From positions 248,001 to 312,000 of the IMG/VR virus record IMGVR_UViG_3300024259_002152: 64,000 bases of DNA, one strand, 5' to 3'. Under the pieces are notes generated by a model that ran no database searches, was not told the origin of the DNA, and saw nothing but the letters and a program-made list of their open reading frames with translations. The position numbers and the translations under genes are program-made. This document shows positions 1 to 64,000 of the stretch, one piece after another; positions within the stretch are counted from its first letter, which is position 1, and each line of letters starts with the position of its first letter.

Positions 1-2
1 TA

Positions 3-467
3 TCTGATGAAATATCCATGCTTTTTGATGATTCTCCGAGTTATACAGAATCTTTAGGTGTAGATGATTCTGATATGATGATAGGAGCTTCAGATAATGA
101 TGATTTATCGACCAACGGATTATTGAAGGGGATAATTACCCCTGATGCGGGAGATGATGGAGATAGAGCTACGGTTTGTACTGTGAACGGTTCGGCAATG
201 CCTTCTTCCTCTACTCCTACTTCGAGTTCTGCTTTGAGACAAAGAAAGTCCATTACTCCTGTCAAGCAATTAGAGATAGGCGCAGGAGCATTAATACAAC
301 AACGTGTTTATGATGATCCTAAGGTATTGACTTATTGGGAAGAAAAACCTGCTGGTATGATTTATATCAATTACTGCGATGAAGAAACAAAGAAACGAAT
401 TTTAGATGCTGGTAGAAGAGCAGATGAAAAAGACGGATTTATGCAGGATATTAAAGTAGGTGGATGA
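3..467 (+). CDS. hypothetical protein, probably 5'-truncated by window edge
   Basis: Frame open from position 3 to TGA at 465-467; C-terminal GAGALIQQRVYDDP..YW segment looks conserved. Confidence 0.6.
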   Translation, partial: SDEISMLFDDSPSYTESLGVDDSDMMIGASDNDDLSTNGLLKGIITPDAGDDGDRATVCTVNGSAMPSSSTPTSSSALRQRKSITPVKQLEIGAGALIQQRVYDDPKVLTYWEEKPAGMIYINYCDEETKKRILDAGRRADEKDGFMQDIKVGG

Positions 468-494
468 TAGGGCTCAATAGAGAGAGCAGGACAT

Positions 495-534
495 AAAGGG
501 ACTATTTTTTACATAATGTGGGAATAGTCCCTTT
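495..534. terminator. bidirectional intrinsic terminator candidate
   Basis: 12-bp inverted repeat AAAGGGACTATT (495-506) / AATAGTCCCTTT (523-534) between convergent genes. Confidence 0.7.
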
Positions 535-926
535 TATATTGATACAGATTTTAAAGTTGCAAAAGTTAAAGCTCTTGAGAGATCTTTTGTTTGTATTTCA
601 TCTTTGATAAGATAGTCTTTGATACCTAGTAGCCATGCTTTTCTACCAACGGAGTAATCTTCTAATCCTGTTAAGACAATAACTGGTGTGTTCTGGTTGT
701 GTTTTTCTAGGTGCTCTAATGTAGTTTCTACTGTTTCTATCCCATCTGTTTCGGGCAATCCTAAGTCAAGGATGATAGCATCGAAAGTAGTCGAGGCCAT
801 TTTTTTAAGTCCATCTTGTAGGCAATTTGATTCATCACAAACCATTACTCTTCCGTTCATTTGTTTAAGATGATTAATGATTAGATCTCTATCTTCTTTA
901 CTGTCATCTATTATTAATATCTTCAT
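534..926 (-). CDS. stand-alone response regulator (REC domain)
   Basis: KILIIDD, IILDLGLP (phospho-Asp), VIVLTG, YLIK; ATG at 926 follows the stop of the upstream gene. Confidence 0.9.
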   Translation of the reverse strand: MKILIIDDSKEDRDLIINHLKQMNGRVMVCDESNCLQDGLKKMASTTFDAIILDLGLPETDGIETVETTLEHLEKHNQNTPVIVLTGLEDYSVGRKAWLLGIKDYLIKDEIQTKDLSRALTFATLKSVSI

Positions 927-927
927 T

Positions 928-1398
928 TTACTCAATGTCCTTTCCATCTATAAAGCAAAAATTGTTATTATTGGGCAATTCATTTGATTTAAACCAATAC
1001 TTTCCTATAAGACCAACTTTATCATATAACTCTTGAATATCAAAAGTTTTAGTGATATATGAGTTGGCATGTAATTTGTATGTTTCTTCTATGTCAGGAG
1101 GAAAATCAGAAGTGGTGAATATAATAACTGGTATTACTTTATAGGCGTCATCAGTTTTAATAATTTTTAATATTTCTTTGCCATTAATATTTGGTATATT
1201 TATATCTAAAATAATGATATGGGGAGTTGGAGCAGACTCAAAGTTGCCTTTTTTATAGAGAAAATTTAAAGCATCGCTTCCATTACTAATATTTATCACA
1301 TCTAATGAAAGATTTGGGATCTTAGATAGAGCTTGTCTAAGTAGCTCAAAATCGGCTTCATTATCCTCTATAGATAATATTGTAAATCTCTTAGCCAT
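928..1398 (-). CDS. response regulator, Rcp1-like REC domain
   Basis: ILSIEDN, ILLDINIP, IPVIIFTTS, ANSYITK. Confidence 0.9.
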   Translation of the reverse strand: MAKRFTILSIEDNEADFELLRQALSKIPNLSLDVINISNGSDALNFLYKKGNFESAPTPHIIILDINIPNINGKEILKIIKTDDAYKVIPVIIFTTSDFPPDIEETYKLHANSYITKTFDIQELYDKVGLIGKYWFKSNELPNNNNFCFIDGKDIE

Positions 1399-1473
1399 AT
1401 TTTTAGATTCCTAATTCATATGGGAACGAATACTTATAGATTTCAGTATTTTTACTTGGAATCCTTTTTTTAT

Positions 1474-1501
1474 TTGAAAGTGAAAATAAGTTGATTATAA
1501 T
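1474..1501 (+). promoter_or_regulatory. sigma70-type promoter, GTGAAA class
   Basis: TTGAAA-GTGAAAATAAGTTGAT(16)-TATAAT; architecture recurs at 18754, 20962, 24875, 33546, 39518. Confidence 0.75.
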
Positions 1502-1539
1502 GTGAAAATGAATAAAACTTATAGATATAAGGAGAAAAT

Positions 1540-2499
1540 ATGAATAAAGGTAATATTCCTGTGATAAATATTAGTGGAAAAACCATCCCTGAGGCTTGGG
1601 AAAAGGCTGTTTTGGCTGTTTGGGAGAGTGGTTCGAAAGTGAAAACCCAATATGATAAACCAGAAGATCCCCCAAGTTGTGACGCTACGGTTATTGTGAC
1701 AGTGGAGAATCCTTTTGCTGAGCCAAGAATTCATAAGAATTTTCCTGGGGGCCCAGAGGAGTTAGAATCTTATAGACAAGAGGTTGTAGAGGGCATACAT
1801 GATCATTGGATTAATCCTGAGGAGAAAAAATGGACTTATACATATCATGAGAGATTATTTAGATATACTCCTTGTGAAGATTTAAGTAAATCTGATTCTC
1901 CTCGTCCTTTTATACCTATTGACCAGATACAATATATCATAGATTATATGGCTAAATCAGGCTATACAAGACGAGCACAAGCCATTACGTGGCAGCCTAC
2001 CTGTGACCCTCAAACATATGATCCACCATGCCTACAGAGGATCTGGTGCCGTATGATGGATGATGAGGATGGTAATCCTATTTTGAATATGAATACTCAT
2101 TGGAGAAGTCGAGACTTATATAAAGCGTGGTTTATGAATGTTTATGCCCTGACTGATTTGCAAAGAATAATGGCCAAAAAAATAGGAGAAAAAATAGGAA
2201 AAACTGTCAAAGTGGGGAGATATGTAGATATAAGTGATTCTCTTCATCTTTATGGTAGTTATTTCGGGGAAATAGAACCAGAAATAAAAAAGATGAAAGA
2301 AAAACCTATATTTGCTGATAATGTAGTGGCTGATACCATGATGGTTGATTATACTCCTTCTTACTTAAAATCTATTCAAGAGAATTTAGAGCAGAGGACT
2401 TATAGTTCTGATCATTCTACTTTTGAGATAATGACAAAGGAAGCTAGGAATAATTTGCAGAAAGATCCAGATTTTTATGCTAAAGGAAGTAAGATATAA
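1540..2499 (+). CDS. thyA: thymidylate synthase-like protein (archaeal-type ThyA)
   Basis: YTYHERL, TRRA, PPCLQ catalytic Cys, WRSRD...N, SLHLY. Confidence 0.8.
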   Translation: MNKGNIPVINISGKTIPEAWEKAVLAVWESGSKVKTQYDKPEDPPSCDATVIVTVENPFAEPRIHKNFPGGPEELESYRQEVVEGIHDHWINPEEKKWTYTYHERLFRYTPCEDLSKSDSPRPFIPIDQIQYIIDYMAKSGYTRRAQAITWQPTCDPQTYDPPCLQRIWCRMMDDEDGNPILNMNTHWRSRDLYKAWFMNVYALTDLQRIMAKKIGEKIGKTVKVGRYVDISDSLHLYGSYFGEIEPEIKKMKEKPIFADNVVADTMMVDYTPSYLKSIQENLEQRTYSSDHSTFEIMTKEARNNLQKDPDFYAKGSKI

Positions 2500-2768
2500 T
2501 GGAATTTGTAGATAAAAATTTTGGTAGAGTTCTTCTTTTAGAAGAGCATGATTGTATAGCGGGAACATATTGTGGGGGGCATTCTGATAGAATGGAAAAA
2601 TGTGATATTGTTGCTATGAGGAATTTAGATACGAAAAAAGTTACAATATTTAAAAGTAGAAACACATCATCCGAAGATTGTAGAGTCAAACAGTTTGTTC
2701 TTAATTGGGGAATAGAGCAAAAAGTTTTTGAGCCAATAAAGAGTAGATTTGAGATTTTGGATTTATAA
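2499..2768 (+). CDS. hypothetical protein with C-terminal RFEILDL tag
   Basis: Ends PIKSRFEILDL; paralog of next gene. Confidence 0.8.
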   Translation: MEFVDKNFGRVLLLEEHDCIAGTYCGGHSDRMEKCDIVAMRNLDTKKVTIFKSRNTSSEDCRVKQFVLNWGIEQKVFEPIKSRFEILDL

Positions 2769-2769
2769 A

Positions 2770-3078
2770 ATGATTGAATTTGAACATGAAAAATATGGTA
2801 AAGTATTGATTTATGAAGTTGAAGACATGAAGAAAAAATCGTGTTTTTTGTCTATGGAGAATATAGAGGAAATACCTATCTCAGAATTCAATATAGAAGA
2901 ACTTCAGAAACTATCAGAAGCTTGTGTCGTTGGAGTTAGGAATATTAAGAATAGAAAGGTTGTAGTAATAAAAAATCGTTATGGACGATTAGATGATAAT
3001 GAAATAGAACAATTTATTCTTAATTATGGAATAAAAAAAGATCCAATCAACGATAGGTTTGAGATTTTGGATTTATAA
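2770..3078 (+). CDS. hypothetical protein with C-terminal RFEILDL tag
   Basis: Ends PINDRFEILDL; ATG at 2770 follows previous stop. Confidence 0.8.
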   Translation: MIEFEHEKYGKVLIYEVEDMKKKSCFLSMENIEEIPISEFNIEELQKLSEACVVGVRNIKNRKVVVIKNRYGRLDDNEIEQFILNYGIKKDPINDRFEILDL

Positions 3079-3079
3079 A

Positions 3080-3388
3080 ATGAATAGAATAGATTTATTG
3101 ATATTTGAAGATGCTCAAGAAGAAAAAGATAGAAGAGCAAAGCAAAAAGCTGACAGAGAGAAAAGACTTCAAGAAATAGAAGATAAAGGGTGTTGTGAGT
3201 GTTGTAAGCAATTTGGACGGGAGAATAGGAAAGAAATAGAATGGGTAGGGTCTATGACTCGTTATCATTGGGATATAGATAAAGATCCATTTGTAGATCC
3301 TAATAGATCATTGTTTTTATGTCCAGAATGTGCTGAAGAACATTGTAATCATATGAGCGACATGTGGCAAGCATATTATGGCGGATAG
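3080..3388 (+). CDS. hypothetical Cys-rich (putative Zn-binding) protein
   Basis: CCECC and CPEC; starts MNRIDLLIFEDA. Confidence 0.75.
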   Translation: MNRIDLLIFEDAQEEKDRRAKQKADREKRLQEIEDKGCCECCKQFGRENRKEIEWVGSMTRYHWDIDKDPFVDPNRSLFLCPECAEEHCNHMSDMWQAYYGG

Positions 3389-3707
3389 TTATAACGACAG
3401 ATTTGAGTTGTTGATTTTTGAAGATGCTATTGACTATGTAGAGAGAAAGCGCAAAGAAAAAGAAGAGCTTCATAGAAAAGCAGAACTATATAAAAGAGAG
3501 ATTGAGAAACAAGGAGTTTGTGAAGGTTGTGGTGAAAAAGGGCAGTTAAGGTGGATCAGCTATGGCGAAATATATAGTTGTTACGATTGTTTTGTTCATG
3601 ATTTAGATTGTAGGGCAAGTGTGATGGTGCCCATGAGAAGTGCCGAAAGTTTATCAGAATATCTAAGCGAAGGAGAATGGGAAGAATTGTGGGAAATGAA
3701 TAAATAA
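3378..3707 (+). CDS. hypothetical Zn-finger-like protein
   Basis: CEGC...CYDC; starts MADSYNDRFELLIFEDA. Confidence 0.75.
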   Translation: MADSYNDRFELLIFEDAIDYVERKRKEKEELHRKAELYKREIEKQGVCEGCGEKGQLRWISYGEIYSCYDCFVHDLDCRASVMVPMRSAESLSEYLSEGEWEELWEMNK

Positions 3708-3708
3708 T

Positions 3709-4734
3709 ATGTGCCTCACAAGAGAACAATTTAGAAATGGAGTATTTAATAGAGATAACAATCAATGTGTTATTTGCGGGGAATCTACGGGATTAGATGC
3801 CCACCACATAACAGAGAGAAGATTATGGGGACCATCTCAAGGATATTATTTGTCTAATGGTGCTACTTTATGTTCCAAACATCATATCGAGGCAGAACAA
3901 ACCATTCTTGGCTGTGAAGAAATTAGAAAAGCCGCAGGCATTAAAGAGATACTATTGCCAGAGCATTTATATGAAGAATATAATTACACCAAATGGGGGG
4001 ATATTGTTCTGCCAACTGGTATGAGACTAAAAGGAGAATTATTTTATGATGAATCTGTGCAAAAGATTTTAAAATCGGGAAATGTTTTAGATATTTATTC
4101 TGATTATGTGAAATATCCTAGGACAATGCATCTTCACTTTTCTTCTAAGGTTACAGAAGATGATAGAATTTTAGATGATGCTTCTTGTTTTGTCGGTAAA
4201 AGAATTATTGTAACAGAAAAGTTTGATGGAGAATGCTCAACTCTTTATGCTAATTATATGCATGCCAGATCTATTGATGGAGAGAATCATCCTTCTAGGA
4301 ATTGGTTGAAAGGTTTTCATAGTAAAATGGGATACAATATCCCTGAAGGATGGAGAGTATGCGGAGAAAATGTATATGCTAAACATACTATATATTATGA
4401 TAATTTAGATACTTATTTCTATGTTTTTTCTATATGGGATCAAAGGAATAATTGCTTGAGTTGGGACGATACTATAGAGTGGTCTCAACTCTTAGACCTT
4501 CAATTAGTTCCTGTCATATATGATGGGATTTGGGACGAAAAAATAGTCAAAGGGTTTTGTAATGACGATAAAAGAGAGGGTTTTGTTGTTAGGATAGCAG
4601 ATGGTTTTTCTTACGGAGAATTTAGAAAGTTTGTAGCTAAATATGTTAATCCTATATTTAAAGATAAATTGAACGAAGAAGATACTTATCATTGGAGATA
4701 TAGTGCTATGACACTTAATAGATTGGCAAAATGA
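3709..4734 (+). CDS. HNH-domain / ATP-dependent RNA ligase fusion
   Basis: N-term RD..CVICG..AHHI..NGATLC..HH (HNH-like); C-term KYPRT.HL, TEKFDG, EGFVVR, VAKYV nucleotidyltransferase motifs. Confidence 0.85.
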   Translation: MCLTREQFRNGVFNRDNNQCVICGESTGLDAHHITERRLWGPSQGYYLSNGATLCSKHHIEAEQTILGCEEIRKAAGIKEILLPEHLYEEYNYTKWGDIVLPTGMRLKGELFYDESVQKILKSGNVLDIYSDYVKYPRTMHLHFSSKVTEDDRILDDASCFVGKRIIVTEKFDGECSTLYANYMHARSIDGENHPSRNWLKGFHSKMGYNIPEGWRVCGENVYAKHTIYYDNLDTYFYVFSIWDQRNNCLSWDDTIEWSQLLDLQLVPVIYDGIWDEKIVKGFCNDDKREGFVVRIADGFSYGEFRKFVAKYVNPIFKDKLNEEDTYHWRYSAMTLNRLAK

Positions 4735-4988
4735 TGAAAGTAATTATGGAAATGGAGTTGGTATTTCCTTATAGAATATCTATGGGAATATTAGTAGAGT
4801 TTTGTTATTTGTGGAATACTACACTAATTTGTGGAGGAACAAGGAAAATCAAATCTATTATCTCAATGCCTTCTCACCATTTTAAACGTATTTTTGGAGT
4901 TAGTCCTGAAAAAAAAGAATATCCCGTTCCACGGGGTATGGAAAAATTTATTAGTAAGGTAGTAGTTAAAGGCACAAAGAAGAGATAA
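4731..4988 (+). CDS. hypothetical protein
   Basis: ORF overlapping upstream stop. Confidence 0.65.
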   Translation: MMKVIMEMELVFPYRISMGILVEFCYLWNTTLICGGTRKIKSIISMPSHHFKRIFGVSPEKKEYPVPRGMEKFISKVVVKGTKKR

Positions 4989-4996
4989 GGGAAATT

Positions 4997-5761
4997 GTGT
5001 TAAAACAAAATGAAGTATATTGCGGAGATTGTTGTGATTTGTTAAAGCAAATAGATGGTGGAGCAATAGATTTAATAGTCACTAGTCCGCCGTATGATGG
5101 GTTAAGGGATTATGAGGGTTATACTTTTGATTTTGAACCCATAGCAAAAGAGTTATACAGGGTGGTTAAAAATGGTGGAGTAGTCGTATGGGTTGTTGGT
5201 GATGAGGTTAAGAATGGCAGTGAGACAGGTACCAGTTTTAAACAGGCTCTTTATTTTAAAGAAATAGGATTTAACCTTCATGACACTATGATATATAAAA
5301 AGAATAGTAGCACATTTCCCGCTAGGAGAAATGGGAACAGATACTCACAGATTTTTGAATATATGTTTGTATTTAGTAAAGGCAAGCCAAAAGCCAATTT
5401 AATTTGCGATAAAATAAATAAATGGGCAGGATATACATCTTTTGATGGAAAAATTCCTGAGGTTCCCGAACTGTCCCCTCGAACTAATATATGGGAGTAT
5501 ACTACTTCTTTTAATGATAAAAATGATCATCCAGCAGTATTCCCTGAACAACTAGCAAAGGATCATATTCTAACTTGGAGCAAACAAAGCGATTTAATAT
5601 TAGATCCATTTTGTGGTAGTGGCACAACATTAAAGATGGCATATATTAATTATAGAAAATATATTGGTATTGATATTTCTCAAAGATATTGCGATATGGC
5701 TAAGTCACGGATAGAAAAGACTCGAACCCCATTAGAAATGAATATGTTTCAGGAAGAATAA
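4997..5761 (+). CDS. DNA N4/N6 methyltransferase, beta class
   Basis: TSPPY before HPAVFP and DPFCGSGT. Confidence 0.92.
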   Translation: MLKQNEVYCGDCCDLLKQIDGGAIDLIVTSPPYDGLRDYEGYTFDFEPIAKELYRVVKNGGVVVWVVGDEVKNGSETGTSFKQALYFKEIGFNLHDTMIYKKNSSTFPARRNGNRYSQIFEYMFVFSKGKPKANLICDKINKWAGYTSFDGKIPEVPELSPRTNIWEYTTSFNDKNDHPAVFPEQLAKDHILTWSKQSDLILDPFCGSGTTLKMAYINYRKYIGIDISQRYCDMAKSRIEKTRTPLEMNMFQEE

Positions 5762-5765
5762 ATAA

Positions 5766-6368
5766 ATGAAAATAAATGATCCGAACAAAATAGTTTTAGC
5801 AGTTAAAAAGAAAGATAAGTTACGGCTCGGCTGCGACTTGGACGGAGTTTTGGCGCACTGGGAAAAATCAGCAGCAAAAACTTGTGGTATTGATTATGAA
5901 GATAAACAGATTAGGGAAGAAATAAAAAATGGAAAAAGAATAGAAGAATTTGTAGGGGGAGACCCAAAGATGTGGAGTATGATAGATAAAGAGGGAGAAG
6001 AATGGTGGGAAAATTTAGAGAAACTTCCTTGGGCAGATGATCTTATTGATCTGTTGAAGAAAGAAACGAAAGATTTGTTTTTCTTAAGCTCTCCTTCAAA
6101 ATCTCCTATTTGTTATTCTGGAAAAATAAAATGGGTTTTAAAAAATTATCCCAAAATGGATAGAAGTGTATTTTTAGGGTGTAAAAAGCATCTGTTTGCT
6201 AATCCTAATATTCTGTTGGTAGATGATACAGAGAAGAAGATTAAGGAATTTAGAGATTATGGTGGACATGCTTTTAAATGGCCTTGTCCTTTAAGTATTA
6301 TTGATGGAGATTTAGATATAGAGGATGTTTTACAAGATCTAAAAGATTATCTACAAGAGATAAAATGA
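5766..6368 (+). CDS. HAD-family 5'(3')-deoxyribonucleotidase-like protein
   Basis: DLDGV, SSP, K..W, LVDD. Confidence 0.8.
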   Translation: MKINDPNKIVLAVKKKDKLRLGCDLDGVLAHWEKSAAKTCGIDYEDKQIREEIKNGKRIEEFVGGDPKMWSMIDKEGEEWWENLEKLPWADDLIDLLKKETKDLFFLSSPSKSPICYSGKIKWVLKNYPKMDRSVFLGCKKHLFANPNILLVDDTEKKIKEFRDYGGHAFKWPCPLSIIDGDLDIEDVLQDLKDYLQEIK

Positions 6369-6682
6369 AATATAAAGTTGGTGATAAGGTAAAGATAAGG
6401 ACATGGGACGATATGAGTCGTCTTTATGGAGTGACAGAATATGGGCAGATAGAAGGAACTAAAGACAAACGCTATCCTACTTGTTTTTTTAATAGGTCTA
6501 CAGAAAGAAGATTAGGACAGAACGTTTGTGATAGAATTGTAACAATAAAGAAAGTGTTCGAAAGTTATTATTATATGAGAGAAATAGGTGAGTTTTGGCA
6601 GGACTATATGATTGAATGTTTAGCAGAAGATTATAAAAAACCCGTACGAATCAAAAACCGTTTTGAGATTTTAGATTTATGA
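6365..6682 (+). CDS. hypothetical protein with C-terminal RFEILDL tag
   Basis: Starts KYKVGDKVKIR; ends IKNRFEILDL. Confidence 0.8.
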   Translation: MKYKVGDKVKIRTWDDMSRLYGVTEYGQIEGTKDKRYPTCFFNRSTERRLGQNVCDRIVTIKKVFESYYYMREIGEFWQDYMIECLAEDYKKPVRIKNRFEILDL

Positions 6683-6987
6683 AATATGTAATCAGCGGAA
6701 AAACAGACAATTACGAACTTTATCTAAAAAATAATGGATATTCTACAGGGAAACAAGCTATACATGCTCGTAAGGAATCACATATAAATTCTATTACCGA
6801 AGATGATACTATCGTATTGTTAAATGGGTGGTGGGCAAGGAGTTGGGCTAAAAGTGTTATTAGAGATATAATGAAAGCATATCCTGCAATCACTTTTGAA
6901 TATCTCGATGGAACGTTCGGTAAAAATGAAAGAAATGATTTGAAAAGTGAAAATATATCGAATAGATTTGATATATTAGATTTATGA
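6679..6987 (+). CDS. hypothetical protein with C-terminal RFDILDL tag
   Basis: Ends ISNRFDILDL. Confidence 0.8.
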   Translation: MKYVISGKTDNYELYLKNNGYSTGKQAIHARKESHINSITEDDTIVLLNGWWARSWAKSVIRDIMKAYPAITFEYLDGTFGKNERNDLKSENISNRFDILDL

Positions 6988-6995
6988 GTTTGTGA

Positions 6996-7283
6996 GTGAT
7001 AATGGCATCGGCAAAATTAAAGAATGAAGAACCCCTATTTCCTCCTGAACCAGAATTACCACGTTCTATGTGCCCTGTTTGCGGGAGTCTTGATGTCCAA
7101 ATATCTGATGGGCGAGGTTATTGTCAGAATGAATTATGTCGAGCAGAGATGACTTTTCGTATAGAAGTTGAAGCATGGCCAGATACGGAAATTTCAGAAG
7201 TAAATGGTCAAGCATTTCCTATTATAAAATATAAAGATATAGTAGGTGATATAAAAAATAGATTCAAACTCTTGGATTTATGA
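6996..7283 (+). CDS. Zn-ribbon protein with C-terminal RFKLLDL tag
   Basis: CPVC...CQNELC; ends IKNRFKLLDL. Confidence 0.75.
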   Translation: MIMASAKLKNEEPLFPPEPELPRSMCPVCGSLDVQISDGRGYCQNELCRAEMTFRIEVEAWPDTEISEVNGQAFPIIKYKDIVGDIKNRFKLLDL

Positions 7284-7293
7284 GGTTATAAAT

Positions 7294-7617
7294 ATGATAT
7301 TAGCAATTATTCCATTAATACCAGCAGCATACGTTGCGGGAGGATTAGTGGTTGGAGGGGTTGCTGGATGGTTAAAAGGTCGTAAAAAGAAGAAAAAAGA
7401 ACAAAAAGTTCAAGAAGATATTCTAAAAAAATTGGAAGATATAGAGACAGCCCAAAAAAAGCAAGAGCAGGATGTTAAAGATAATACTTTAGGAGAAGAT
7501 GAGGAAGAAGATGCAGAGTTTTCTTTTACTCTTTATCCTAAAAGAGCCAAACAATCTAAAAAAGACGATATAGTTAGTAGCGGTGGGGATGAGAGATTTG
7601 AAATTTTAGACCTTTAG
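7294..7617 (+). CDS. membrane-anchored protein with C-terminal RFEILDL tag
   Basis: Gly-rich N-terminal hydrophobic helix, basic cluster, ends DERFEILDL. Confidence 0.8.
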   Translation: MILAIIPLIPAAYVAGGLVVGGVAGWLKGRKKKKKEQKVQEDILKKLEDIETAQKKQEQDVKDNTLGEDEEEDAEFSFTLYPKRAKQSKKDDIVSSGGDERFEILDL

Positions 7618-7640
7618 AAAAAATAGAAAAGGAGATAATT

Positions 7641-7847
7641 ATGTATAATCCGTATGATAAAGATACACAACAGAAAATAGGATTAATATTCTTTATTTTT
7701 GTATTAATTTTGACAATAGCATTTGTTATTGCAAAATTAGCAGCAGTTATTACGTTCGGATGGTTGTGGGTTTTTGCTCCTATTTGGCTTCCTACGGGAT
7801 TGGGAATTCTTATGGGAATTTTGGGCATTAAACCCCCTGGGGCTTGA
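7641..7847 (+). CDS. small membrane protein
   Basis: Hydrophobic, KLA..I..GWLWVFAPIW; AGGAG RBS. Confidence 0.75.
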   Translation: MYNPYDKDTQQKIGLIFFIFVLILTIAFVIAKLAAVITFGWLWVFAPIWLPTGLGILMGILGIKPPGA

Positions 7848-7874
7848 TAATGATTTGAAAAGGAGAATTTGAAA

Positions 7875-8198
7875 ATGTTAAAAGAACTTACAGATAATAA
7901 TTTTCAACAAGAAGTAATGGATGATGGGGGAGTTGTTCTTGTTGATTTTTATGCTGAATGGTGCAGTCCTTGTAAGGTGCTAGCTAAAACGGTCGAAGAG
8001 ATAGAAGAAGATGGTAATAATAATGCTAAAATATGTAAGGCAGATATAGAAGCTAATTTTACGGCTGTTCAAGATTTAAATATAAAGAGTGTTCCTTTCA
8101 TTGTTTTGTATAAAGGGGGTAAAGTTGTTAATCAGCATGTAGGGCTTCGCTCTAAGCAAGATTTGCAAAGAGATATAAGTGAGGCTCATAATGGATGA
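7875..8198 (+). CDS. trxA: thioredoxin
   Basis: VLVDFYAEWCSPCK, SVP. Confidence 0.92.
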   Translation: MLKELTDNNFQQEVMDDGGVVLVDFYAEWCSPCKVLAKTVEEIEEDGNNNAKICKADIEANFTAVQDLNIKSVPFIVLYKGGKVVNQHVGLRSKQDLQRDISEAHNG

Positions 8199-8508
8199 GT
8201 ATCAATGGACACTAGAAAAAGCCAGAATTTTGATGGCACAAGAATTAGATATTCCACCTGATGATATTAATACTACGGCCATATATGATAGTATTTTTAG
8301 AGCGATCAGAGAATCTTGTGAAAGTGGTAAAGGAGAAATAGTTTTAACTCTTAAAAATAATGAAGAAGAAAGCGCTATTCTTAATGAAACAGGTGCAGAA
8401 ATTATTAATAGGATATTTAATGATCAACATCCTTTTAGTGACATAGCTCAAAATTATAAAGAATGGTATGTAAATTATGTCATGAATAAAATGGATGAAG
8501 GAGATTAA
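8191..8508 (+). CDS. hypothetical protein
   Basis: ORF with GAGG RBS overlapping trxA end. Confidence 0.7.
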   Translation: MDEYQWTLEKARILMAQELDIPPDDINTTAIYDSIFRAIRESCESGKGEIVLTLKNNEEESAILNETGAEIINRIFNDQHPFSDIAQNYKEWYVNYVMNKMDEGD

Positions 8509-8550
8509 TAATGTTTATTTTGCATTGTCATCCATACGGAGAGAGGAATT

Positions 8551-8823
8551 TTGATATTGACTGATTTTGAGAAACTCAAAACAAGAATACAGATAGCTCA
8601 ATCTATTGCAATTACTCCTGATGAAGTATATGTTATAGAAGAAACTAAACAAATTGAAGGCGCTCTTTATATTTTAGATAATTTTAAGGGGTATAATTTT
8701 GTATTGCAATTTAATCATATTCCAACAAGACAAGAGGTAAGAGAGCAGGTGAAAGATTTATATTTGTGCGGGGTAGAAATAGATTTTAATGAAGAAATGG
8801 ACGCTATTGAAAATAGCTATTAG
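8551..8823 (+). CDS. hypothetical protein
   Basis: ORF with GAGG RBS. Confidence 0.65.
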   Translation: MILTDFEKLKTRIQIAQSIAITPDEVYVIEETKQIEGALYILDNFKGYNFVLQFNHIPTRQEVREQVKDLYLCGVEIDFNEEMDAIENSY

Positions 8824-9101
8824 ATTTCATTGAAATGTTCTTTTCCTGACTCGTCGGTATAATTCAACAATTTGCCTGCGGTTGAATTAAAAATACCTAT
8901 TATATGTATTTTTTCAGAATGAATTAATCTATGACATTTCACACAGGCACAGACACAATTCATAGAATTGTATTTGCCTCCGTCTTTACCTTCTACTCCC
9001 CATCGGTGGACATCTAATAAAGAGTAGTTAGTTTCTCCGCATATCTGGCAACTTTTGCTTCTTTTTTTGAAGGTTTTTTTATCAACAAATGGTTTTTTCA
9101 T
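8820..9101 (-). CDS. small HNH endonuclease-like protein
   Basis: CQICG, DVHR, GGKY...N, CVKCH..IH. Confidence 0.75.
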   Translation of the reverse strand: MKKPFVDKKTFKKRSKSCQICGETNYSLLDVHRWGVEGKDGGKYNSMNCVCACVKCHRLIHSEKIHIIGIFNSTAGKLLNYTDESGKEHFNEI

Positions 9102-9181
9102 TTTTCTGCTTTAAAAGTGAAAGTAATTAACATATATTTAATCGAGTTAAGACAAAAAATAGTTTAATAAAGGAGTCAATT

Positions 9182-9625
9182 ATGACAGATTTAAACAGAG
9201 TTTATTTGAAGGGCAATTTAGTTCAGGATCCAGAGCTTAAGGACATTAGCAATAACAATAAGGTTGTTAATTTTGTTATTGCTAGCAACAGGAATTGGAA
9301 TGGACCAGAGGGACAGAAAAACGAAGAAGTCTCTTATATTGATTGTGTTGCTTATGGCAAAAGAGCCGAAACAATTGATAAGTATTTTTCTAAAGGAAGA
9401 AAGATACTCGTCGAAGGTCGTCTGAAACAGGAAAAATGGGTTGATAAAGAAACTCAAAAAAATCAGAGTAGAATTAGGGTTATTGTAGAAAATTTCCATT
9501 TTATGGATAGTAAGAAAGAAGAGGGAGATGCTTGTGTGGCAACTGGGGCCATTCCTGCCTCAGCAGGTAATACTTGTTCTAATGGTCAAGCGGGAATTGA
9601 TGATAGTGATTTTGACGCCATCTGA
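9182..9625 (+). CDS. ssb: single-stranded DNA-binding protein
   Basis: NRVYLKGNLVQDPEL, KGRKILVEGRL, acidic C-tail. Confidence 0.95.
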   Translation: MTDLNRVYLKGNLVQDPELKDISNNNKVVNFVIASNRNWNGPEGQKNEEVSYIDCVAYGKRAETIDKYFSKGRKILVEGRLKQEKWVDKETQKNQSRIRVIVENFHFMDSKKEEGDACVATGAIPASAGNTCSNGQAGIDDSDFDAI

Positions 9626-9642
9626 TTGAAAGTTTTTACATT

Positions 9643-10560
9643 ATGATTAAGTTAAAAAGAATTAAACTGCAAAATTATTGTGGTTACAAGAATTTTGAGT
9701 TAGATTTGACAGATGGTGATAATGTTAAAACTTGGGCAATGTTCTACGGCCCTAATGGAGTAGGGAAAAGTAATTTCATTAGGGCCGTAGATTTGCTCGC
9801 TAGACCAAAAGCATTTCTACAAAAGAAAAATATCTTAACATTTCGTAAGTTAAAATACCATCATGATTACATAGCTGGTGCAGAACCAATGTATGAAGAT
9901 ATTAATGATCTAATAATGGAAGGAGTTTTTCTAGTTAATGGCAAAGAGAAAAAGGTAATCTTAGAAGATAATATTAAAGGCATTATCCAAGCAGGAAGAA
10001 CTGTTGATAAGGAGAAAGGTGAAGTAAGTGGCATAAAATTGAATGAACTTGCCCCTGACGAGCAAGGAGTTATTTTTATTGATGCTGATAGCAGAAATAT
10101 GATGACGAAATTTCAGATTATTTCTTCTTTACAAGAACAGTTTTGCGATTTTGCTAAAGCAGTATATGGGTTTAATTGCTATTGTCCTAAAACAGCATCT
10201 TCTTATGATCGTGGTGTAAAATTTATCACAGATTTTGTTATTGAGAAACCAGATGGGACTAAAGTTCATTATAAGAGATTTTCTGATGGGGAAAAGAAAA
10301 TAGCTACTTTAATTTCAAGTTTGTTTAAAAGAGCGTATAAAGATAGTCCTAATAGGGAGGGAAAAGATATTCTTATTATAGATAATATTGAAATGCACAT
10401 TTATTTCAAAAGACACATGACGTTAATTGAAAAAATGCAGGAATATTTTTCTGATAAACAAATAATAGCAACAACTCATTCTCCTGTTATTATCGAGAAT
10501 ATGCATAATAAATATATGTGTGATTTGGAAGAGTTACTAATGGAGAAGATTTGTGAATAA
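9643..10560 (+). CDS. ABC-type (SbcC/AAA_15-like) ATPase
   Basis: GPNGVGKS, FSDGEK signature, LIIDNIE, TTHSP. Confidence 0.88.
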   Translation: MIKLKRIKLQNYCGYKNFELDLTDGDNVKTWAMFYGPNGVGKSNFIRAVDLLARPKAFLQKKNILTFRKLKYHHDYIAGAEPMYEDINDLIMEGVFLVNGKEKKVILEDNIKGIIQAGRTVDKEKGEVSGIKLNELAPDEQGVIFIDADSRNMMTKFQIISSLQEQFCDFAKAVYGFNCYCPKTASSYDRGVKFITDFVIEKPDGTKVHYKRFSDGEKKIATLISSLFKRAYKDSPNREGKDILIIDNIEMHIYFKRHMTLIEKMQEYFSDKQIIATTHSPVIIENMHNKYMCDLEELLMEKICE

Positions 10561-10897
10561 AATAGCAGTTATCGATTTTGACGGAACAATAACTAGTTCC
10601 TCATATCCCGATACAAAAGAACCTCAAAGAGGAATAAAAGAAGCATTAACTAAAATGCAAAGAATGGGGTATGATATCCATATTTTATCTTGTAGAACTA
10701 GCCCTGATTTGTTTCCACATCCTATTGATAGACAAGAGCAAGTTAGATTGATGAAACAATATATGGACAAATATGAACTACCATATGATCAAATACTAAA
10801 CAAAGATAAACCTATAGCTCATATTTATATAGATGATAGAGGGGTAGGTTTTAGGGGAGACTGGGACAAGGTTGTAGAAGAAATGGAGAGTATGTAA
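10553..10897 (+). CDS. small HAD-family phosphatase
   Basis: VIDFDGT, SCR, KP...YIDDR. Confidence 0.8.
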   Translation: MNKIAVIDFDGTITSSSYPDTKEPQRGIKEALTKMQRMGYDIHILSCRTSPDLFPHPIDRQEQVRLMKQYMDKYELPYDQILNKDKPIAHIYIDDRGVGFRGDWDKVVEEMESM

Positions 10898-11547
10898 TGT
10901 CGGATGCAAAAAAAGCAAAGATTTTTTTTAGAGAAGAATTATCACATATACAAAAACCAGGTATAAGAGATTTTACTTTAATGTGCTTTGAAAAATTAAC
11001 GGCATCGTATTTTTGGGATTTTACTGCCTCATCTACTCAAACACATCACCCTAAAGTAAGTAATAAAGAGCATGGTCTTGTTCTTCATACGAAATTGGCT
11101 GTTTGGTGGGGAAGACATTTAGCAGAGAGATCAAATGTTAGGAATTTAGATGTGATAGTATCTGCTCTTCTTCTCCACGATTTGCAAAAATTTGGTAAAA
11201 TATTAGATGAGAATAAAAAACCAACATTAGCAGAATATTTGGAAACACATGGTCCGTTATTGGCAGTCCAAATAGAGAATATTTATCATTCTATGAATGT
11301 GAATGATGAAATTAAAAAAGATATTAAATCAATTATTACATGTGTAGCATGGCATATGGGGAGGTGGACAAATAAGTCCTTATCTTCTTCCTGGAAAATA
11401 AAAGAAAGTGAAAAAGAAAGGATGGGGGATGAGAAGATGGTGGAAATTAGACAAGTGGAAATTGTTCAACTGGCAGATTTCGCAGCTTCGAGAAAAGTAG
11501 ATGCTAAGTTAGAAGAATTAGATAGTTATAAATTTTTAGAGGTGTGA
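10897..11547 (+). CDS. HD-domain phosphohydrolase
   Basis: GLVLHT, LLHDLQK, H, WHMGRW, LAD. Confidence 0.8.
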   Translation: MSDAKKAKIFFREELSHIQKPGIRDFTLMCFEKLTASYFWDFTASSTQTHHPKVSNKEHGLVLHTKLAVWWGRHLAERSNVRNLDVIVSALLLHDLQKFGKILDENKKPTLAEYLETHGPLLAVQIENIYHSMNVNDEIKKDIKSIITCVAWHMGRWTNKSLSSSWKIKESEKERMGDEKMVEIRQVEIVQLADFAASRKVDAKLEELDSYKFLEV

Positions 11548-11548
11548 A

Positions 11549-11788
11549 ATGAGTGAATGGAGATTACCGAAGTTAGTAAAAGATGATAATATTATTATTC
11601 AATCAAAATATGCTATAAGTAATATAGATAATATAGCGGGGATTTTAACTTGTTTATCTGTAGAGGCTAGAGGGAATGAGTTGGTATCTATGGCATTTGT
11701 TTTAACAGAATTGGCAGATGAATTGCTTAACTCTACTGCGAAGATTGACAGTCTACAGAGATGGGCAGAAAGGCAAAAAAAAGCATGA
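11549..11788 (+). CDS. hypothetical protein
   Basis: ORF with GAGG RBS. Confidence 0.65.
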   Translation: MSEWRLPKLVKDDNIIIQSKYAISNIDNIAGILTCLSVEARGNELVSMAFVLTELADELLNSTAKIDSLQRWAERQKKA

Positions 11789-12369
11789 GCAAAATAAGAA
11801 GAATAAATTTGTTTTCTGGAGCAGGCGGAGGAAAATCCATCACAGCAACCAATATTCGTGCTCAGTTGGGCTTTAAGGGTTATGATATAGAACTAGTAGA
11901 TGAGGTGATAAAAGATTGGACCTATATCCCTAGAATACCCAAAGATTGTGATAGTTTTTATTTGCAAGCGTCTCAGATTCAAAAAGAAGACATTAGATTA
12001 AGAGCAGGAGTGGATCTTATAGTAAGTGATTCTCCTTTGTTTTTGCAATATTTTTATGCATGGCATTATAAAACTCCTTTGCAGATGGCTATGCTGTCAG
12101 CAAGTATCGAGTTTGACGTGAGATATACTCCGCTAAATATTTTTATTAATCGCGAAGATGAATTTTATAATGAAACAGGTAGATATGAAACCTTAGAAGA
12201 AGCAAAACATATCGACATAGAAATAAAAAGACTCATGAGTAGGAATGCGGTTGAGTATAAAGAATTTTCTTGTTTAAATCAAGATGGGATAATCTATTAT
12301 ATAATATCAAAAATAAAAGAAGCAGATGAGCGAACTAATGGCAAATGGGTAACAAGTGAAAAAACGTAA
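11785..12369 (+). CDS. P-loop NTPase, NadR/AAA_28-like kinase
   Basis: INLFSGAGGGKS, IVSDSPL, GRYET. Confidence 0.75.
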   Translation: MSKIRRINLFSGAGGGKSITATNIRAQLGFKGYDIELVDEVIKDWTYIPRIPKDCDSFYLQASQIQKEDIRLRAGVDLIVSDSPLFLQYFYAWHYKTPLQMAMLSASIEFDVRYTPLNIFINREDEFYNETGRYETLEEAKHIDIEIKRLMSRNAVEYKEFSCLNQDGIIYYIISKIKEADERTNGKWVTSEKT

Positions 12370-13511
12370 TGTCAAAAATAGATATAATAGATAGTGAAAA
12401 ATTAAGAAAACAATTTCTACTACTACATGGAGATGCAAAGGATGTTCTGAAAGATCTTCCTGAGAATTTTGTTCATACGGTAGTGACTAGTCCTCCCTAT
12501 TGGCAATTAAGAGATTATTTTGCTAATGATCAGTTAGGTCAAGAGAGAACTCCTGAAGAATATGTGAAAAACTTAGTAGATATATGTAAAGAGATAAAAA
12601 GAGTTTTGAGGAAAGACGGCACGTTTTGGCTTAACATAGGAGATAGTTATAATAATAATTCAGGGTTTGAAAGAACAACTGATTGGAAAAGAAAAGGACG
12701 GTCGGGAGGTTCTTCTGATAAGAAAGCGTTCAAACATTCTTCTATTAAAATAAAAGATTTAGTAGGTATGCCATGGCGTGTAGCTTTTGCTTTGCAAAAT
12801 GATGGATGGTTTCTACGTTGTGATATAATTTGGCAAAAAACTAATCCTATGCCTGATGGAGCAAAGGACAGACCAACCAGAGGACATGAATATATATTTT
12901 TACTAACTAAATCTTCTAAATATTTTTATGATTACTATAGGGTATTAGAGGATACAGAAGAACAGCCAGAACAGATTCAGGGATTTGGGGCAAATGAGCA
13001 ACATGGCACTTATAGAATGGATCAGAATAGGACTTTTGAACATTATGGTAAGAGGAATAAAAGGTCAGTATGGAAAACATCTGTATCTACTTTTAAAGGT
13101 AAACATTTTGCCACCTATCCATTTCAACTTATAGAGCCTTGTATTATGGCATCCACATCTGATAAAGGGTGTTGTGTAGAATGTGGCACTCCTTGGTTTC
13201 GTAATTTTGAGAAAGAAAAAAAACCATCAGATAACCAAAAAGGATATACTTTAGAGTTGGTAGATAAAGGATGGGAACAAGGATGTGAATGTAATACTAA
13301 TGAAGTTAAACCATGTATTGTTCTAGATCCTTTTAACGGGTCAGGAACTACAGGAAACGTAGCGTTTAAATATGATCAACATTATATAGGCGTAGATACT
13401 AATAAGGAATATTTAGAAATTGCTAGAAACAATATTATAAGTAGTAAAAGAAATACTGAAGAGAATATTGTTGAAGCATCAACATTGGAGAGTTTTTTAG
13501 ATGATAATTGA
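12369..13511 (+). CDS. DNA N4/N6 methyltransferase, beta class
   Basis: TSPPYW, HFATYP, DPFNGSGTT; Cys-rich insertion. Confidence 0.92.
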   Translation: MSKIDIIDSEKLRKQFLLLHGDAKDVLKDLPENFVHTVVTSPPYWQLRDYFANDQLGQERTPEEYVKNLVDICKEIKRVLRKDGTFWLNIGDSYNNNSGFERTTDWKRKGRSGGSSDKKAFKHSSIKIKDLVGMPWRVAFALQNDGWFLRCDIIWQKTNPMPDGAKDRPTRGHEYIFLLTKSSKYFYDYYRVLEDTEEQPEQIQGFGANEQHGTYRMDQNRTFEHYGKRNKRSVWKTSVSTFKGKHFATYPFQLIEPCIMASTSDKGCCVECGTPWFRNFEKEKKPSDNQKGYTLELVDKGWEQGCECNTNEVKPCIVLDPFNGSGTTGNVAFKYDQHYIGVDTNKEYLEIARNNIISSKRNTEENIVEASTLESFLDDN

Positions 13512-14223
13512 AAAAACAGCATTAGAATCAGATTTAACCAAATTTAAGACAGGGTTACAGTTAGAAAAGTATTTTAATAACATAGCTACATTGGCAAGAA
13601 ATAAAATGATTACTGATGCTCTTGCTAATGATTTGCTTGATAAGACATATAATTATGGAGTTGAAACCGGCCTTTTCTCCAAAAAACAACAAGCGTCCTA
13701 TCGAAATAGACAGAATAGTCGTCAAAATGGTGTTCCAAGGAGTCATTTAGAATTTTTAATAGATATATATAAACGCCAGCAGAAAGAGCATGAGGCATTT
13801 TTATATTATATAGAGTCTTTGGAAAGAAAATATCCTAATGAGAAAATTTATTGGGAATATAATGGTAACGATAATTGTCAGGGTTATATTATGATTGTTA
13901 GTCTTAAGAATCGGTCTGGAGCATATATAACAGAGCCAGATTACAAAGTATATATAGGAGAAAAAATCTACTTAATTGAAGCTAAGAATTTTTTCCATCC
14001 TCCTGTTTTTAAAGTATCTAATCTTAACAATTATATAAAAGTAGGAAGTTTTGTTGTGTTTAAGTCTGGCGACAAACATTATATAACGGCCGTTGGCGGA
14101 ATTAGAAAAATATTAGAAAAACCACAGGAAAGAGTCTTTGAGCAAGCTTGTATAAGAATGTCAAAATCAGATCTTAATGAATTTGTAGAGAAAGGGTGGT
14201 TTCATGAGGTAAAGAATGCTTGA
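13501..14223 (+). CDS. putative PD-(D/E)xK nuclease
   Basis: EPDY...IEAK. Confidence 0.5.
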   Translation: MIIEKTALESDLTKFKTGLQLEKYFNNIATLARNKMITDALANDLLDKTYNYGVETGLFSKKQQASYRNRQNSRQNGVPRSHLEFLIDIYKRQQKEHEAFLYYIESLERKYPNEKIYWEYNGNDNCQGYIMIVSLKNRSGAYITEPDYKVYIGEKIYLIEAKNFFHPPVFKVSNLNNYIKVGSFVVFKSGDKHYITAVGGIRKILEKPQERVFEQACIRMSKSDLNEFVEKGWFHEVKNA

Positions 14224-14818
14224 TAAATTCGCAAAAGAACATGATTTTATATTATCAGAAGAAAATGGTTTTGATTCTCTGTATAGACCATGTAAAGATT
14301 TGTATTTTATGAATTTATGTTTTGGTGTTAATCTTAGATCAATTGATGAATCATCTAAATGTGGGTCTATGTTTGTTGCTAATGATGGATCAATGCTAAC
14401 ATCAGGATATAATAATCCTGTTCGAGGGTCAGATGATACCAATATACCGACTAGTCGTCCTGAAAAATATTTATTCATGGAGCATGGCGAGCGTAATGCG
14501 ATATATAACTCCGCTAGACATGGAATAAAATTGGAAGGTAGCACAGTGTTTATTACGGGTTTTCCTTGTTTTGACTGCTTGAGGGGGATAATTCAGGTAG
14601 GTGCTGAACGGATAGTTTATGGTCCTTTGCAAGTAGTAATGCCAGAAACACAAGAAAAAGATTTTTATAAAATATTATTGTATGGGCAGCCAATAATAAT
14701 AGAACGTTTTAAATATGATGGAGGATTGTATTTTCTTAACCCTATTGCTAAATATATGGTTAATTTAAAGAAGGCACAAGGTATTGAAGATGTTGATTTT
14801 ACGTGGAATACGTCATAA
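14216..14818 (+). CDS. dCMP deaminase
   Basis: SGYN, HGERNAI, PCFDC. Confidence 0.88.
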   Translation: MLDKFAKEHDFILSEENGFDSLYRPCKDLYFMNLCFGVNLRSIDESSKCGSMFVANDGSMLTSGYNNPVRGSDDTNIPTSRPEKYLFMEHGERNAIYNSARHGIKLEGSTVFITGFPCFDCLRGIIQVGAERIVYGPLQVVMPETQEKDFYKILLYGQPIIIERFKYDGGLYFLNPIAKYMVNLKKAQGIEDVDFTWNTS

Positions 14819-14878
14819 TAAAAGAGGATTTCTCTGCGTCGTTTTGAATATAAGTGATAACATAGTTACGGTAGGGAT

Positions 14879-15079
14879 TTGTTCAGCAATGGCGTGAGCA
14901 AATCTTTTTGTTTTAATATGTCATTATTGAAAGAATTTATCATGACTGCTAAAGTTAAAAGTTCCTTTTTAACAAAATGGATAAAAGAAATAAACAAAGC
15001 TATGGAACAGCGGAGACAAAGAAGAATTACTGCTTATAATGATAAGCAATGGGATAGGAAATTGAGGGGATTGAAATAA
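14879..15079 (+). CDS. hypothetical basic protein (start uncertain)
   Basis: Short ORF after AGGA-N17-GAAT motif. Confidence 0.5.
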   Translation: MFSNGVSKSFCFNMSLLKEFIMTAKVKSSFLTKWIKEINKAMEQRRQRRITAYNDKQWDRKLRGLK

Positions 15080-15150
15080 ATACAGGATTTTGTAGTAAAA
15101 AGTATAATTTATTAATAGATAATTGATAAACTTTTTACTAGGATACAATC

Positions 15151-16134
15151 ATGTCAAAAGATAACAGTTTTTTAAAGAACGGTAATTTTGCGCCAGGAAG
15201 ACTTTTTACAGGTTTAATCAAAGATATTCCAGATAAGAGAGACTATAAATTCTCTGATATCATGAAGCAGCAGGGAACTATAAAAACAATTAAGGTTAAA
15301 GTGTTAAAGCCAAAACCTTTAAAAAGAGGTTGTTTTAGAAAACATGGATATAAGATTCCTTTAGAAGAAGTGACAGTAGCAATCGATGTTGCTACTCCAA
15401 AACTGTTAAGCAGCTCTCCCTTTCAAATAGATCACTCTAAAAATATGTCTCTCGTAAAAGACCAGAAAAATTTAGGTACTTGCGTGGCATTTTCCGCAGC
15501 CGCGTTAAAAGAATGTCAGGAGAAAGAAGAGCATGATAGAGAGGTAGTATCTGGGAAAGAATATAACAGAGATAAAGAATATGATTATTCTGAACAATGG
15601 ATATATTGGAATTGTAAAAAGATAGATGGTTTTTCTGGGTCAGAAGGAACAACTATCAGAGACGCCATGAAAGTATTGAAGAATATTGGAGTTCCTACCG
15701 AACAAGCTTGGCCTTATACTGATGATCCTGTGAATATAGGAAAACCAGCAAGTTGGGCAAATATGATTGCTCGTTGGGCAACTATAGGGTCTTATTGGAA
15801 TGTCTCAAATTTAACAGAATTAAAAGCAGCATTAGTAGAAGGTCCTGTTATTATTGGTGTGCCTGTATTTGCAGAGTGGTGGGAACCTCCTGGTGGAGTG
15901 GTTAATTACCCATCTAATCCATCTTTAATGTATGGAGGGCATGCTATTTGTGCTGTGGGTTATGATGAAAGTAAACATTTGGTGAAGTTTAAGAATAGCT
16001 GGAGCACATATTGGGGAGAACAAGGGTATGGCTATTTGTCGTATAGATATATAGAGGATTTCTTATGGAGCGGATGGGCAGCAAGAGATATTTCTGTGAC
16101 AAGAGATATGTTAAAAGGAACAAGAGAGTTGTAA
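15151..16134 (+). CDS. papain-like (C1 family) cysteine peptidase
   Basis: DQKNLGTCVAF, GGHAICAVGY, KNSWSTYWGEQGY. Confidence 0.92.
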   Translation: MSKDNSFLKNGNFAPGRLFTGLIKDIPDKRDYKFSDIMKQQGTIKTIKVKVLKPKPLKRGCFRKHGYKIPLEEVTVAIDVATPKLLSSSPFQIDHSKNMSLVKDQKNLGTCVAFSAAALKECQEKEEHDREVVSGKEYNRDKEYDYSEQWIYWNCKKIDGFSGSEGTTIRDAMKVLKNIGVPTEQAWPYTDDPVNIGKPASWANMIARWATIGSYWNVSNLTELKAALVEGPVIIGVPVFAEWWEPPGGVVNYPSNPSLMYGGHAICAVGYDESKHLVKFKNSWSTYWGEQGYGYLSYRYIEDFLWSGWAARDISVTRDMLKGTREL

Positions 16135-16186
16135 TCCATTGTAAGATAAGAAGTTATAAAATTATCAAAAAAATAGAAAATAGTTA

Positions 16187-16214
16187 TTGACAAAGTAGAA
16201 TTTGTCGATATAAT
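16187..16214 (+). promoter_or_regulatory. consensus sigma70 promoter upstream of RNA cluster
   Basis: TTGACA(16187-92)-N16-TATAAT(16209-14); GACAAA/TTTGTC inverted repeat overlaps it. Confidence 0.8.
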
Positions 16215-16244
16215 ACTATCATTGACAAGTAAATAGAGAGAATG

Positions 16245-16458
16245 ATATGGGTTGAAGGTGTGTAGGTTATCGAAAATACTGGCCCTAAGGTTGGCATCTC
16301 AGGGAACGCTACTCGATAGAGTAGTTGGGGCGACTGAGTGAGAATACCGAGCAACCTGGATGTATTTCCAGGCTCTGCGTGCCGAATACGATACCCTTCG
16401 GGATTCGTACAGGTGGCCATAAGTGCTCCAATTCCCTATGCCCGTGACATATCCATAT
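16245..16458 (+). ncRNA. unassigned structured RNA 1 (~214 nt)
   Basis: GC-rich; 5'/3' closing helix ATATGGGT/ATCCATAT; nested helices TGGCC/GGCCA, TTGGCAT/GTGCCGA, CTCAG/CTGAG, CTACTC/GAGTAG, CCTGGA/TCCAGG; C-UUCG-G loop. Confidence 0.65.
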
Positions 16459-16462
16459 TTTT

Positions 16463-16686
16463 TAATTAATATGTTGGCTGCATGGTGTGAAAACGTTGAG
16501 AGGCGACATGCTGAAACCACATGAAAAGCTTGAACTGCTTTTTACAGAAAGTAGGTGCGGGTTTAATAAATGGTGGGTATAAAATTTGCCCAAGGGTATC
16601 GAGGGCCTTTGGTAGCCGCCGCGTACGGCAAGCCATAAATCGTAGCAAGTAGCGGGTAAAGCCAATCTTGTCCAACATGTTAATTA
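16463..16686 (+). ncRNA. unassigned structured RNA 2 (~224 nt)
   Basis: 15-bp closing helix TAATTAATATGTTGG/CCAACATGTTAATTA (one G-U); hairpins AAAAGC/GCTTTT, TGGGTA/TGCCCA, GCCG/CGGC. Confidence 0.62.
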
Positions 16687-16709
16687 TTTGTTCTTTAAAA
16701 AATAAATAT

Positions 16710-17054
16710 GGGGTCGAAAGGTTTTCGATTAGATTAGGAGAAATCAACGGCGTGTACGAGATAGTAGTTGGCTCGTTAAAAATCTACTAAAAACTGTAAT
16801 TGGCAACAATTATGCAATGGCTGCCTAAGCAAAATTAGGTTGTCTATCTTCTGATTCCTATTAGGAAGAATAGGCAAAAGCAATAGGATAGCATAAACTC
16901 TTTTTCTCAAGAGAGGTGAAGCGAAATTAATTTGGGATAGAAATGATGAACCCTGTCAATTGGGGTCAGAGTTTTGAAATTTAAATAATTGACTACACAC
17001 GTAGAAGTTGATTTTGAAATATTCTAAGACTGGGCTTCGATGCCCACGACTCCA
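16710..17054 (+). ncRNA. ssrA: tmRNA; tag (A)GNNYAMAA
   Basis: Acceptor stem GGGGTCG/CGACTCC-A with G3:U70; T arm TGGGC-TTCGAT-GCCCA; pk1 CGAG/CTCG plus TAGTAG/CTACTA; tag ORF 16802-16828. Confidence 0.93.
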
Positions 17055-17102
17055 CTTTTAAAAAAACGCCTATCAAAAAGGCATATAATAAGATAGGACA
17101 TT

Positions 17103-17363
17103 ATGGACAATAAGGCAATAGACAGACCATTTGATGAAGAAATTCTTAAACAGGCAACCTCTATGGCTCAGGATTATCATATTGTCCTTGAGGGGGATCA
17201 GAAGTCAGGATTTGTTGGGACATGGTGCGAATATCCCTCAATTATAGGAGATGGAGAAACAAAAGAAGAATGTATAGAAAGCACTAGAGAAGCTATTACT
17301 GTTGCTCTTGCCTATTTGCTAGAGACAGGGCAAGAACTTCCTAAGGTGAATGAGGAACTATGA
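17103..17363 (+). CDS. hicB: HicB-family antitoxin (orphan)
   Basis: Y.IVL....GFVG.W.EYP.IIGDGETKEECIE..REAI...L.....ELP. Confidence 0.8.
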   Translation: MDNKAIDRPFDEEILKQATSMAQDYHIVLEGDQKSGFVGTWCEYPSIIGDGETKEECIESTREAITVALAYLLETGQELPKVNEEL

Positions 17364-17689
17364 TGGTAAAAGAAGTGATTTATGGAATCGGCCCAAATCC
17401 GATGGAAGAACAATATAGAGAGGAAGATATGGAGTGTTCTTCTTTTGTTGTTTATATCTGCGATAAGAAAACATGGGAAGAGAAACATTGTTGCAGCAGT
17501 TCGGTAGATAAGGAAATTATTAAAGAACTCAAGGAAGCAGGTTTTGAAGAGGTTACGTCCGCCGTTTTTACAACCATTGCCTCATGTTATCCAAAACTTA
17601 CGATTGATGAATTAAGAAAGATGATAGAACGCCTTGGTTTTGTTCATAACGAAGATTTTGAGACATATATGATAAGCGCTTTTGAGTAA
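17360..17689 (+). CDS. hypothetical protein
   Basis: ORF coupled to hicB. Confidence 0.7.
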   Translation: MMVKEVIYGIGPNPMEEQYREEDMECSSFVVYICDKKTWEEKHCCSSSVDKEIIKELKEAGFEEVTSAVFTTIASCYPKLTIDELRKMIERLGFVHNEDFETYMISAFE

Positions 17690-17713
17690 GATCAATTATT
17701 ATAAGGGGTTGTA

Positions 17714-18142
17714 ATGAAAAAAACTATATATGTATTGTTGTGTGTTTTATGTATATTTTTTTTGTCATCATGTGCATTGTTTACGTCATCATATAATAGA
17801 AATGATAATTCATGTATTTTATCTGCCACGAATGTGGCAATTCATGATTTCGCAATTTATGAAAACGAGATATTAGATAAATGTGCGGAGCAAGGAAATA
17901 AAGATTGTAAAAAGGGAGACAAAATTGAAGAGTGGCTTTTATTTTTAGAATCGATAGAAAAATACTTTGAAGAAGGTAAGTTGGACACTATTAATACTAT
18001 TGTAAATAATATTATCAAAGATATGAAGAGATATGAGGTAGATAGTAAAATAGTTACAGATATTGAGAATATTAAAGTTGTTTTAGACTTAAAGTGTGTA
18101 GAAGGTATTAAAAAGAAAACTGTTCGTCATGCTGGAAGGTAG
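17714..18142 (+). CDS. putative lipoprotein
   Basis: MKK + hydrophobic stretch + LSSC lipobox. Confidence 0.7.
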   Translation: MKKTIYVLLCVLCIFFLSSCALFTSSYNRNDNSCILSATNVAIHDFAIYENEILDKCAEQGNKDCKKGDKIEEWLLFLESIEKYFEEGKLDTINTIVNNIIKDMKRYEVDSKIVTDIENIKVVLDLKCVEGIKKKTVRHAGR

Positions 18143-18686
18143 TGAAACAGTGGTGAAAAAAGCATTTACTCTAATTGAAATGATGGTAGTGATGTCTATT
18201 ATTAGTATGGTAGCTTCTGTGTATATGCCAACTCTTAATATTGCTCGACAACAGGCAGAATCAGTATTATGTCAGAATAATTTATCATTACGGGGCAGAA
18301 CAATAAGATCGGGTGTACAATTATCTGCAAATAATTGTCCTACTAGCGGAAAGAATTATGCTATTTTTTCTTTATCCGAAAATTTAGATAGATTGAGTTC
18401 AGAAGATGGCTTATTGTGTGATGCTGGAAATACTAGCACTGTTGAGCCGAGAATGCCATATAAAGACATTGCATATCAGAATGTTCATAATGGTATTGCT
18501 GGTTCTATGGATTATACTTTAACAGGTGGTACTAATATGTTATTAGCTGACTTTTCTGTTAAGGGAGGTAAAGGGGTATTACCCACTTATGTTGGTATTC
18601 AATACTATTACGGAGATAATACAGGTTTTATATTTTGTGCTGATTATCCAAATGTATGGCCAGATCCATGGTTCCAACCTAACTGA
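18129..18686 (+). CDS. prepilin-type N-terminal cleavage/methylation protein (DUF1559-like)
   Basis: KKAFTLIEMMVV...P.L..AR..A....CQNNL; H...GGTNMLLAD. Confidence 0.82.
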   Translation: MLEGSETVVKKAFTLIEMMVVMSIISMVASVYMPTLNIARQQAESVLCQNNLSLRGRTIRSGVQLSANNCPTSGKNYAIFSLSENLDRLSSEDGLLCDAGNTSTVEPRMPYKDIAYQNVHNGIAGSMDYTLTGGTNMLLADFSVKGGKGVLPTYVGIQYYYGDNTGFIFCADYPNVWPDPWFQPN

Positions 18687-18711
18687 ATGATTCAATCTAT
18701 TTGATTTATTT

Positions 18712-18739
18712 AACCTTGTCTTATTGGCAGGGTTTTTTT
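18712..18739 (+). terminator. intrinsic terminator
   Basis: AACCTTGTC-TTATT-GGCAGGGTT + T run. Confidence 0.7.
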
Positions 18740-18753
18740 ACGCCAAAATTATT

Positions 18754-18781
18754 TTGAAAGTGAAAGTCAATAAAGTATAAT
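18754..18781 (+). promoter_or_regulatory. sigma70-type promoter, GTGAAA class
   Basis: TTGAAA-GTGAAAGTCAATAAAG-TATAAT. Confidence 0.75.
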
Positions 18782-18812
18782 GATTACAAAGTAACTTGAT
18801 TGAACATTAGAG

Positions 18813-19364
18813 ATGAATAAAACATACCTAACAGAGCCGCAGAGAAAACTGATAACAGATAATTATCGGTTATTAAGGCATTTTATAGGTCGATCAATTA
18901 AGAACAAAGTTGTTCCGAGATATCTAGAACATGAATTTATTAGTAAAATATTGCTTAAATTCTGTATTTCTGCCTTAAAGTTTGATGAAGAATTAGGATA
19001 TAAATTTTCTACTTATGCTTATAGGGGTTTTCAATTAGGTTTAAAGGATGTTCTATCTTATGAAAATACTAGATTTGGACAAATATGTTATTTAGAAGAT
19101 GTGGAGCAATATGAGATAGAATGTGAGAAAGTTGATGAACTAAGAGATGATTTTTTTTATGATTTTATTGATAATATAGATTTGGGTTCAAGAGATAAAT
19201 CTATTATGGAGGATTATTATTATGAGGGATTGTCATTTTCTAAGATAGGGCAGAAAAAGAATTTAACAGGGGAGGCAGTTCGATTGGTTGTTGATAGGTC
19301 TTTAAATAAAATTAGACATATGGTTCACAAAAGAAGATTAAATATGGAAGATTTTTATAAGTAG
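18813..19364 (+). CDS. RNA polymerase sigma factor (sigma70 family)
   Basis: Region 2 KFDEELGYKFSTYAY; region 4 EGLSFSKIG...LTGEAVR. Confidence 0.88.
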   Translation: MNKTYLTEPQRKLITDNYRLLRHFIGRSIKNKVVPRYLEHEFISKILLKFCISALKFDEELGYKFSTYAYRGFQLGLKDVLSYENTRFGQICYLEDVEQYEIECEKVDELRDDFFYDFIDNIDLGSRDKSIMEDYYYEGLSFSKIGQKKNLTGEAVRLVVDRSLNKIRHMVHKRRLNMEDFYK

Positions 19365-19371
19365 GAATAAT

Positions 19372-19947
19372 ATGATGAAGCAAAGGGTAGTTAAATCGGA
19401 GAAATTAACTAATAATAAATGGATTAATTTATTTAAGGTCCAATATATTAACTCTAAAGAGAAAGTATGTAATTGGGTTTTCGCGTCTCGAAAAAAAGAT
19501 CCTTTCACAGATAAAAAAATAGACGCGGTAGTTCTGGTTGTCACTGTTGATACTCCTAAAGGTCGAATGCTTGTAGTGATAAAAGAATACCGAGCACCTC
19601 TTGCAGATTATGAGTATGGTTTCCCTGCTGGTCTGATAGATCCAGGAATGACAATAGCAGAAACAGTTAAAAAAGAATTAAAGGAAGAAACAGGGCTAGA
19701 TTTAGTTAGGATTATAGGAGAGAGCGGTCCAGTTTATTCTTCTGCTGGATTGTCCGATGAAGCGGTTACTATGGTATTTGTTGAAGCAGAAGGAGAAATG
19801 AATACAGATCATCAAGAAGATACTGAAGATATAGAAGTATTCCTTTATGATATAAATGATATTAGTGATTTACTAACATCTGATAAAAAAATAGGAGCCA
19901 AAGCTTGGGGAGTTTTATACTATTACTCTCAGATTGGGAAAATATAA
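19372..19947 (+). CDS. NUDIX hydrolase (ADP-ribose pyrophosphatase-like)
   Basis: FPAGLIDPG...KELKEETGL, YSSAGLSDE, EDIEV. Confidence 0.88.
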   Translation: MMKQRVVKSEKLTNNKWINLFKVQYINSKEKVCNWVFASRKKDPFTDKKIDAVVLVVTVDTPKGRMLVVIKEYRAPLADYEYGFPAGLIDPGMTIAETVKKELKEETGLDLVRIIGESGPVYSSAGLSDEAVTMVFVEAEGEMNTDHQEDTEDIEVFLYDINDISDLLTSDKKIGAKAWGVLYYYSQIGKI

Positions 19948-19952
19948 ATATT

Positions 19953-20621
19953 ATGGTTGAAGGGCAAGAATCAAGTGAAACTAAATTTACTTTTGAAGAG
20001 GTAAGGAGTCATTTATACAAGCAAGCTATTAAAGTGCATAAACGATTTTACGGAAGATATGAAATTAATGAGTTGGTTAATGAGGTGTGGGTCAAAGGAA
20101 GTATTCAAGAATTAGAAAATATAAAATATGTTTCTGCGAGAGCATATTATGATATGATTGATTATATTAGAGTGATAGAAGGTAAATGTATGACATATAA
20201 AGGTATGTCATATCGTGCTCCGAGGGCAAAAAATAATATGCATTCTAGCACAATAGATATTGGCACGCAGCAGCTTGATATTTTCTATGGATATGGAAGT
20301 CATGATCGTGATTTTTTTGATCGTCAAGAAGATACTAAGAGAAGCTATATTGATTATGTTGATGATAAAGACGAAGTAGAATATATATTATCTCATCTTT
20401 CTGAACAGCATTTAGATTTTATAAAAAAGCATTTCTTCGAAGGGTTAACTTTAAAAGAAATTGCTAAACAATTTCAAATAGCAAAACGAACAGCATGGGG
20501 TAGGCGTCATAAAATTTTAAAGAATATAAGAATGGAGCGTATGTCAATATTTCTAAGAGCAAAATATTTAAGAGAATATAGAAAAAGAAAGAGAGATTCA
20601 AATGCCTACCTATCAATATAA
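19953..20621 (+). CDS. divergent sigma factor-like protein
   Basis: RAYYDMIDYIR (region 2-like); FEGLTLKEIA HTH (region 4). Confidence 0.72.
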   Translation: MVEGQESSETKFTFEEVRSHLYKQAIKVHKRFYGRYEINELVNEVWVKGSIQELENIKYVSARAYYDMIDYIRVIEGKCMTYKGMSYRAPRAKNNMHSSTIDIGTQQLDIFYGYGSHDRDFFDRQEDTKRSYIDYVDDKDEVEYILSHLSEQHLDFIKKHFFEGLTLKEIAKQFQIAKRTAWGRRHKILKNIRMERMSIFLRAKYLREYRKRKRDSNAYLSI

Positions 20622-20868
20622 ATGCTCAGCTTGTGATTATGAGTTTGAACTTATGCAAAGCATAATAGATTCTGCTAAAAAGAAGTGTCCAACGTGTGGC
20701 AAAATGAAACTTAAAAGATTAATAGGTGCGGGTTCAGCAGTTATTTTTAAAGGTTCAGGTTTTCATTGCAATGATTATAAATCTGACAATTATAAACAAA
20801 GCGTTGAAAAGAAACCTGTTTTTAGCAATAAAACAATTAAAAAAGGTCCTGCCAAAACACAAATCTAA
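20602..20868 (+). CDS. FmdB-family zinc-ribbon protein
   Basis: MPTYQYKCSAC..FE..QSI, CPTCG, FKGSGF..NDY. Confidence 0.9.
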   Translation: MPTYQYKCSACDYEFELMQSIIDSAKKKCPTCGKMKLKRLIGAGSAVIFKGSGFHCNDYKSDNYKQSVEKKPVFSNKTIKKGPAKTQI

Positions 20869-20961
20869 TGATAAAAGTGACTTATGTTATGTTGTTATTG
20901 TGATTTTCCCATCATTGTAAGTCTTGTATTCTCAAGCAATTAAAAATCTTTATATTTTCAC

Positions 20962-20989
20962 TTGAAAGTGAAAGTGCTAATTATATAAT
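20962..20989 (+). promoter_or_regulatory. sigma70-type promoter, GTGAAA class
   Basis: TTGAAA-GTGAAAGTGCTAATTA-TATAAT. Confidence 0.75.
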
Positions 20990-21043
20990 TGTAGTCAGTT
21001 GTTAGAGTTTCAATTTATTACTTTTTTTATGGAGATCCGAAAG

Positions 21044-21718
21044 ATGAAGAACTGGAAGAAAATTACACTAGCGGTTATTGTTGCTGTGGCATTTATGTTT
21101 GCCTCAGTCGGAGAGTTGGCGGCCAGGGGGGGTAGAAGTGGTGGTGGAGGGGGTTTCAGAAGTAGTGGTAGGTCAAGATCTACAACAAGGTCAACAAGAT
21201 CAACAAGATCAACACGAAAAGCACCATCGAAAAAGTCGGCCAGTAAGGCCAGAACAAAAGCTGCTCCAAAAAGGACAGCAGCACAACAAAAATCTTATGA
21301 AGCAGCTAAGAAGAATGGCACAGCTTTTAAAAGTAAAGCAGACGCCACTAAGGCATTCAAAACAAAGAATGCAAAACAATATACTTCTAAGTATGCTGCT
21401 AAGCCTGCAACACGACCTTCTCATATCCCTCAGACAACATCGGTAAATGGTAAAAATGTTAATGTAACATATAATGTTTCACATGGAGGGTATGGATATA
21501 TGAATCCTATGGGTACATGGATGATGTATGATGCTATGACTGATGCTATTATGCTATCTGCCCTTATGAGTCGCAACAACTATCATTATGATACTATTGC
21601 TCCAGTAGGTCATAATGGAGTTCATCATCGCACTTCTGCTTTTACCTACCTTGGATTGGCACTCGTTGCTGTGGTTGTTATTCTTATCTTTGTTGCAATT
21701 TTCAAACGTGGAGTATGA
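21044..21718 (+). CDS. exported/membrane protein with Gly/Arg/Ser-rich basic region
   Basis: Signal peptide, RGGRSGGGGG and STR repeats (9-bp TCAACAAGA units), C-terminal TM helix. Confidence 0.75.
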   Translation: MKNWKKITLAVIVAVAFMFASVGELAARGGRSGGGGGFRSSGRSRSTTRSTRSTRSTRKAPSKKSASKARTKAAPKRTAAQQKSYEAAKKNGTAFKSKADATKAFKTKNAKQYTSKYAAKPATRPSHIPQTTSVNGKNVNVTYNVSHGGYGYMNPMGTWMMYDAMTDAIMLSALMSRNNYHYDTIAPVGHNGVHHRTSAFTYLGLALVAVVVILIFVAIFKRGV

Positions 21719-21721
21719 TTA

Positions 21722-22435
21722 ATGAGAACCACAGATAAAACTACATTAGCTTATTGGGAACAAATTCAGAGAGGAGATTTAATTCAACTCTCTGACGAAC
21801 AGACTATTGCTGATCTGATGGAAGATGGTTGTCAAAATATAGAGCATGGTGCAGATTTTGAGGTAACAAGAATACGGAAGATATCTGCTCAACAAGGTTC
21901 TGCTCGTTGGCTTATATTTGATATATCTCTTTCTAGTTTTCAGTGGGTTGTAGTTGTAAAATCTGTAGGTGTGGGTCTTGATGTCAAAGTTTGTTATACT
22001 CCTGATGATTTTAATGATGGTAGTCGTCAGGATATGATGGATAACGATTGTCTCTGGCTTTTTGAAAATCGTGACAATATCGATAGTTCTACACTCTCCG
22101 AACTTACTTTTGCTTCTTGTATTGAAGAAGGAGAAGATACCATTTATAGTACAAATGGGTCAGAGTTTGGAGAGTGTAGAGAATATGATGAAAAGTCATT
22201 TGCTACCATTACTGAATATCTTACAGAATCTGATGTAGAAAATCCTGAGTTGATAATTCTTGAGTTTAATAATATTGAAGAATGGTCTAATTCAGAAGAA
22301 CAAGAAGATGAAGATGATTTTGAAGAGATATCGGTAGAACATTCATCTGGTGTCACGATAGACGAAGAAAATAGTTTTATTACTTTTCTTCAGGGGTGTA
22401 GAGTGGATCTGAATGATATCAAATTGTTAAAGTAA
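21722..22435 (+). CDS. hypothetical acidic protein (possibly DUF4178/YjfK-like)
   Basis: Acidic beta-rich sequence; position in yjfI/pspA cluster. Confidence 0.55.
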   Translation: MRTTDKTTLAYWEQIQRGDLIQLSDEQTIADLMEDGCQNIEHGADFEVTRIRKISAQQGSARWLIFDISLSSFQWVVVVKSVGVGLDVKVCYTPDDFNDGSRQDMMDNDCLWLFENRDNIDSSTLSELTFASCIEEGEDTIYSTNGSEFGECREYDEKSFATITEYLTESDVENPELIILEFNNIEEWSNSEEQEDEDDFEEISVEHSSGVTIDEENSFITFLQGCRVDLNDIKLLK

Positions 22436-22482
22436 AGTGTTTTAGGATAATATTAAAAATTAATAGTTTTAGGAGTAATGTT

Positions 22483-22935
22483 GTGAATGATATTAAAAGT
22501 ATAGTAGATGTAGAGCGTATTCTTGCAGAACAGGGATATAAGGTTCAAATGAATGAAAACAGTGTTACTATTTCTGTGGGAAGTGATGCTGCTCCTTTTC
22601 CATGTCTTATTCTGATGGATGAGACTGACCTAACTGTTGTTTGTGAGGTTATGACATATGGGCAATTGATGGAGAGAATTGCTCCTGATATGAGAGAAGA
22701 TTTTTACATGACTCTCTTGGACATGAACTCTCAGACTAAGCCATACTCTTTTTCTATTCTGAGTGATATAGATGGGGAGGGAGATGAGAGAGATCAATGG
22801 CCGCTCGTGTTGATTAATAGCATTCCCGTTGGGGATATTTCTCAAGACGAATTACTTGCGGCTATGAGAGGTTTGAGTGCGGCTTTGCTAACAGCGAAGA
22901 ATATATTCGATGTAAGCCTTGTCGAATCTTTATGA
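22483..22935 (+). CDS. YjfI (DUF2170)-like protein
   Basis: LLDMN...PYSFSI segment, size, adjacency to pspA. Confidence 0.55.
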   Translation: MNDIKSIVDVERILAEQGYKVQMNENSVTISVGSDAAPFPCLILMDETDLTVVCEVMTYGQLMERIAPDMREDFYMTLLDMNSQTKPYSFSILSDIDGEGDERDQWPLVLINSIPVGDISQDELLAAMRGLSAALLTAKNIFDVSLVESL

Positions 22936-23011
22936 GATAGAGAAGATAATAAGTTAGTATTTAACTATTGTCTCAATTGCTAAACAATAATAAATTTTAA
23001 GTTAGGAGTAT

Positions 23012-23689
23012 ATGATTATGGCAAGTTTTTGGAAGATGTTCAAAAATAGTGTTAGAGAGAAGAAGGATAAAGCTGCTGAAAAAATGGCAGATCCGATTCG
23101 GGATGGCAAATTTGCTATCGAAGATTCTAAAGGAAAATTGGCAGATATACAAGGTAAGATTGCTACATATTCTGCACAGATCAAGAAGAATCAACGTGAT
23201 TATGATGCCGAGGTGGCAGAGGTTAGGAAATGGGGGAATCTTGCTAAAAAAGCAGCAGAAGCGAGTAATGAAGAAGACGTGCGTAAATGCATTACTCTTA
23301 AAACTCAGGCTCAGCAACGTGCCGATAATCTTAAGAAAATGATCACTCAAGATGAAGGCATGCTTAACAGTATGAAGAGTCAGTGGCAGACAAAGAACAA
23401 TCAAGTTAGTCAGGCTGAAAGTAATCATTCTCAGCTAGCAGTTCGCAAACAAATGGCCGAAGCGAGAAAAGAATTTGCCAAATCTTCTCAAGGTCTCGAC
23501 TCGGACAGTTGTTTTTCAGAATTGGACAAGCTTCAACAGTCGGTAGAAGCTGATGAGTGCGAGGCAGAGGCATATGAAGAAATGGCACCTACGAATGACC
23601 TCGAAGATATGTCAAGTAAGTATGGAGCTTCAGGCGATTCGGCTGTGGATGATGAAGTAGCCAAAATGATGGCTAATGCTAAAAAGTAG
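23012..23689 (+). CDS. pspA: PspA/IM30 family protein
   Basis: N-terminal amphipathic helix, ADP, long coiled coil, W..LAKKA....NE. Confidence 0.88.
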   Translation: MIMASFWKMFKNSVREKKDKAAEKMADPIRDGKFAIEDSKGKLADIQGKIATYSAQIKKNQRDYDAEVAEVRKWGNLAKKAAEASNEEDVRKCITLKTQAQQRADNLKKMITQDEGMLNSMKSQWQTKNNQVSQAESNHSQLAVRKQMAEARKEFAKSSQGLDSDSCFSELDKLQQSVEADECEAEAYEEMAPTNDLEDMSSKYGASGDSAVDDEVAKMMANAKK

Positions 23690-23714
23690 TTAATAAACTT
23701 TTAGCTATGATTGG

Positions 23715-23770
23715 AACTTCCTATGATGTATTGTGGATTGTTGTTCACCTACTCATAGGAAGTTTTTCTT
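23715..23770 (+). terminator. long hairpin / terminator between pspA and channel gene
   Basis: AACTTCCTATGA (23715-26) / TCATAGGAAGTT (23753-64) + T run. Confidence 0.55.
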
Positions 23771-23781
23771 TAAAGAGGATA

Positions 23782-24867
23782 ATGATGAAAAATATATTAA
23801 TATTTTTAGTTTTGCTTATGATCTGCAAATTCTCTTACTCGGAGAGCATATATAAAACCACTCAAATTTATGTCTCTGATATGAAGCCCTGTGTTATTGT
23901 CGAGGAGTCAGAAGATAGTCATATTCCTGTTTCTATTTCTGGTTTTGAAATAGATTTAGGAAATGAAGTTGCAAAAGACCTCATAGCACAAGACATAATT
24001 AAAGATTGGGAATTTGTTCCTATATCATGGCATAAACTAGAAGAGAATATAAAAAACGGCAATGCAGATATGGCTTGTGCTGGATTTACGATACGTTCTA
24101 AAAGAATGGACTGGGCAGATTTCTCTGTGCCTACTATGAATTCTGGTTTAGGAATAATGGTATTAAAAAATCCAGAAAAGAATTCTATATTATGTAAATT
24201 AAAAGTTCTCTATGAAGCCCTTATAATGCCCATAACCTTATTCGGATTGTTTTTGCTAGCTTTTTCTCATTTTATATGGTTGGCAGAAAAGAAAAATCCT
24301 GGGATTAATGACCACTATTTTCCAGGGATTTTTGAGTCAATATATTTTTGTATAGTTACATGTTCTACAGTTGGTTATGGAGATTATACTCCTAAAAGAT
24401 GGACAACCAAAATAGTAACAATAGCACTTATATTTTGTGGTATTATTGCTTTTTGTAATTTCACAGCTTTACTTTCTGCCGATTATACTACTGAGAAAAT
24501 TACAGGAGATATTAGATCTCCAGAGGATCTAAAAGGTAAGATTGTCCTAACTCAAAAAGGGACAACAAGTGATGATTATGCAAAAGGGTTAGGGGCTTCT
24601 AAAGTTAAGAAAGTTGATAATATAGATACCGCTTGCGACTATTTATTGCTTGGAAGAGGGGATGCTGTAGTATTTGATCATCCAGTTCTACTTAATTATG
24701 TAAAAGAGAATCCCGATAAGGTTGAATTAGTAGATGGTATTTTCGATGAACAATATTATGGGTTTGTGTTTCCTAAAGGAAGTCCTTTGAAAAGAGCAGT
24801 TGATAAATCCATCCTTAAATTATATGAAGATGGGACTTATAAACGACTTTATCAAAAGTGGTTCTAA
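23782..24867 (+). CDS. GluR0-like ligand-gated K+ channel
   Basis: Signal peptide; SGFEIDL and TIRSKR..WADFS.P (S1); TM-pore TVGYGD-TM; S2 with YGFVFPKGSPL; AGAGGA RBS. Confidence 0.9.
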   Translation: MMKNILIFLVLLMICKFSYSESIYKTTQIYVSDMKPCVIVEESEDSHIPVSISGFEIDLGNEVAKDLIAQDIIKDWEFVPISWHKLEENIKNGNADMACAGFTIRSKRMDWADFSVPTMNSGLGIMVLKNPEKNSILCKLKVLYEALIMPITLFGLFLLAFSHFIWLAEKKNPGINDHYFPGIFESIYFCIVTCSTVGYGDYTPKRWTTKIVTIALIFCGIIAFCNFTALLSADYTTEKITGDIRSPEDLKGKIVLTQKGTTSDDYAKGLGASKVKKVDNIDTACDYLLLGRGDAVVFDHPVLLNYVKENPDKVELVDGIFDEQYYGFVFPKGSPLKRAVDKSILKLYEDGTYKRLYQKWF

Positions 24868-24874
24868 AAAGCAT

Positions 24875-24902
24875 TTGAAAGTGAAAGTATTTGCCCTATA
24901 AT
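24875..24902 (+). promoter_or_regulatory. sigma70-type promoter, GTGAAA class
   Basis: TTGAAA-GTGAAAGTATTTGCCC-TATAAT. Confidence 0.75.
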
Positions 24903-24952
24903 GTATAATTAGGTGTCGTAGTTGGCTCCTATGTATATATTATAGGGTATTT

Positions 24953-25378
24953 ATGTCCTTCCAAAGCGAAATTAGAGAGATTATGAAACCATATTCATCT
25001 TATATCGGGACAATGGATTCAACACAAAGTGAATCAATAATAAATATTATTAATAATCATGACTGGGGAGTCTGCAAATCCACCAAAGAAAAAGTCCAGG
25101 GAGAAATAACAAAAGAACAAAGAAAAATGATAAAAGAAGAAATCAAAGTTTGGATGGACGATTATCTAAAAACGTCTATTAAAAAAGAAGCTGGACAACT
25201 TCTTAAAGATATAGAGAAATTGAAAGAAGAAAAAACGAGATTAGGAAAAGCTATATCTTCACTCAAACAAGAAATGAGAAAAACGAAAAAAGAAATTCAG
25301 GCAGAAGTCGCTTCTATGGAAGAGACATTAGAAGGTTATGCTAATCAGATTTTAAGATTCAATATGTTAGATCTATGA
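24953..25378 (+). CDS. coiled-coil protein with C-terminal RFNMLDL tag
   Basis: Heptad-rich; ends LRFNMLDL. Confidence 0.78.
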   Translation: MSFQSEIREIMKPYSSYIGTMDSTQSESIINIINNHDWGVCKSTKEKVQGEITKEQRKMIKEEIKVWMDDYLKTSIKKEAGQLLKDIEKLKEEKTRLGKAISSLKQEMRKTKKEIQAEVASMEETLEGYANQILRFNMLDL

Positions 25379-25920
25379 ATATAAATTTATGCAGACAATG
25401 TAATAGAATATTTTATGACAATTGTGATTATCATGGTTTTTGTTCTGTTGTGTGCTGCGTAGATTTTTCTATTGAACATGGAACAACTTTCGATGAAGCT
25501 AAACATCTTAGAGACGATAATGAGGAATTAGAAAAATTAAAATATGAGAATTGGGATTATGAATCTGATTATTATTCTGGGATGGAAAAGATTAGTGATT
25601 TAGAAGATAAGTTAGAGGAAGCTAATAGAAGGATGTCCGACCTTAACAATGAAATAACTGAGCTAAAAGGTCTGAAATGGACAGAAATAAAAAGAGAAAG
25701 AAGAAGAGAGGCAGCTCATAACGAAATAGTTATTAATAATATGGAGACAATTAAACGGCACAGTAAAGAACTAGAAGACAAAAATAATACATTGGAAAAA
25801 GAAAATCTTCTCATTCTTCACCAAAATTTAGATTTACTCAATACTATTAAAGATATGAGAAGCTATTCTGATCGTTTTCAACTAATAGAGTTTGACATAG
25901 AGCCAAATTACGATGAATAA
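25375..25920 (+). CDS. Zn-finger + coiled-coil protein
   Basis: CRQC...FCS..C; near-terminal SDRFQLIEF. Confidence 0.75.
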   Translation: MNINLCRQCNRIFYDNCDYHGFCSVVCCVDFSIEHGTTFDEAKHLRDDNEELEKLKYENWDYESDYYSGMEKISDLEDKLEEANRRMSDLNNEITELKGLKWTEIKRERRREAAHNEIVINNMETIKRHSKELEDKNNTLEKENLLILHQNLDLLNTIKDMRSYSDRFQLIEFDIEPNYDE

Positions 25921-25984
25921 AATTATTTCTCTTTAAAAGTGATTACAAAAGTGGTAGAAGAGATATTGAAAGATTAGGTAGAAT

Positions 25985-26794
25985 ATGATTTATATTAGAA
26001 AAAATGGTATATTTTATGAGAATGGTTATAACCCAGATGCCGAAGAATATATTATGACAAGGGTTGAGAGTATTGTTCCTTATCTAAATGAGACTATTCA
26101 TATTGATAGGGAAATTACTTTGGAAGATTTGTTTGATATAGTAGAGGAAGATGAGGAGATAATCAATATAATCTTTGGGTCCCATCTTGGGCATCATCCA
26201 TTGCGTCCATTTTTTGACGAAATCAAAAGAGATTGCATGATGGAAAGTCAAGAGGACTTAGATCTTATTGAATTCTCCTGGTTGGTGGAGCAGTTTGATT
26301 ATAAAAAATTCTATGAGAAGTACAAAGATAAAAGAGAACAAACGGAAGATATTTTTGGAGCTTTAAAAAAACCTGATGGTGATGAACTGAATGAAATAAG
26401 CATTTATGTAGATATTCATGGTTGGGGACCAGTTGAGTCAAAAGAAGATGAAGAATATGTAGCAAAAGATGAACCTATGGACTACACAACGTATGGAATT
26501 GAATTTACTCCCTTATACAGAATGAAGCATTTACCCATTCGACTTAATAAAGAATTTCTCATTAGGAATGATAAATATAATGATGAGAGGGAAATTATTG
26601 TTCAAGGAGTAAAGGAATTTACAGTTTTTGAGGTTTTCGGAACTCTTTTTTCCGAGATTACTTTTTTGGGATTACCAGAGGAACGAGATGAACAATGGAA
26701 AAGTGTGACGGATAGTGTAGAAGAGTATAAGGAGAAGATGGATGAAGAAGATGATGACGACGACGAAGAGAAAGAAGAAGAACAACTACAATAA
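25985..26794 (+). CDS. hypothetical acidic protein
   Basis: Long ORF with poly-D/E tail. Confidence 0.75.
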   Translation: MIYIRKNGIFYENGYNPDAEEYIMTRVESIVPYLNETIHIDREITLEDLFDIVEEDEEIINIIFGSHLGHHPLRPFFDEIKRDCMMESQEDLDLIEFSWLVEQFDYKKFYEKYKDKREQTEDIFGALKKPDGDELNEISIYVDIHGWGPVESKEDEEYVAKDEPMDYTTYGIEFTPLYRMKHLPIRLNKEFLIRNDKYNDEREIIVQGVKEFTVFEVFGTLFSEITFLGLPEERDEQWKSVTDSVEEYKEKMDEEDDDDDEEKEEEQLQ

Positions 26795-26824
26795 ATATCA
26801 TTTTTTAGGTATCGGAAGCAAATA

Positions 26825-27415
26825 ATGCAAAAGCTAGATTTTGTGAAAGAAATCCTTTTTGACGAAGAAACTGTTACGAAACGTATAAATGAAATTCGTG
26901 GTGAAATTTTATCTTATTACAAAGAAATAAAAAAACCTATATATGTTTTTTCTGTTTTGAAAGGTGGTAGATATTTCTCAAATCTTTTATTTCCCTCAGG
27001 TTTACCACAGAATAGAAGATGGATAATGCGTTATATTTCCGCGAGCAGTTATCGTAATAATGAGAAATTACCTAACAATGAAATAAAAATAGATCTGATG
27101 GGCGTTGGAATTAAGTGTTTATGGGGTGCCCATGCGTTAATTATCGATGATATATATGATACAGGTAATACTCTTAATGAGATTATTGCTCAATTTTGGA
27201 GGAATGGAGCAACTGTCAATAGTGTGGTGTTAATCAAAAGGACAGGACATCATAAGTTTGTTATTCCAATGTTATCATATGGTTTTGAAGTAACAAGTAA
27301 AGATTATTTAGTTGGTTGCGGTTTGGACTATAATGGTGGTTATCGCCAGATACCCTACATAGCCAGTATTAAGGAGATAAAAGATGCCGATAGAATTCCC
27401 AATAACAGTCAATAA
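26825..27415 (+). CDS. hpt: hypoxanthine-guanine phosphoribosyltransferase
   Basis: VLKGG, ASSY, LIIDDIYDTGNT, VGCGLDY...YR. Confidence 0.9.
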   Translation: MQKLDFVKEILFDEETVTKRINEIRGEILSYYKEIKKPIYVFSVLKGGRYFSNLLFPSGLPQNRRWIMRYISASSYRNNEKLPNNEIKIDLMGVGIKCLWGAHALIIDDIYDTGNTLNEIIAQFWRNGATVNSVVLIKRTGHHKFVIPMLSYGFEVTSKDYLVGCGLDYNGGYRQIPYIASIKEIKDADRIPNNSQ

Positions 27416-27824
27416 TATAGAATATGGACAATCAAAAACTCCTTTCGATTGTTATGAGTTAGAGCCAGATATGGTAGGCAATTTTGTAAGTATTAGACCT
27501 TGCGCAGAGGAATACGGAGATCAAACTTATCTTGGTTTGTATTTAGGGCAAGCTCACATATCGACGATGACAAGTTATAATAAAGAGAAAGGAGAATTAA
27601 AGATAGAGAGGTCTATGGCTAATCCTGCCATTTATGTTTTTGATTTGAAAAAAGTTATTTTTGGTTGTGAGTCGTGGTGGGGAAAAATAGAATCAGAAGA
27701 GCAATTGAAGGAAATAACAAATGATGATATAAATAATGTTTGGTATGTTAAAGCTCTAAAACAAATGGGAGAAAAGTCAAATGAATCGGAAACAAGAGCA
27801 ACAGATAACAAATCATCTGAATGA
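27384..27824 (+). CDS. hypothetical phage protein
   Basis: TYLGLYLG, NPAIYV, GCESWW. Confidence 0.75.
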   Translation: MPIEFPITVNNIEYGQSKTPFDCYELEPDMVGNFVSIRPCAEEYGDQTYLGLYLGQAHISTMTSYNKEKGELKIERSMANPAIYVFDLKKVIFGCESWWGKIESEEQLKEITNDDINNVWYVKALKQMGEKSNESETRATDNKSSE

Positions 27825-27978
27825 GATTAATAAAAATATAGATGTTGCAGAACAGCATTTACGTGTTGTAGATGGCGCTCCTAAATGTTTGCAAGCTGCG
27901 AGGTTTGAGATTATCTCTGCTATTGGTTTATTAAGAAGGCATAATGACGAAGAAAATAGCAAAAAGAAAACTGTATAA
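27781..27978 (+). CDS. hypothetical protein
   Basis: Short overlapping ORF. Confidence 0.55.
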   Translation: MNRKQEQQITNHLNEINKNIDVAEQHLRVVDGAPKCLQAARFEIISAIGLLRRHNDEENSKKKTV

Positions 27979-28189
27979 TATAGAATTGAAAGATAGGAGA
28001 ATAGATCCAAACAGAGAACTACCTTGGTATTCTCCTATAGAAGCAATGGCTGTAAGCAAAGCATTTGTAGAAGGGTATATAGCATGTCTTCAAAGTCATT
28101 ATCCTTCTCCCGATATTAGAGTGAAAGACTATTATTCGAAAGAAATTATTAAAGAAATAACAGGGCGGGCAGAGGTGAATGTTAGATAA
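27944..28189 (+). CDS. hypothetical protein
   Basis: Short overlapping ORF. Confidence 0.6.
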   Translation: MTKKIAKRKLYNIELKDRRIDPNRELPWYSPIEAMAVSKAFVEGYIACLQSHYPSPDIRVKDYYSKEIIKEITGRAEVNVR

Positions 28190-28190
28190 A

Positions 28191-28313
28191 ATGGATACTT
28201 ATATTTGTCAATTTTGTGGAGAAGAAAGCCCTGAGGCAGAATGGAATAGAGACGAATGTCCAAAATGTGGAAAAACGTATGATTGGATGCTAGCTCAGGA
28301 TATTGAAGAGTAA
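28191..28313 (+). CDS. 40-aa zinc-ribbon microprotein (not in ORF track)
   Basis: MDTYICQFCG...CPKCG; fills gap exactly. Confidence 0.7.
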   Translation: MDTYICQFCGEESPEAEWNRDECPKCGKTYDWMLAQDIEE

Positions 28314-28319
28314 GATAAT

Positions 28320-29261
28320 ATGGAAAAACAAATAGGATATAAAGACATTTTCCTAAAGCCTCAAAAATGTATTGTTGATAGTCGTATTTTATGCGATACT
28401 TCTGTTAAGTTAGGAAAACAGAAGTTTGATATGCCAGTGATAGCGTCTAATATGAAAAGCGTTGTAAATATTGAAACTTGTAAATTTTTTGCTAGGAATA
28501 ATTGGTTTTATATAATGCATCGTTTTGGAATTAACAGTATTGATTTTATTTTAGAAATGGATAGTGAGGGTTTATTTACCTCTATAAGCATAGGTATTAA
28601 TGATGATTCCTATAAAGAACTAGAGAGAATATATCAAGAAGGTTTATCCATCGATTATATAACAATTGATGTTGCGAATGCATGGTCGGACAAAACTCAT
28701 AGAATGGTTGATTTTATTAAAACAAAATTTCCTGAAATATTTTTAATTGTTGGAAATATAGCTACTTCTGAAGCTATAAAGGAAATACAAACATGGAATA
28801 TTGATGCGGCCAAGATTGGGATTGCTGGAGGAAAAGTTTGCCTTACAAAAAATAAGACGGGTATTCATCGAGGTATGATTAACACCATTTTAGATTGTTG
28901 TCAAGTAGCTGGCGTTCCTATCATAGCAGACGGAGGAATAGTAGAGCATGGAGATGTAGCAAAATCTTTGGCGTGCGGAGCGAGAATGGTAATGGCTGGT
29001 TCTCTTTTTTCGGGTTATGACCAGTCGGCGGGGAACATAATAGAGATAGAAGACAGAATGTATAAAGAGTATTATGGAAGTGCTTCTAAATATAATAAGA
29101 ATGAATATAAAAATGTAGAAGGTAAAAAAATATTGATTGATTATAAAGGGGATATGAATAAATTGCTTATTGAGCTTAAGGAGGACCTACAAAGCTCTAT
29201 TTCCTATACCGGAGGCAATTGCTTAAAAGATTTGAATGGTACTGAATGTTATGTAGTTTAA
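28320..29261 (+). CDS. guaC: GMP reductase
   Basis: SNMKSV, YIMHRF, KIGIAGGKVCLTK, IIADGGI, YYGSAS, VEGK, LQSSISY. Confidence 0.92.
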   Translation: MEKQIGYKDIFLKPQKCIVDSRILCDTSVKLGKQKFDMPVIASNMKSVVNIETCKFFARNNWFYIMHRFGINSIDFILEMDSEGLFTSISIGINDDSYKELERIYQEGLSIDYITIDVANAWSDKTHRMVDFIKTKFPEIFLIVGNIATSEAIKEIQTWNIDAAKIGIAGGKVCLTKNKTGIHRGMINTILDCCQVAGVPIIADGGIVEHGDVAKSLACGARMVMAGSLFSGYDQSAGNIIEIEDRMYKEYYGSASKYNKNEYKNVEGKKILIDYKGDMNKLLIELKEDLQSSISYTGGNCLKDLNGTECYVV

Positions 29262-29278
29262 TTTAAGAAAGGTTTCTA

Positions 29279-29572
29279 ATGAAAGTTAAAATTTTAAAGT
29301 TGGTAAGTGGAGATGATATTATTTCTAATGGCGAATCAAAAAATAATATGATATGTCTTAAAAATCCTGCACGGTTGATGATGTTTCCCTCAGATTCTGG
29401 AGGAATGGGAATGGGGCTAATGCCATGGAATCCCTATTCTGAACAAGAAGAATTTCATATTCATCAAGATCATGTCATAGTAGAGATTGATCCTCCCGAA
29501 GAATTACGTAATGCTTATAATGAGCAATTTGGTTCTGGAATTGTTACCCCTCCTAAAAATATTATAGTTTAA
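29279..29572 (+). CDS. conserved myovirus-type Sm-like small protein
   Basis: KLVSGDDII, LKNP, LMPW.PYS, Y...FGSGIVTP. Confidence 0.6.
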   Translation: MKVKILKLVSGDDIISNGESKNNMICLKNPARLMMFPSDSGGMGMGLMPWNPYSEQEEFHIHQDHVIVEIDPPEELRNAYNEQFGSGIVTPPKNIIV

Positions 29573-29576
29573 AATA

Positions 29577-29867
29577 ATGAGTCCAGAAAAGAAAAATGCT
29601 TTACTGATCTTAGGATTAACAGGGGCAATAGCTATCGTTGTTTCTTTATTTTTGGGAATAATTATCATTACTTTTTTCCCTCTTCTGGTAACTCTATCAT
29701 TACTTTTGTTAGGAGTATTATGTAAGTGGGGGATTGAATGGTGTATAAGAAATAGGCATATATTCAAAATAGCAGAAAGAGCCAATAAAATTAAGAAAAA
29801 GTTAAAGGTAGAGGAAGGCATTAATGTTGTTAAAGAGAGCTATAGAACACTTAAAGAAAAAAAGTAA
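29577..29867 (+). CDS. membrane protein
   Basis: Two hydrophobic segments. Confidence 0.7.
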   Translation: MSPEKKNALLILGLTGAIAIVVSLFLGIIIITFFPLLVTLSLLLLGVLCKWGIEWCIRNRHIFKIAERANKIKKKLKVEEGINVVKESYRTLKEKK

Positions 29868-30141
29868 ATCTCTTTATGCTAGGGTTGTTATCCCAAAGGG
29901 AGATTACTGTTACAAGTTAAAGAAAGTAGTTTATAGTAAAGAGCTTGAACTACCTATTTTTAAAGTTAGAAAATGTCCCTACTGGTGTTGGGATAAAAGA
30001 TATCCATCGGAGGATGTTGGGTATTGTAAATATCTTGGAGAGGGAGATAGGGATGATGGAGGGGGTGGTCTTTTATTTGACCAAATTAAAGAATGTGAGA
30101 TAAACCACTTTAAAGAAGGCGAGTCAGATTGTTATGAGTGA
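29824..30141 (+). CDS. hypothetical Cys-containing protein
   Basis: IPKGDYCY, CPYW, LLFDQIKEC. Confidence 0.7.
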   Translation: MLLKRAIEHLKKKSKSLYARVVIPKGDYCYKLKKVVYSKELELPIFKVRKCPYWCWDKRYPSEDVGYCKYLGEGDRDDGGGGLLFDQIKECEINHFKEGESDCYE

Positions 30142-31084
30142 AATTTTTGATAACGATGGAATGATTGATAGTGTATGGAATGTTTGTAATTTATTTGTGG
30201 GTGAAGGTATTAGCACTCATGTCACTTTGAATGAGTCGGCTATAAAAACAATAGCAAATAATATAGAACATGAGTTGAGTAATAAGAAAGATTATTGGTG
30301 GGGTTATCCTAAGTCTTTCGAAAAAATTAATAATGATGTTCCTTACAAAATACTATATTATGAATTGTTAGCTAGCGCTGTTAACTATCAATACTGGTAT
30401 GGTAAGCACGATATAAGACCTAACGGTGCTTGTGCTAATAAAATGTATAAGATACTTGACGATTCTGTAACTTTTATAGTAGATGAAGTTGATCCTACTT
30501 CTGGTCAAGATTTTGCCGAAGACATTACTAAGATGTTTATTCTTAATTTGTCATTAGCAAGGCTCCCTAATACAGAAAATAGAATAAAACACATAAAAGA
30601 AGTGTCCGCTTTGGTTCAAGAGCATGGTATGGATACGATTAGGCATCTTTCAGATAAAGTATCTCAGAACGATATGGGTATAGAGGAATTTCTTAATATA
30701 ATTGTTTCTAAATTGCCAGGATTTGCAGATGATCTATTTTTGAAAAGAGCTTTTCTTCTGCCTATTATGTTGTATAGAAGATTACAATGGTTCAAAGATG
30801 ATATACACACTGTCCCTGTTCCTGCTGACTACCAGATACCCAAAGTATTGGAAGATTTGGGATGCATTAGTTATAGCTACCTTCTTTCAGAGAAAATACA
30901 GGCGGGAGAATTACTACCTGCTGGCTCTTTAGAAGAGTGTGAGCTTAGGGCAGCTACGGTTATAACGTGTGCAAAATTGGCTGAATTTTCTGGTTGTAAA
31001 ATGTGTGACATAGATACTTTTCTATGGTTAAAAAGTAAAGAAATTGATAGACCATTTCATCTTACTATGACTACAAATTACTAG
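30134..31084 (+). CDS. queuosine salvage protein (Q_salvage/DUF2419, QNG1-like)
   Basis: KRAFL, ADYQIPKVL..LG, E.ELRAA, D.FLW, HLT.T..Y. Confidence 0.85.
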   Translation: MSEIFDNDGMIDSVWNVCNLFVGEGISTHVTLNESAIKTIANNIEHELSNKKDYWWGYPKSFEKINNDVPYKILYYELLASAVNYQYWYGKHDIRPNGACANKMYKILDDSVTFIVDEVDPTSGQDFAEDITKMFILNLSLARLPNTENRIKHIKEVSALVQEHGMDTIRHLSDKVSQNDMGIEEFLNIIVSKLPGFADDLFLKRAFLLPIMLYRRLQWFKDDIHTVPVPADYQIPKVLEDLGCISYSYLLSEKIQAGELLPAGSLEECELRAATVITCAKLAEFSGCKMCDIDTFLWLKSKEIDRPFHLTMTTNY

Positions 31085-31092
31085 GAGATAAA

Positions 31093-31347
31093 ATGTTTGA
31101 CTTATTAATCGGATGTAGGGCTTCACATGCGGAGACACCAGACGAAACTGGAGTTATAGTGAAGGTTGATAGTGAAGATTATGTTTGGATATTAACTAGT
31201 GAAGGACATATATCGTTTGCTAAGCATAAGAATATAAGAATTCATCTTGATGATGTTAAATTTCTACATTCATACAGTAGAAATCATAAAGCAAGACAAA
31301 AAATTATGGAAGGCATCACAAATCGTGCGGAGATTTTGGATTTATAA
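31093..31347 (+). CDS. hypothetical protein with C-terminal RAEILDL tag
   Basis: Ends ITNRAEILDL; AGGAG RBS. Confidence 0.78.
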   Translation: MFDLLIGCRASHAETPDETGVIVKVDSEDYVWILTSEGHISFAKHKNIRIHLDDVKFLHSYSRNHKARQKIMEGITNRAEILDL

Positions 31348-32722
31348 TGAGTATTATTAGGAAATTTAACATATTTTTACAATTTTCTAAAGTTTTTTAG
31401 AGGAATTTTCGATTAAATATATAATAATTAATCAGATGCTTGAACTGAACCTTAAAGTATTTAATATTATATATTTAAGAGTAATTTCTTCTTCCTTTAG
31501 TTCAGTTCAGGAATTAGATTTTACTCTTTTTTTATAAATTATGACTCTAAAAGCATTTAAATTTAGATTAGAGCCTAATTTACAACAAAAAGTTTTGATT
31601 AACAAAACTTTAGGTTGTTGTAGATTTATCTATAATCAAATGCTTAACGAAAAATAAACTAAATACAAAAATTCTGGTAAATCTTCCACTAAAACTGAAA
31701 AAGAATATAAAATAGAGTTTGATTGGTTAAAAGAAGTAGATAGTATTGCTCTTCAGCAATCTCGAATAGATCTAAAGACTGCTTATGATAATTTCTTTAG
31801 AAAAATTAAAGCAGGACAACCTACTAATCTAAGATTTAAATCCAAAAAAAATCCTAAAAACTCTTACAGAACTATAAATATTAATAATTCTATTAGAATA
31901 GCAAACAATACTATTAAACTTCCTAAGTTGGGATTTGTTAAATTTAGAAAATCAAAAGAAATATCAGGAATTATTAAATCAGTCACAATTTCTAAGAATA
32001 TCTTAAATAGATATTATATATCTGTTCTTTGTAGAACAGAGATAGAAAATTTTCCTGAATTAGATGCTAAAATAGGAATAGATGTGGGATTAAAAGATTT
32101 TTGTATTACTTCAAACAATGAATTTGTTTCTAATCCTAAATATTTAAGAACATTAGAACTTAAATTAAAGAAAGCACAAAAAATACTCAGTAAAAGAGCT
32201 AAAGGTGGTAAAAATAGATTTAAACAACAAAAGAGAGTCTTTAAGATACATGAGAAAATCAGAAATCAGAGGTTAGATTTTTTACATAAATTATCTACTA
32301 AACTAATTAACGAAAACCAAGTAATCTGTTTAGAAGATTTACAAGTAAAGAATATGGTAAAAAATCATTATTTGGCTAAAAGTATTTCAGATGCTAGTTG
32401 GAGTAAATTTATAGAATTGCTAAAATACAAAGCGGATTGGTATGGAAGAAATCTAATACAAATAGATAAATTCTTTCCTAGTTCAAAACTTTGTAGTAAT
32501 TGCGGAAGTGCCAAGAAAGATTTGACTCTAAAAGATAGAGAGTATTATTGTAGTTCTTGTGGAATTACAATTGACAGAGATTATAATGCTTCATTAAATA
32601 TTTTGAATGAAGGATTAAAAATATTAAATAGCGGTTGGGACGACCGTGATAGCTTACCAAATATACAAACACTAGTTTGTAGTTCGTAAGAATTATCCAC
32701 CTTAATGGTGGAGGAAGTTCAA
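31348..32722 (+). mobile_element. IS200/IS605-family tnpB-only (IS1341-like) element
   Basis: tnpB; right-end hairpin TCCACC-TTAAT-GGTGGA and terminal TTCAA; excision recreates a 22-nt junction found twice elsewhere. Confidence 0.75.
31541..32689 (+). pseudogene. tnpB: TnpB RNA-guided nuclease with in-frame TAA at 31655-31657
   Basis: MTLKAFKFRLEPN..GCCRFIYN start at 31541, in frame with GIDVG, LEDL, CSNCG/CSSCG, DRDYNAS; stop at codon 39. Confidence 0.85.
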
Positions 32723-32723
32723 A

Positions 32724-33563
32724 ATGGGAACAAATATTTACATTCAAAGTGATTTTATTGAACCTTATGACAATTTTCTTCATGACCCTATGGGAGAGAT
32801 TCGTTGGAAAAGACTTTCTCGCGGAGGAGGAAGTAGAAGGGAAATATTTAAACTCTTGGACAATTATGTGGCAGGTGTTTGCACATATAGAGATCATGTA
32901 GCTCCACATGGAACTGTTCAAGAGCTTTATGATAAGTATGCCGAAAGAGAAATAAATGGCATATGGAATGGTAATTGGGATAAAACTGGCATATGTTCTC
33001 CTTTGAGTGAGATAGTTGTTTATACAGATGAATATGCTCATAGAGGAGAAGGAAAGAAAATATGCAATATAGAAGACTCCATAATAGAATGTCCTGATGC
33101 TTATGCTTCTGTTTTGTTGAGAAATAATCAGGAGTATTCTATTTCTCGCAGAGAGTTATTTATAGGTAATAGACTTTGTTTATTAACTTATGTTTCATTA
33201 ACAGATGCATGGAGATCTAATTGCGGTCATGTAGTAATTATATATGAGGGTCAAAGGAAGTTTCTAGGGAGTTGCAAAATTCCATTTACTCGTCAACCAT
33301 TTACTAACAAGGTTGGTACATTTATAGAATCTCCAATGTTTGCATTTGACTATATAGAGACACCTGTTGCTAGTAGTAGTTATCCTGGTGGTCACCCTGA
33401 AAGATTCTTTGTTGATTTTAACGAAGCTCCTGGTCTTCCAGAACAAGTGGTAATTAATGACTATCTCGATGCTAGAAAAGGAGAATGTGTCGATTTTTCG
33501 GAGATTATTCCTTACGAAGATATCGCTGAAAGCATTGAAAAAACTTTGAAAAGTGAAAATTAA
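32724..33563 (+). CDS. hypothetical protein, possible ATP-grasp fold
   Basis: H.GEGK, WRSN, FAFDY, VDFNEAPG. Confidence 0.5.
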   Translation: MGTNIYIQSDFIEPYDNFLHDPMGEIRWKRLSRGGGSRREIFKLLDNYVAGVCTYRDHVAPHGTVQELYDKYAEREINGIWNGNWDKTGICSPLSEIVVYTDEYAHRGEGKKICNIEDSIIECPDAYASVLLRNNQEYSISRRELFIGNRLCLLTYVSLTDAWRSNCGHVVIIYEGQRKFLGSCKIPFTRQPFTNKVGTFIESPMFAFDYIETPVASSSYPGGHPERFFVDFNEAPGLPEQVVINDYLDARKGECVDFSEIIPYEDIAESIEKTLKSEN

Positions 33564-33584
33564 TTACTATAATAAGGATATTAA

Positions 33585-35180
33585 GTGAGTAAAAAACGAA
33601 GACATTTTTCCGATATCATAGGAATCGACGCTTTTAACGTAATAATAGAAAAAGCTATTAACTCATCAAAAAGGAATAATATGAAAAACGGTCCCGTCAC
33701 TTCTCCAGTAAAATATGGTCAAAACGGAAATGTATCAATACAATCGAAAGTCTCTAAAGATACAGACTTTCTGGATGATTTTCCCGAAGATGCTCAACCA
33801 GAAGTTTGTTCGGACTCTTGCGGGTATGGGGTCAGTCAAGAAGAAAAAGATAGACGATTGGATGAAAATTTAGCAAAGGTTAAATTTGCAGATCAAATTA
33901 AAATAGATTTCATTCCTTCTATTGATTATAGAATACTTTGTAGATTTCTAGGTGTTACTACTGTCAATGAGATAACAAATCATCCTTTTCAATCTCAACC
34001 TCTTATTACTCTTATATTGATGGAGAGTATCGATGGGTTCATGAGACAAGAGGGATATGATATGGTTGGAGAATTGAATTTCGATGATCATGGTAATTCT
34101 ATCCCTCCCGAAAAAAATCCCTGGAACATTAAAGGCAAAGAAACAACTTTTACTATCACTGGTTTTTTATTCTTCGAAAAAATAAAGGGCCAAAAAACAG
34201 ATAATGTTGCTTTCTTTTTGTTCGCGGATTTGGAAAGAGGAGGAGCCTCTATTACCTGCTACAGTACTGATACCAATAAGTCTAAAGATATTGTTAAAGA
34301 CCTACAACAATATGCAAAGAAGAATAACTGTTTAAGAGGAGCTAAACTCAAAGATGTGAATATGATTACAGCGTCATTTTCAGAAGTAGATATAGTCGAA
34401 GATTTTACATGGAACAATTATTACTATTCAGATGAGATCAAAGACCTGTTCCAATTAGAGGTATTTGATTTTATCACTAATGTGGAAAAATATAACGAAT
34501 GTGGTATTAATAAAAGAGGTATCATTCTGCATGGCAGACCAGGATGTGGAAAAACAACTATTGGTAATATTATTTGCAACATGACTCCCAAAAACACGGT
34601 AATCTGGATTACTCCTGAAATATTGTCAGAGAATAATTATAGAGCCATGTCTTCCATAAAAGCTCTTTATAAATTGGCAGATTTCCTTTCTCCTTGTATT
34701 ATTATGTTGGAAGATTTAGATCTATTTAGTCAGGATAGAGATATGGGTGGAGATGTGCTGTCTTTGGGGGCGTTGATGAATATTCTTGATGGTGTTAATA
34801 CTATATCAAATTCCGTTACTATTGGCACTACTAATAGGTTAAAATCGATTGAAACTGCTCTGAGAAATAGACCTGGGAGATTTGATAGAATAGTTGAAAT
34901 AGAATCTCTTTCTACGGAGCTTAGAATTAAAATGCTCAAAGAAAGATTAGATGAATGGAAAGTTTCTCAGGCAACTCTAGATTATATTGTTGGTCAAACT
35001 AAAGATTGGACTGGAGCAGAGGTGCAAGAATTTATTAATAGTTTGAATCTAAAACATATAAGTAGTAAGAGAAAAATCAGGAAGATGGACCAGGCATGGG
35101 CAGAAGAAATTATAGCAACTCTTAGTAATTTTGGAGTGGGAGACGCTAGCTCTGGTTTTGGTTTTAGCAAAAAAGATTAA
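33585..35180 (+). CDS. AAA+ ATPase
   Basis: GRPGCGKT, MLEDLD, TTN, NRPGRFDR. Confidence 0.9.
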   Translation: MSKKRRHFSDIIGIDAFNVIIEKAINSSKRNNMKNGPVTSPVKYGQNGNVSIQSKVSKDTDFLDDFPEDAQPEVCSDSCGYGVSQEEKDRRLDENLAKVKFADQIKIDFIPSIDYRILCRFLGVTTVNEITNHPFQSQPLITLILMESIDGFMRQEGYDMVGELNFDDHGNSIPPEKNPWNIKGKETTFTITGFLFFEKIKGQKTDNVAFFLFADLERGGASITCYSTDTNKSKDIVKDLQQYAKKNNCLRGAKLKDVNMITASFSEVDIVEDFTWNNYYYSDEIKDLFQLEVFDFITNVEKYNECGINKRGIILHGRPGCGKTTIGNIICNMTPKNTVIWITPEILSENNYRAMSSIKALYKLADFLSPCIIMLEDLDLFSQDRDMGGDVLSLGALMNILDGVNTISNSVTIGTTNRLKSIETALRNRPGRFDRIVEIESLSTELRIKMLKERLDEWKVSQATLDYIVGQTKDWTGAEVQEFINSLNLKHISSKRKIRKMDQAWAEEIIATLSNFGVGDASSGFGFSKKD

Positions 35181-35231
35181 AGTTTAAAAGTGAAAATGAC
35201 GATATAACATATGGGTGTTATATTTATACTC

Positions 35232-35269
35232 TCCTAACTCCTTGTTATAAGGGGAGTTAGGATTTTTTT
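35232..35269 (+). terminator. intrinsic terminator candidate
   Basis: TCCTAACTCC...GGAGTTAGGA + T run. Confidence 0.65.
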
Positions 35270-35300
35270 CAAAAATATAGAGAAAAATTATATTTTCTAT

Positions 35301-35328
35301 TTGACTGCAAAGTAGAAAACAGTATAAT
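35301..35328 (+). promoter_or_regulatory. sigma70-type promoter of Ro60 gene
   Basis: TTGACT-N16-TATAAT with AAAGTAGAA in spacer; near-identical block at 56862-56890. Confidence 0.7.
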
Positions 35329-35386
35329 TGCCAAAGTAGAATTCAATATATCTAAATAATTAGGTTGATTTATAAGGAGAACAACA

Positions 35387-37114
35387 ATGGCTAAGTATGC
35401 AAATCATGTAGCGAATCCAAAGACTTCACAAACAAAGAAGGCAAAGAGTACTCAGGTAAAAGGCAGAGCGGGTGGGTATGTTTTCAAGGTCGATGACTGG
35501 ACAAGGCTGAACCGTTTCCTAATCATTGGTAGTGAGAAGGGTTCTTACTATGCCTCTGATCGTGAGTTGACTATGGAGAATTACGACTGCATCCTGAATT
35601 GTTTGAAGTTGGATGCAAAGCGTACTGTCGATACTATTGTAGAGATTAGTGATCAGGGTCGTGCCATTAAGAATGATCCAGCTATCTTTGCATTGGCGGT
35701 ATGCAGTGTTCATGGCGACGAAAAGACCAAAGCATATGCTAATCTAGTTATGCCTAAGGTTGCTCGTTTCTCTACTGCTTTCTTCTCATGGGTTGATTCT
35801 ATCAACACATTGAAGGAAGGTCGTAAGGGTAAGGGTCTGTTAAGAGCCATTGGAAGATGGTATACAGAAAAAGATGCTGTGAAGTTGGCATACCAGATTT
35901 GTAAGTACCCAGGTCGTTCAATAGGTGGCCAAAGATGGACTCACGGGGACGTTTTGCGTCTTGCAAGGATCTCTCCATCTAAGGATGGCAGACCTTCTAG
36001 AAATGGTAGGGCACTAACGATTCCTTCAGAGGACCATGCTACTGTTTTTCATTACGCAACACATGGTATCACAACTGCTGCGACTCTTGCTCAAAGAGAA
36101 AAAGATGCTAAAGCTACTGGTAAGACCCAGGAAGCTCCTGGTATCTCTGTAAAGCAGTATAAAGCTTTGAAGGATAGTAAGCTTAAGTATATCTGGGCAC
36201 ATGAGCAATGTAAGGTTGCGACTAAGAATAGTGAAGTAGTTTCATTAATTAAAAACTACAATCTTACAAGAGAATCTGTCCCTCCACAGTTTAGAAATGA
36301 ATTGTTGGTGCAAAAGGCCCTGCTGCCAGGGATGCCTATGACTGCTTTGATCCGAAATTTGGGAAGCATGACTTCTTCAGGTCTTTTGAAGCCATTGGCT
36401 GATGAGACTTCATTAGTAATCGACAAGATTACAAATGAGGAAATACTGAAGAAGAGTCGTATTCATCCTATGACACTTATGCTGGCATTGAAGACTTACA
36501 GCAGTGGTAGTGGCATGAGGACTACTTGGAAGCCTGTAGGAGCTATCAAAGATGCTATGGAAGATGCTTTCTACAAAGCGTTCAACTATGTTGAGCCAAC
36601 TGGAAAGAAATTTCTTTACGGTATTGATGTTAGTGGTTCTATGGGTTGGTCAGAAGTTAATGGTATGCAAGCACGCGAAGCTGCCGCAGTCGTAGCAATG
36701 ACGTGTGCAAGAACCGAGAAGAACTATGATCTTATGGCTTTTGGTCATGCATTCGTGCCACTTAACATTACCGCTAAGGATAGTTTGGATACTGTGGTTA
36801 GACGAACTGCTAATTTGAATTTTGGCGGAACTGATTGTGCATTACCTATGAAGTATGCAATGAAAAATGGTCTGGATGTTGATGTGTTTGTTGTTCTAAC
36901 GGACAGCGAGACATGGTTTGGTGATATTCATCCATTTGAAGCATTGAAGCAGTATCGCAAGAAGTTCAATAAGAACGCCAAGCTTGCCGTGTTGGCATTT
37001 ACAAGCAATGGCTTTACAATAGCCGACCCAAGCGATGCGGGAATGATGGATATTGTTGGTTTGGATTCTAATGTGCCGAAGGTATTATCTGAATTCGCGG
37101 CAAATAGACTTTAA
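35387..37114 (+). CDS. Ro60/TROVE-domain RNA-binding protein (Rsr-like)
   Basis: AGGYVF..DDW.RL.RFL..GSE.G.YY, MPMTALIRNLG.MT, RIHP, vWA MIDAS DVSGSM, GGTDCALPM, TDSETW. Confidence 0.95.
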   Translation: MAKYANHVANPKTSQTKKAKSTQVKGRAGGYVFKVDDWTRLNRFLIIGSEKGSYYASDRELTMENYDCILNCLKLDAKRTVDTIVEISDQGRAIKNDPAIFALAVCSVHGDEKTKAYANLVMPKVARFSTAFFSWVDSINTLKEGRKGKGLLRAIGRWYTEKDAVKLAYQICKYPGRSIGGQRWTHGDVLRLARISPSKDGRPSRNGRALTIPSEDHATVFHYATHGITTAATLAQREKDAKATGKTQEAPGISVKQYKALKDSKLKYIWAHEQCKVATKNSEVVSLIKNYNLTRESVPPQFRNELLVQKALLPGMPMTALIRNLGSMTSSGLLKPLADETSLVIDKITNEEILKKSRIHPMTLMLALKTYSSGSGMRTTWKPVGAIKDAMEDAFYKAFNYVEPTGKKFLYGIDVSGSMGWSEVNGMQAREAAAVVAMTCARTEKNYDLMAFGHAFVPLNITAKDSLDTVVRRTANLNFGGTDCALPMKYAMKNGLDVDVFVVLTDSETWFGDIHPFEALKQYRKKFNKNAKLAVLAFTSNGFTIADPSDAGMMDIVGLDSNVPKVLSEFAANRL

Positions 37115-37123
37115 TTCCTTTCG

Positions 37124-37156
37124 AGGCAATGGAGCAACCCTCCATTGCCTTTTTTC
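37124..37156 (+). terminator. intrinsic terminator
   Basis: AGGCAATGGAG-CAACC-CTCCATTGCCT + T run. Confidence 0.85.
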
Positions 37157-37208
37157 TTATAAACTGATATTGTCATGGAAGATTATTTTTTATTGTAAGG
37201 AGTATTTC

Positions 37209-37790
37209 ATGTCCCTACAGGATCAGAATCGGATGTTGTATATTTTGCATAAAGATGGAGTAAGTAGACAACACATATCGGCTATAATGAAAGATCTAAA
37301 AACATCAGGGATATTCGATGAACCAGAGGATTTAGAAGGAGTCGCTGAGGAAGATTGGGAGTTAATAGAAGAACAGGCATTTTGGGTATTTGAAAGTGAT
37401 GTGTCAAATAAAGAAAAAATAAATGCTTTAAGGACAATTAAACAGAAACAAGAAGAAATAGAACAAACGAGAATGTCACAATATTTTATGGAGCAAGAAA
37501 GAAGGGTGTTGGCTAAACGCCAAGAGCTTATAGCAGCAGGACTTATAAAACCTGAACCTGTTACTTATTCCCCTCATATGCACATGAGAAGCACTACCAG
37601 ATATGGTAGAACTCCTCTTCATGAAGCAGTAGCTATGAGAGATCTTCGTTTGGTAAGAAAACATCTTCAAAGCGGGAAATACCTTGATAAAGTGGACAAT
37701 AACGGTCATACTGCTATGGAAATGGCTTATTATGAGGGCTATACTGAAGCTTTATCTTTGTTTAAAAAGTATGCAAAAGCCCAAAAATGA
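37209..37790 (+). CDS. ankyrin-repeat protein
   Basis: GRTPLHEAV, DNNGHTAMEMA; AAGGAG RBS. Confidence 0.8.
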   Translation: MSLQDQNRMLYILHKDGVSRQHISAIMKDLKTSGIFDEPEDLEGVAEEDWELIEEQAFWVFESDVSNKEKINALRTIKQKQEEIEQTRMSQYFMEQERRVLAKRQELIAAGLIKPEPVTYSPHMHMRSTTRYGRTPLHEAVAMRDLRLVRKHLQSGKYLDKVDNNGHTAMEMAYYEGYTEALSLFKKYAKAQK

Positions 37791-37800
37791 ATTAATTGAA

Positions 37801-37897
37801 AAATTCCAGACAATGAGTTTTTCAGAATAGTAGCAGTAGAAAGTGTGTTTTTTGAACGATAAAGTGGTTTTTTGACAAGAAACGGAGATTTGCGATG
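37801..37897 (+). repeat. TTCCAGACAA element copy 1 (long ~95-bp form)
   Basis: Core at 37804; similarity to 53275-53370 runs to the ATG. Confidence 0.85.
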
Positions 37898-38197
37898 GAA
37901 GTTAGAATTGGTAGAAGAGTATATAATGTTGAGTTTCCTACCGAGGCCCAAAAGCCCAAATACGGGGCAAGGAAACGGACTATGGCCCTGGTAAAAACGC
38001 ATTGCGTAATCACAAGCAGCACAAACATGAGTATGGTTAGAGCATCAGCTAGCCAGAATTACCGCGACGAATTGAACTGGCAAACAGGTCGTAAATTTGC
38101 TCTGAAACGAGCTTTGGCCAAAGCAAGAATCAAAAAGGAATCCCGTACTGTTTTTTGGAATAGATTTAAGGAAGAATACCCTATTAAGGGTAAGTGA
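37895..38197 (+). CDS. hypothetical basic protein
   Basis: GRKFALKRAL; GGAG RBS. Confidence 0.75.
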   Translation: MEVRIGRRVYNVEFPTEAQKPKYGARKRTMALVKTHCVITSSTNMSMVRASASQNYRDELNWQTGRKFALKRALAKARIKKESRTVFWNRFKEEYPIKGK

Positions 38198-38224
38198 AGA
38201 ACATATAACAAATTAATATACAAC

Positions 38225-38256
38225 AAGGATGTAAGTGTTTAACTTGCATCCTTTTT
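38225..38256 (+). terminator. intrinsic terminator
   Basis: AAGGATGTAAGT...ACTTGCATCCTT + T run. Confidence 0.7.
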
Positions 38257-38280
38257 GTCCATAAAAAAAAGGGGGTTGAA

Positions 38281-39492
38281 ATGGAACATATGATGAAAGA
38301 GTTATTAAATATTGGAATAGAACATCCTGCTCGTGTAATGGAATTTACCGAGTTGACTCAAGGATTGTTCGCGGAAGTTGCTGATGGTAATGTAAGCGTT
38401 ACTTATCATCCAGAATTTCCACATCTTGCTCTGTTTAAATATACTCAAGATTGCGTTACGGAGAGAAAATGGAACAAATTTTCTCTTATGGCTAGAGGTC
38501 TAATATTAGATCTTCAAGATAAAAAAGTTGTTGCAGTTAGTTTTACAAAATTTTTCAACTACGGAGAAATTGAAGAAGGCTCTCGATCTATCATAGAGCC
38601 AGATTTTCTTGTTACAGAGAAAATGGACGGCTCATTAGGCATAATGTACTTTTTTGCTGATCAATTCAGGTTCGCGACAGCAGGTTCATTTATATCGGAA
38701 CAGGCTCAATGGGCAGATCAATGGGCAAAGGAGCATATAGCCATTGATAAATTAGATAAGACAAGCACTTATCTGTTTGAAATAATTTATCATGAGAATA
38801 AAATTGTGGTTCATTACAATTTTGAAGGACTGGTTTTATTAAGCATATTTAATTCTTATGGATTAGAGTGTAATTATGAGCAAATTAAGTGGGAAGCGTC
38901 ATATATGGGAACTCGGTATGTGAAGCAATATAACTTTGAAGATATGGAAACCATAGTCAATACTGCTAAAACTTTAGATAGCAATAATGAGGGTTATGTC
39001 ATACGCTTCAAAAGCGGAATACGTTTAAAAATTAAAGGCGATGAGTATGTCCGCGTGCATAGACTAATTTCTCAAGTCACACCTCTTGCTATATGGGAAT
39101 CTATGGTTAATGGTGACGACTTAGAAGGGATAAAAAAAGATTTGCCAGAAGAGATGGAAAAAGACTTTGATACTATAAGAGCAATTTTTAATGCAAAATT
39201 AGAAGCTTTTATAAAAGAGGTAGAAAGTCTTTGTGAGCGAACTAAATCTATGTCAGATAAGGAATTAGGCATATATATGCAACAGGGTCTTGTGGCATTC
39301 GGAAACACAGTTTTTAAAGATTCTTTTAAATTTATTTTCCATATGAGAAAGAATAAATTCTATGAATCTCTTAACGATGTGCCATCGTATGGTCGTAGAA
39401 GAATTTTTGCTGCATTTAGACCAAAAGCTAATATATTGGAAGGATATAAGCCTTCGTCAGTAGTTAATAGATTCGCCAATATGGACAACTAA
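38281..39492 (+). CDS. T4 Rnl1-like RNA ligase
   Basis: ARGLI, KFFN, TEKMDGS, FEII, EGYV, LKIK..EY. Confidence 0.9.
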   Translation: MEHMMKELLNIGIEHPARVMEFTELTQGLFAEVADGNVSVTYHPEFPHLALFKYTQDCVTERKWNKFSLMARGLILDLQDKKVVAVSFTKFFNYGEIEEGSRSIIEPDFLVTEKMDGSLGIMYFFADQFRFATAGSFISEQAQWADQWAKEHIAIDKLDKTSTYLFEIIYHENKIVVHYNFEGLVLLSIFNSYGLECNYEQIKWEASYMGTRYVKQYNFEDMETIVNTAKTLDSNNEGYVIRFKSGIRLKIKGDEYVRVHRLISQVTPLAIWESMVNGDDLEGIKKDLPEEMEKDFDTIRAIFNAKLEAFIKEVESLCERTKSMSDKELGIYMQQGLVAFGNTVFKDSFKFIFHMRKNKFYESLNDVPSYGRRRIFAAFRPKANILEGYKPSSVVNRFANMDN

Positions 39493-39545
39493 CTAAATCA
39501 CTTTCCAAAAAACTGATTTGTAAGTGAAAGTGATTTAGTTATAAT
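39490..39545 (+). promoter_or_regulatory. GTGAAA-class promoter embedded in 16-bp inverted repeat
   Basis: TAACTAAATCACTTTC / GAAAGTGATTTAGTTA; TTGTAA-N16-TATAAT. Confidence 0.65.
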
Positions 39546-39582
39546 TCACCTAGTAATATTAGTTGTTTATTTAGGTGTATTT

Positions 39583-40017
39583 ATGAAAAGTGAATATGGG
39601 TGCTATGTTTTAATGTTGTCGTATATTGATGAAAATTGGATGGATATAGGAGGTAATATTTATCCAACAGAAGGTTTTATAGTAGCTAAAAATTTTACGA
39701 GAGATATTGATGTCAGATTTGGATTGAATGGAATTCTATGGGGTAAAACTTGCTATTTTCCATATGAAAAAATAGATAAGGGACACTGGGCAGTAGTAAA
39801 AATAGAATTAACTGAAGATTTAATACAAACTGATTATCGTTATAATCGTTATAAATTTTCTAATGGATTTGTAGTTTATACTGGTAGTCTGAGGTTTGCT
39901 GCTGATTACATCCTTGAACATAAAAATGATTCTGATTTTGGAGAAGAAGGAGGATGGTTGCAGCCAGAAGAGATAGCAGGATCTCAACAATGGATGCAAG
40001 ACCATGCTCTTGTATAA
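39583..40017 (+). CDS. hypothetical protein
   Basis: ORF downstream of promoter. Confidence 0.7.
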   Translation: MKSEYGCYVLMLSYIDENWMDIGGNIYPTEGFIVAKNFTRDIDVRFGLNGILWGKTCYFPYEKIDKGHWAVVKIELTEDLIQTDYRYNRYKFSNGFVVYTGSLRFAADYILEHKNDSDFGEEGGWLQPEEIAGSQQWMQDHALV

Positions 40018-40058
40018 GAATAAGTTTAATATTTAATTAAGAAAAATAGGGAAGCATT

Positions 40059-40847
40059 ATGATAGGTTCCATAATAGGCGATGTAATTGGTTCTCCTTAT
40101 GAGGGGAGAAGGATGAATTTCTTTGATTATGATTTCCCTCTCTTTAATGAAAGATCTACATTTACAGATGATACTATACTAACTGTTGCTACAGCTAAAG
40201 CTATACTTGAAGATATTCCTTACAAAGATGTTTATCTTGAGTTTGGTAGAAAGTATAAACGTAAGGGTTATGGTGGAGCTTTTGAAGCATGGTTATGTTC
40301 TGATGATCCTCAACCTTATGATAGTTGGGGAAATGGTTCTGCTATGAGGGTGGGCCCTATAGGTTTTTATTTTGACGAAGATGATGAAATCTTAAAAGAA
40401 GCAAAAGCAAGTTCAGAAGTAACTCATAATCATCCACATGGAATAGACGGTGCTCAAGCAATAGCTTTAGCTATTCATCATGCTAAAATAGGAGACAGCA
40501 AAGAACAGATAAAAAAAATTGTTTTTGCTGTGACTGGTTATTATGATTTGAATAAAACTGTAGATGATTATAGAAAGAATTATAAGTTTGATACTAGTTG
40601 TAAAGTAACTGTTCCCCAAGCATTAACTGCCTTCTTTGAATCTGATAGTTTTGAAGATTGTATTAGAAAGGCAGTTTTAATGGGGGGAGATACAGATACG
40701 CTGGCGTGTATAGCAGGGTCAGTAGCAGAAGCATATTATAAGATTATTCCTAATAATATTAGCATGAAAGCTTTAGAAAAACTACCTGTAGAATTTTCAA
40801 TTATAATAAATCGTTTTTATAGGGAAGTTTTAGAAGGAAATATATGA
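40059..40847 (+). CDS. ADP-ribosylglycohydrolase (DraG/ARH family)
   Basis: GD..GS.YE, FTDDT, GNGSAMR, VTHNH, GGDTDT. Confidence 0.92.
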   Translation: MIGSIIGDVIGSPYEGRRMNFFDYDFPLFNERSTFTDDTILTVATAKAILEDIPYKDVYLEFGRKYKRKGYGGAFEAWLCSDDPQPYDSWGNGSAMRVGPIGFYFDEDDEILKEAKASSEVTHNHPHGIDGAQAIALAIHHAKIGDSKEQIKKIVFAVTGYYDLNKTVDDYRKNYKFDTSCKVTVPQALTAFFESDSFEDCIRKAVLMGGDTDTLACIAGSVAEAYYKIIPNNISMKALEKLPVEFSIIINRFYREVLEGNI

Positions 40848-41539
40848 TGCTGATTACTGTCATTGCAGATATGCATGGAAATTTGAAGTTTAAAGTTCCA
40901 GAAACGGATTTGCTTTTGATAGCGGGAGATATATGTCCAGCTTCTCATGATCGTTATATATCTATTGGTATGCAAAGAACATGGTTGGAAAACAAATTTA
41001 AAAAATGGATTTATGAACAACCTGTTGATCATGCTATTGCTATAGCTGGAAACCATTGTTGGATATGGGAATGTGCTGAAAGTGAAGTTCCTATATGGTT
41101 TCCTAAAAATTGTGTCGATAAAGAAATGGTGGAGGATAATAAGATTGAATATATAGAGGACTTTTTAGTTTTCTATAAGGATTTAAAAATATATGGGACT
41201 CCTGTTCAGCTTTCTTTTAATAATTGGGCTTTTAATCGGGAAGAAGAATCACTACAAAAGTATTGGGATAATATCCCTGAAGGACTAGATATACTTCTTC
41301 TACATAGTCCTCCATATGGAATATTAGACCAAACTCATCATCCTAAATATCCTTCTAAGCGTATAGGTAGTAAAAGTTTGTTAAAAAGAATAAAACAGGT
41401 TAAACCTAAACTGGTAGTTTTTGGTCATAATCATGGAGACCATGGGGTGGTTGAAGAAGATGGTATTAAGTATATTAATGCTTCTTTAATTGACGAGCAT
41501 TATAAAATGGTAAGAAAACCGATTGTTATAGAAATATAA
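40844..41539 (+). CDS. calcineurin-like metallophosphoesterase
   Basis: D.HG, AGD, GNH, HSPP, FGHNH. Confidence 0.9.
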   Translation: MMLITVIADMHGNLKFKVPETDLLLIAGDICPASHDRYISIGMQRTWLENKFKKWIYEQPVDHAIAIAGNHCWIWECAESEVPIWFPKNCVDKEMVEDNKIEYIEDFLVFYKDLKIYGTPVQLSFNNWAFNREEESLQKYWDNIPEGLDILLLHSPPYGILDQTHHPKYPSKRIGSKSLLKRIKQVKPKLVVFGHNHGDHGVVEEDGIKYINASLIDEHYKMVRKPIVIEI

Positions 41540-41620
41540 CACTTAAAGGATATTTATAGGTATTTTAAGAATTATAATAATTATAGATATTTGATTTTAC
41601 TAGGATTATAAAAAAGACAA

Positions 41621-44401
41621 ATGAGAATAGCTGATATATACCAGACTGTAGCTGATAATATAAATAGCGCTCAGGATAGAGGTGGGGATATAGTGTCTTA
41701 TGTTGATCAGATGATGACAGACATTAATGATTCTGAGATACCTACTAATGACACAAACAAGAAAACACTAGAAAGTCAAATTAATGCGACTTCCCACCTT
41801 CTCATTTTAAAGAATAATACCTATACTGTTGAAGTGCTAAATTTTGTCCGAGAGTTACAAAAATATGTAACGGAAGAGTATGGTTCAATAAATACTTTTT
41901 TAAGAGATCATGGCATACTAGTGGGAGTTACTTTTGCTGATATATCTAAAACTGTAGGATATCCAATCGATGCAGATAATATCGTTGTAGATTATGGGTG
42001 CGATTTTTATGTGTCTAATAGTGGTAATGATTCAAATGATGGACGCACTGCGGCAACCGCATGGGCTACTCTTGATAAAGTTAGTAGCGTTCTTACTGAT
42101 GCTACATTGAGTGTGGATAATGCAATTAGTGCTGGTGATATTGTTGGTTTTCGTACAGATGATATTTTTGTTGGAACATTAGATACTTCTGAAGTTGACG
42201 GTAGTTCTGGAAATCCTATTACTTTTACTTCATATGGGACGGGAAATAAACCAGTAATTACTGGTAAGATTACTTTAGGAGATAATTGGGTTCATCATTC
42301 TGGTAATATTTGGAGATATGATGTTTCATCTTTGTCTGCCACTCATGTTAGATATTTATTGTTGGATGGTGTCGATCAAACAATGTCTCAATCAGAAGTG
42401 GGATATGCAGACAATGCGACATATAGTTCTTTCCAAGACTATAATTTAAGCTTTAATCCAAGCTTTAATCCTAGTGTAGATCCCGATTATAATCCTAGCG
42501 ATTATGACAGTATTTATGTGGGTGCTGAAGTATTGATGAGAACAACAATTTTTACATGGGATATACGAACTGTTACAGATTATGATCCTTATTCGGGGAC
42601 AATATGTTTTGCACCAACTGTAAGTTATATTCTGGGAACAACAGGATCTTCTAAGGGGGGTTATTTCTTTCAGAATTCTTTATATATTTTGGAACAAAAT
42701 GAGATTCAGGGGGAATGGGTAAATGAAGGTGATTATATTTATTATTATTCAATAACTGATCCTTATGATTTAGGAACCATTGAAGTAAGTTCAGTAGATA
42801 CTTTAATGGAAATTGAAAATTCAGAATATATAACTGTTAATAATCTAAAGTTTATGTATGCTAATGATTATGCCATATTAGGGGATGGAGCCAATTATAA
42901 AAATATAAATAATTGTCATTTTGAGCAATGTAACACTGGTATTTTTGAGGCAATCACAGGTTCATCAAATTCAATAATAGATAATAATATTTTTACAGAT
43001 ATGGGTAGCATTGCTATTCATCAACGTGATTCAGTTGATGTGACAATTACAAATAATACTATTACTAATATCGGTTTGACAATTGGCAGGATGGCTTATG
43101 TAGAAGATTCTAATACTTGGAATCCTAATATGTGGTATTCGGGTATACATTGTATAGATGCGTCAGGAGGATTGATTAAATATAATAATATTACAAATGT
43201 TGGTTATATAGGATTTAATTTCACCAGACCTACCGATCAAGTGCTTATACAATATAACTATATGAAAAATCCTTGTTTTTTACTCGTCGATGGTGGATCA
43301 TTTTATTCTTATAGTAATGCTCAACCTACTGTAACTTCAAATATTAATCAAATAACCTATAGAAATAATATTGCCGAGTATGATGATTATGATAATGTAG
43401 ATCGTTTGATTGGACTTGAAGGTTCTACTTATGAGGAAAGTTCTGCCGGAGTTGTTGGTCTATTTAAAGATGGATATCTAAGAGCTGCTAATTATTATGA
43501 TAATTTTGCATTTGGTTTTTTCTTTGCTATTAGAAGCAATGCTTCGATGTATTCTGTGTGGTCAGGAAATATTGGAGTAGATAAATATTACATTTCTGGA
43601 ACTGCTAGATCTTTTTATATGGCTGATGCGGCTTCAGTATTTTGGGTTAATAATATTTGTGAAAATAATGTTTTTGTTTCTAATTATGTAGGTAGTTCTA
43701 GAGTGGGTTTGGTATATGATGATCAATTAATTGCTGCTAGTGGCAATTCATTTGATTATAATAAGATGTTAAATCCATTTACTATACTTCCAGAACGTAT
43801 TTCTACTTTGCCAAGCTTCAACTATTTAACAATAGAAGAATGGAAAGCATATGATGCAGTAGGACCTCATGAAACTTCTAATGTATTTTTGTATTCTATA
43901 TCTGGACTATCTTCTGAGTCCGAATTTATCTGGTATGCTACTAATCCTACAAAATCAACAGTTAGTGTCAGTTTCCCTGCTGGCTATCGTTACTATACTG
44001 TTGATGGAGACGCAGTTACAAGTGATACCCTATCTTTATATGAAGGTAAGGTTTATTACAGGACTATAGATGAAGGAATGCCTCAGGCTAGTAGTGTTAC
44101 TATAAGTGAAAATATAAGCGCTAATCCTTCTAGCGGTGGAGTTTATGATGCTTCTTATGATTATAACCATGCCGAAGGGAATACTGAATCAGGTTCTACT
44201 TATCAGTGGTATCGTTCAATAGATGGGACTGTTGAAGCGAGAGTAACAATTTCAGGTGCGAATAGCTTATCATATGACACAACTAGTATGGATATCGATC
44301 AATATGTCTTATTTGGTGTGACACCAAAATCTGCTGCTGGAGCGGGAAGTTTAGTTACCGGAGTGGAAAGATTTAGCAATACCATGTCTGTAGTTTGGTA
44401 A
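41621..44401 (+). CDS. large protein with right-handed parallel beta-helix (pectin-lyase-like) repeats
   Basis: YVSNSGNDSNDG...AWATL.K, PITFTSYGTG.KP, repeated I.NN.I; C-terminal YQWYR Ig-like domain. Confidence 0.8.
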   Translation: MRIADIYQTVADNINSAQDRGGDIVSYVDQMMTDINDSEIPTNDTNKKTLESQINATSHLLILKNNTYTVEVLNFVRELQKYVTEEYGSINTFLRDHGILVGVTFADISKTVGYPIDADNIVVDYGCDFYVSNSGNDSNDGRTAATAWATLDKVSSVLTDATLSVDNAISAGDIVGFRTDDIFVGTLDTSEVDGSSGNPITFTSYGTGNKPVITGKITLGDNWVHHSGNIWRYDVSSLSATHVRYLLLDGVDQTMSQSEVGYADNATYSSFQDYNLSFNPSFNPSVDPDYNPSDYDSIYVGAEVLMRTTIFTWDIRTVTDYDPYSGTICFAPTVSYILGTTGSSKGGYFFQNSLYILEQNEIQGEWVNEGDYIYYYSITDPYDLGTIEVSSVDTLMEIENSEYITVNNLKFMYANDYAILGDGANYKNINNCHFEQCNTGIFEAITGSSNSIIDNNIFTDMGSIAIHQRDSVDVTITNNTITNIGLTIGRMAYVEDSNTWNPNMWYSGIHCIDASGGLIKYNNITNVGYIGFNFTRPTDQVLIQYNYMKNPCFLLVDGGSFYSYSNAQPTVTSNINQITYRNNIAEYDDYDNVDRLIGLEGSTYEESSAGVVGLFKDGYLRAANYYDNFAFGFFFAIRSNASMYSVWSGNIGVDKYYISGTARSFYMADAASVFWVNNICENNVFVSNYVGSSRVGLVYDDQLIAASGNSFDYNKMLNPFTILPERISTLPSFNYLTIEEWKAYDAVGPHETSNVFLYSISGLSSESEFIWYATNPTKSTVSVSFPAGYRYYTVDGDAVTSDTLSLYEGKVYYRTIDEGMPQASSVTISENISANPSSGGVYDASYDYNHAEGNTESGSTYQWYRSIDGTVEARVTISGANSLSYDTTSMDIDQYVLFGVTPKSAAGAGSLVTGVERFSNTMSVVW

Positions 44402-44438
44402 TTTGTATTTAAGAAAGCGTAAACTATCTATTAATATT

Positions 44439-44999
44439 ATGGAATACAGAGAAAAAATAAAAAGAGAAAAACAAATGATAGATAGTTGGGAAGAGATGGA
44501 AACCAGCAAACAACAACTGTCCCAACTTTTACTCAATCAAAGACAATTAGGTCCACAAGATTTTATTCTTTTTTTTCAGTGTATGATCTTGGTTGTAGAA
44601 AATGTGGAAATACATAAAGAAGAGATAGAAGATTCTCCAGATAGATTAGAAGTAGAGAATACAGATGAAAAATTTTATAATATTTTTGGTCCTTTATCAG
44701 AGAATGTGGAGAAACTTTGCGGTAAAGAAATAATTGGAGAGATAGAATATTTTCTTATGTCAATGGACGATTCTAAGACTATAAACGAAAGATTCGATGC
44801 TATTGAGAAAATAAGGATGTCGGCATGGAAGAATATGTCTAATAAAAAAGATGAGATTGTAGAGTTGTTAGAAAGATATCCCAAGGATATATGTGCTGAT
44901 GATTTTATGCTTATTTTTAAATGTATCTCTATGATATTACTAGAGTTAGATATGAAAAACCAAGAGAGGCAAATGCTGAAAAAGCTCAAATTTGAGTAA
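44439..44999 (+). CDS. hypothetical helical protein
   Basis: Internal duplicated DF.L.F.C segment. Confidence 0.65.
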   Translation: MEYREKIKREKQMIDSWEEMETSKQQLSQLLLNQRQLGPQDFILFFQCMILVVENVEIHKEEIEDSPDRLEVENTDEKFYNIFGPLSENVEKLCGKEIIGEIEYFLMSMDDSKTINERFDAIEKIRMSAWKNMSNKKDEIVELLERYPKDICADDFMLIFKCISMILLELDMKNQERQMLKKLKFE

Positions 45000-45042
45000 A
45001 ATTCCAGACAATGAATTTTTCAAACATATAGGTAGAAATGTG
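44998..45042 (+). repeat. TTCCAGACAA element copy 2
   Basis: Core TTCCAGACAATG at 45002, right after stop codon. Confidence 0.8.
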
Positions 45043-45069
45043 TCGTTATAACAATTATAGGAGTATAAG

Positions 45070-45480
45070 ATGTATAGAAAGATGTCTCGACGAGGGGAAA
45101 TTGATGGATTCTGGCTATTCATGATCTTGATTTTTGCCATAATTCCAGCTATAAAATATTTTGCAGGAGATGACAAAGTAGAAGAACCAGAAGGTGCAGC
45201 CCCTACGGTTAAAATAATTGACAATAAGGGCGTTATTCTATCTGTCAGAGATAATAGGACAACTGCTCCTATTAATAGTCAAGTTAAAATACCTCTCCCA
45301 AAAGATGCGGTATATACTATTAATAGAATTTCCCCAGATGATAAAGATCCAGAGATTTTGCCTGTTGTTTTTTCGACTGGATATCTTATAACTTCTTTCG
45401 ATAAGAGGGGAACATGGGAAATAAATATGTATGATGAGAATGATTTGTTAGTTGAGTGGATTAGAGTAACTGTTTATTAG
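45070..45480 (+). CDS. membrane-anchored hypothetical protein
   Basis: N-terminal TM; AGGAG RBS. Confidence 0.7.
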   Translation: MYRKMSRRGEIDGFWLFMILIFAIIPAIKYFAGDDKVEEPEGAAPTVKIIDNKGVILSVRDNRTTAPINSQVKIPLPKDAVYTINRISPDDKDPEILPVVFSTGYLITSFDKRGTWEINMYDENDLLVEWIRVTVY

Positions 45481-45488
45481 AAAGCAAA

Positions 45489-45986
45489 ATGATGTTAAAA
45501 AATAAAGCTGAAAAAGATATTAAAAAAATGTGGGCTTTAATCCAAAAGGATTCAGAAGCCTTAGGCTATTATTTATCAACAGGGAAGTTTATGGACGGAG
45601 TAAATGAACAAGATATTTTTATGATGATGGTGGTTTGTCTAAAAATTGTAGTGGGTGAGTTGTATGTCAATACCGAAAAATATGAGAAATATCCAGCAAA
45701 GCATTATACAGAAGATGAGTTTGTGAATATGGTGATCGATTCTATCGGAAAAAAATTGCCCGACAAAAATGATTTTGATGGGACTATCGCACATATAAAG
45801 AGTATAAAATCTCTTATGTGGGGTTACGCAAAATATAACTGTGAGAATTATCTTAAATTATATATGGCATTTAATCAGCATGATACAGGAAATTGTACTT
45901 TTGGTCATCTTAAGTCATGTGCTGCCATAGTCCTTGTGGAATGTATTTTAAGAAGAACTCAAAAAAATAGGAATATCTGTTTGTAG
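45489..45986 (+). CDS. hypothetical protein
   Basis: ORF in operon. Confidence 0.7.
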   Translation: MMLKNKAEKDIKKMWALIQKDSEALGYYLSTGKFMDGVNEQDIFMMMVVCLKIVVGELYVNTEKYEKYPAKHYTEDEFVNMVIDSIGKKLPDKNDFDGTIAHIKSIKSLMWGYAKYNCENYLKLYMAFNQHDTGNCTFGHLKSCAAIVLVECILRRTQKNRNICL

Positions 45987-46037
45987 AAGAGTACTGGTAA
46001 AAGTTATCAAAAACATAAAAAATCTTTGGAAAAACAC

Positions 46038-46433
46038 ATGAGTAAATTAAAAATTGGAATAGATATAGATAATACCATTGACGCGTCTAAAACAAGTGTT
46101 AATTTTTTCTCTTTGTTTACTAATGCTATAAGGCATGTTGCCCAAATTTATATTATCACCAACAGAGATCCTGGAGAAGATAGTAGGGCAGACACTATGT
46201 CGGAGCTAGATATGTTTGGTATTTATTATGATGAGTTGATTATAACTGCTGAAAAATCTCAACACATTCTGCAATTAGGTGTTGATGTTTATTTTGATGA
46301 TACGGATGAATATTTTCTAGATCTTCCTGAGTCCGTTGCTGTATTTAAAATCAGAGAGTTTGGTAATTTTGATTTTAAAGAACATAAATGGCTGTATGGA
46401 GATAAGACGGGTATCAATATTGACAAGAAATAA
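46038..46433 (+). CDS. HAD-superfamily protein
   Basis: IGIDIDNT, ITNR, K, YFDD. Confidence 0.75.
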   Translation: MSKLKIGIDIDNTIDASKTSVNFFSLFTNAIRHVAQIYIITNRDPGEDSRADTMSELDMFGIYYDELIITAEKSQHILQLGVDVYFDDTDEYFLDLPESVAVFKIREFGNFDFKEHKWLYGDKTGINIDKK

Positions 46434-46471
46434 ACAGAAGGAAAGTGGAGCGTTTTTCAGAATATAACTTT

Positions 46472-47050
46472 ATGAACTGGTATAAACGAGCAAATTTACA
46501 AACTACTCTTCCATATTTCCAAGAATTTGAAGATATGGGGGAGTATACTCCAAATGAAGAAAGTATCAATAAAGTTCTGGAGAACCAGTTTGGAGCCACC
46601 ATTGTCTCAGATATTGGGCAAGGAGATTCGGGAGTGGCTTATCTTCTATCTAATGGAGATATTTTAAAAATCACCACTAATACTCAAGAGGGTCAAGTAG
46701 CAGATTATCTATGGGAGCATCCTAATCCCAATGTGGTGGAGTATAAATTAGTTTGGAAAGAAGGGGACCTTTATTATATTGTGATGGATAATATCCAGAC
46801 TATGGCGAGTGATTATATTTCAGATGATTTTAATCATATTGCCGAAATTTTAGAGACAAATCAGTGCTATAAGCCCCAGTGTGCTTATTCCATCGTCCAA
46901 AATGATAATACTCTTGATGCTTCGATCAAGTATCAAATTTTATCATATTTATCCTCTTTGATGGAAATCCCAATTCCAATATTTGATTTTTTAAACGAAA
47001 ATAATGTTGGTATAAAAGATGGAAAACTCATATTCTTTGATATAACATAA
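46472..47050 (+). CDS. protein kinase-like fold protein
   Basis: IGQGDSGVAY, ILKIT...E, YIVMD, D....NVG, FFD. Confidence 0.7.
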   Translation: MNWYKRANLQTTLPYFQEFEDMGEYTPNEESINKVLENQFGATIVSDIGQGDSGVAYLLSNGDILKITTNTQEGQVADYLWEHPNPNVVEYKLVWKEGDLYYIVMDNIQTMASDYISDDFNHIAEILETNQCYKPQCAYSIVQNDNTLDASIKYQILSYLSSLMEIPIPIFDFLNENNVGIKDGKLIFFDIT

Positions 47051-47125
47051 TTGAAAAGTGATTATATTTCCTTTATTCTAATACTATCTGTATGAATGGA
47101 CGATATATTAGAAAAAGGATAATAT

Positions 47126-48193
47126 ATGAAAATAGAAGATGTTGGTAATAGCTCTTTTAAATGTAAATTATTGTTAGGGAATGCTAAAAATGTTTTGCAA
47201 GATATCCCTGAAAATACTTTTCATATGGCAGTGACAAGTCCTCCTTATTGGGACCAAAGAGACTATAACGTAGATGGTCAATTAGGTCAAGAAAATAGCC
47301 CTGAAGAGTATGTAGAGAATTTAGTCGCTATCTGTAGAGAAGTAAGAAGAGTTATTAGGGAAGATGGCACTTTTTGGCTTAATATCGGAGACGGTTATTG
47401 TAAGAAAACTATTAAATCTTCAAATCTTAAACAAAAAGATTTAGTAGGTATACCGTGGATGGTTGCGTTTGCTCTTAGGCAAGATGGGTGGTATTTACGA
47501 AGTGATATTATTTGGAAAAAAACAAATCCTATGCCCGAGAGTGTAAGAACAAGACCTTCTAAATCTTATGAACATTTATTTCTTTTCTCCAAATCGGAAA
47601 ATTATTTCTATGATGCAGAAGCTATAGCAGAGCCACAGAAAGAGATTTCTGTTAAAAGAGCTTATTCTAAAAATAGAGTAGAAAAGAGAAAAGATTATCA
47701 AAATGATAATTATGCTATTAGTGGTAAGTCCCAAGATAAAACATATAGAAAGATGAGAAAAATATTAGACGAGATGGGAGAAGATGAGGTCATCACGTGT
47801 AATAAAAAAGATGTTTGGGAAATAGCTACTGCCGACAATAAGGTTAAACATTTTGCCATCTATCCAAGAGAATTAGTTAAGCCTTGCATTTTGGCAGGTA
47901 GTTCTTCGAAAGGTTGTTGTCCAAAATGCCAATCTCCATGGATTATGGAAAAGGGAAAAAATTGGGAACCAAGTTGTAATTGTGGAGAAACAGAAGTAAA
48001 AGAATGTATTGTTCTAGATCCTTTCAATGGGTCAGGAACTACAGGAATGATATGTAGAGAATATGGTAGAAAGTATGTAGGAATAGATATTAGTGAGGAA
48101 TATTTATCTTATGCAAGAGATGCTTTGATAGGAGAGAGGAGAGCAGAAATGGCAGAAGAAGTAGATTCTATTCAACAACTTAAAGTTTTGTAA
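47126..48193 (+). CDS. DNA N4/N6 methyltransferase, beta class (paralog of 12369-13511)
   Basis: TSPPYW, HFAIYP, DPFNGSGTT. Confidence 0.92.
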   Translation: MKIEDVGNSSFKCKLLLGNAKNVLQDIPENTFHMAVTSPPYWDQRDYNVDGQLGQENSPEEYVENLVAICREVRRVIREDGTFWLNIGDGYCKKTIKSSNLKQKDLVGIPWMVAFALRQDGWYLRSDIIWKKTNPMPESVRTRPSKSYEHLFLFSKSENYFYDAEAIAEPQKEISVKRAYSKNRVEKRKDYQNDNYAISGKSQDKTYRKMRKILDEMGEDEVITCNKKDVWEIATADNKVKHFAIYPRELVKPCILAGSSSKGCCPKCQSPWIMEKGKNWEPSCNCGETEVKECIVLDPFNGSGTTGMICREYGRKYVGIDISEEYLSYARDALIGERRAEMAEEVDSIQQLKVL

Positions 48194-48230
48194 AATAAGA
48201 ACTTACAGAAATCTTACAATTTAGGAGTGA

Positions 48231-48283
48231 AAAATTCCAGACAACGCTTTTCTTAAAATTATAGCATAGAAAGTGTGTTTTTG
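48231..48283 (+). repeat. TTCCAGACAA element copy 3
   Basis: AAAATTCCAGACAACGCTTTTCTTAAAATTATAGCATAGAAAGTGTGTTTT. Confidence 0.85.
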
Positions 48284-48312
48284 AAGAAAGTATAGATATA
48301 GAAAGGGCTGTT

Positions 48313-49002
48313 ATGGTAGTTAAATTGACTCATCCATTTTTGATGGAATGTATTGATCCTAAGGGTCTTTTAAGGAATAACCTTAAAAGCAAATCTATGA
48401 CATTCTCCATGTTTTCTGGCCGACTTAGAAAGCAAGCTACAAAGTATGCGACAGGTGGGGATGGTAAAGTAAACGAAGATAAAGAAAATAAATACAAAGG
48501 TAATGGGTTTGAGTTATTCTGTGAGATATTTGTAAGAATATTTGGTTTTGATATGCTGGTTTCAATAAATCCCGATTCTTATGAAATAGTTGCTGATGGT
48601 GATGATACAGGAGTTGATGGAATAGGAATAGGTAACAATGGAAAAATTCATACCTTACAAGCCAAGTTTTGTATCGGCACAGAAGAATTAACAGCTAATA
48701 GGCAACATCTTACAAATTTCACTTCTGCATCTATGCTTAGGTATAATGTTAATAAAGATGAAGTATGCAATCTTAATAGGCCTGGGATAAAAAGTAAAAT
48801 TAATATGACGATCATGCATACTGGTAAGGGTATTAATCATTATACTGAGAATGATATGCTTTGTGGGCTTATCAGAGAGATAGGTTTAAAGGATATCAAA
48901 AATAAAGTAGATGGTAATAATATTTTTTGGGAATGTTTTAGGAAATCATGGGACAAACATCTTACAGAACTTATGAAGAAAAAGAGAAATGATGAAAAAT
49001 AG
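48313..49002 (+). CDS. restriction endonuclease-like (PD-(D/E)xK / Mrr-type) protein
   Basis: G..FE.F, DTGVDGIG, LQAKF. Confidence 0.7.
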   Translation: MVVKLTHPFLMECIDPKGLLRNNLKSKSMTFSMFSGRLRKQATKYATGGDGKVNEDKENKYKGNGFELFCEIFVRIFGFDMLVSINPDSYEIVADGDDTGVDGIGIGNNGKIHTLQAKFCIGTEELTANRQHLTNFTSASMLRYNVNKDEVCNLNRPGIKSKINMTIMHTGKGINHYTENDMLCGLIREIGLKDIKNKVDGNNIFWECFRKSWDKHLTELMKKKRNDEK

Positions 49003-50743
49003 ATATTTGTATCCATATCAAGAATTGCTTATTGAAAAAAGTTTAGACCCATCTATGGAAAAAGGCAGAATAATATTACCTACTGCTTCTGGTAAGGGTG
49101 TTATTTGCAGAGATATCATACGCAGAATGATTATATCTTCTGAAAATAAACTCAATCAGTTTCTGGGGGCTATTTTCACTCCTCGTCTTCTTTTAAATAA
49201 ACAGTGGACAAATGATTGTAGGGAATATTTTGAAAAAATAGATAGACCTTATAATTTTGCTCTTGTTGGTTCTTTAGGATTTAATAAGGAAGAAGCGATA
49301 TCTATTGAAGAGGCGTTATATTTCATATCAGGAGTTGGGGTTGATGCTCCCTGTCATGCTAAAACAGCTAAAGATTTAAAAGAGTTTGTAGAAAGCAACA
49401 GGACAAAAGGTGTTAATACAATTGTAATTTCTACTTATCACTCTAATAGAATTGTTAGAGCCTCAGGACTGGTTTTTGATTGTGCTGTGTATGATGAAGC
49501 TCACTACCTGCCTGGCAGAGAGCCTCAGGCAGGAGCTACAAGAGCTATTGATGAATTGTTTGAAGCAACAGAAGTGTTAACAAAGAAAAAAATATTTACT
49601 ACTGCTACAGAAAAACTTGGAGATGATCTGTTTGATATTGAAGAGGATAATATAGAGTATAATGGCAGAGGTATGGAAAATGAAGATATTTATGGTGCTG
49701 AGATATTTGGATGGATAGATAAAAAAACAGGACGACATAGACGTGTTTCTCCAAGAGATTTAATTGAATTCGGCTCAATATTGGAACCTAGAGTTTATGT
49801 TATTACAGATAATGACATAGACAAATATGAGCTTGATAGTCTTAGCGATGTTCCTAAAATAACTCCTGATCAGCCTCTGGGGCAACGTCAGGCAGAAGAA
49901 GTAGCTAAGGTTACTTTTATATCTTTTGAGGGCCATAAAAAAGAACTTAAAAAAGAGTCTGATTTTCCTGAGAAAATTGGGGCTAAGATGATGGTTGTTT
50001 GTGATGGTTTTAAAGAACTCGAGGGAATTAGAAACTCAAAAGAACTGCAAAATTTTAGGAGTAAAAATCCTAAGGTGAAATTATATTTTATTAGTTCTGA
50101 TTCTGATGGAGGCATATATATTCATGGGCAAGAAAAACAAAATTACAGTAATAAATCTAAAAAAGATTTTTTAGATGCTCTGAATAATTTGAGTTCTGAA
50201 GAAGATGCTATAATTTACCATATTGATATCCTTACTTGCGGAATTGATGTCCCTTCATTAACAGGTGTTTTATTCTTTAAAGAATGCAAGTTAATAAAAT
50301 TGCTTCAAAATATAGGTAGGGGTTCAAGACTTCATATCGAAGATAGAATAAGATGGGAAAATGGAGAGATCGAACCTGGAGGAAAAGGGTATATTAAACC
50401 TAGTTTTCATGTTTTACTCCCAATACTCAAACAGGACACTGAAGATTTTGTTAATAAATTTGTCAAAATAATAAATAGAATGAGGGATAATTATGGTTTT
50501 AAGGCTTATGAATTCTTACATATTGGGGCCACCAAAGAGCCTGGTGGAAAAGTGCCTATTGAAATTGCTGGACTAAAAACTCCTTTAAGTCAACTGAAAG
50601 ATAAAGCTGGTAGAGTCTATTATGAGTGGATAGAAGATAAAAGGATTAAAAGAGAAGAAAGAAAAATACAGGAAGAGATAGATAATCTTAAAAGATGGGT
50701 AGAGAATGGAGAATGGGATAAAATTGCAGAATATAAGAAATAA
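48989..50743 (+). CDS. superfamily II helicase (Res/ISP-like)
   Basis: PTASGK, STYHS, DEAH, TAT, GIDVP, QNIGRGSR. Confidence 0.88.
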   Translation: MMKNRYLYPYQELLIEKSLDPSMEKGRIILPTASGKGVICRDIIRRMIISSENKLNQFLGAIFTPRLLLNKQWTNDCREYFEKIDRPYNFALVGSLGFNKEEAISIEEALYFISGVGVDAPCHAKTAKDLKEFVESNRTKGVNTIVISTYHSNRIVRASGLVFDCAVYDEAHYLPGREPQAGATRAIDELFEATEVLTKKKIFTTATEKLGDDLFDIEEDNIEYNGRGMENEDIYGAEIFGWIDKKTGRHRRVSPRDLIEFGSILEPRVYVITDNDIDKYELDSLSDVPKITPDQPLGQRQAEEVAKVTFISFEGHKKELKKESDFPEKIGAKMMVVCDGFKELEGIRNSKELQNFRSKNPKVKLYFISSDSDGGIYIHGQEKQNYSNKSKKDFLDALNNLSSEEDAIIYHIDILTCGIDVPSLTGVLFFKECKLIKLLQNIGRGSRLHIEDRIRWENGEIEPGGKGYIKPSFHVLLPILKQDTEDFVNKFVKIINRMRDNYGFKAYEFLHIGATKEPGGKVPIEIAGLKTPLSQLKDKAGRVYYEWIEDKRIKREERKIQEEIDNLKRWVENGEWDKIAEYKK

Positions 50744-50747
50744 CTCT

Positions 50748-50770
50748 TTCCAGGCGATGAGATTTTCAGT
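50748..50770 (+). repeat. TTCCAGACAA element copy 4 (degenerate)
   Basis: TTCCAGGCGATGAGATTTTCA just after stop. Confidence 0.5.
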
Positions 50771-50811
50771 TTAGTAAAGTGTAAATGATGTTATAAATAT
50801 AAGGAAGCAAG

Positions 50812-51999
50812 ATGGAGCTTACTGAAAAGTTAAAGAAAGAAGCTGTAAGGGGACTTATTAAAGAGATATGCAAAGAAGATGGCTCTATACAAAATGTCCA
50901 TACTCCTTATTCTCTTTGTGAAGATATAATAGAAAAGGCAGTTGATTATATTGAAGATTTAGAGAATAAAAGTATTCTTGTTATGTTTAACCTTGAATTT
51001 ATTGATAGTCTTATTGACTTGGGTATAGATCCTAAGAATATAACTTTTATGTCAGATTCAGAACAAAGAAGAGGTTTGGCAGAAAATTTTTATGAAGTTG
51101 AAGCTATTGAATTTAAATTATCAGATTTAAATGGAGATAATATAATGGGTAAACAATTCGACCATGTGATTGGTAATCCTCCTTATCATAAAAAAGGAAA
51201 TGAAAAAGACACAAAGACGCAAGCGATATGGCCATCATTTGTTGATTTGTCTTTACAGTATTGTAAGGATGATGGGCATTTGTGTTTTGTGCATCCATCA
51301 GGGTGGAGAGGAAATGGAATGTATAAAAAAATAGGTAGGTTGATGAAATCAAAGCAGATAGAATATTTAGAAATTCATGATGAAAAAGATGGGATGAAAG
51401 TATTCGATGCTGAGACAAGATATGATTGGTATGTTTTGCAAAATAAATATAATGAAGATGTTACCGAAATTAAAGACCAAATAGGGAAAATCTCTAAAAT
51501 AAATATAAGAGACATGGAGATAATTCCTAATTTTAACATTATAGATGTTCAGAATCTCATTGCTAAAGATGGGGAGGAAAAGGTTACCGTTCTGTCAGAT
51601 TCTACATATCATACTCAATCTGGTGTTAAAAAAGGGTTTATGAGCGAAACAGAAACAAAGACACATAAATATCCGTGTGTGTATGTGGTTAACTCTGTGG
51701 GAGAAATGCAATTATGGTATTCTTCTGTAAAAAAAGGACATTTTGGGACAACCAAGCTTATATTTTCTAATGGCAGAATATCTTCTGCTAATTATTTTGT
51801 AGATCAAAATGGAGAATACGGTTTGACTCAATTTTCTTATGGGATTATAGACAGTATCGAGAATTTGAGAGATATATATAAAGCAATGAGAACTAAAGAA
51901 TTTAAAAATTTAATGGAGGCATGTTCGATAGGAATGCTTACTATTAATAAAGATGTTTTAAAAACATTCCGTAAAGATTTTTGGAAGGAGTTTGTATAA
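50812..51999 (+). CDS. Eco57I-like N6-adenine methyltransferase domain + target recognition region
   Basis: FDHVIGNPPY, W..FV, GHLCFVHPSGW; no clear FxGxG motif. Confidence 0.8.
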   Translation: MELTEKLKKEAVRGLIKEICKEDGSIQNVHTPYSLCEDIIEKAVDYIEDLENKSILVMFNLEFIDSLIDLGIDPKNITFMSDSEQRRGLAENFYEVEAIEFKLSDLNGDNIMGKQFDHVIGNPPYHKKGNEKDTKTQAIWPSFVDLSLQYCKDDGHLCFVHPSGWRGNGMYKKIGRLMKSKQIEYLEIHDEKDGMKVFDAETRYDWYVLQNKYNEDVTEIKDQIGKISKINIRDMEIIPNFNIIDVQNLIAKDGEEKVTVLSDSTYHTQSGVKKGFMSETETKTHKYPCVYVVNSVGEMQLWYSSVKKGHFGTTKLIFSNGRISSANYFVDQNGEYGLTQFSYGIIDSIENLRDIYKAMRTKEFKNLMEACSIGMLTINKDVLKTFRKDFWKEFV

Positions 52000-52604
52000 T
52001 GGTGAAAGAAATAACAAATACAGAACAAGTTTTAAAGAATGAGGAAAGAAGAAAAAAAGAGCAGAAGCAAACCGCAGAAGTATTCACACCTGATTCATTA
52101 GTGAATGAAATGTTAGATAAATTGCCTGAGGAATCGTGGAAAGAGAGGAAAACTTTTATAGACCCTGCTTGTGGTAATGGTAATTTTTTAGTTCATATAT
52201 TAAATAGAAAATTAAAAAGAGGCCATGATTCAGTTGGAGCTTTAAAATCTATTTATGGGCTTGATATTGAACAGAGTAATATTTTTGAATGTAGATTAAG
52301 ACTTTTAAAAATTGTTAGTTTGCAAGAAGAACTAACTGAAGAACATCTTAAAGCAGTTACTATAAATATTAAATATTTAAATAGTAAAAAGTGGCCTAAT
52401 GGTTCTCTTGACTATGATATGGAATTTAGAAATAATGCTAATCTTCAAACTATTAAAGAATGGTTAGAAGATATTAAAAAAAATGGTCTCGATCATGTGG
52501 CTATACCTGATAATATTGAATACACTATCGCAACCCCAGCTTTGGAAAATGGGAAAATATCAAACAGGAATGTAGAAAGTATTGATATGTTTGGAGATGA
52601 TTAA
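51999..52604 (+). CDS. SAM-binding N6 methylase-like subunit
   Basis: EVFTP..LV.EML, DPACGNGNFL, IYGLDI; no NPPY. Confidence 0.8.
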   Translation: MVKEITNTEQVLKNEERRKKEQKQTAEVFTPDSLVNEMLDKLPEESWKERKTFIDPACGNGNFLVHILNRKLKRGHDSVGALKSIYGLDIEQSNIFECRLRLLKIVSLQEELTEEHLKAVTINIKYLNSKKWPNGSLDYDMEFRNNANLQTIKEWLEDIKKNGLDHVAIPDNIEYTIATPALENGKISNRNVESIDMFGDD

Positions 52605-52698
52605 AAATTCCAGACAACGCTTTTCTTAAAATAGTAGCATAGAAAGTGTGTTTTTCAACTAGAACAGTGTTTTTTAAAGAAACGAAGGCGCAAAAATG
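52604..52698 (+). repeat. TTCCAGACAA element copy 5 (long form)
   Basis: Core at 52608, abutting stop codon. Confidence 0.85.
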
Positions 52699-53016
52699 GC
52701 ATTAGAAGTTACAATTATTCCCATCAAATGGCAAAAATTAGATGACAATATCCCTACTCTTAACTGTCCTGTTTGTGGAAAAGAGTGGGAACAAGAAGGA
52801 GGATATCCAGTAACTCCTTGTGAGCATCTAAAGTTTCGTTATCTAGAGGGAATTAATGTTGAATACTTCGGAGACTGGGATCATAACAATTTTGATTTGG
52901 ATGAAGTTTTGAAGGGCAAAATAACTGATCAGATTAGTGTTATATATCTATTTGAAGGGACCTCTATGTCTTGCGGTCCCGTTTTTACGAGTATTTACTA
53001 TGGCGTAAAAGAGTAA
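52696..53016 (+). CDS. hypothetical protein (CPVC..PCEH)
   Basis: Putative Zn-binding residues. Confidence 0.7.
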   Translation: MALEVTIIPIKWQKLDDNIPTLNCPVCGKEWEQEGGYPVTPCEHLKFRYLEGINVEYFGDWDHNNFDLDEVLKGKITDQISVIYLFEGTSMSCGPVFTSIYYGVKE

Positions 53017-53025
53017 TATTTCGTA

Positions 53026-53062
53026 AAAATTCCAGACAACGCTTTTTTCAGGGTTGTAAGAT
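53026..53062 (+). repeat. TTCCAGACAA element copy 6 (short form)
   Basis: Core at 53030. Confidence 0.8.
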
Positions 53063-53275
53063 ATGAAAAAGTTAATTGAAGCATTACAAATATTGTTGAA
53101 ATATGGTAATCCTGCTTATCCTACTCATTGCGAACATGATGTATTGATTATTTGTGGAATAGAACCTAAGAATGTCTCTCAAGAAGATATTGAGAAATTG
53201 GGTGAATTAGGATTTATTATTAGTAAAGAATACGGGACCGAGTCTTTCAGTTCATTTCGATATGGATCTGCATAA
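53063..53275 (+). CDS. hypothetical phage protein
   Basis: LIEALQI.LKY, PTHCEHD. Confidence 0.75.
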   Translation: MKKLIEALQILLKYGNPAYPTHCEHDVLIICGIEPKNVSQEDIEKLGELGFIISKEYGTESFSSFRYGSA

Positions 53276-53370
53276 AATTCCAGACAACGCTTTTCTCAGA
53301 ATTATAGCATAGAAAGTGTGTTTTTTTAACAATAGAGTGGTTTTTAACAAGAAACGGAGATGTAGCGATG
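53274..53370 (+). repeat. TTCCAGACAA element copy 7 (long form)
   Basis: Core at 53278, abutting stop codon. Confidence 0.85.
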
Positions 53371-53823
53371 AACGATGCAAAAAAGAAGTCGATTTTGGAC
53401 AAGTATGAGAGTTGGGAAAGTGTTCCTGCCGCTATTAAGGCATGGATTACTACGGATGCCATAAAAGAGGGTAAAAACCCTGTTATGGTTCGGGCTGGCT
53501 ACAAAGCAGCATTCAAGAGAATCCAGAACAATACCACTTTTACCATCGTGAGAGAAGATGGTGGGTATCTGGGCGGCTGTGTGAGTTCGATTCCTCTTCA
53601 TCATGTCATTAAGGCAAGAAGTGAACAGATGCTCACGGACAAGATTGGAAGAATCTATGAGGACATCCTGGAAGGTAGTAATAAGGATTCCAAGGGATAT
53701 TGGAAGGCAATGTCTTTGAAAAAAGAGAATATTACTTCTCTAGTCGAAGATTTAGAAGCTATTACTGTTGATGGTGTCGAACTCCAAATCATCAGCGATC
53801 CTGAGCATGTAGAGATCCTCTAA
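53368..53823 (+). CDS. hypothetical protein
   Basis: GGAG RBS; higher GC. Confidence 0.75.
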   Translation: MNDAKKKSILDKYESWESVPAAIKAWITTDAIKEGKNPVMVRAGYKAAFKRIQNNTTFTIVREDGGYLGGCVSSIPLHHVIKARSEQMLTDKIGRIYEDILEGSNKDSKGYWKAMSLKKENITSLVEDLEAITVDGVELQIISDPEHVEIL

Positions 53824-53890
53824 CGTATAAGAGAATATGGATCAGCGTCTTAAACAACTATAAAAATAAAGTAGACGCTACCCTAGATCA

Positions 53891-53921
53891 AAGGCACAAG
53901 CTAATAACTTGTGCCTTTTTT
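53891..53921 (+). terminator. intrinsic terminator
   Basis: AAGGCACAAG...CTTGTGCCTT + T run, directly before repeat copy 8. Confidence 0.8.
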
Positions 53922-53926
53922 CATTT

Positions 53927-53960
53927 TTCCAGACAACGCTTTTCTCAAAGTTGTATAATA
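53927..53960 (+). repeat. TTCCAGACAA element copy 8
   Basis: CAGACA-N18-TATAAT. Confidence 0.8.
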
Positions 53961-53989
53961 AATGTGCTAATAAAGGTTGATAGAAAAGT

Positions 53990-54241
53990 ATGGAACAAAG
54001 TTATTTTTTAAGTAAATTAAAGACTCATATAGATAGAACGGCCAATGCTCATGACCCTCAAATCACCGCCAATGCTATTTATTTTATAACTAAACAATAT
54101 CCTGTAAGTGTAATCAGCAAAGAAGCTTACAGAGAAACCCTTAAGAAGATAAGAACTCATTTAGTAGAGAATTTTGGGTGGAAGATGACTGAGGTTCATA
54201 GATGTGTTTGTATCCTACATAGATTGATGAAAATATTTTAA
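53990..54241 (+). CDS. hypothetical protein
   Basis: ORF after repeat. Confidence 0.65.
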   Translation: MEQSYFLSKLKTHIDRTANAHDPQITANAIYFITKQYPVSVISKEAYRETLKKIRTHLVENFGWKMTEVHRCVCILHRLMKIF

Positions 54242-54250
54242 AAAAACATC

Positions 54251-54279
54251 TTGACATGAAAGTGGAAGAAGGGTAAAAT
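54251..54279 (+). promoter_or_regulatory. sigma70 promoter
   Basis: TTGACA-N17-TAAAAT with TGAAAGTG in spacer. Confidence 0.65.
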
Positions 54280-54286
54280 AGACATT

Positions 54287-54523
54287 ATGACATGGAAATC
54301 TATAAAAGGTGTAAAACCCCCTTCTTTGAAAAGAGTATGGATATCCTATTATATAGATGGGATTTTAACTAAACAATATCAAACTTATGCTAAAGCTGTA
54401 GGAAAAGATCCTCATGGAGATATTTTTTGGCATGATTTTATGACTGGCAAAGTTCTTGATAATAGTAGAATTACAGTGTCTCATTGGATGGCAATTCCTG
54501 ATAATCCAATTCTTAATTTATGA
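54287..54523 (+). CDS. DUF551-like phage protein
   Basis: W.SI...P ... VSHWMAIP..P. Confidence 0.65.
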   Translation: MTWKSIKGVKPPSLKRVWISYYIDGILTKQYQTYAKAVGKDPHGDIFWHDFMTGKVLDNSRITVSHWMAIPDNPILNL

Positions 54524-54570
54524 TGATTAGTAGTCGTAACTCACAATATTTTTTTGAAAGGTTTGGTATC

Positions 54571-55854
54571 ATGGCGAAGAGTAGTAAATCACGTAGGAAA
54601 AAAGGCGGGTCTGCCCCTGTAACTCCTAGGCAGACAATTGTTCACGAAATCTCTCAAGCAACTAATGAGACAATCGTTCCCGAAAAAATGAGAACCCCAA
54701 AAATCTCTCATTTTTTTATCGATGTCGTGAAGAAAGTTCAAAAAGGGGTGGCTTATTATTCGGGGGATATGAGTTTGGCTGAGTTAGCAGCTTTGACTCA
54801 TGTGGATAATTACGATGGGGAGTGTGCGGATGTGGCAGGTAAGGGTCAAAGAGCATTGTGCGAAACGAGAGGTAAGCAATTTATGAATTTTATTGCTGAC
54901 CGAGACAATCTATGTTTTATGGAGATCCTTCTTAATGAACGTGAAAAAGAGATAACATTCACGTCTCTAAAACAAATGGGAATTTCTGTTCCTCAATATG
55001 ACAAATTGTCAGCTATGCATGGGGTTCTTGAGATTCCTATTTCTGTTAGATTGTATGTCTATGATGGGCAAACAAGACGGTTTGGTTATTTAAGTTTGCT
55101 TCATTTTGATCTAGACATGTTGGGAACAGATGCTTATAAGAGTTTTAAACATATGAGAGTTCCTTTCTGTTTATGTCAGGTATCTGCTGGTCAAGAAACA
55201 ACTTTGTTTCTTCATCACAATAAGCAAACTTCAGTGCCTAATGATCATAAGGCAATGGTTTCTTGGCATGCAAATAAATCATCAAGTCAGGTAAAGACTG
55301 ATAGTTATTCCGAGAAAACACGTTCCGTCATTGCTGGTATGACATTCATGATGGATAGAGATAGAACTAATCCATGGTATGGAAGAATTGGTATGCCCGA
55401 TCTTCCTAAGGAAGAAAATAAGCTACGCTTGGGAACACAGGGCAGCTTTAATACAGGACTGAAACGTTTTGTTGGATGGTTGAATAACCAATATTGGAGT
55501 CCTGAAACTTCTTACGAGGAAAAGAGTCAGGACTTGAAAGAAATATGCACCGTATTCTGGAGATCAGTGCAAAAAGTTTGCCCCAAGATATGGAGAACTC
55601 CTGAAGATTATATTCAGTTAAAATCTTTTGGAATTGCAACTTTAAGTTTGCTGATGCATACTCTGTATATCGATTTTTTCGATAGAGATATCGAATGGAC
55701 TATTGATAACATTCATAAGCATTTGAAGAAGAGTAAAATTATTACAACTCCTAAAATGTGGGAATGTGGCGGAGAACTCTCCAAAAGGGGAGGTAATTAC
55801 AAATCTCTTCAATCTCTTGAGCGGGATATATATGACCAGATCAGAAGGAATTAG
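54571..55854 (+). CDS. DGQHR-domain (DndB/ParB-like) protein
   Basis: GQRAL...R, YDGQTR, E..LF...N. Confidence 0.75.
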   Translation: MAKSSKSRRKKGGSAPVTPRQTIVHEISQATNETIVPEKMRTPKISHFFIDVVKKVQKGVAYYSGDMSLAELAALTHVDNYDGECADVAGKGQRALCETRGKQFMNFIADRDNLCFMEILLNEREKEITFTSLKQMGISVPQYDKLSAMHGVLEIPISVRLYVYDGQTRRFGYLSLLHFDLDMLGTDAYKSFKHMRVPFCLCQVSAGQETTLFLHHNKQTSVPNDHKAMVSWHANKSSSQVKTDSYSEKTRSVIAGMTFMMDRDRTNPWYGRIGMPDLPKEENKLRLGTQGSFNTGLKRFVGWLNNQYWSPETSYEEKSQDLKEICTVFWRSVQKVCPKIWRTPEDYIQLKSFGIATLSLLMHTLYIDFFDRDIEWTIDNIHKHLKKSKIITTPKMWECGGELSKRGGNYKSLQSLERDIYDQIRRN

Positions 55855-55861
55855 AAGCTAC

Positions 55862-55895
55862 GGGGAGTGGTTAATATCCACTCCCCTTCTTTTTT
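55862..55895 (+). terminator. intrinsic terminator
   Basis: GGGGAGTGG-TTAATAT-CCACTCCCC + T run, directly before repeat copy 9. Confidence 0.8.
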
Positions 55896-55930
55896 CCAGA
55901 CAATGAGTTTCTCAAAATGGTGATATATAA
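55894..55930 (+). repeat. TTCCAGACAA element copy 9
   Basis: TTCCAGACAATGAGTTTCTCAAAAT. Confidence 0.8.
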
Positions 55931-56062
55931 ATGTTAATTCTGATAAACTTATTTTCGAGGAGATAAAGATGCCAAGAAATCGGACAATCTTATGGGAGCA
56001 ATAACAGATCGTCTTGATGGTGTTCCTTCTATTTTTAATGAATTTGAATTGGAAAAAAAGTA

Positions 56063-56380
56063 ATGGTAGAGCCAATTAAACCTAGAGAACTCACATCGTT
56101 ACCTAATCAAGTTCGATTATTGCCTAATGAAGTCATAGAAGCTTTTAATGAGTTAATAGTGGAAAAGTGGGATGGCAGTTCTTCTGTTATTTTGCAAATT
56201 GAGGCAATATCAAAAATTTTAAGAAAATTTAAATTTCAAGGGCTTACTAGGCAACAAATATTTAGAAGAAGATATCTGGAGATAGAGGGCATTTTTAGAA
56301 AAGTGGGTTGGAAAGTAACTTATAGTAGACCCTCTCATAGTCAAGATCCTTTTGAACCATTTTTCAAGTTTGAAAAGTAA
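56063..56380 (+). CDS. hypothetical phage protein
   Basis: P.EVIEAFNELI, FRKVGWKVTY..P. Confidence 0.75.
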   Translation: MVEPIKPRELTSLPNQVRLLPNEVIEAFNELIVEKWDGSSSVILQIEAISKILRKFKFQGLTRQQIFRRRYLEIEGIFRKVGWKVTYSRPSHSQDPFEPFFKFEK

Positions 56381-56435
56381 GTAAAAAAGTTATGAATTGG
56401 AAATACGAAGTAAAACTGAATGGTAGGAGAATATA

Positions 56436-56795
56436 ATGTTATTGTCTAGTAAGATAAGATGGTCGATGCTATCTGTATTGGCTTTTGTTGTTGGTATAAT
56501 AATCACTGTCCAATGGATAGGAACAGAGCATGGGATGAGAGTATGGGACTTATTTAAAAGACCTGATGTGGTAGAAAAGATTGTAGAAGTAGAAACTATA
56601 AAAGTTATAACTATCTCCGATGACTCAACAATACAAATCATTAATCAAGAGTATAGAGATGCTCTTCTACAAATTTCTGCGGTAACTTTTAATAATGATA
56701 GATATGGTGAAAATACATATAACACTATGCACCAATATGCTATAACAGCCCTGGCGATACCAAAAACTTTGGATAGAGAAAAAAATAAAGAATAG
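56436..56795 (+). CDS. membrane-anchored hypothetical protein
   Basis: N-terminal TM. Confidence 0.7.
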   Translation: MLLSSKIRWSMLSVLAFVVGIIITVQWIGTEHGMRVWDLFKRPDVVEKIVEVETIKVITISDDSTIQIINQEYRDALLQISAVTFNNDRYGENTYNTMHQYAITALAIPKTLDREKNKE

Positions 56796-56928
56796 TCATA
56801 TCTTCTTATTCTTCATAGGGTTATAGAAATCTAATTATTTTTATTTTCTCTATTGCAAATAAAAGTAGAATACAGTATAATTGTCAAAGTGAAAGTCGGA
56901 AGTAGTAATCTTATTGAAAGGATATGTG

Positions 56929-57318
56929 ATGAGAGTTAAAGGATGGATTTTGTTGGTGCTTATAGTTTTATTGTGTTGCTTTTGTGTTTATACTTATAAA
57001 CTCAGGACAGCTTTTAATGTTGATAAGCAAGATGCTCAAATAGAAGTATCTGATTATCAGTTAGAAGTTGTTCAGTATGCTCTTTCTTTATTCCCTCAAA
57101 AGGATAAAGGCGACATCTTTTTCAATTCCATAGGAAATGAATATCCTGATTTTAAGGAAGATGAAAGACTTTGCGAAATCTTGGGATATCAAAAAACTCC
57201 AGCAGAAATAGAGCAAAATAAAGCAGAACAAGAGGCAGAAGATAAAAAGGGAATTCCCGATACAACAGTAGCTAAAGTTATGGATAACATTCTTACCATC
57301 GAAATTGAGGAGGAGTAA
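56929..57318 (+). CDS. membrane-anchored hypothetical protein
   Basis: N-terminal TM; promoter at 56853-56881. Confidence 0.7.
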   Translation: MRVKGWILLVLIVLLCCFCVYTYKLRTAFNVDKQDAQIEVSDYQLEVVQYALSLFPQKDKGDIFFNSIGNEYPDFKEDERLCEILGYQKTPAEIEQNKAEQEAEDKKGIPDTTVAKVMDNILTIEIEEE

Positions 57319-57323
57319 TAATT

Positions 57324-58388
57324 ATGATGCTTGGTATTTCAAACAGTAGTTTCCATTATAAATATTATGAGTTACTTCGCAAAATGTGGGCGTTGGACCC
57401 ACAAGATGATCGACAATTAAGTCTTTGTGTGTATTCTCAATTTATATTCTGGATGACAATTGTAACTACCATTTGCTCCCCTCTTATATTGATGGGATGG
57501 CTTATCTTGAAGTCAGGGAGACTATTTTATAAGGCATGTTCATGGACAAAGATAGGAAGAGTCATCACCGATGGCTTAGATTGGTTGTGTGGTCTTGGAG
57601 ATAAAATTGACGAGAGATCTAATAATATGATAAAATCTCCTGCGGTTTATCTCGTTGCTACGACACTGCAAGTATTATGTGTTGTAATAGTTGTTTTTCT
57701 TGTTGTTCTGCTTTTAAGCATAGGAATTACAGCATTTGTGCGAATTTTTATGAATATCCCAGAATATCTTGGAGGATTTCTTTCTTGTATAGCATTGGGT
57801 ATTTTTTATATCTTTTGCGGTTTGGGATGGTGCATTTGTCAAATGTTTTCAGGTATATGGATTGGTCTGAAATGGTTAGGAATGATTGCGGTAATGTATG
57901 CCACAACTGTTATATTTGTGGCGTTTATGGTAGCTTTGGCTGCTGCTGTTACATTAGTAGTAATTAAAATATCTTTGTGTTTTGAGCGTGTGCGACAATT
58001 TTTAGGGTTTAGAATTAATGGTTTTCGTGAAGCCAGAATATCTGCCCAAAAACGTAAAACAGAATTAGAGAAGCTTCGCCAACAAAGACAAGCGGAGCTA
58101 GAAGAAATACGTAGGAAAAAAGAGATTGGGGAAATTCCTCTTACTGGTTGGGAGCAAGTCCTTGCAAGTATTGGTGAGATGTTCTGTAAATTTGGAACAT
58201 GGCTCAGGAGGTCAGCGGTCAGCAAAACTACTCAAGTTAAGGGTGGCTCTGTGAAAGTTTTAGGCGTATTCGGCATTCTCTGGAATGTCGTTATATCTCT
58301 TTATCATGGAGTTTGTCCACTTCTGCAAGTTGTTGATGATAAGGATATTGATTATCAGGAATTACCATCCACAAAGAAAGAAGCATGA
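57324..58388 (+). CDS. multi-pass membrane protein
   Basis: Several hydrophobic helices plus coiled coil; GAGGAG RBS. Confidence 0.75.
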   Translation: MMLGISNSSFHYKYYELLRKMWALDPQDDRQLSLCVYSQFIFWMTIVTTICSPLILMGWLILKSGRLFYKACSWTKIGRVITDGLDWLCGLGDKIDERSNNMIKSPAVYLVATTLQVLCVVIVVFLVVLLLSIGITAFVRIFMNIPEYLGGFLSCIALGIFYIFCGLGWCICQMFSGIWIGLKWLGMIAVMYATTVIFVAFMVALAAAVTLVVIKISLCFERVRQFLGFRINGFREARISAQKRKTELEKLRQQRQAELEEIRRKKEIGEIPLTGWEQVLASIGEMFCKFGTWLRRSAVSKTTQVKGGSVKVLGVFGILWNVVISLYHGVCPLLQVVDDKDIDYQELPSTKKEA

Positions 58389-58591
58389 TGGAATTGTTGC
58401 TGTTATGGCCGATACTTGGGATATTAGGATTTGCTCTATATTGTAGCAATCCTAATACTAGACCTAAAAAATGGTATCTTCTAATGATTGCTTTTTGCAC
58501 TCATACTTTCTTTGGTTTAATCGGTTTATTCTATGGTTTTGTGTGTTTCTCAGGAAGAAAATATAAACCCAGAGGAATCCGTAATGACTAG
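58385..58591 (+). CDS. small membrane protein
   Basis: Two hydrophobic segments. Confidence 0.6.
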   Translation: MMELLLLWPILGILGFALYCSNPNTRPKKWYLLMIAFCTHTFFGLIGLFYGFVCFSGRKYKPRGIRND

Positions 58592-58754
58592 TTGCAAATA
58601 TTGTAGTTCTAGAATAGATGACTTTGCTTTTGTGTGTCCTTTCTGCATGAGAAAACAACCCGATCAGATTGTGGTCTCGAATCTTAATAGAAAATTCGTA
58701 ATATGGATAGTTATTATAGCTGTTCTTTTTGGGGTTATTGTTCTTTGTTTTTAA
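58584..58754 (+). CDS. zinc-ribbon + TM small protein
   Basis: CKYC...CPFC and C-terminal TM. Confidence 0.65.
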   Translation: MTSCKYCSSRIDDFAFVCPFCMRKQPDQIVVSNLNRKFVIWIVIIAVLFGVIVLCF

Positions 58755-58772
58755 TAAAAGGTAAAAATAGCG

Positions 58773-59168
58773 ATGAGTAAAAGTGGTAAAATAACAATAG
58801 CTTCCTTTTTTTGTCTTACAGTGATTGCAATACTATATGGAATCGGTAGTTTCGTTCCGTCAGAGGCTGAAGCCGCAAGAAAAGACGCACCCACATGGAT
58901 ACTTCGAAGATCAGGTAAGATTATGGATATAGACCCTCTTTTTGGGGATTATAGTAATATTTTGGGTATTATGATCCATTTTGATAAGGAAAATTGGATT
59001 TGCGTATACGATGCAATATGGGATATCAAGCATCGAGGACCTTGGCCAAATATCGGAGAAGAAGGTTCTTTGTATACGGAAAAAGAGAGAAAGGAACGTC
59101 CTTGGAAATTGAGGTGGAAGTGGGTAGAAGGAACAGCCCCTAAAAGAATACATCTAGATGAAAACTAA
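58773..59168 (+). CDS. exported hypothetical protein (paralog A)
   Basis: MSKSGKITI signal; shares KI.D.DPL, HFD, WP.IG..GSLY, KWKWV with next gene. Confidence 0.75.
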   Translation: MSKSGKITIASFFCLTVIAILYGIGSFVPSEAEAARKDAPTWILRRSGKIMDIDPLFGDYSNILGIMIHFDKENWICVYDAIWDIKHRGPWPNIGEEGSLYTEKERKERPWKLRWKWVEGTAPKRIHLDEN

Positions 59169-59229
59169 ACATTGACCCGAATAACGCAATTTCTTTTTTA
59201 GAAGTTGTTAATGAAAGGTAGAAATAGCG

Positions 59230-59835
59230 ATGAGTAAAAGTGGTAAAATAACAATTGGATTTCTTTTCAGCTTTATGCTAATTGCAGTTGTATTAGGTGG
59301 TATTGTTGCCTCCAATGCTAAAGCTGCAAAAGATGGAGAATGGGAATTATGGACTTCAGCAAAAATTATAGATGTAGATCCTCTTTATTCTATAGGAGGT
59401 TTTGGCATGATGGCTCATTTTGACAACATGGCATGGGCGGTAATATGGCGACAGGATATTGTAGGGAAATGGCCAGCTATAGGACAAACAGGGTCTCTTT
59501 ATAAGAAAGGAAGCGAAGATAAAACAAAATGGAAATGGGTAAGAAAAAAACTCTCGAAAAAAATCAAAGCCAAAGTTAAACGCAAAACAAAGCATGATCC
59601 AAATAATGTAATTTCATTACCTCCCCAAATAATATTACCAGAAAATACAGAATGGGAGAGAGCCTCTACTACTCCTGAAATAGATAAAATCGTAGTAGTA
59701 AGATTCGATGATGGTAGAACTTCTACGGCTTATATTAATAATGATAAAGAGTGGAAGTTAGACATAGAAAGAAATAAATATCGCGGAGGCAAAACTATTA
59801 ATAATGTCAAAGAATGGAAAGATATAGGTATCTAA
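59230..59835 (+). CDS. exported hypothetical protein (paralog B)
   Basis: Paralog of 58773-59168 with extra C-terminal domain. Confidence 0.75.
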   Translation: MSKSGKITIGFLFSFMLIAVVLGGIVASNAKAAKDGEWELWTSAKIIDVDPLYSIGGFGMMAHFDNMAWAVIWRQDIVGKWPAIGQTGSLYKKGSEDKTKWKWVRKKLSKKIKAKVKRKTKHDPNNVISLPPQIILPENTEWERASTTPEIDKIVVVRFDDGRTSTAYINNDKEWKLDIERNKYRGGKTINNVKEWKDIGI

Positions 59836-59836
59836 A

Positions 59837-60211
59837 ATGGAGAATAATCTTAAACAAACAAGACAGAAACTTAATAACGAAGCAGAGCACCTTAAACAAG
59901 TAAGGCAAAAACTCAATACGGAAATAGAGCAACTTAACCAAAATCTTCGTGAAAAAGAATATCTATTAAACGCTATAGATAAAAAATGTTCTCATATGTG
60001 GGGAGAAACCATCCCTGATCACATTGAACATAAAGCACATACAATCCCAGGAGATCCTCCAGGAACGATGGGTGTAGATTGGAGGGGTCCAATTAATGTT
60101 CCTGCAAAAACAGAAGAACGTTGGAAACGTATTTGTAAAATATGCGGCAAAATCGAATATAGTAAAGAAACTACAGAACAAGTAATTCATGCTCCTAAAT
60201 TTTCGACATGA
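59837..60211 (+). CDS. hypothetical protein (coiled coil + C/H motif)
   Basis: Duplicated LKQ.RQKLN; CSH..CKIC. Confidence 0.7.
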   Translation: MENNLKQTRQKLNNEAEHLKQVRQKLNTEIEQLNQNLREKEYLLNAIDKKCSHMWGETIPDHIEHKAHTIPGDPPGTMGVDWRGPINVPAKTEERWKRICKICGKIEYSKETTEQVIHAPKFST

Positions 60212-60405
60212 TAAAATTAGAAAATCTAACTGATAAAAACGTTGGCAGAGAAGTTATTTATACTTCTGCAAAAGGAAAAGAAGAACATGGAAAAATAACT
60301 TCCTGGAATTCTAAATTTATCTTTGTTGATTATGGAAATAATTGTGGCAGAGGAACTGCTACTTCTCCTGAAGATTTAACATTTACATATGAAGTAAAAA
60401 GATGA
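60208..60405 (+). CDS. hypothetical protein
   Basis: G.ITSWN..FIFVDY. Confidence 0.7.
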   Translation: MIKLENLTDKNVGREVIYTSAKGKEEHGKITSWNSKFIFVDYGNNCGRGTATSPEDLTFTYEVKR

Positions 60406-60408
60406 TCT

Positions 60409-60612
60409 ATGAAATATTTTAAAGACATATATGACTTATGCAAAGGCTTCATTACAACAATAATCATTTATGGGATACTATTGGGAATAGTAATAATTCC
60501 AATTCTATTTATCGAATCCTTTAATTCTAACAATAAGGATAATGCTTCTGAAAATTCTGAAAATAAATCTTCAAAAATAATAATTGCAAAAGAAAATAAA
60601 ATATCATCATGA
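60409..60612 (+). CDS. small membrane protein
   Basis: Single TM. Confidence 0.55.
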   Translation: MKYFKDIYDLCKGFITTIIIYGILLGIVIIPILFIESFNSNNKDNASENSENKSSKIIIAKENKISS

Positions 60613-60848
60613 AAAATAAAAAAGCATTTTTTAGTCCTTGTCAATGGGTGAGATTTTGTGCAAAATTATCTCTATGTGTGTTTCTATTTTTAATGTCTTT
60701 AGGTATAGTTGACTGCAATGTAAGAATGATAAAGCATCGCTATAAAACAGTAAAAGATACTGACGAAAAGGCAATAGTAGATGTTCAAAAAAAAGAAACT
60801 ACTGAAAATTCTTATACAGGTATAAATTATAATCCTTTGCAAAAGTAG
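60609..60848 (+). CDS. small membrane protein
   Basis: Single TM. Confidence 0.55.
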   Translation: MKNKKAFFSPCQWVRFCAKLSLCVFLFLMSLGIVDCNVRMIKHRYKTVKDTDEKAIVDVQKKETTENSYTGINYNPLQK

Positions 60849-60857
60849 AATATTATC

Positions 60858-61367
60858 ATGAGTATACCTTTTTATAGATATGTTGAATATTTGGATGATG
60901 GACACAGCCTCTATCAATGTCTTCAATGTGGCACAAAAATAGATGTGGGAGAATGGTTTGAACCTAATTTTTGTTGGGATTGTGGAGTAAAATTTAAGGG
61001 TATGATACTTCGTAAACAAACTGATTATATTTCTCTTCCCATAACTAATGAATTGTGGTTTCAAATTGAGTCGGGTTATGATTGGGGAGAAGGAGAGGGT
61101 GTCCATTGGGGACCAACTTGGAGAGGACATCATAATGCTCATCAAGCAATAAAATATTTAAAAAAAGCACGAGAGGAAAGAGAAGAAGAGAATAAAAGAA
61201 TTATAAAACAAACAGGGAAGGAAGGATATAAATTTAGGGTAACTGCCCAAATAAAAGAGAAATCTCATGGTGCTGTCATTATTGATACTGCTAAGTATTA
61301 TAAAAAAACAGGAAAAAAGTTTGATAAGAAAATACGAGAAAGGCATATGAATGGCAATAAAAGATGA
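60858..61367 (+). CDS. zinc-ribbon hypothetical protein
   Basis: CLQC...CWDC. Confidence 0.7.
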   Translation: MSIPFYRYVEYLDDGHSLYQCLQCGTKIDVGEWFEPNFCWDCGVKFKGMILRKQTDYISLPITNELWFQIESGYDWGEGEGVHWGPTWRGHHNAHQAIKYLKKAREEREEENKRIIKQTGKEGYKFRVTAQIKEKSHGAVIIDTAKYYKKTGKKFDKKIRERHMNGNKR

Positions 61368-61656
61368 AATTATAAGGATATATGAAAGACCAGTTATTGC
61401 TCATCCTGGTGGCGCTGTAGTGCATATGGGAGATTGTCATATCTATGATTCTTGGCTGGGAATATGCACATGTGGTTTACATCATTTGCTACAACAAGCA
61501 GGGAGCGAAGTTGCCCAGGAAGTTTATCCTCGTTTCCAAGAAGAAAAAACAAATGAGAGTTTTGTTGTATATCTTTTGCAAGAATTTCGTGATGGTAATC
61601 TTTACGTTAAAAATAAGGGAAAATTCGTCCAAGTTGAAACAAAAGAGGTTTATTAA
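61351..61656 (+). CDS. hypothetical protein
   Basis: H.GDC...ICTCG. Confidence 0.7.
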   Translation: MAIKDEIIRIYERPVIAHPGGAVVHMGDCHIYDSWLGICTCGLHHLLQQAGSEVAQEVYPRFQEEKTNESFVVYLLQEFRDGNLYVKNKGKFVQVETKEVY

Positions 61657-61962
61657 GTGGAAGTAAAAGAAAAGAAAATAGAGAAAGAAGATAAGGTGGA
61701 AAAGAACAGTACTGACGAAAGAGAACAATTAGAGTCTATTACTTCTTTTCTCCGCGAATCTATTCCTGCCCCCGAAGGGAGTATAATTGATGTAAAGCAT
61801 CTTTGGGGGAAATTTTATAGGATTAATTATTGGAGAGAAGATAAAATACGAGCAGAAAGTAAATTAAATAGTGACATTTCTATGAACAGAGTAATAGAAT
61901 CAAAATTTGTTCGAGTAGAGATAGTCATAGATGGCTATATTTTTGAGGATTATGATGCCTAA
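61657..61962 (+). CDS. hypothetical protein
   Basis: V.HLW...YRINYW...S.FV. Confidence 0.65.
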   Translation: MEVKEKKIEKEDKVEKNSTDEREQLESITSFLRESIPAPEGSIIDVKHLWGKFYRINYWREDKIRAESKLNSDISMNRVIESKFVRVEIVIDGYIFEDYDA

Positions 61963-62404
61963 AAAAACGCCCCTAAAAAATGAAACAGCAAAAGCATGGG
62001 ACAAAAGCGTAAAAAGAGCCATGGCTGTCCTAGAAAAAACAGCAAAGAAGCGAGCGTTTGATTGCTCCCATACTGCTGATGGAAAAATCTTAAAAATAGG
62101 ACTGAAGGTTTATAGTATCGATGATCCCACTATTCAATTGGTTATTTCGAATATTGAAGATGAGATTACTCGTAGAGGAAAAAGAGTAACCCTAACTAGT
62201 AAAGAACAACAATCTTCTAAACAATATTGTAGTAAATTATTTGTTAATCAGGCAAAAGCTGTTGATGCTTGTATTATAGATATAGAACAAGCACGACGTG
62301 CTATACTTAGGGACGCTCAAGAATCCCTCGATAGGTTAGATGCTGACAATATGCTTAAAAAATTAAAAAGGCAACGTAAAAAATTAGAAAAAACGAAAGG
62401 TTAA
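61952..62404 (+). CDS. hypothetical protein
   Basis: ORF with GAGG RBS. Confidence 0.65.
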   Translation: MMPKKTPLKNETAKAWDKSVKRAMAVLEKTAKKRAFDCSHTADGKILKIGLKVYSIDDPTIQLVISNIEDEITRRGKRVTLTSKEQQSSKQYCSKLFVNQAKAVDACIIDIEQARRAILRDAQESLDRLDADNMLKKLKRQRKKLEKTKG

Positions 62405-62406
62405 CA

Positions 62407-62697
62407 ATGAAAGATCAAATGATAATTAATGAATTTTTAGCAAAAATCAGGGATGCAAAGCTTAATCAGCCAGAAGCAATTGCTATGGCAGGTATGTTTA
62501 TTGCAGCGGCTATTGATAGACAGACAGAATTGCAAAAAATAAGTCTTGAAATACAAATGAAAATGTCTGGCTCGGCTACTGATATGTTTGAGAAAATGAG
62601 TAGATCAGTAGATAATATGAACGAAGGGGACGAATGGAAAAACGGTCGAGATGATGATGATGGTTATGACTCTAACACGGGTTCATTTGAATGTTGA
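62407..62697 (+). CDS. hypothetical protein
   Basis: ORF in operon. Confidence 0.65.
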   Translation: MKDQMIINEFLAKIRDAKLNQPEAIAMAGMFIAAAIDRQTELQKISLEIQMKMSGSATDMFEKMSRSVDNMNEGDEWKNGRDDDDGYDSNTGSFEC

Positions 62698-62812
62698 TAT
62701 GGAAAAATATAATCTTTCAATACTAACTGTGATAGCCATACTGGTAGCAATCTGGGCAATTATGATTATAGATATTTTTGCTTAAACGATAAAAATATTA
62801 AGGAGTAACATT

Positions 62813-63043
62813 ATGATTATAGGTTCGTGTCATACTAATTTAGACGATTACGATAGGGAAGAATGGCCTACACAATTTGTTGCTGTTCCAAGAGAAGGAG
62901 AATGGGTAGAGTCTAAAAATAGAAAAATTCTTAAGGTTGTTAAAGTTACACATGTTGTGGTGAAAAAAAATATTTATGGCGGAGAATGTGAACAAGGTTA
63001 TCCGCAAATACGAGTAGAATTGCACAAACCATCAGGTGGGTAG
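62813..63043 (+). CDS. hypothetical protein
   Basis: AAGGAG RBS; WP..F.AVPR.GE. Confidence 0.7.
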   Translation: MIIGSCHTNLDDYDREEWPTQFVAVPREGEWVESKNRKILKVVKVTHVVVKKNIYGGECEQGYPQIRVELHKPSGG

Positions 63044-63055
63044 AAAGGATGAATA

Positions 63056-63319
63056 ATGGGTAGGTGGATAGATACATTAAAAAAATTGCCAGAATCAAAG
63101 TCATTTTGGGCATTATATATGGTGGGCTTTGGAATCTGTCTTTCTTTGGCTTTAATCTCTGATATTATCCCCGAGGAAAGTAGAGATGAATGGGGACGTA
63201 CCTCTTGCGCTTATCCTATATTTCAGGTGGCTTTAGTATTAATTGCGAGTGTTCATTTTCTCGCGGCAGTGGTATTTTTGGTAGCATTTATAGTGGATAA
63301 AATAGAAAATATACCCTAA
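63056..63319 (+). CDS. small membrane protein
   Basis: Two TM helices. Confidence 0.65.
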   Translation: MGRWIDTLKKLPESKSFWALYMVGFGICLSLALISDIIPEESRDEWGRTSCAYPIFQVALVLIASVHFLAAVVFLVAFIVDKIENIP

Positions 63320-63591
63320 TGGAAGTAAAAGTAAAATTAATTGTTCCTGATGGTTTGCATATGAGGCCATCTATGATGGTTGCTGATTTGGCTAATACTT
63401 TTGAGAGCCAGATTGAAATAAGCAAAAATGGAATAAAAGTAGATGGTAAAAGCATTATGGATTTAACTATGCTCGCAGCAGTGGTGAACGAAGAATTAAC
63501 AATCACTGCTAAAGGAAAAGATGAGCAAGAAGCTATAATAGCTCTTGAAAAATTAATTAGTAGTGATTTTGATAACTATTTAGAGAAATAA
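63319..63591 (+). CDS. ptsH: HPr phosphocarrier protein
   Basis: GLHMRPS (His15), VDGKSIM (Ser46), G.DE..A. Confidence 0.92.
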   Translation: MEVKVKLIVPDGLHMRPSMMVADLANTFESQIEISKNGIKVDGKSIMDLTMLAAVVNEELTITAKGKDEQEAIIALEKLISSDFDNYLEK

Positions 63592-63608
63592 GAATGGGAG
63601 AATAAATA

Positions 63609-63875
63609 ATGGGCGAAGGAACGAAAATAACTAAGGAAGAAATGTTAATAGAAGAGATACGGAATGTAGTAGCTAATTTTGAAAAAGACTCCGCAATAGC
63701 TAAAGGAATAGCCAGGGATAGGGCTGAGAGAGTTGCTGAACTTATAAGTTCTACCAGCGAAGAAGGGATAAAAAAAAGAGACTCAGCACACATGGACTTT
63801 CAACGTTGGAGAGAAAGGTCAGAAGTTTTTGCACAAGCGGCAAAAGAATTAAAAAAGATACTAATACCACATTAA
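63609..63875 (+). CDS. hypothetical protein
   Basis: Helical ORF. Confidence 0.65.
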   Translation: MGEGTKITKEEMLIEEIRNVVANFEKDSAIAKGIARDRAERVAELISSTSEEGIKKRDSAHMDFQRWRERSEVFAQAAKELKKILIPH

Positions 63876-63890
63876 GTAAGGATATAAAAA

Positions 63891-64000
63891 ATGTATGAAA
63901 AATTTACCGATAGGGCAAAAAGGGTATTAGCACTAGCCAATCAAACTGCACAAGGATGGAACCACGAGTATATTGGGACTGAACATATTCTTATGGGTTT
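63891..64000 (+). CDS. Clp protease N-terminal domain protein (ClpC-like), 3'-truncated by window
   Basis: [36 protein letters not shown]. Confidence 0.85.

What the first reader, a model, noticed from the sequence alone, without database searches (positions are those of the whole stretch)
16187..56890. Ro60 gene and the ncRNA cluster share a promoter-spacer box: possible non-canonical Ro60 RNP
Seen: AAAGTAGAA lies in the promoter spacer of the RNA cluster (16192-200), the Ro60 gene (35309-17, again at 35333-41) and the 56929 operon (56862-70). The latter two share AAAGTAGAAwACAGTATAATTGyCAAAGT. Established: Ro60/Rsr binds Y RNAs through a stem formed by pairing of their 5' and 3' ends, and Y RNAs are usually encoded nearby. 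No Y RNA is evident next to this Ro60 gene. Inference: RNA 1 or RNA 2, both with paired ends though larger than typical Y RNAs, could be co-regulated Ro60 partners. Caveat: the 9-mer is A-rich and also occurs in coding sequence.
Basis: inference. Interest (0 to 1): 0.68.

Follow-up and report, generated by a model that had tools for sequence, protein, structure and literature searches.

The report
Giant Y RNA beside phage tmRNA
In a 351-kb marine phage, the first RNA of the tmRNA cluster is an oversized member of a seven-copy Y RNA family, so it probably partners the phage's Ro60 protein, but the shared promoter 9-mer is mostly a variant of the phage's ordinary promoter box and is not what links them.

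Summary
In detail: AAAGTAGAA sits in three sigma-70-type promoter spacers, and these are the only three such promoters in the 350,866-bp phage contig. As evidence of co-regulation it is weak. Eighteen other promoters carry the near-identical box AAAGTGAAA. The RNA-cluster promoter is a diverged copy of one of those, its box lies in a different register, and it is absent from the orthologous promoters of two relatives.

The conclusion that 'RNA 1' may be a Ro60 partner is nevertheless supported, on different grounds. RNA A (16244-16459) belongs to a structured RNA family with seven copies in this genome and 63 distinct sequences in related contigs, with strong covariation. A covariance model built only from this family finds, at full length, the three Y RNAs directly upstream of the Ro-like gene of Mycobacterium phage LinStu. 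The conserved blocks match in register, including the published Rsr-binding motif position.

Three paralogs have the complete YrlA-type tRNA-like module and a fourth has only its T arm. These four lie in the tRNA array 45-49 kb downstream of Ro60, outside the window, so near-canonical Y RNAs do exist on the contig. RNA B is an unidentified conserved RNA that also occurs in a Ro60-less relative. The third RNA is a tmRNA. The Ro60 mRNA leader carries a conserved mimic of the Y RNA stem.

The parts
16187..16214 (+). Sigma-70-type promoter of the RNA cluster (TTGACA, 16 nt, TATAAT), with AAAGTAGAA at 16192-16200. It is a paralog of the Y4 promoter, which carries the general box AAAGTGAAAG.
16244..16459 (+). 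RNA A, a 216-nt 'giant' Y RNA. The terminal helix pairs 16244-16252 with 16451-16459 and includes invariant G-C, G.U and U-A pairs. The GGTTGA block is at 16250-16255. The second helix pairs 16257-16266 with 16435-16443. GTTATCGAA is at 16266-16274 (CGAA at 16271-16274) and CATATC at 16448-16453. The module of about 160 nt between these elements has 50% G+C and no known relative.
16464..16686 (+). RNA B, a conserved structured RNA of unknown kind with paired ends. It lies upstream of the tmRNA in G001, G004 and G006. It is not a Y RNA and is not tied to Ro60.
16688..16701 (+). Inter-RNA spacer TTGTTCTTTAAAAA. It recurs after each RNA of the cluster in G001 and G004 and may be a processing signal.
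16710..17057 (+). tmRNA, scoring 124.7 bits in Rfam RF00023 over the full-length model.
35232..35262 (+). Intrinsic terminator that closes the upstream AAA-ATPase transcription unit.
35295..35341 (+). Ro60 promoter (-35 at 35301-35306, -10 at 35323-35328). An inverted repeat TTCTATTT / AAAGTAGAA brackets the -35 hexamer, and a second AAAGTAGAA lies at about +1 (35333-35341). This palindrome occurs nowhere else in the contig.
35347..35369 (+). Ro60 5'-UTR hairpin. TATATC and GGTTGAT flank a 6-bp stem, reproducing the Y RNA terminal helix and its flanks in permuted order. It ends 4 nt before the Shine-Dalgarno AAGGAG at 35374-35379.
35387..37114 (+). Ro60 (TROVE plus vWA_Ro60 domains), transcribed as a single gene.
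37123..37151 (+). Strong intrinsic terminator (12-bp stem and T run) directly after the Ro60 stop codon.
56853..56881 (+). Promoter of the 56929 genes. It is a paralog of the Ro60 promoter, with the box at 56862-56870 in the same register. The downstream genes have no Pfam or PHROG family and no orthologs in relatives.
38281..41539 (+). Neighbouring genes with RNA-repair flavour: an Rnl1-type RNA ligase (38281-39492), an ADP-ribosylglycohydrolase (40059-40847) and a metallophosphoesterase (40844-41539). They are context only and are not in the Ro60 transcript.

Best explanation
The window comes from a huge marine phage that encodes a Ro60 protein and its own family of Y RNAs. Every family member has four shared elements. 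The first is a terminal helix made by the 5' and 3' ends, which ends in invariant G-C, G.U and U-A pairs. The second is a small internal loop, UGA opposite CAY. The third is a second helix. The fourth is a GUUAUCG(A) stretch. A variable module is mounted on top of these.

In three copies the module is the complete YrlA-type tRNA mimic: T arm, closed acceptor-like stem and D arm. A fourth copy (Y3) has only the T arm and a short hairpin. One copy has almost no module. Two copies, including RNA A in the window, carry a module of 150-170 nt of unknown kind.

Shown here: the family, its structure, RNA A's membership, and its homology to the Y RNAs encoded beside Ro60 in a mycobacteriophage.

Inferred: Ro60 binds the conserved GGUUGA/CAYAUC stem-loop junction, which occupies the position of the published GNCGAA Rsr motif, and the modules tether Ro60 to different partners, as Y RNA tethers Rsr to PNPase in bacteria.

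Also inferred: RNA A is made from one primary transcript with RNA B and the tmRNA, starting at the promoter at 16187. The array copies are released by processing of the tRNAs that abut them.

The AAAGTAGAA box is a promoter-level feature of two kinds. At the RNA cluster it is a drifted copy of the general phage box. At Ro60 it is one arm of a conserved palindrome around the -35 hexamer, probably an operator, and this arrangement was duplicated in front of the 56929 genes. It does not by itself define a regulon of Ro60 plus the RNA cluster.
For: Family definition. The pattern GGTTGA-N8-14-GTTATCG occurs 7 times in the contig, all on the + strand, against about 0.05 expected from base composition (my estimate). 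The reversed-pattern control gave 0 in five relatives. All seven copies are followed by CAYATC and by ends complementary to the bases before GGTTGA.

Covariation. The terminal helix shows perfect pairing with compensatory changes in 11 sequences, and helix 2 covaries. Model R1 finds 74 matches, 63 of them distinct, in metagenome and phage loci. Of the paired cells, 93% form standard pairs, against 77% in shuffles and 30-56% in slid controls. The covariation score is 0.41 against 0.18, and 0 of 500 shuffles reach it.

YrlA module. In the search of Y6, Rfam YrlA was the best match (25.7 bits), and it covered the T arm, AS and D arm in YrlA order; the only other match at E <= 1 was a 17-nt tmRNA T-arm hit at 7.9 bits. 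Y2 scores 27.5 bits. ARAGORN calls none of these a tRNA.

Link to Ro60. R1, built from this clade alone, hits three RNAs in the gap directly upstream of the Ro-like gene of phage LinStu. The scores are 33.9 bits (E 9e-6, full length), 21.4 bits and 19.2 bits. The best of these is the locus's Rfam YrlA match, at 36.1 bits and also below the gathering score. The blocks GGCCGA / GGUUAYC / CAUGUCU align in register with GGUUGA / GUUAUCG / CAYAUCU, with a C-G to U-A compensatory change. GGCCGA is the GNCGAA motif that Chen et al. 2014 (PMC4201824) connect to Rsr binding.

Co-occurrence. G000, G001 and G004 have both Ro60 and the family. The complete genome G006 has a tRNA array, tmRNA and RNA B but neither Ro60 nor the family.

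Promoter. There are 18 promoters with AAGTGAAA against 3 with AAGTAGAA. The RNA A promoter and leader align with the Y4 promoter and leader. The Ro60 box is conserved in G001 and G004, nearly so in G002, and present as three upstream direct repeats in G003.
Against: There is no binding or expression data; only DNA metagenome runs hold the sequence. RNA A scores only 11.3 bits (E 0.05, local) against R1 because of its long insert, so its membership rests on the three blocks plus end complementarity. No family member reaches the Rfam gathering score for YrlA (69 bits) or Y_RNA. None lies next to Ro60: RNA A is 19 kb upstream and the array copies are 45-49 kb downstream. The third base of the motif is U, not the C of GNCGAA. 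Co-occurrence rests on three positive genomes and one negative. G005 has Ro60 but no family member on its 44%-complete contig.
Confidence: 0.75

Rival explanations
1. One reading: AAAGTAGAA is the binding site of a dedicated factor that co-regulates Ro60, the RNA cluster and the 56929 genes as one regulon.
For: These are the only three promoters in the contig with AAGTAGAA. The Ro60 copy is conserved in relatives and forms a palindrome. The one genome whose tmRNA cluster begins with a Y RNA is also the one whose cluster promoter has the box.
Against: At the RNA cluster the box ends 8 nt before the -10 hexamer, against 5 nt at the other two promoters, and it lacks the left arm of the palindrome. 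That promoter is a paralog of the Y4 promoter, which has the general box. The other six Y RNAs are driven by general-box promoters. The Ro60 promoter of G005 lacks the box.
Confidence: 0.2
2. The RNA family has nothing to do with Ro60. It is a tRNA-array accessory, for example a processing or stability element, or a decoy for host tRNA-cleaving defences, and its likeness to YrlA reflects common descent from tRNA.
For: Six of the seven copies lie among tRNAs with 1-6-nt spacers. The Rfam matches cover only the tRNA-like part. None is adjacent to Ro60.
Against: The part conserved in all members is the stem, not the tRNA-like module. A model of that stem finds the Ro60-adjacent RNAs of an unrelated actinophage at full length, including two that lack a tRNA-like module. 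The family is absent from the tRNA array of the Ro60-less relative G006. The stem is mimicked in the Ro60 leader.
Confidence: 0.1
3. The shared 9-mer is chance similarity in A-rich promoter DNA and has no function at any of the three sites.
For: The 9-mer is A-rich, and 5 of the 9 window copies lie in coding sequence. The general box differs from it by two substitutions or one indel.
Against: At the Ro60 promoter it is retained across phages whose Ro60 proteins are only 64-84% identical, as an inverted repeat in G000, G001 and G004 (degenerate in G002) and as three phased direct repeats in G003.
Confidence: 0.15

Closest known systems
YrlA / YrlB Y RNAs of bacteria and actinobacteriophages (Chen et al. 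2014, PMC4201824; Rfam RF02553)
   Same: The stem is formed by the 5' and 3' ends. A conserved G-N-Y-G-A block lies at the junction of helix and internal loop. Three copies have the complete module of T arm, closed acceptor-like stem and D arm in the same permuted order, and a fourth has only the T arm. Short module-less forms sit beside them. A Ro60 gene lies in the same genome. The clade-only model recognises the LinStu Y RNAs.
   Different: They are not next to Ro60 but in the tRNA array and at the head of the tmRNA transcript. There are seven paralogs rather than one to three. Two forms are 216-238 nt long, and their relatives reach 269 nt, with non-tRNA modules. The motif reads GGUUGA rather than GNCGAA. 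Scores are below the Rfam gathering score.
Thermus phage phiLo Ro60 with Yrl1 and Yrl2 (PMC12135203)
   Same: A phage-encoded Ro60 has phage-encoded Y-like RNAs, recognised by a stem, bulge and stem plus a CGAA motif. RNA A and Y6 contain CGAA.
   Different: The phiLo RNAs lie directly upstream of the Ro60 gene and are of ordinary size, and binding was shown by experiment. Here nothing has been tested.
Salmonella rsr-yrlBA-rtcBA RNA repair operon (PMC7790460)
   Same: Ro60, Y RNAs and an RNA ligase are encoded by one replicon, with end-healing-type enzymes nearby.
   Different: The ligase here is Rnl1-type, not RtcB. The genes are separate transcription units, and there is no RtcR or sigma-54 control.
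Autoregulation of ribosomal-protein and other RNA-binding-protein mRNAs by mimicry of the protein's RNA site
   Same: The Ro60 leader carries the Y RNA terminal helix and both flanking blocks just before the Shine-Dalgarno sequence.
   Different: This rests purely on sequence. The generic hairpin motif alone is not rarer than chance in the genome: 7 copies against 4.35 expected.

Membership tests
Y RNA (YrlA/YrlB type) | A long stem formed by pairing of the 5' and 3' ends, interrupted by an internal loop or bulge. | tested here: met
   Helices 1 and 2 are supported by covariation in 63 distinct sequences. For RNA A the pairings are 16244-16252 with 16451-16459 and 16257-16266 with 16435-16443.
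Y RNA (YrlA/YrlB type) | The conserved Ro60/Rsr-binding motif GNCGAA(N)G near the 5' end (vertebrate GGUCCGA; the 'CGAA motif'). | tested here: inconclusive
   GGUUGA(A/U) occupies the same position and register as GGCCGA in the LinStu Y RNAs, but has U where C is expected. A separate CGAA occurs in RNA A (16271-16274) and in Y6 but not in all members.
Y RNA (YrlA/YrlB type) | A tRNA-like module of T arm, acceptor-like stem-loop and D arm (YrlA only). | tested here: not met
   It is not met for RNA A, whose module has no such arms. It is met for paralogs Y2, Y6 and Y7. Y3 has only the T arm.
Y RNA (YrlA/YrlB type) | Encoded next to the Ro60 gene. | tested here: not met
   RNA A lies 19 kb upstream of Ro60 and the others 45-49 kb downstream. 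Nothing was found in the Ro60 flanks.
Y RNA (YrlA/YrlB type) | Reaches the Rfam gathering score (RF02553, 69 bits; RF00019, 38 bits). | tested here: not met
   The best scores are 27.5 and 25.7 bits for YrlA and 11.8 bits for Y_RNA. The Ro60-adjacent LinStu RNA that Rfam YrlA matches also reaches only 36.1 bits.
Y RNA (YrlA/YrlB type) | Size of 80-130 nt. | tested here: not met
   RNA A is 216 nt and Y5 is 238 nt. The other paralogs are 68-135 nt.
Y RNA (YrlA/YrlB type) | Physically bound by Ro60. | not testable with these tools
   No RNA runs hold the sequence, and the complex predictor handles proteins only.
Ro60 / TROVE protein | A TROVE HEAT-repeat ring plus a C-terminal vWA domain. | tested here: met
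   Pfam PF05731 at 6e-32 and PF25045 at 1e-62. PDB matches are 1yvp at 3e-116, 9nen at 9e-111 and 2nvo at 3e-84.
tmRNA | A full-length match to the tmRNA covariance model above its gathering score. | tested here: met
   RF00023 scores 124.7 bits against a gathering score of 47, over model positions 1-374. ARAGORN did not call it.

The most novel reading that the evidence does not exclude
This phage clade has diversified Y RNAs into a toolkit in which one Ro60-binding stem carries interchangeable modules: a tRNA mimic, no module, or 150-200-nt structured modules of unknown target. One giant form is co-transcribed with the tmRNA. Ro60 limits its own translation by binding a permuted copy of the Y stem in its mRNA leader, so that free Y RNA levels set Ro60 synthesis.
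Probability: 0.3. Interest if true: 0.75.

Novelty: new variant of a known kind. Interest (0 to 1): 0.6.

Why it matters
Y RNAs are thought to work as adaptors that tether Ro60 to effectors, but only two kinds of module are known in bacteria: a PNPase-binding loop and a tRNA mimic. A phage clade with seven paralogs on one conserved stem, including 216-269-nt forms with new structured modules, offers a natural series for asking what else Ro60 can be tethered to. The case also shows that searching only the flanks of Ro60 genes, as in the 2014 survey, misses Y RNAs that have moved into tRNA arrays or other RNA operons. The leader mimic, if real, would be the first proposed autoregulatory loop for a Ro60 gene. 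The general promoter box and the Ro60-specific palindrome give handles on transcription in an uncultivated huge phage.

Tried and rejected
- **Rfam on the cluster.** Permissive thresholds over the RNA cluster, the whole window and the Y5 region found nothing for RNA A, RNA B or the large modules.
- **Cultured phages.** BLASTN of the cluster against cultured phages gave no match.
- **Loose 5' pattern in IMG/VR.** The scan returned 115 loci, all of them chance hits once the 3' block and end pairing were required.
- **Second Y-stem-like hairpin before the RNA ligase gene (38248).** I rejected it. It is a terminator-like hairpin and is not conserved in four relatives.
- **AAAGTAGAA at 60842, after a TATAAT.** It lies among small ORFs and is not a convincing promoter.
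- **Leader pattern in IMG/VR.** Of 54 hits, only four precede a Ro60 gene; the rest are coding-sequence coincidences.
- **The 56929 genes.** They have no Pfam or PHROG family and no ortholog in four relatives.
- **Ro60 relatives in prokaryote genomes.** The search gave only one archaeal-labelled MAG contig, so adjacency could not be tested in likely hosts.
- **Public runs.** All are seawater DNA metagenomes. Laying contigs on 1,401 bases, within the operators' 6,000-letter limit, showed the same phage and one variant with a different module between an RNA A-like 5' part and RNA B, but nothing on expression or RNA ends.
- **Other Ro60 contigs.** G005, G002 and G003 have Ro60, but their contigs are too incomplete to judge whether Y RNAs are present.

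Full report
**Setting.** The window is positions 248,001-312,000 of a single 350,866-bp IMG/VR virus contig. The contig has 33% G+C, almost all genes on one strand, and 31 tRNA genes at 327.9-338.0 kb. CheckV estimates it 73% complete. Near-identical DNA occurs only in seawater metagenomes. It is a huge marine phage.

**The observation.** AAAGTAGAA occurs 9 times in the window against 2.05 expected.
- The copies at 16192, 35309 and 56862 lie between good -35 and -10 hexamers.
- The copy at 35333 lies just after the Ro60 -10 hexamer.
- The 29-nt identity between the Ro60 and 56929 promoters is real, at 27 of 29 bases.
- Contig-wide, only these three promoters carry AAGTAGAA.

The gene at 35387-37114 is an unambiguous Ro60. 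No Rfam Y RNA lies near it.

**What the box is.** A strict promoter search shows that this phage's standard promoter is TTGAAA(A)GTGAAAG, about 9 nt, then TATAAT. There are 18 copies, all on the + strand. The same box heads orthologous promoters in relatives G001 and G004. AAAGTAGAA differs from AAAGTGAAA by two substitutions or one indel.

The RNA-cluster promoter and its leader align with the promoter and leader of another RNA gene, Y4, which has the general box. The cluster box is therefore a drifted general box. It ends 8 nt before the -10 hexamer, close to the 9-10 nt of general promoters. The Ro60 and 56929 boxes end 5 nt before it.

The orthologous RNA-cluster promoters of G001 and G004 have no such box.

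At Ro60 the box is something more.
- It is the right arm of an inverted repeat, TTCTAYTT then AARTAGAA, that brackets the -35 hexamer.
- The repeat is conserved in G001 and G004 and degenerate in G002. In G003 it is replaced by three phased direct copies upstream of the -35 hexamer.
- This palindrome occurs nowhere else in the contig.

Ro60 is monocistronic, with a terminator before its promoter and a 12-bp terminator after its stop codon. I read the palindrome as an operator of a dedicated Ro60 promoter. The 56929 promoter is a recent duplicate of it, placed before strain-specific genes of unknown function.

**The RNA cluster.** The 970-nt gap holds one 12/12 promoter and three RNAs.
- The third RNA is a tmRNA (124.7 bits).
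- The second, RNA B (16464-16686), is conserved with covarying ends directly upstream of the tmRNA in G001 and G004. In G006 it is followed by a further RNA and a short ORF before the tmRNA. It matches no Rfam family.
- The first, RNA A (16244-16459), is present only in this genome and a close seawater variant.

**RNA A belongs to a family.** A weak Rfam YrlA search of the whole contig flagged two unannotated elements in the tRNA array. Reading them showed a T arm, a closed acceptor-like stem and a D arm set on a long stem. The 5' strand of that stem begins like RNA A.

The pattern GGTTGA-N8-14-GTTATCG occurs seven times in the contig, all on the + strand. The sites are:
- RNA A, in the window
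- contig 328,921 (Y2)
- contig 329,211 (Y3)
- contig 330,272 (Y4)
- contig 330,353 (Y5)
- contig 331,688 (Y6)
- contig 332,073 (Y7)

From base composition I expect about 0.05 such matches. The reversed-pattern control gave none in five relatives. All seven copies have a downstream CAYATC followed by bases complementary to those before GGTTGA.

The shared architecture has five parts:
- a terminal helix ending in invariant G-C, G.U and U-A pairs
- an internal loop, UGA opposite CAY
- a second helix
- an unpaired UUAUCG stretch
- a variable module

Both helices covary. G001 has six orthologs and G004 two. A Y4-specific pattern pulled 29 metagenome contigs.

Model R1, built from 11 sequences, found 74 matches, 63 of them distinct.
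- 93% of paired cells form standard pairs, against 77% in shuffles and 30-56% in slid controls.
- 177 cells have changes on both sides, against 55 expected.
- The covariation score is 0.41 against 0.18, and no shuffle of 500 reaches it.

Module types:
- Y2, Y6 and Y7 carry the complete tRNA mimic.
- Y3 has only a T arm and a short hairpin.
- Y4 is a 68-nt minimal form.
- Y5 is 238 nt, and its relatives in nine contigs are 251-269 nt.
- RNA A is 216 nt, with a large structured module of unknown kind.

RNA A scores only 11.3 bits (E 0.05) against R1 because of its long insert. Its membership therefore rests on the three blocks and the end pairing.

**Are these Y RNAs?** In the search of Y6, Rfam YrlA was the best match, and it covers the module in the YrlA-specific order. 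The score is 25.7 bits against a gathering score of 69. The only other match at E <= 1 was a 17-nt tmRNA T-arm hit.

As a control I took Mycobacterium phage LinStu, one of 363 cultured-phage records with a Ro-like gene. LinStu is a mycobacteriophage, the group in which Chen et al. 2014 reported YrlA RNAs next to Ro60. Rfam YrlA scores its Ro60-adjacent RNA at only 36.1 bits, again over the module alone. Sub-threshold, module-only matches may therefore be usual for phage YrlAs.

Model R1, trained only on the marine clade, hits that LinStu RNA at full length (33.9 bits, E 9e-6). It also hits two shorter RNAs on either side of it (21.4 and 19.2 bits). All three lie in the gap directly upstream of the Ro-like gene.

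Their conserved blocks line up in register with those of the marine family:
- GGCCGA with GGUUGA
- GGUUAYC with GUUAUCG
- CAUGUCU with CAYAUCU

The pair after the G.U wobble changes from C-G to U-A in compensating fashion. GGCCGA is the GNCGAA motif that Chen et al. relate to Rsr binding and to the vertebrate GGUCCGA. The phiLo study likewise used stem, bulge and stem plus CGAA to find Y-like RNAs that it then showed to bind phage Ro60.

I conclude that the family consists of Y RNAs and that RNA A is an oversized one.

**Co-occurrence.** Ro60 and the family are both present in G000, G001 and G004. G006 is a complete 461-kb relative with terminal repeats. It has a tRNA array, a tmRNA and RNA B, but neither Ro60 nor any family member. 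G005, G002 and G003 have Ro60 but are fragments. The sample is small but points the right way. It also separates RNA B from Ro60.

**Maturation (inferred).** In the array the Y RNAs abut tRNAs with 1-6-nt spacers, so tRNA 5' and 3' processing would free their ends. In the window, RNA A, RNA B and the tmRNA follow one promoter. A remnant of the ancestral RNA B promoter overlaps the RNA A 3' end. The spacer TTGTTCTTTAAAAA recurs between RNAs of the cluster in relatives.

**A Y-stem mimic in the Ro60 leader.** Aligning Ro60 upstream regions showed TATATC, a 6-bp stem-loop, then GGTTGAT, ending 4 nt before the Shine-Dalgarno sequence (35347-35369). This is the Y RNA terminal helix with both flanking blocks, closed by a loop instead of by the RNA ends.

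It is present in G000, G001, G004, G005 and a further Ro60 fragment. In G002 the stem differs by compensating changes. It is absent in G003.

The bare hairpin motif is not rarer than chance in the genome: 7 copies against 4.35 expected. A look-alike before the RNA ligase gene is not conserved. The case therefore rests on conservation and position. I put it forward as a hypothesis of autoregulation, not as a finding.

**Neighbourhood.** An AAA ATPase lies upstream. Downstream lie an Rnl1-type RNA ligase, an ADP-ribosylglycohydrolase and a metallophosphoesterase, in separate transcription units. This recalls the Salmonella operon that combines Rsr, Y RNAs and RtcB.

**Verdict.**
- The inference is partly supported. 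RNA A is very probably a Y RNA and so a likely Ro60 partner. RNA B and the tmRNA are not.
- Near-canonical Y RNAs exist elsewhere on the contig.
- The promoter box is weak evidence for co-regulation.

Phage Ro60 and phage Y RNAs are already known. What is new is the seven-member family on one stem, the giant modules, the dispersal into the tRNA array and the tmRNA transcript, and the leader mimic.

Noticed in passing
window 16464-16686; G001 176,898-177,180; G004 259,912-260,088 (minus strand); G006 in L211:895-1130: RNA B is a roughly 225-nt structured RNA with covarying terminal and internal helices. A 22-nt loop is invariant in G000, G001 and G006 (the G004 range supplied omitted that part). 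It lies upstream of the phage tmRNA in four huge-phage genomes, including one without Ro60. It matches no Rfam family.
   Followed up: partly
L018:1380-1500 (G001, between RNA B and the tmRNA); L211:1150-1265 (G006): A further RNA of about 115 nt with paired ends (5' GYCAGUGGCGUG, 3' CCUGCYUGAC-like) sits in the same cluster in G001 and G006 but not in this window. The cluster is therefore a variable array of small RNAs separated by TTGTTCTTTAAAAA-type spacers.
   Followed up: no
whole contig; in the window at 1474, 18754, 20962, 24875, 33546 and 39518: The phage's general promoter is TTGAAA(A)GTGAAAG, about 9 nt, then TATAAT. There are 18 copies, all on the + strand, and the same box is found at orthologous promoters in G001 and G004. 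This suggests an extended -35 or spacer element read by a phage or host factor.
   Followed up: partly
window 35347-35369: The Ro60 5'-UTR hairpin mimics the Y RNA terminal helix and its flanks just upstream of the ribosome-binding site. It is conserved in six of seven Ro60 leaders of the clade.
   Followed up: partly
contig position 166,291 (outside the window): A second palindrome, TTCTATTGACAAGTAGAA, has a TTGACA at its centre. It may be another promoter with the Ro60-type operator layout.
   Followed up: no
window 16710-17057: ARAGORN did not call the tmRNA that Rfam scores at 124.7 bits, so phage tmRNAs of this clade may be missed by routine annotation.
   Followed up: yes
window 17103-17363: A HicB-like antitoxin domain protein lies directly after the tmRNA (Pfam E 1.4e-5, just under the curated cut-off).
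   Followed up: no
window 48989-55854: A group of DNA-modification or restriction-type genes lies here: a ResIII helicase, an Eco57I-like methyltransferase and a DndB-like protein.
   Followed up: no
window 2749-3707 and 7869-8508: Runs of overlapping tandem ORFs of exactly 109 aa (three, then two) suggest a small paralogous gene family.
   Followed up: no
L268:2018-2363 (Mycobacterium phage LinStu, JN412592 127,495-127,840): Three tandem Y RNA-like elements lie upstream of the Ro-like gene. The annotated hypothetical gene gp230 (L268:2216-2389) overlaps two of them and may be spurious.
   Followed up: partly
window 15900-17300 in runs X3 and X5: A related seawater variant carries an RNA A-like 5' part (about 85% identical over 16261-16314). 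Roughly 378 nt of different sequence follow, and then RNA B. The large module is therefore swapped between close relatives.
   Followed up: no

What the first reader, a model, noticed from the sequence alone, without database searches (positions are those of the whole stretch)
16245..16458. Unassigned multi-helix RNA 1 upstream of tmRNA
Seen: a GC-rich island with no + strand ORF, about 30 nt downstream of a perfect TTGACA-N16-TATAAT promoter. Its ends pair (16245-52 with 16451-58) and enclose nested helices: TGGCC 16280/GGCCA 16415, TTGGCAT 16291/GTGCCGA 16379, CTCAG 16298/CTGAG 16334, CTACTC-GATA-GAGTAG 16309-24, CCTGGA/TCCAGG 16355-72, and TACGA..C-UUCG-G..TCGTA 16387-409. I do not see tRNA, SRP helix-8 or RNase P signatures. 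Inference: a new structured ncRNA in a promoter-RNA1-RNA2-tmRNA transcript.
Basis: partly seen in the sequence, partly recalled or inferred. Interest (0 to 1): 0.85.

Follow-up and report, generated by a model that had tools for sequence, protein, structure and literature searches.

The report
Phage Y-like RNA beside tmRNA
This is a real, conserved, highly folded non-coding RNA of about 215 nt in a 351-kb marine phage; it is most likely a new variety of Y RNA, the RNA partner of the Ro60 protein that the same phage encodes 19 kb away, and it is made from one promoter together with a second unknown RNA and the phage's tmRNA.

Summary
All seven helices are at the stated coordinates, behind a perfect TTGACA-N16-TATAAT promoter and ahead of a second structured RNA and a tmRNA (16710-17057).

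I found six further distinct homologues in marine metagenomes. In the alignment, 92.6% of pair cells form standard pairs, against 29-43% for slid controls. 24 of 60 pairs carry changes on both sides. No reading frame is conserved. An RNA-seq run holds contigs of a about 90% identical variant of RNA1 and of RNA2, but none over the flanking genes.

No Rfam family matches, but the RNA is probably not a new kind. Its invariant 5' end (GGGUUGAAGG, 5-6 nt, GGUUAUC) sits on the 5' strand of the terminal stem. It aligns with Y RNAs encoded next to Ro genes in actinobacteriophages. The window also encodes a Ro60 orthologue (35387-37114) with no RNA gene beside it.

[quoted passage not shown] Instead it carries a about 135-nt domain with three hairpin arms. 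In relatives the space between promoter and tmRNA holds zero to at least five RNA modules.

Verdict: a new Y-RNA variant (confidence about 0.6). Ro60 binding is untested.

The parts
16187..16214 (+). Sigma-70-type promoter TTGACA-N16-TATAAT driving the RNA1-RNA2-tmRNA unit. The -35 overlaps a TTGACAAAGTAGAA element, which recurs in a weaker copy at 16223-16237.
   Evidence: 12 of 12 matches. Searches show the element is shared with the Ro60 gene promoter.
16244..16463 (+). RNA1 as a whole: terminal stem, large internal loop, domain with three hairpin arms, and a 3' run of U (16458-16463).
   Evidence: Seven distinct homologues score 87-269 bits with model R1.
16244..16254 (+). 5' strand of terminal stem P1. 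It pairs with 16448-16459.
   Evidence: helix 1: 98.7% paired; A-U to G-C and G-C to A-U exchanges.
16249..16271 (+). Y-RNA-type 5' module GGGUUGAAGG-UGUGUA-GGUUAUC, the presumed Ro60-binding strand. GGUUGAAGG and GGUUAUC are invariant in all seven homologues.
   Evidence: It is the best PWM site of the whole window.
16257..16266 (+). 5' strand of the second stem segment (P2a). It pairs with 16435-16443.
   Evidence: helix 2: 92.6% paired, 3 pairs with both-side changes.
16267..16279 (+). 5' side of the large internal loop, containing the conserved AUCGAA. The 3' side is 16420-16434, with the conserved (C)UCCAAU.
   Evidence: A CGAA motif in the internal loop is described for phage Y-like RNAs in PMC12135203.
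16280..16419 (+). Upper, presumed effector-binding domain. It comprises P2 (16280-84/16415-19, followed by the invariant CUAAG), P3 (16291-97/16379-85), P4 (16298-302/16334-38), P5 hairpin (16309-24), P6 with extension (16351-78) and P7 UUCG hairpin (16387-409).
   Evidence: helices 3-10. Searches show compensatory changes.
16435..16459 (+). 3' strands of P2a and P1 (CCUAUGCCCGUGACAUAUCCAUAU). CAUAUCC resembles the CACAUCC / CAUGUCU found before the closing stem of actinophage Y RNAs.
16463..16687 (+). RNA2, the second unassigned structured RNA, closed by a 15-bp A/U-rich stem (16463-77/16673-87). It is found in more of the fetched relatives than RNA1.
16710..17057 (+). tmRNA, with tag reading frame GNNYAMAA* at 16802-16828.
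35387..37114 (+). Ro60/Rsr orthologue (575 aa, TROVE + Ro60 vWA), the presumed protein partner. It has its own promoter (35301-35330) and flanking terminators, and no RNA gene beside it.

Best explanation
RNA1 is a Y RNA, the non-coding partner of a Ro60 ring protein, and belongs to a previously undescribed subfamily.

Proposed mechanism:
1. It is transcribed from the promoter at 16187-16214 as the first unit of an RNA1-RNA2-tmRNA precursor.
2. It is cut out of that precursor. Each unit is closed by a long A/U-rich stem whose flanking A-run and U-run pair with each other.
3. Its 5' and 3' ends form a stem of about 20 bp. The 5' strand of this stem presents GGGUUGAAGG...GGUUAUC, which binds the phage Ro60 encoded at 35387-37114.
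4. The about 135-nt upper domain (hairpin arms P4/P5, P6 and P7, branching at two stacked three-way junctions) then acts as the second Y-RNA module. It either tethers Ro60 to an effector such as a 3'-5' exoribonuclease (PNPase in the systems studied so far) or gates access to the Ro60 cavity. Either way it would steer degradation or quality control of structured RNA during infection.

Shown here: the RNA fold, its conservation, the motif match, the Ro60 gene, and the presence of a variant in an RNA library.

Inferred: Ro60 binding, processing, the effector and the biological role.
For: 1. The structured RNA is real: (see the observation check). No ORF is conserved.

2. RNA-seq run X23 has 151-nt contigs over RNA1 (16307-16422) and RNA2 (16465-16584) of a about 90% identical variant. 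It has a piece of tmRNA, but zero depth over the flanking protein genes. Its changes include G16358-C16369 to A-U, and U.G to U-A at 16292/16384.

3. The 5' ends of all seven RNA1 homologues align with ten Y RNAs that lie directly upstream of Ro genes in phages LinStu, BearBQ, FuzzBuster and Sixama. The shared pattern is [A/G]GG-Y-Y-G..., then 7-9 nt, then (Y)GGUUAYC, placed immediately after the 5' strand of the closing stem. The opposite strand is alike too: GGGU/AUCC pairing, with CAUAUCC against CACAUCC.

4. A regular expression for this signature hits every RNA1 homologue and every one of those Y RNAs. It gives only about 2 likely chance hits in 726 kb.

5. A two-block matrix trained only on the actinophage Y RNAs puts its best site of the entire window, both strands, at 16249. 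That is exactly the RNA1 5' motif.

6. The window encodes Ro60: TROVE 6e-32, Ro60 vWA 1e-62, and PDB 1yvp 3e-116.

7. Neither this Ro60 gene nor its relatives in four other phage contigs have any RNA gene beside them. The partner RNA must therefore be encoded elsewhere.

8. The other RNA1-bearing phage type that can be tested probably also has Ro60. Peptidase P0009 and Ro60 P0130 both report a longest contig of 89,447 nt.

9. The RNA promoter and the Ro60 promoter share an unusual TTGNCAAAGTAGAA element in two copies.

10. The architecture fits the published definition of Y RNAs. That definition is a long stem formed by the 5' and 3' ends and holding the Ro60 site, plus a second effector module (bioRxiv 10.1101/312249). 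A 5'-proximal GNCGAAN0-1G motif is also described (PMC4201824).
Against: - RNA1 has U where all ten reference Y RNAs, and the published motif GNCGAA, have C (GGGUUGA against GGGYCGA).
- The matrix score of 14.2 bits is not above chance as a score: 34 of 100 shuffled windows reach it.
- An nhmmer profile of the reference 5' modules does not report the site.
- I saw the motif match before I tested it.
- The gene lies 19 kb from rsr, whereas nearly all YrlA genes lie within 4 kb (PMC4201824).
- Rfam's Y_RNA and YrlA models give nothing, even at E<=10.
- There is no tRNA-like T or D arm.
- The 548-kb relative has Ro60 but no RNA1 at its tmRNA locus, so the two are not strictly linked at this locus.
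- No binding data exist.
Confidence: 0.62

Rival explanations
1. RNA1 is a stable structured RNA of a truly new class that works without Ro60. It could be a scaffold or decoy for another phage or host protein, such as an RNA ligase, a nuclease or a ribosome-associated factor. On this reading the resemblance to the Y-RNA 5' module is convergent or due to chance.
For: No Rfam match. The motif departs at the C that is invariant in the ten reference Y RNAs aligned here, and is not significant by score alone. The gene is unlinked from rsr. It travels with other unassigned RNA modules (RNA2, X, Y, Z) that lack the signature. The window also encodes two RNA ligases.
Against: The best matrix site of 128,000 positions falls exactly on the 5' strand of RNA1's closing stem. 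Both blocks and their spacing are invariant in seven homologues. A Ro60 gene without any adjacent RNA is present.
Confidence: 0.27
2. RNA1 is a cis-acting leader of the tmRNA transcript, for example a processing, folding or antitermination element, and not an independent RNA product.
For: It lies between the promoter and tmRNA on the same strand, with no predicted terminator.
Against: Close relatives make tmRNA directly from the same kind of promoter with no module at all, as in L002, L026 and L027. Others have different sets of modules. RNA1 is separated from tmRNA by RNA2. It is closed on itself by a covarying stem of about 20 bp. Its sequence is conserved in junctions and loops far beyond what a processing stem needs.
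Confidence: 0.07
3. It is not an RNA gene. It would instead be a small protein gene (for example the 78-aa ORF 16184-16420 on the minus strand) or a G+C-rich remnant with chance complementarity.
For: ORFs of 40-78 aa can be drawn on both strands. The single-sequence fold z-score is only -2.09.
Against: Every frame on both strands carries stops in most homologues, and none is open in all. Insertions and deletions are not in threes. 24 pairs show compensatory change. All neighbouring genes are on the + strand.
Confidence: 0.01

Closest known systems
Y RNAs encoded next to Ro genes of actinobacteriophages (e.g. Mycobacterium phage LinStu, Microbacterium phage FuzzBuster, Gordonia phages BearBQ and Sixama)
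   Same: The closing stem is formed by the two ends. The 5' strand carries [A/G]GGYYG..., 7-9 nt, then GGUUAYC, and the 3' strand carries CAYRUCY before the stem. Several such RNAs sit in tandem, and in Sixama and SparkleGoddess they lie among tRNA genes. The genome encodes Ro60.
   Different: RNA1 has UU where they have YC. It is about twice as long. It lies 19 kb from the Ro gene instead of directly beside it. It is followed by a tmRNA. The hosts are marine and unknown, not actinobacteria.
YrlA (Rfam RF02553; PMC4201824; bioRxiv 10.1101/312249)
   Same: Two-module plan: a Ro60-binding stem plus an effector-binding module.
   Different: The YrlA effector module is a tRNA mimic with T and D arms. 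RNA1 has none, and the YrlA model does not match it. The same model does find the LinStu YrlA (36 bits, E 1.4e-5).
Deinococcus radiodurans Yrn1 and Thermus phage phiLo Yrl1/Yrl2
   Same: These are Y RNAs whose effector part is a set of stem-loops or a large internal loop rather than a full tRNA mimic. The Thermus phage Ro60 binds its own Y-like RNAs and forms a complex with host PNPase (PMC12135203).
   Different: They are adjacent to their Ro gene and shorter.
Small stable RNAs co-transcribed with tRNA genes in phage T4 (species 1 and 2 RNAs; from my own knowledge, not tested)
   Same: Phage-encoded structured RNAs processed from a precursor shared with tRNA-like genes.
   Different: No sequence or structural relation was tested, and their function is also unknown.

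Membership tests
Y RNA (Ro60-associated non-coding RNA) | 5' and 3' ends pair into a long stem | tested here: met
   helices 1-2: 11 + 9 pairs, 98.7% and 92.6% paired, 5 pairs with both-side changes.
Y RNA (Ro60-associated non-coding RNA) | Conserved Ro60-binding motif on the 5' strand near the 5' end (metazoan GGUCCGA; bacterial GNCGAAN0-1G; PMC4201824) | tested here: inconclusive
   RNA1 has an invariant G-U-U-G-A-A-G-G at 16251-16258, the published motif with U for C. It aligns with ten phage Y RNAs and is the top matrix site of the window. The score is not above shuffles, and nhmmer is silent.
   GGUUAUC at 16265-16271, invariant in seven homologues, with the same spacing as in the reference RNAs.
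Y RNA (Ro60-associated non-coding RNA) | A second module (internal loop or stem-loops) beyond the Ro60-binding stem | tested here: met
   a large internal loop (13 x 15 nt) and a covarying 135-nt domain with three hairpin arms.
Y RNA (Ro60-associated non-coding RNA) | The genome encodes a Ro60/Rsr protein | tested here: met
   (35387-37114). Probably also true for the L017-type relative.
Y RNA (Ro60-associated non-coding RNA) | Gene lies within about 4 kb of the Ro60 gene on the same strand | tested here: not met
   Same strand, but 19 kb apart. No RNA gene flanks rsr here or in four relatives.
Y RNA (Ro60-associated non-coding RNA) | Physically bound by Ro60 | not testable with these tools
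   Needs EMSA or immunoprecipitation.
YrlA subfamily (RF02553) | tRNA-like effector domain with conserved T and D arms | tested here: not met
   No RF02553 hit at E<=10. No T-loop pattern in the array. The positive control works.
tmRNA (RF00023) or its precursor parts | Covered by the tmRNA model | tested here: not met
   The tmRNA match is complete (model 1-374) at 16710-17057. ARAGORN finds no tRNA in the window.
RNase P RNA / SRP RNA / TPP riboswitch / large phage RNAs (GOLLD, ROOL) | Match to the family covariance model. For RNase P, also the P4 pseudoknot topology. | tested here: not met
   No hit at E<=10. The helices of RNA1 are strictly nested. The resemblances I saw by eye (CUGAG...ACCUGG to TPP; ACAGGUGGCC to RNase P CR-V) are not conserved in the homologues.

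The most novel reading that the evidence does not exclude
The variable string of structured RNAs between this promoter and tmRNA would be a phage 'RNA toolkit' operon. It holds none in some relatives, RNA2 alone in others, RNA1+RNA2 here, and at least five modules in L017.

In this reading RNA1 links Ro60 not to PNPase but to the trans-translation or RNA-repair machinery (tmRNA and the phage's two RNA ligases). The other modules (RNA2, X, Y, Z) would be further undescribed ribonucleoprotein components. The result would be a phage-built surveillance system for damaged or defence-cleaved RNA.
Probability: 0.15. Interest if true: 0.8.

Novelty: new variant of a known kind. Interest (0 to 1): 0.55.

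Why it matters
Y RNAs and Ro60 are conserved from bacteria to humans, but what the second module of a Y RNA recruits is known in very few cases. This family gives a Y-like RNA with a large, well-defined effector domain that does not resemble tRNA and is backed by covariation.

Three consequences follow:
- Ro60 partners can be encoded far from the Ro60 gene and therefore escape the usual search, which looks within 4 kb of rsr using the YrlA model.
- The family ties Ro60 biology to a tmRNA transcription unit in giant marine phages.
- It points to at least four further unassigned structured RNA families (RNA2, X, Y, Z) in the same slot. These are the more novel part of the locus.

Tried and rejected
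Searches that gave nothing or only the window itself:
- Rfam at gathering score and at E<=10: only tmRNA.
- ARAGORN: nothing.
- blastn against 50,697 phage records: no match.
- Exact-pattern scans of IMG/VR with four RNA1 patterns: only the window's own contig.
- Two scans of 185,579 species genomes: none, then one likely chance hit in a Methanoregulaceae genome that the RNA1 covariance model R1 does not match.
- Metagenome scan: one true relative and six chance hits in coding DNA.
- The useful route was the conserved upstream C1 peptidase gene.

Ideas dropped:
- RNA1 and RNA2 as paralogues: they do not align.
- RNase P-like: the helices are nested, not a P4 pseudoknot, and the 'ACAG' is not conserved.
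- TPP riboswitch-like: no model hit.
- An 11-nt tetraloop receptor made of CCUAAG plus UAUGG: the UAUGG is not conserved.
- A kink-turn in the loop of the closing stem: absent in the short type.
- Stop-codon recoding: the standard code already gives long ORFs.
- A canonical Y RNA next to rsr: none.
- RNA2 and modules X, Y, Z as Y RNAs: they lack the signature.

Statistical test: an nhmmer profile of the reference 5' modules did not recover RNA1, so the motif match rests on position and conservation, not on score.

Full report
**What is there**

The window is part of a 350,866-bp phage contig from a seawater metagenome, IMGVR_UViG_3300024259_002152. Nearly all genes are on the + strand and G+C is about 33%.

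After a C1 peptidase gene (15151-16134) comes a perfect TTGACA-N16-TATAAT promoter at 16187-16214. Next come a second structured stretch closed by a 15-bp stem (16463-16687) and a complete tmRNA at 16710-17057 (124.7 bits).

Rfam gives nothing else, even at E<=10 on the 661 bases alone. ARAGORN finds no tRNA.

**Relatives**

Related phages were found through a tmRNA pattern, one metagenome pattern scan and homologues of the upstream peptidase. All keep the order peptidase, promoter, tmRNA. The space in between varies:

| Locus | Content between promoter and tmRNA |
|---|---|
| L002, L026, L027 | nothing |
| L005 | half of RNA2 |
| L004, L016, L034 | RNA2 homologue, no RNA1; part of the L016 gap is unassigned |
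| window, L033 | RNA1 + RNA2 |
| L017 (= L007) | RNA1-X-RNA2-Y-Z, an 880-1060 nt non-coding array |
| L021, L022, L031, L037 | RNA1, RNA2 and further modules; L037 and parts of the others are still unassigned |

RNA1 therefore exists in seven distinct versions:
- a long type (window, L017, L021, L031);
- a short type (L022, L033, L037), in which the P4-P5 arm is reduced to one hairpin.

**Is the fold real?**

A plain RNAalifold run on two sequences already shows five compensatory pairs.

I aligned all seven with it and counted pairs:
- 92.6% of cells are paired, against 29-43% when partners are slid by 1-3 columns.
- 24 of 60 pairs have changes on both sides, against 8.4 in shuffles (0 of 500 reach the observed value).
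- Every helix has at least one such pair.
- P3 is the weakest (79% paired) and does not hold cleanly in the short type.
- The alignment is fitted to the model, which inflates these numbers somewhat.

Two independent observations agree with the fold. The P7 loop stays a stable tetraloop (UUCG or CUUG) or UUUU on changing stems. An RNA-seq variant shows G16358-C16369 changed to A-U.

No reading frame is open across the homologues.

**Expression**

One public RNA-seq run of an aquatic metagenome holds 151-nt contigs on RNA1 (16307-16422, 11 differences) and on RNA2 (16465-16584). The upstream overhang of the RNA2 contig matches the RNA1 3' end. The run also holds a piece of tmRNA, and nothing over the flanking protein genes.

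This fits abundant stable RNAs. It is contig-level evidence without strand or ends, and DNA carry-over cannot be excluded.

**What it is**

A Pfam survey of the window turned up a Ro60/Rsr orthologue at 35387-37114: TROVE 6e-32 and Ro60 vWA 1e-62, and PDB 1yvp 3e-116. It also showed two RNA ligases.

Ro60 proteins work with Y RNAs. In bacteria and phages these usually lie within 4 kb of the Ro60 gene (PMC4201824). Here the Ro60 gene has its own promoter and terminators and no RNA gene beside it. The same is true in four related contigs.

As a control, Rfam's YrlA model does find the Y RNA next to the Ro gene of Mycobacterium phage LinStu.

I then read that region and the regions upstream of Ro genes in three other cultured phages. 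They share a common 5' module: closing stem, [A/G]GGYCG(A)..., 7-9 nt, (Y)GGUUAYC. The 3' strand has CAYRUCY before the stem.

RNA1 has GGGUUGAAGG, 5-6 nt, GGUUAUC at exactly that place, invariant in all seven homologues. It also has CAUAUCC on the 3' strand, with the same GGGU/AUCC pairing as FuzzBuster.

Two tests bear on this match:
- A regular expression for the signature hits all RNA1 homologues and all reference Y RNAs, with about two chance hits in 726 kb.
- A matrix trained on the reference RNAs alone puts the best site of the whole window at 16249.

**Limits of that identification**

- RNA1 has U where every reference has C.
- The matrix score itself is reached by a third of shuffled windows.
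- A short nhmmer profile does not report the site.
- I noticed the match before testing it.
- RNA1 has no tRNA-like arm, so it is not a YrlA.
- The 548-kb relative has Ro60 but only RNA2 at this locus.
- Co-occurrence could be checked in only two RNA1-bearing phage types, and both appear to have Ro60.

I therefore put the Y-RNA reading at about 0.6.

**How it probably works**

By analogy with the published two-module plan of Y RNAs, the closing stem would bind the phage Ro60. The 135-nt upper domain would bind an effector, or gate the Ro60 ring.

A Thermus phage Ro60 with its own Y-like RNAs forms a complex with host PNPase (PMC12135203). That makes an exoribonuclease the first candidate.

A second invariant block, GG(U/C)CCUAAGG at 16281-16290 on helix P2, also resembles the metazoan GGUCCGA site. 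It could be a second protein site. This is speculation.

The RNA promoter and the Ro60 promoter share a two-copy TTGNCAAAGTAGAA element. The 9-mer occurs 9 times in the window against 2 expected. This hints at common regulation.

**Verdict**

It is best filed as a new variant of a known kind, a Y RNA, and not as a categorically new RNA. The surrounding modular array, RNA2 above all, remains unexplained.

Noticed in passing
window 16463-16687: RNA2 is a second unassigned structured RNA closed by a 15-bp A/U-rich stem. It has homologues in L004, L005 (5' half only), L016, L017, L021, L022, L031, L033, L034 and L037. Its core is strongly conserved (GUUUAAUA..GUGGGUAUAAAA.UUG.CC..GGUAU.GAGGGC), and the closing stem shows compensatory changes between the window and L004. 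There is no Rfam hit and no Y-RNA signature. It occurs in relatives that lack RNA1.
   Followed up: partly
L017 4414-4586, 4846-4946, 4941-5052; L021 2894-3742; L022 3909-4544: Further structured modules (X, Y, Z) and unassigned stretches lie between RNA2 and tmRNA in relatives. Each is closed by an A/U-rich stem. Y recurs in L022 and L031, and Z recurs in L021. None matches Rfam.
   Followed up: partly
window 35387-37114: Ro60/Rsr orthologue (575 aa). By sequence it is closer to Xenopus Ro60 (3e-116) than to Deinococcus Rsr (3e-84). It has its own promoter and terminators and no adjacent RNA gene. Homologues of 64-84% identity are present in other large marine phage contigs.
   Followed up: yes
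window 16187-16237, 35301-35341, about 56850-56890: Three promoters share a two-copy element TTGNCAAAGTAGAA, one copy over the -35 and one just after the -10. The 9-mer AAAGTAGAA occurs 9 times in the window against about 2 expected. The element is conserved at the Ro60 promoter of relatives L039, L040 and L042. It may be an operator or a phage-specific promoter class.
   Followed up: partly
window 3709-4734 and 38281-39492: Two RNA ligase genes (PF09414, and T4 Rnl1-like PF09511). Nearby are a NUDIX hydrolase (19372-19947), an ADP-ribosylglycohydrolase (40059-40847) and a metallophosphoesterase (40844-41539). Together they look like an RNA repair or counter-defence set.
   Followed up: no
window 23707-24867: A phage gene combining a solute-binding domain with an ion-channel pore (SBP_bac_3, Lig_chan, Ion_trans_2). 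It resembles a glutamate-receptor-like ligand-gated channel and sits next to a PspA/IM30 homologue (23012-23689).
   Followed up: no
window 31928-32689; L029 1380-2660: TnpB-like genes (OrfB_IS605 + Cas12f1-like TNB). The one in the window is short (253 aa). In L029 a full-length copy sits between the deaminase and peptidase genes.
   Followed up: no
window 16710-17057: Rfam finds the phage tmRNA (124.7 bits) but ARAGORN misses it. Its tag frame reads GNNYAMAA*. Relatives vary, for example ANSYAMAA in L002, which I read by eye.
   Followed up: partly
L048 4957, 5109, 5527; L047 192: The Y-RNA 5' signature also occurs between tRNA genes in Gordonia phage Sixama and Streptomyces phage SparkleGoddess. 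Y-like RNAs embedded in tRNA arrays may therefore be common and unannotated.
   Followed up: no
L017 1-1418; L021-type ENA contig: In some relatives the DNA methylase gene upstream of the locus carries an intein (Intein_splicing between two N6_N4_Mtase halves).
   Followed up: no

Follow-up and report, generated by a model that had tools for sequence, protein, structure and literature searches.

Bacterial and phage Y RNAs (YrlA, YrlB, Yrn1, Yrn2) are partners of the Ro60/Rsr protein. Their 5' and 3' ends pair in a long terminal stem, and several different RNAs can be found per genome. A Ro60-binding motif, GNCGAAN0-1G in bacteria or GGUCCGA in animals, lies on the 5' strand near the 5' end (PMC4201824), and the RNAs are encoded within about 4 kb of the Ro60 gene on the same strand. 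In Deinococcus they are made as a polycistronic precursor with a tRNA, in the order Yrn2-tRNA-Asp-Yrn1 (PMC4201824). The bacterial species sized in that paper are about 65-150 nt, with Mycobacterium smegmatis YrlA at about 147 nt. GOLLD and ROOL are large ornate RNAs of phages and prophages, often located next to tRNA genes, and are reported to form RNA-only multimers. Stable RNAs are also found in rRNA and tRNA operon precursors, where several RNAs lie behind one strong promoter, each closed by a helix joining its two ends and separated from the next by a short spacer. Huge phages carry tRNAs, tmRNA and translation genes, but their non-coding RNA content beyond these is almost unexplored.

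Here we describe a 224-nt structured RNA, RNA 2, located beside the tmRNA gene of a huge uncultured marine phage. The window analysed is a stretch of 64,000 nucleotides, positions 248,001 to 312,000 of IMG/VR record IMGVR_UViG_3300024259_002152. An earlier note, made from the sequence alone, had described RNA 2 as a second independent non-coding RNA with a 15-bp terminal helix, released by processing at the closing stems. The features of the locus, and of RNA 2 as modelled from its homologues, are as follows.

16187-16214 (+), promoter of the stable-RNA operon: TTGACA, 16 nt, TATAAT, 12 of 12 consensus matches.
16244-16458 (+), RNA 1, a separate structured RNA with a bulged terminal stem carrying an invariant GGGUUGAAGG (Y-RNA-like); not part of RNA 2.
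16463-16686 (+), RNA 2, the full length of the conserved family.
16463-16477 (+), 5' strand of P1, TAATTAATATGTTGG.
16480-16511 (+), P2 hairpin: GCAUG 16480-84 with CAUGC 16507-11, enclosing the conserved GUGUGA and the optional P2a hairpin CGUU[GAGA]GGCG (16494-16505).
16517-16576 (+), P3-P4-P5 arm: P3, CCAC 16517-20 with GUGG 16573-76; P4, AGCUU 16527-31 with GGGUU 16559-63; P5, a variable hairpin at 16535-16554.
16577-16592 (+), conserved A-rich single strand GUAUAAAAUUUGCCCA.
16593-16608 (+), P7: AGG 16593-95 with CCU 16606-08, capping the conserved 10-nt loop GUAUCGAGGG (16596-16605).
16610-16635 (+), P8 hairpin: outer stem UGG/CCA (16610-12 with 16633-35), inner stem GCCG/CGGC (16615-18 with 16626-29), apical loop CCGCGUA (16619-25) holding the palindrome CGCG.
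16645-16671 (+), P9: GCAAG 16645-49 with CUUGU 16667-71, stacking directly on P1 and enclosing the conserved UAGCGG...AGCCAAU (16660-66).
16672-16686 (+), 3' strand of P1, CCAACATGTTAATTA.
16687-16709 (+), A/U-rich spacer UUUGUUCUUUAAAAAAUAAAUAU between RNA 2 and tmRNA, the presumed processing region.
16710-17057 (+), complete tmRNA gene.
35387-37114 (+), Ro60/Rsr orthologue (TROVE + vWA), 19 kb downstream, a putative protein partner for RNAs of the array.

The observation made in the earlier note is confirmed. The coordinates are exact and P1 consists of 15 bp with one U-G. RNA 2 starts 4 nt after RNA 1 and ends 23 nt before the tmRNA match (Rfam RF00023, 124.7 bits), which covers model positions 1-374 of 374 and is not cut off; RNA 2 lies wholly outside it and is thus neither an extension nor a missing piece of a permuted tmRNA. 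There is a single perfect sigma-70 promoter and no + strand terminator between it and the tmRNA 3' end.

We found eight further full-length homologues and one decayed copy, all in uncultured marine phage contigs. The loci that were fetched are numbered here with the prefix L, and the decayed half copy is in L006. Those on identified IMG/VR contigs come from viral contigs of 298-548 kb, whereas the rest come from metagenome, MAG or Logan contigs with the same gene order. A covariance model of the family (R1) matches the copy in the window end to end at 229 bits (E = 4e-60), and the eight other full-length matches score 183-262 bits. Nothing else matched in 623 kb of fetched loci.

The homologues strongly support the structure. 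On a MAFFT alignment of seven sequences, 96.4% of cells pair and 24 of 50 pairs carry compensatory double changes; none of 500 shuffles reached this, and slid controls paired only 37-44%. On the covariance-model alignment, 95.3% of cells pair and 31 of 48 pairs carry double changes, again with 0 of 500 shuffles doing as well and slid controls at 34-43%. As the nine sequences are related, the shuffle statistics overstate significance, and the slid-partner control and the five distinct versions of P2 are the safer evidence. The earlier note had named folding energy no better than dinucleotide shuffles, or a conserved antisense ORF, as grounds for rejection. Folding energy is only modestly better than shuffles, with z = -2.16 for the window and -0.9 to -2.7 over nine homologues, so that the strong evidence is covariation and not energy. 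Every frame of every homologue contains stops and no reading frame is conserved.

P1 is 12-20 bp in the other copies, and 12 of its 15 pairs show changes on both sides across the homologues. All five pairs of P2 covary and 100% of cells pair, in the versions GCAUG/CAUGC, GUGCU/AGCAC, AUGUG/CACAU, ACGUG/CACGU and GUGUG/CACAC. P2a is missing in L005 and L006 and longer in L098. P3 becomes CCUA/UAGG in L096 and UCAC/GUGA in L006, and P4 becomes AGCCAG/CUGGUU in L098. The A-rich strand together with GUUUAAUA (16561-68) is the most conserved block of the family. The middle pair of P7 occurs as G-C, U-A and C-G. Both stems of P8 covary. In P9, 100% of cells pair, with A-U changed to G-C in L049 and L005, and in the other homologues it also encloses an inserted P10 hairpin of about 35-75 nt. 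The peripheral hairpins P2a, P5 and P10 thus vary in length or are absent while the core is kept, which is typical of functional structured RNAs. In this model GUAUAAAA, the P7 and P8 loops and AGCCAAU are expected to be accessible unless they engage in tertiary contacts. A tertiary pairing of 3 bp between loop CGA 16600-02 and UCG 16640-42 is possible, seen as C-G to A-U in L049 and L005, but this is tentative; a single-column covariation scan for further tertiary pairs was too noisy with nine sequences to add others. Many G-U pairs (P4, P9, P2a, P1) would be A.C mismatches on the opposite strand, and the orientation is also that of the promoter and tmRNA.

Of the four internal hairpins proposed in the earlier note, two are not supported by the homologues. 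CGTT-GAGA-GGCG is kept as a GNRA-capped hairpin (GAGA, GGAA, GAAA), although absent from two homologues, and GCCG-CGTA-CGGC lies in the covarying P8, for which homologues favour the register GCCG[CCGCGUA]CGGC (16615-16629). In contrast, AAAAGC/GCTTTT is not conserved; AAGCUU instead pairs with GGGUU in P4, and CUGCUUUU pairs with GAAAGUAG in P5. TGGGTA/TGCCCA conflicts with the better supported P3 and has G.A and G.G mismatches in homologues. An alternative helix GCCC/GGGC around P7 likewise has mismatches in homologues, and P7 is better supported. Pairing of the invariant AGCCAAU with the tmRNA PK1 loop UUGGCU was rejected, since the L061 tmRNA has UCGGCU while its RNA 2 is unchanged. A reading of the GAGA/GAGG-rich loops as a sarcin-ricin-loop or Shine-Dalgarno decoy was dropped, as L011 and L096 have GGAA and GAAA instead and the flanks do not fit.

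The loop of P8 is palindromic in all nine copies: ACGCGU in five, GCGCGU in one, CGCG in two and UCUAGA in L062. L062 is the one lineage where the loop sequence was replaced, and the new loop is again a 6-nt palindrome, the chance of which is about 3% for a 7-nt loop. The idea of a dimer rests on a single independent replacement, and in three copies (window, L098 and L005) the strict Watson-Crick palindrome is only 4 nt. The hairpin resembles the HIV-1 dimerisation initiation site and other kissing-loop dimers, where a 7-10-nt loop consists of a 6-nt palindrome flanked by purines (AAACGCGUA here, AAGCGCGCA in HIV-1), but this is an analogy of one hairpin only, without homology.

tmRNA follows RNA 2 on the same strand at every locus where downstream sequence is available. 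The distance is 23 nt in the window, about 20 nt in L005, 164 nt in L061, 213 nt in L011/L094, 856 nt in L049, roughly 200 nt in L093 with a small ORF between and roughly 130 nt in L096 with RNA W between. Equivalent TTGACA/TATAAT promoters lie upstream of the arrays in L005, L006, L061, L049, L093, L094, L096 and L098. RNA 2 follows RNA 1 in the window, L049, L096 and L098, but is the first element behind the promoter, with no RNA 1, in L005, L061, L062 and L093. The two RNAs share no similarity. RNA 1 has four long homologues, with 11 of 57 predicted pairs carrying double changes. Some loci carry up to four more unassigned RNAs, including a Y-RNA-like one. The UUGUUCUUUAAAAA motif of the spacer recurs after RNA 2, and again after RNA X and before tmRNA, in L061, L005 and L094. 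Related phages (L002/L007 and L097) encode tmRNA without RNA 2, and RNA 2 is therefore dispensable for tmRNA itself.

No previously described family matched. Scans against Rfam 15, including RNase P, 6S and SRP RNA, Y RNA/YrlA, raiA, ROOL, GOLLD, OLE, riboswitches and known ribozymes, gave only tmRNA at gathering score in the window and no plausible hit at E up to 10 on the 661-nt region. The same was found for four homologous loci at E up to 1, for the Ro60 loci and for the richest array; the weak hits (PYLIS_6, Yar_1, SNORD12, mir-73, mcrA) are chance. In the GenBank phage collection, neither blastn at distant sensitivity with the RNA region nor megablast with 20 kb of the window found a match, and tblastn with the peptidase and Ro60 found only distant relatives (27-39% in the listed rows), so there is no cultured relative. 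Two pattern scans of 185,579 bacterial and archaeal genomes gave 0 and 24 hits, and all 24 were chance matches by nhmmer. Exact-pattern scans also picked up high-GC coding regions by chance (L004, L008, L009). No homologue was found in the papers searched. No RNA sequencing run with the sequence was found, and DNA contigs of four seawater runs added only fragments of related phages and no usable variants in RNA 2.

Like Y RNAs, RNA 2 has a terminal stem joining its ends in all nine copies, and the window encodes Ro60 (PF05731 at 6e-32, PF25045 at 1e-62). Close relatives of this protein lie in two other RNA 2-bearing phage contigs, in a protein search that finds only close relatives, so that three host genomes encode Ro60. 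However, a regular-expression scan found no Ro60-binding motif in the window and only sporadic hits at non-homologous positions in four copies, and the 5' strand of P1 is AU-rich and not conserved. RNA 2 is on the same strand as the Ro60 gene but 18.7 kb upstream, and model R1 found no copy within 5 kb on either side of five phage Ro60 genes. It has no T-arm or D-arm module and no tRNA-like hit with ARAGORN, is 224-288 nt long, and is a six-branch junction rather than a stem plus one module. RNA 1 is the better Y-RNA candidate. Like GOLLD and ROOL, RNA 2 is phage-borne and ornate with conserved junctions, lies beside a tRNA-type gene and may self-associate through loop contacts, although this is only inferred from the palindromic loop. 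It shows no sequence or structure match to them, is two to four times smaller and is limited to one marine phage clade. The operon is organised like rRNA and tRNA precursors, but its members are unassigned RNAs plus tmRNA.

We therefore consider RNA 2, with moderate confidence, to be a member of a previously undescribed family of ornate, stable non-coding RNAs in a clade of huge uncultured marine phages. The analysis itself establishes that the + strand folds into a closed multi-helix junction (P1, P2 with or without P2a, the P3-P4-P5 arm, P7, P8, and P9-P10 stacked on P1), that its helices are maintained by compensatory change and its loops and junctions conserved in sequence, and that it lies behind a consensus promoter, upstream of and on the same strand as tmRNA with no terminator between. 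The remainder is inferred from sequence alone, including expression, the transcript ends and any function. RNA 2 would be made as part of a polycistronic precursor, (RNA 1)-(Z)-RNA 2-(W)-(X)-tmRNA, for which the Deinococcus Y RNAs offer a precedent, and released by host endonucleases: RNase P at the tmRNA 5' end, RNase E-type cuts in the recurring UUGUUCUUUAAAAA spacers and possibly RNase III at the 20-bp P1+P9 stack. Its terminal helix would then hide both ends from exonucleases. The released RNA would act in trans as a folded scaffold whose conserved single-stranded blocks bind a partner, and the P8 loop may let two copies pair loop to loop, so that the active form may be a homodimer. That the field of action is the phage's takeover of RNA quality control and translation, alongside tmRNA, the Y-RNA-like RNA 1 and the phage Ro60 and RNA-ligase genes, is a guess. 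The interpretation in the earlier note is thus partly supported: a structured non-coding RNA independent of RNA 1 and matching no Rfam family is borne out, whereas release by processing at the closing stems remains an inference from the shared promoter, the absence of a terminator and the recurring A/U-rich spacer.

Two other readings appear unlikely. A role as a cis-acting 5' leader, which would help transcription, folding, processing or stability of tmRNA and have no function once removed, is suggested by the constant position upstream of tmRNA in one transcription unit, only about 20 nt away in the window and L005. This is contradicted by the RNAs X and W (L061, L094, L096) or small ORFs (L049, L093) that sit between the two, by the closed terminal helix, which makes RNA 2 an insulated module, by related phages with promoter then tmRNA and no RNA 2 (L002, L097), and by L006, where an intact tmRNA lies beside a decayed RNA 2. 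The conserved loops and junctions and the 224-288-nt fold are also more than a leader needs. About equally unlikely is a large, divergent Y RNA, whose terminal stem region would bind the phage Ro60 while its body tethered an effector, as YrlA does with PNPase. No recognisable Y RNA lies within 5 kb of any of the Ro60 genes in the window and the two other contigs, so their Y RNAs must be elsewhere; bacterial Y RNAs come several per genome, and RNA 2 sits beside the Y-like RNA 1. Against this stand the features given above and a size two to three times that of known Y RNAs.

The remaining alternatives are even less likely. An RNase P-like or self-cleaving ribozyme that processes the array would fit the ornate junction with invariant unpaired nucleotides and GNRA loops, the size, and the position among RNAs that all need end processing. 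However, no Rfam ribozyme matched even at E = 10, no cleavage-site signature was found, and the RNase P-like P4 pairing AAGCUU (16526-31) with AAUCUU (16664-69) is broken without compensation in L049 and L005, where the same changes are compensated in P9. A miniature inverted-repeat transposable element is very improbable despite the near-perfect 15-bp inverted repeats bounding 224 bp. The window holds a single copy, with no other site matching the repeat with fewer than 3 mismatches; the position next to tmRNA is the same across at least 8 phage lineages, the arms differ between homologues through compensatory substitutions, including G-U pairs that are mismatches at the DNA level, the interior also covaries as RNA, and no target-site duplication or transposase is present. 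A retron is not supported either despite the inverted repeats, since the adjacent genes scanned (peptidase C1 upstream, HicB-like ORF downstream) carry no reverse-transcriptase domain, and at the homologous loci the downstream neighbours are RNAs, tmRNA or ORFs of at most about 75 aa. The least likely reading is a minus-strand protein. Two antisense ORFs of 67 and 93 aa (16462-16665 and 16466-16747) exist in the window, but each frame has 1-13 stops in the homologues, indels of 15-75 nt are not multiples of three, and the 93-aa ORF runs into the tmRNA gene.

A more far-reaching possibility, which we regard as speculative and rather unlikely, is that RNA 2 and its neighbours (RNA 1, Z, W and X) are a phage-encoded set of dedicated RNP or RNA-only machines expressed together with tmRNA. 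RNA 2 would then be a self-dimerising scaffold that redirects host ribosome rescue or RNA surveillance during infection, for example by docking the phage Ro60, tmRNA/SmpB or an exonuclease, and would represent a new functional class of viral non-coding RNA rather than a variant of any known one.

One promoter here is predicted to drive an operon of up to five unassigned, covariation-supported structured RNAs plus tmRNA, in phages that also encode Ro60 and an RNA ligase. RNA 2 was found more often than any of the other unassigned RNAs in these operons and is the most ornate. The family can be turned directly into an Rfam-type model, and RNA 2 is a compact, well-defined target for structure determination. 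A natural dimerising RNA of this size would be of interest in light of the RNA-only assemblies recently found in ROOL, GOLLD and OLE. If RNA 2 is a stable trans-acting RNA, it points to a phage-encoded RNP toolkit for controlling host RNA quality control or ribosome rescue.

Inspection of the region 16140-17100 of the window revealed the following order of elements on the + strand:

16187-16214 (+), a perfect sigma-70 promoter (TTGACA, 16 nt, TATAAT)
about 16244-16458 (+), a first structured stretch, here called RNA 1
16463-16686 (+), RNA 2, the RNA under study
a 23-nt A/U-rich spacer
16710-17057 (+), a complete tmRNA gene (Rfam RF00023, 124.7 bits, model positions 1-374)

No + strand terminator-like site was found between the promoter and the tmRNA 3' end. 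The 15-bp terminal helix described in the earlier note, pairing 16463-77 with 16672-86 and including one U-G, is exactly as claimed, and the observation is confirmed. The + strand folds at -67.7 kcal/mol, with z = -2.16 against dinucleotide shuffles, whereas the - strand gives z = -0.9. The G+C content is 0.41-0.47 over the two RNAs, compared with roughly 0.28-0.36 in most of the nearby coding sequence, rising to about 0.41 in the 3' part of the peptidase gene.

The window is part of a 350,866-bp viral contig from seawater (IMGVR_UViG_3300024259_002152 = Ga0233437_1000033), on which nearly all ORFs are located on one strand. These encode DNA methylases and a papain-type peptidase directly upstream of the RNAs, two sigma-factor-like proteins (18813-20621), a NUDIX protein, a queuosine-salvage protein, a Ro60/Rsr orthologue (35387-37114) and a T4 Rnl1-like RNA ligase (38281-39492). 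The latter two are part of a cluster of RNA-repair-type genes (33585-41539, +), consisting of an AAA ATPase, Ro60 (TROVE + vWA), an ankyrin-repeat protein, the RNA ligase, an ADP-ribosylglycohydrolase and a calcineurin-like phosphoesterase. A HicB-like antitoxin ORF is located directly after the tmRNA gene (17103-17363, +), although this rests on a weak Pfam match below the curated cutoff. One ORF (23707-24867, +) has the domain set of a prokaryotic glutamate-receptor-type ligand-gated potassium channel, with a solute-binding domain split by an ion-channel pore. At 31085-32689 (+), a short TnpB-like ORF (OrfB_IS605 + Cas12f1-like TNB, 253 aa) follows an 844-nt ORF-free, AT-rich gap containing long inverted repeats (31399-31492). 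This may be a truncated or degenerate IS605-type element, and a full-length TnpB lies beside the peptidase gene in another phage of the clade. Runs of tandem paralogous 109-aa ORFs are found at 2749-3707 and 7869-8508 (+), and their junctions repeat a 44-nt sequence. Furthermore, two families of intergenic repeats look like phage-specific promoters, TTTGAAAGTGAAAGT...TATAAT and AAAATTCCAGACAAYG... (1472, 9110, 18752, 20962, 24873, 39516; and 37781, 44979, 48231, 52604, 53026, 53274, 53920, 55887). The first type also drives the RNA 2 operon in one of the homologous loci, L062. Searches of GenBank phages revealed no close relative.

To find homologs, a conserved tmRNA block, and then conserved blocks of RNA 2 itself, were used as DNA patterns against the viral, metagenome and genome collections, after which homologues of the syntenic peptidase were looked up in a large assembly index. 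This revealed eight further distinct full-length homologues, at the loci L005 (548-kb viral contig), L061 = L055 (298 kb), L062 (461 kb), L011 = L094, L049, L093, L096 and L098. In addition, a decayed copy keeping only the 5' half was found at locus L006 (3212-3322, -). It retains P2, P3, P4 and P5 of the fold described below but has lost everything 3' of GUAUAAAAAUUGACC. The decayed copy sits beside an intact tmRNA, which shows that tmRNA does not depend on RNA 2 in cis. Three related phages have the promoter followed directly by tmRNA, or no array at all (L002/L007, L097, L099). Two pattern scans of one genome for each of 185,579 bacterial and archaeal species found no homologue, as all 24 pattern matches failed a profile search. 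Literature searches found no description of such an RNA.

RNA 2 is a structured RNA. RNAalifold on five sequences already recovered the terminal helix, P2, P8 and P9 with compensatory changes, and a nine-helix model was curated. On a plain MAFFT alignment of seven sequences, 96.4% of cells form standard pairs and 24 of 50 pairs carry changes on both sides. None of 500 column shuffles reaches any of these values except the count of further pair types (9 of 500), whereas sliding the 3' partners by 1-3 columns drops pairing to 37-44%. A covariance model was then built (R1: 264 positions, 48 pairs), which finds the nine full-length members at 183-262 bits and the decayed copy of L006 at 74 bits. 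Nothing else credible was found in 623 kb of fetched DNA, including the +/-5 kb around five phage Ro60 genes. On the model-based alignment 95.3% of cells pair, 31 of 48 pairs have double changes, 0 of 500 shuffles match and slid controls pair 34-43%. That alignment leans towards the model, and the MAFFT result is therefore the independent check.

The clearest single pieces of evidence come from the individual helices. P2 exists in five fully complementary sequence versions. P3 is CCAC/GUGG in most copies, but CCUA/UAGG in L096 and UCAC/GUGA in L006, and P4 is AGCUU/AAGUU in most copies and AGCCAG/CUGGUU in L098. P8 ranges from UGG..GCCG/CGGC..CCA to a continuous UUAACACU/AGUGUUAA, and P1 ranges from UAAUUAAUAUGUUGG to AAUAAAAGUAUUUG and AUGACGUAUUUG, each with its own complement. 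The many G-U pairs fix the strand as +. No reading frame is open across the homologues, and length differences of 15-75 nt fall in hairpins P2a, P5 and P10. Two outcomes had been set beforehand as refuting the earlier note, namely conservation of an antisense ORF instead of base pairing and a folding energy no better than shuffles. Neither refutes it, although folding energy on its own is only a modest signal (z = -0.9 to -2.7 across nine homologues).

In window coordinates, P1 (16463-77 with 16672-86) closes a junction carrying the following elements on the + strand, in order:

P2 (16480-84 with 16507-11), whose loop starts with the conserved GUGUGA and in most members holds a GNRA-capped hairpin, P2a
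the conserved UGAAA
a long arm of P3 (16517-20 with 16573-76), P4 (16527-31 with 16559-63) and the variable P5, with the internal loop AUGAA / UAAUAAAUG
the invariant A-rich strand GUAUAAAA(A)UUG
P7 (16593-95 with 16606-08), with the conserved 10-nt loop GUAUCGAGGG
P8 (16610-35)
the conserved RAAAUCKUA
P9 (16645-49 with 16667-71), which stacks directly on P1 and encloses UAGCGGAGA, the optional P10 and AGCCAAU

A possible three-pair contact links the P7 loop (CGA, 16600-02) and J8/9 (UCG, 16640-42). It shows one C-G to A-U change, shared by L049 and L005, and is regarded as tentative.

The apical loop of P8 contains a palindrome in all nine members. This is ACGCGU in five copies, in the format AA-ACGCGU-A or G-ACGCGU-A, GCGCGU in L005, CGCG in the window and L098, and UCUAGA in L062, the only lineage whose loop sequence has been replaced. 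A 6-nt palindrome is expected in a random 7-nt loop about 3% of the time. However, the replacement is one independent event, and three members have only four strict Watson-Crick self-complementary bases. A palindrome cannot pair within a 7-9-nt loop, and the natural reading is therefore loop-loop pairing between two molecules, as in retroviral dimerisation hairpins. This remains a hypothesis and not a result.

In every locus that extends far enough, tmRNA lies downstream of RNA 2 on the same strand.

Distance from RNA 2 to tmRNA and what lies between them. The L093 and L096 distances were read off the sequence.
Locus; distance to tmRNA; what lies between
window; 23 nt; spacer only
L005; about 20 nt; spacer only
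L061; 164 nt; RNA X
L011/L094; 213 nt; RNA W and RNA X
L096; about 130 nt; RNA W
L093; about 200 nt; a small ORF
L049; 856 nt; a small ORF

In L062 and L098 the fetched DNA shows no tmRNA after RNA 2 before it ends or runs into ORFs. RNA 2 is the first element after the promoter in L005, L061, L062 and L093, whereas it follows RNA 1 in the window, L049, L096 and L098. In L011/L094 RNA 1 is also present, with RNA Z between it and RNA 2. The richest array, that of L094, reads peptidase, promoter, RNA 1, RNA Z, RNA 2, RNA W, RNA X, tmRNA, terminator. The gene order AAA_28, N6/N4 DNA methylase (with an intein or LAGLIDADG insertion in some), unknown ORF, dCMP deaminase, C1 peptidase, RNA array, sigma factor, NUDIX is conserved across this phage clade (loci L093-L099 and the gene tables of the peptidase homologues), and the RNA array is the variable part.

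RNA Z, W and X are three more unassigned RNAs of these operons, each closed by its own terminal helix, and sit between RNA 1, RNA 2 and tmRNA. They are located as follows:

L094 about 4425-4580 (RNA Z), about 4850-4930 (RNA W) and about 4945-5035 (RNA X)
L061 8104-8225 (RNA X)
L062 6421-6496
L096 and L098 (RNA W)

RNA W and RNA X share UGGCG...CUGAC near the 5' end. RNA X also has CCAAUUGYC next to its 3' closing strand, which resembles GCCAAUCUUGUC of RNA 2. In the L094 array each of the unassigned RNAs, RNA 1 and RNA 2 included, is closed by its own terminal helix, and none of them matches Rfam. The motif UUGUUCUUUAAAAA recurs after RNA 2, after RNA X and before tmRNA. Together these facts support a polycistronic stable-RNA operon from which separate RNAs are cut, and argue against RNA 2 being merely a tmRNA leader. 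The cutting itself is inferred, as no RNA sequencing run with the sequence was found, and DNA contigs of four seawater runs added nothing on this point.

A relationship to Y RNAs, whose models the earlier note suggested testing, was also examined. The window does encode Ro60, and close Ro60 relatives lie in two more RNA 2-bearing contigs, but no recognisable Y RNA was found near any of them. Bacterial Y RNAs are defined by Chen et al. 2014 (PMC4201824) by the terminal stem, a GNCGAAN0-1G motif near the 5' end, proximity to rsr (within 4 kb, same strand) and, for YrlA, a tRNA-like module. The same study shows polycistronic synthesis with a tRNA in Deinococcus. RNA 2 has only the first of these features. 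By contrast, RNA 1 carries an invariant GGGUUGAAGG in its bulged terminal stem, one letter away from the bacterial Y-RNA motif. RNA 1 is its own conserved family of five members without an Rfam hit, one of them a short form of about 95 nt, located as follows:

window 16244-16458 (+)
L049 2380-2595
L094 4184-4408
L098 3333-3521
L096 about 4089-4170

This is in phages that encode Ro60 but have no recognisable Y RNA next to it. RNA 1 is a good candidate for the phage Y RNA. RNA 2 was therefore not classified as a Y RNA, although a Y-like role as a Ro60-tethered scaffold remains a minority possibility. A transposable element is excluded by copy number, by the fixed position and by the RNA-type compensation in the arms, and an antisense gene is excluded by stops and frame-breaking indels. 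An RNase P-like ribozyme has no model match, and its diagnostic P4 pairing fails covariation.

The reading in the earlier note, of a second independent non-coding RNA released by processing at the closing stems, is partly supported, being largely right on structure and independence but unproven on processing. We are highly confident that RNA 2 is a genuine conserved structured RNA, as demonstrated by the comparative analysis, whereas processing, action in trans and dimerisation are inferred from sequence alone, and our confidence in the whole proposed life cycle is moderate. RNA 2 is a new family of ornate phage non-coding RNA, tightly linked to phage tmRNA genes, and is probably a stable trans-acting scaffold that may dimerise.
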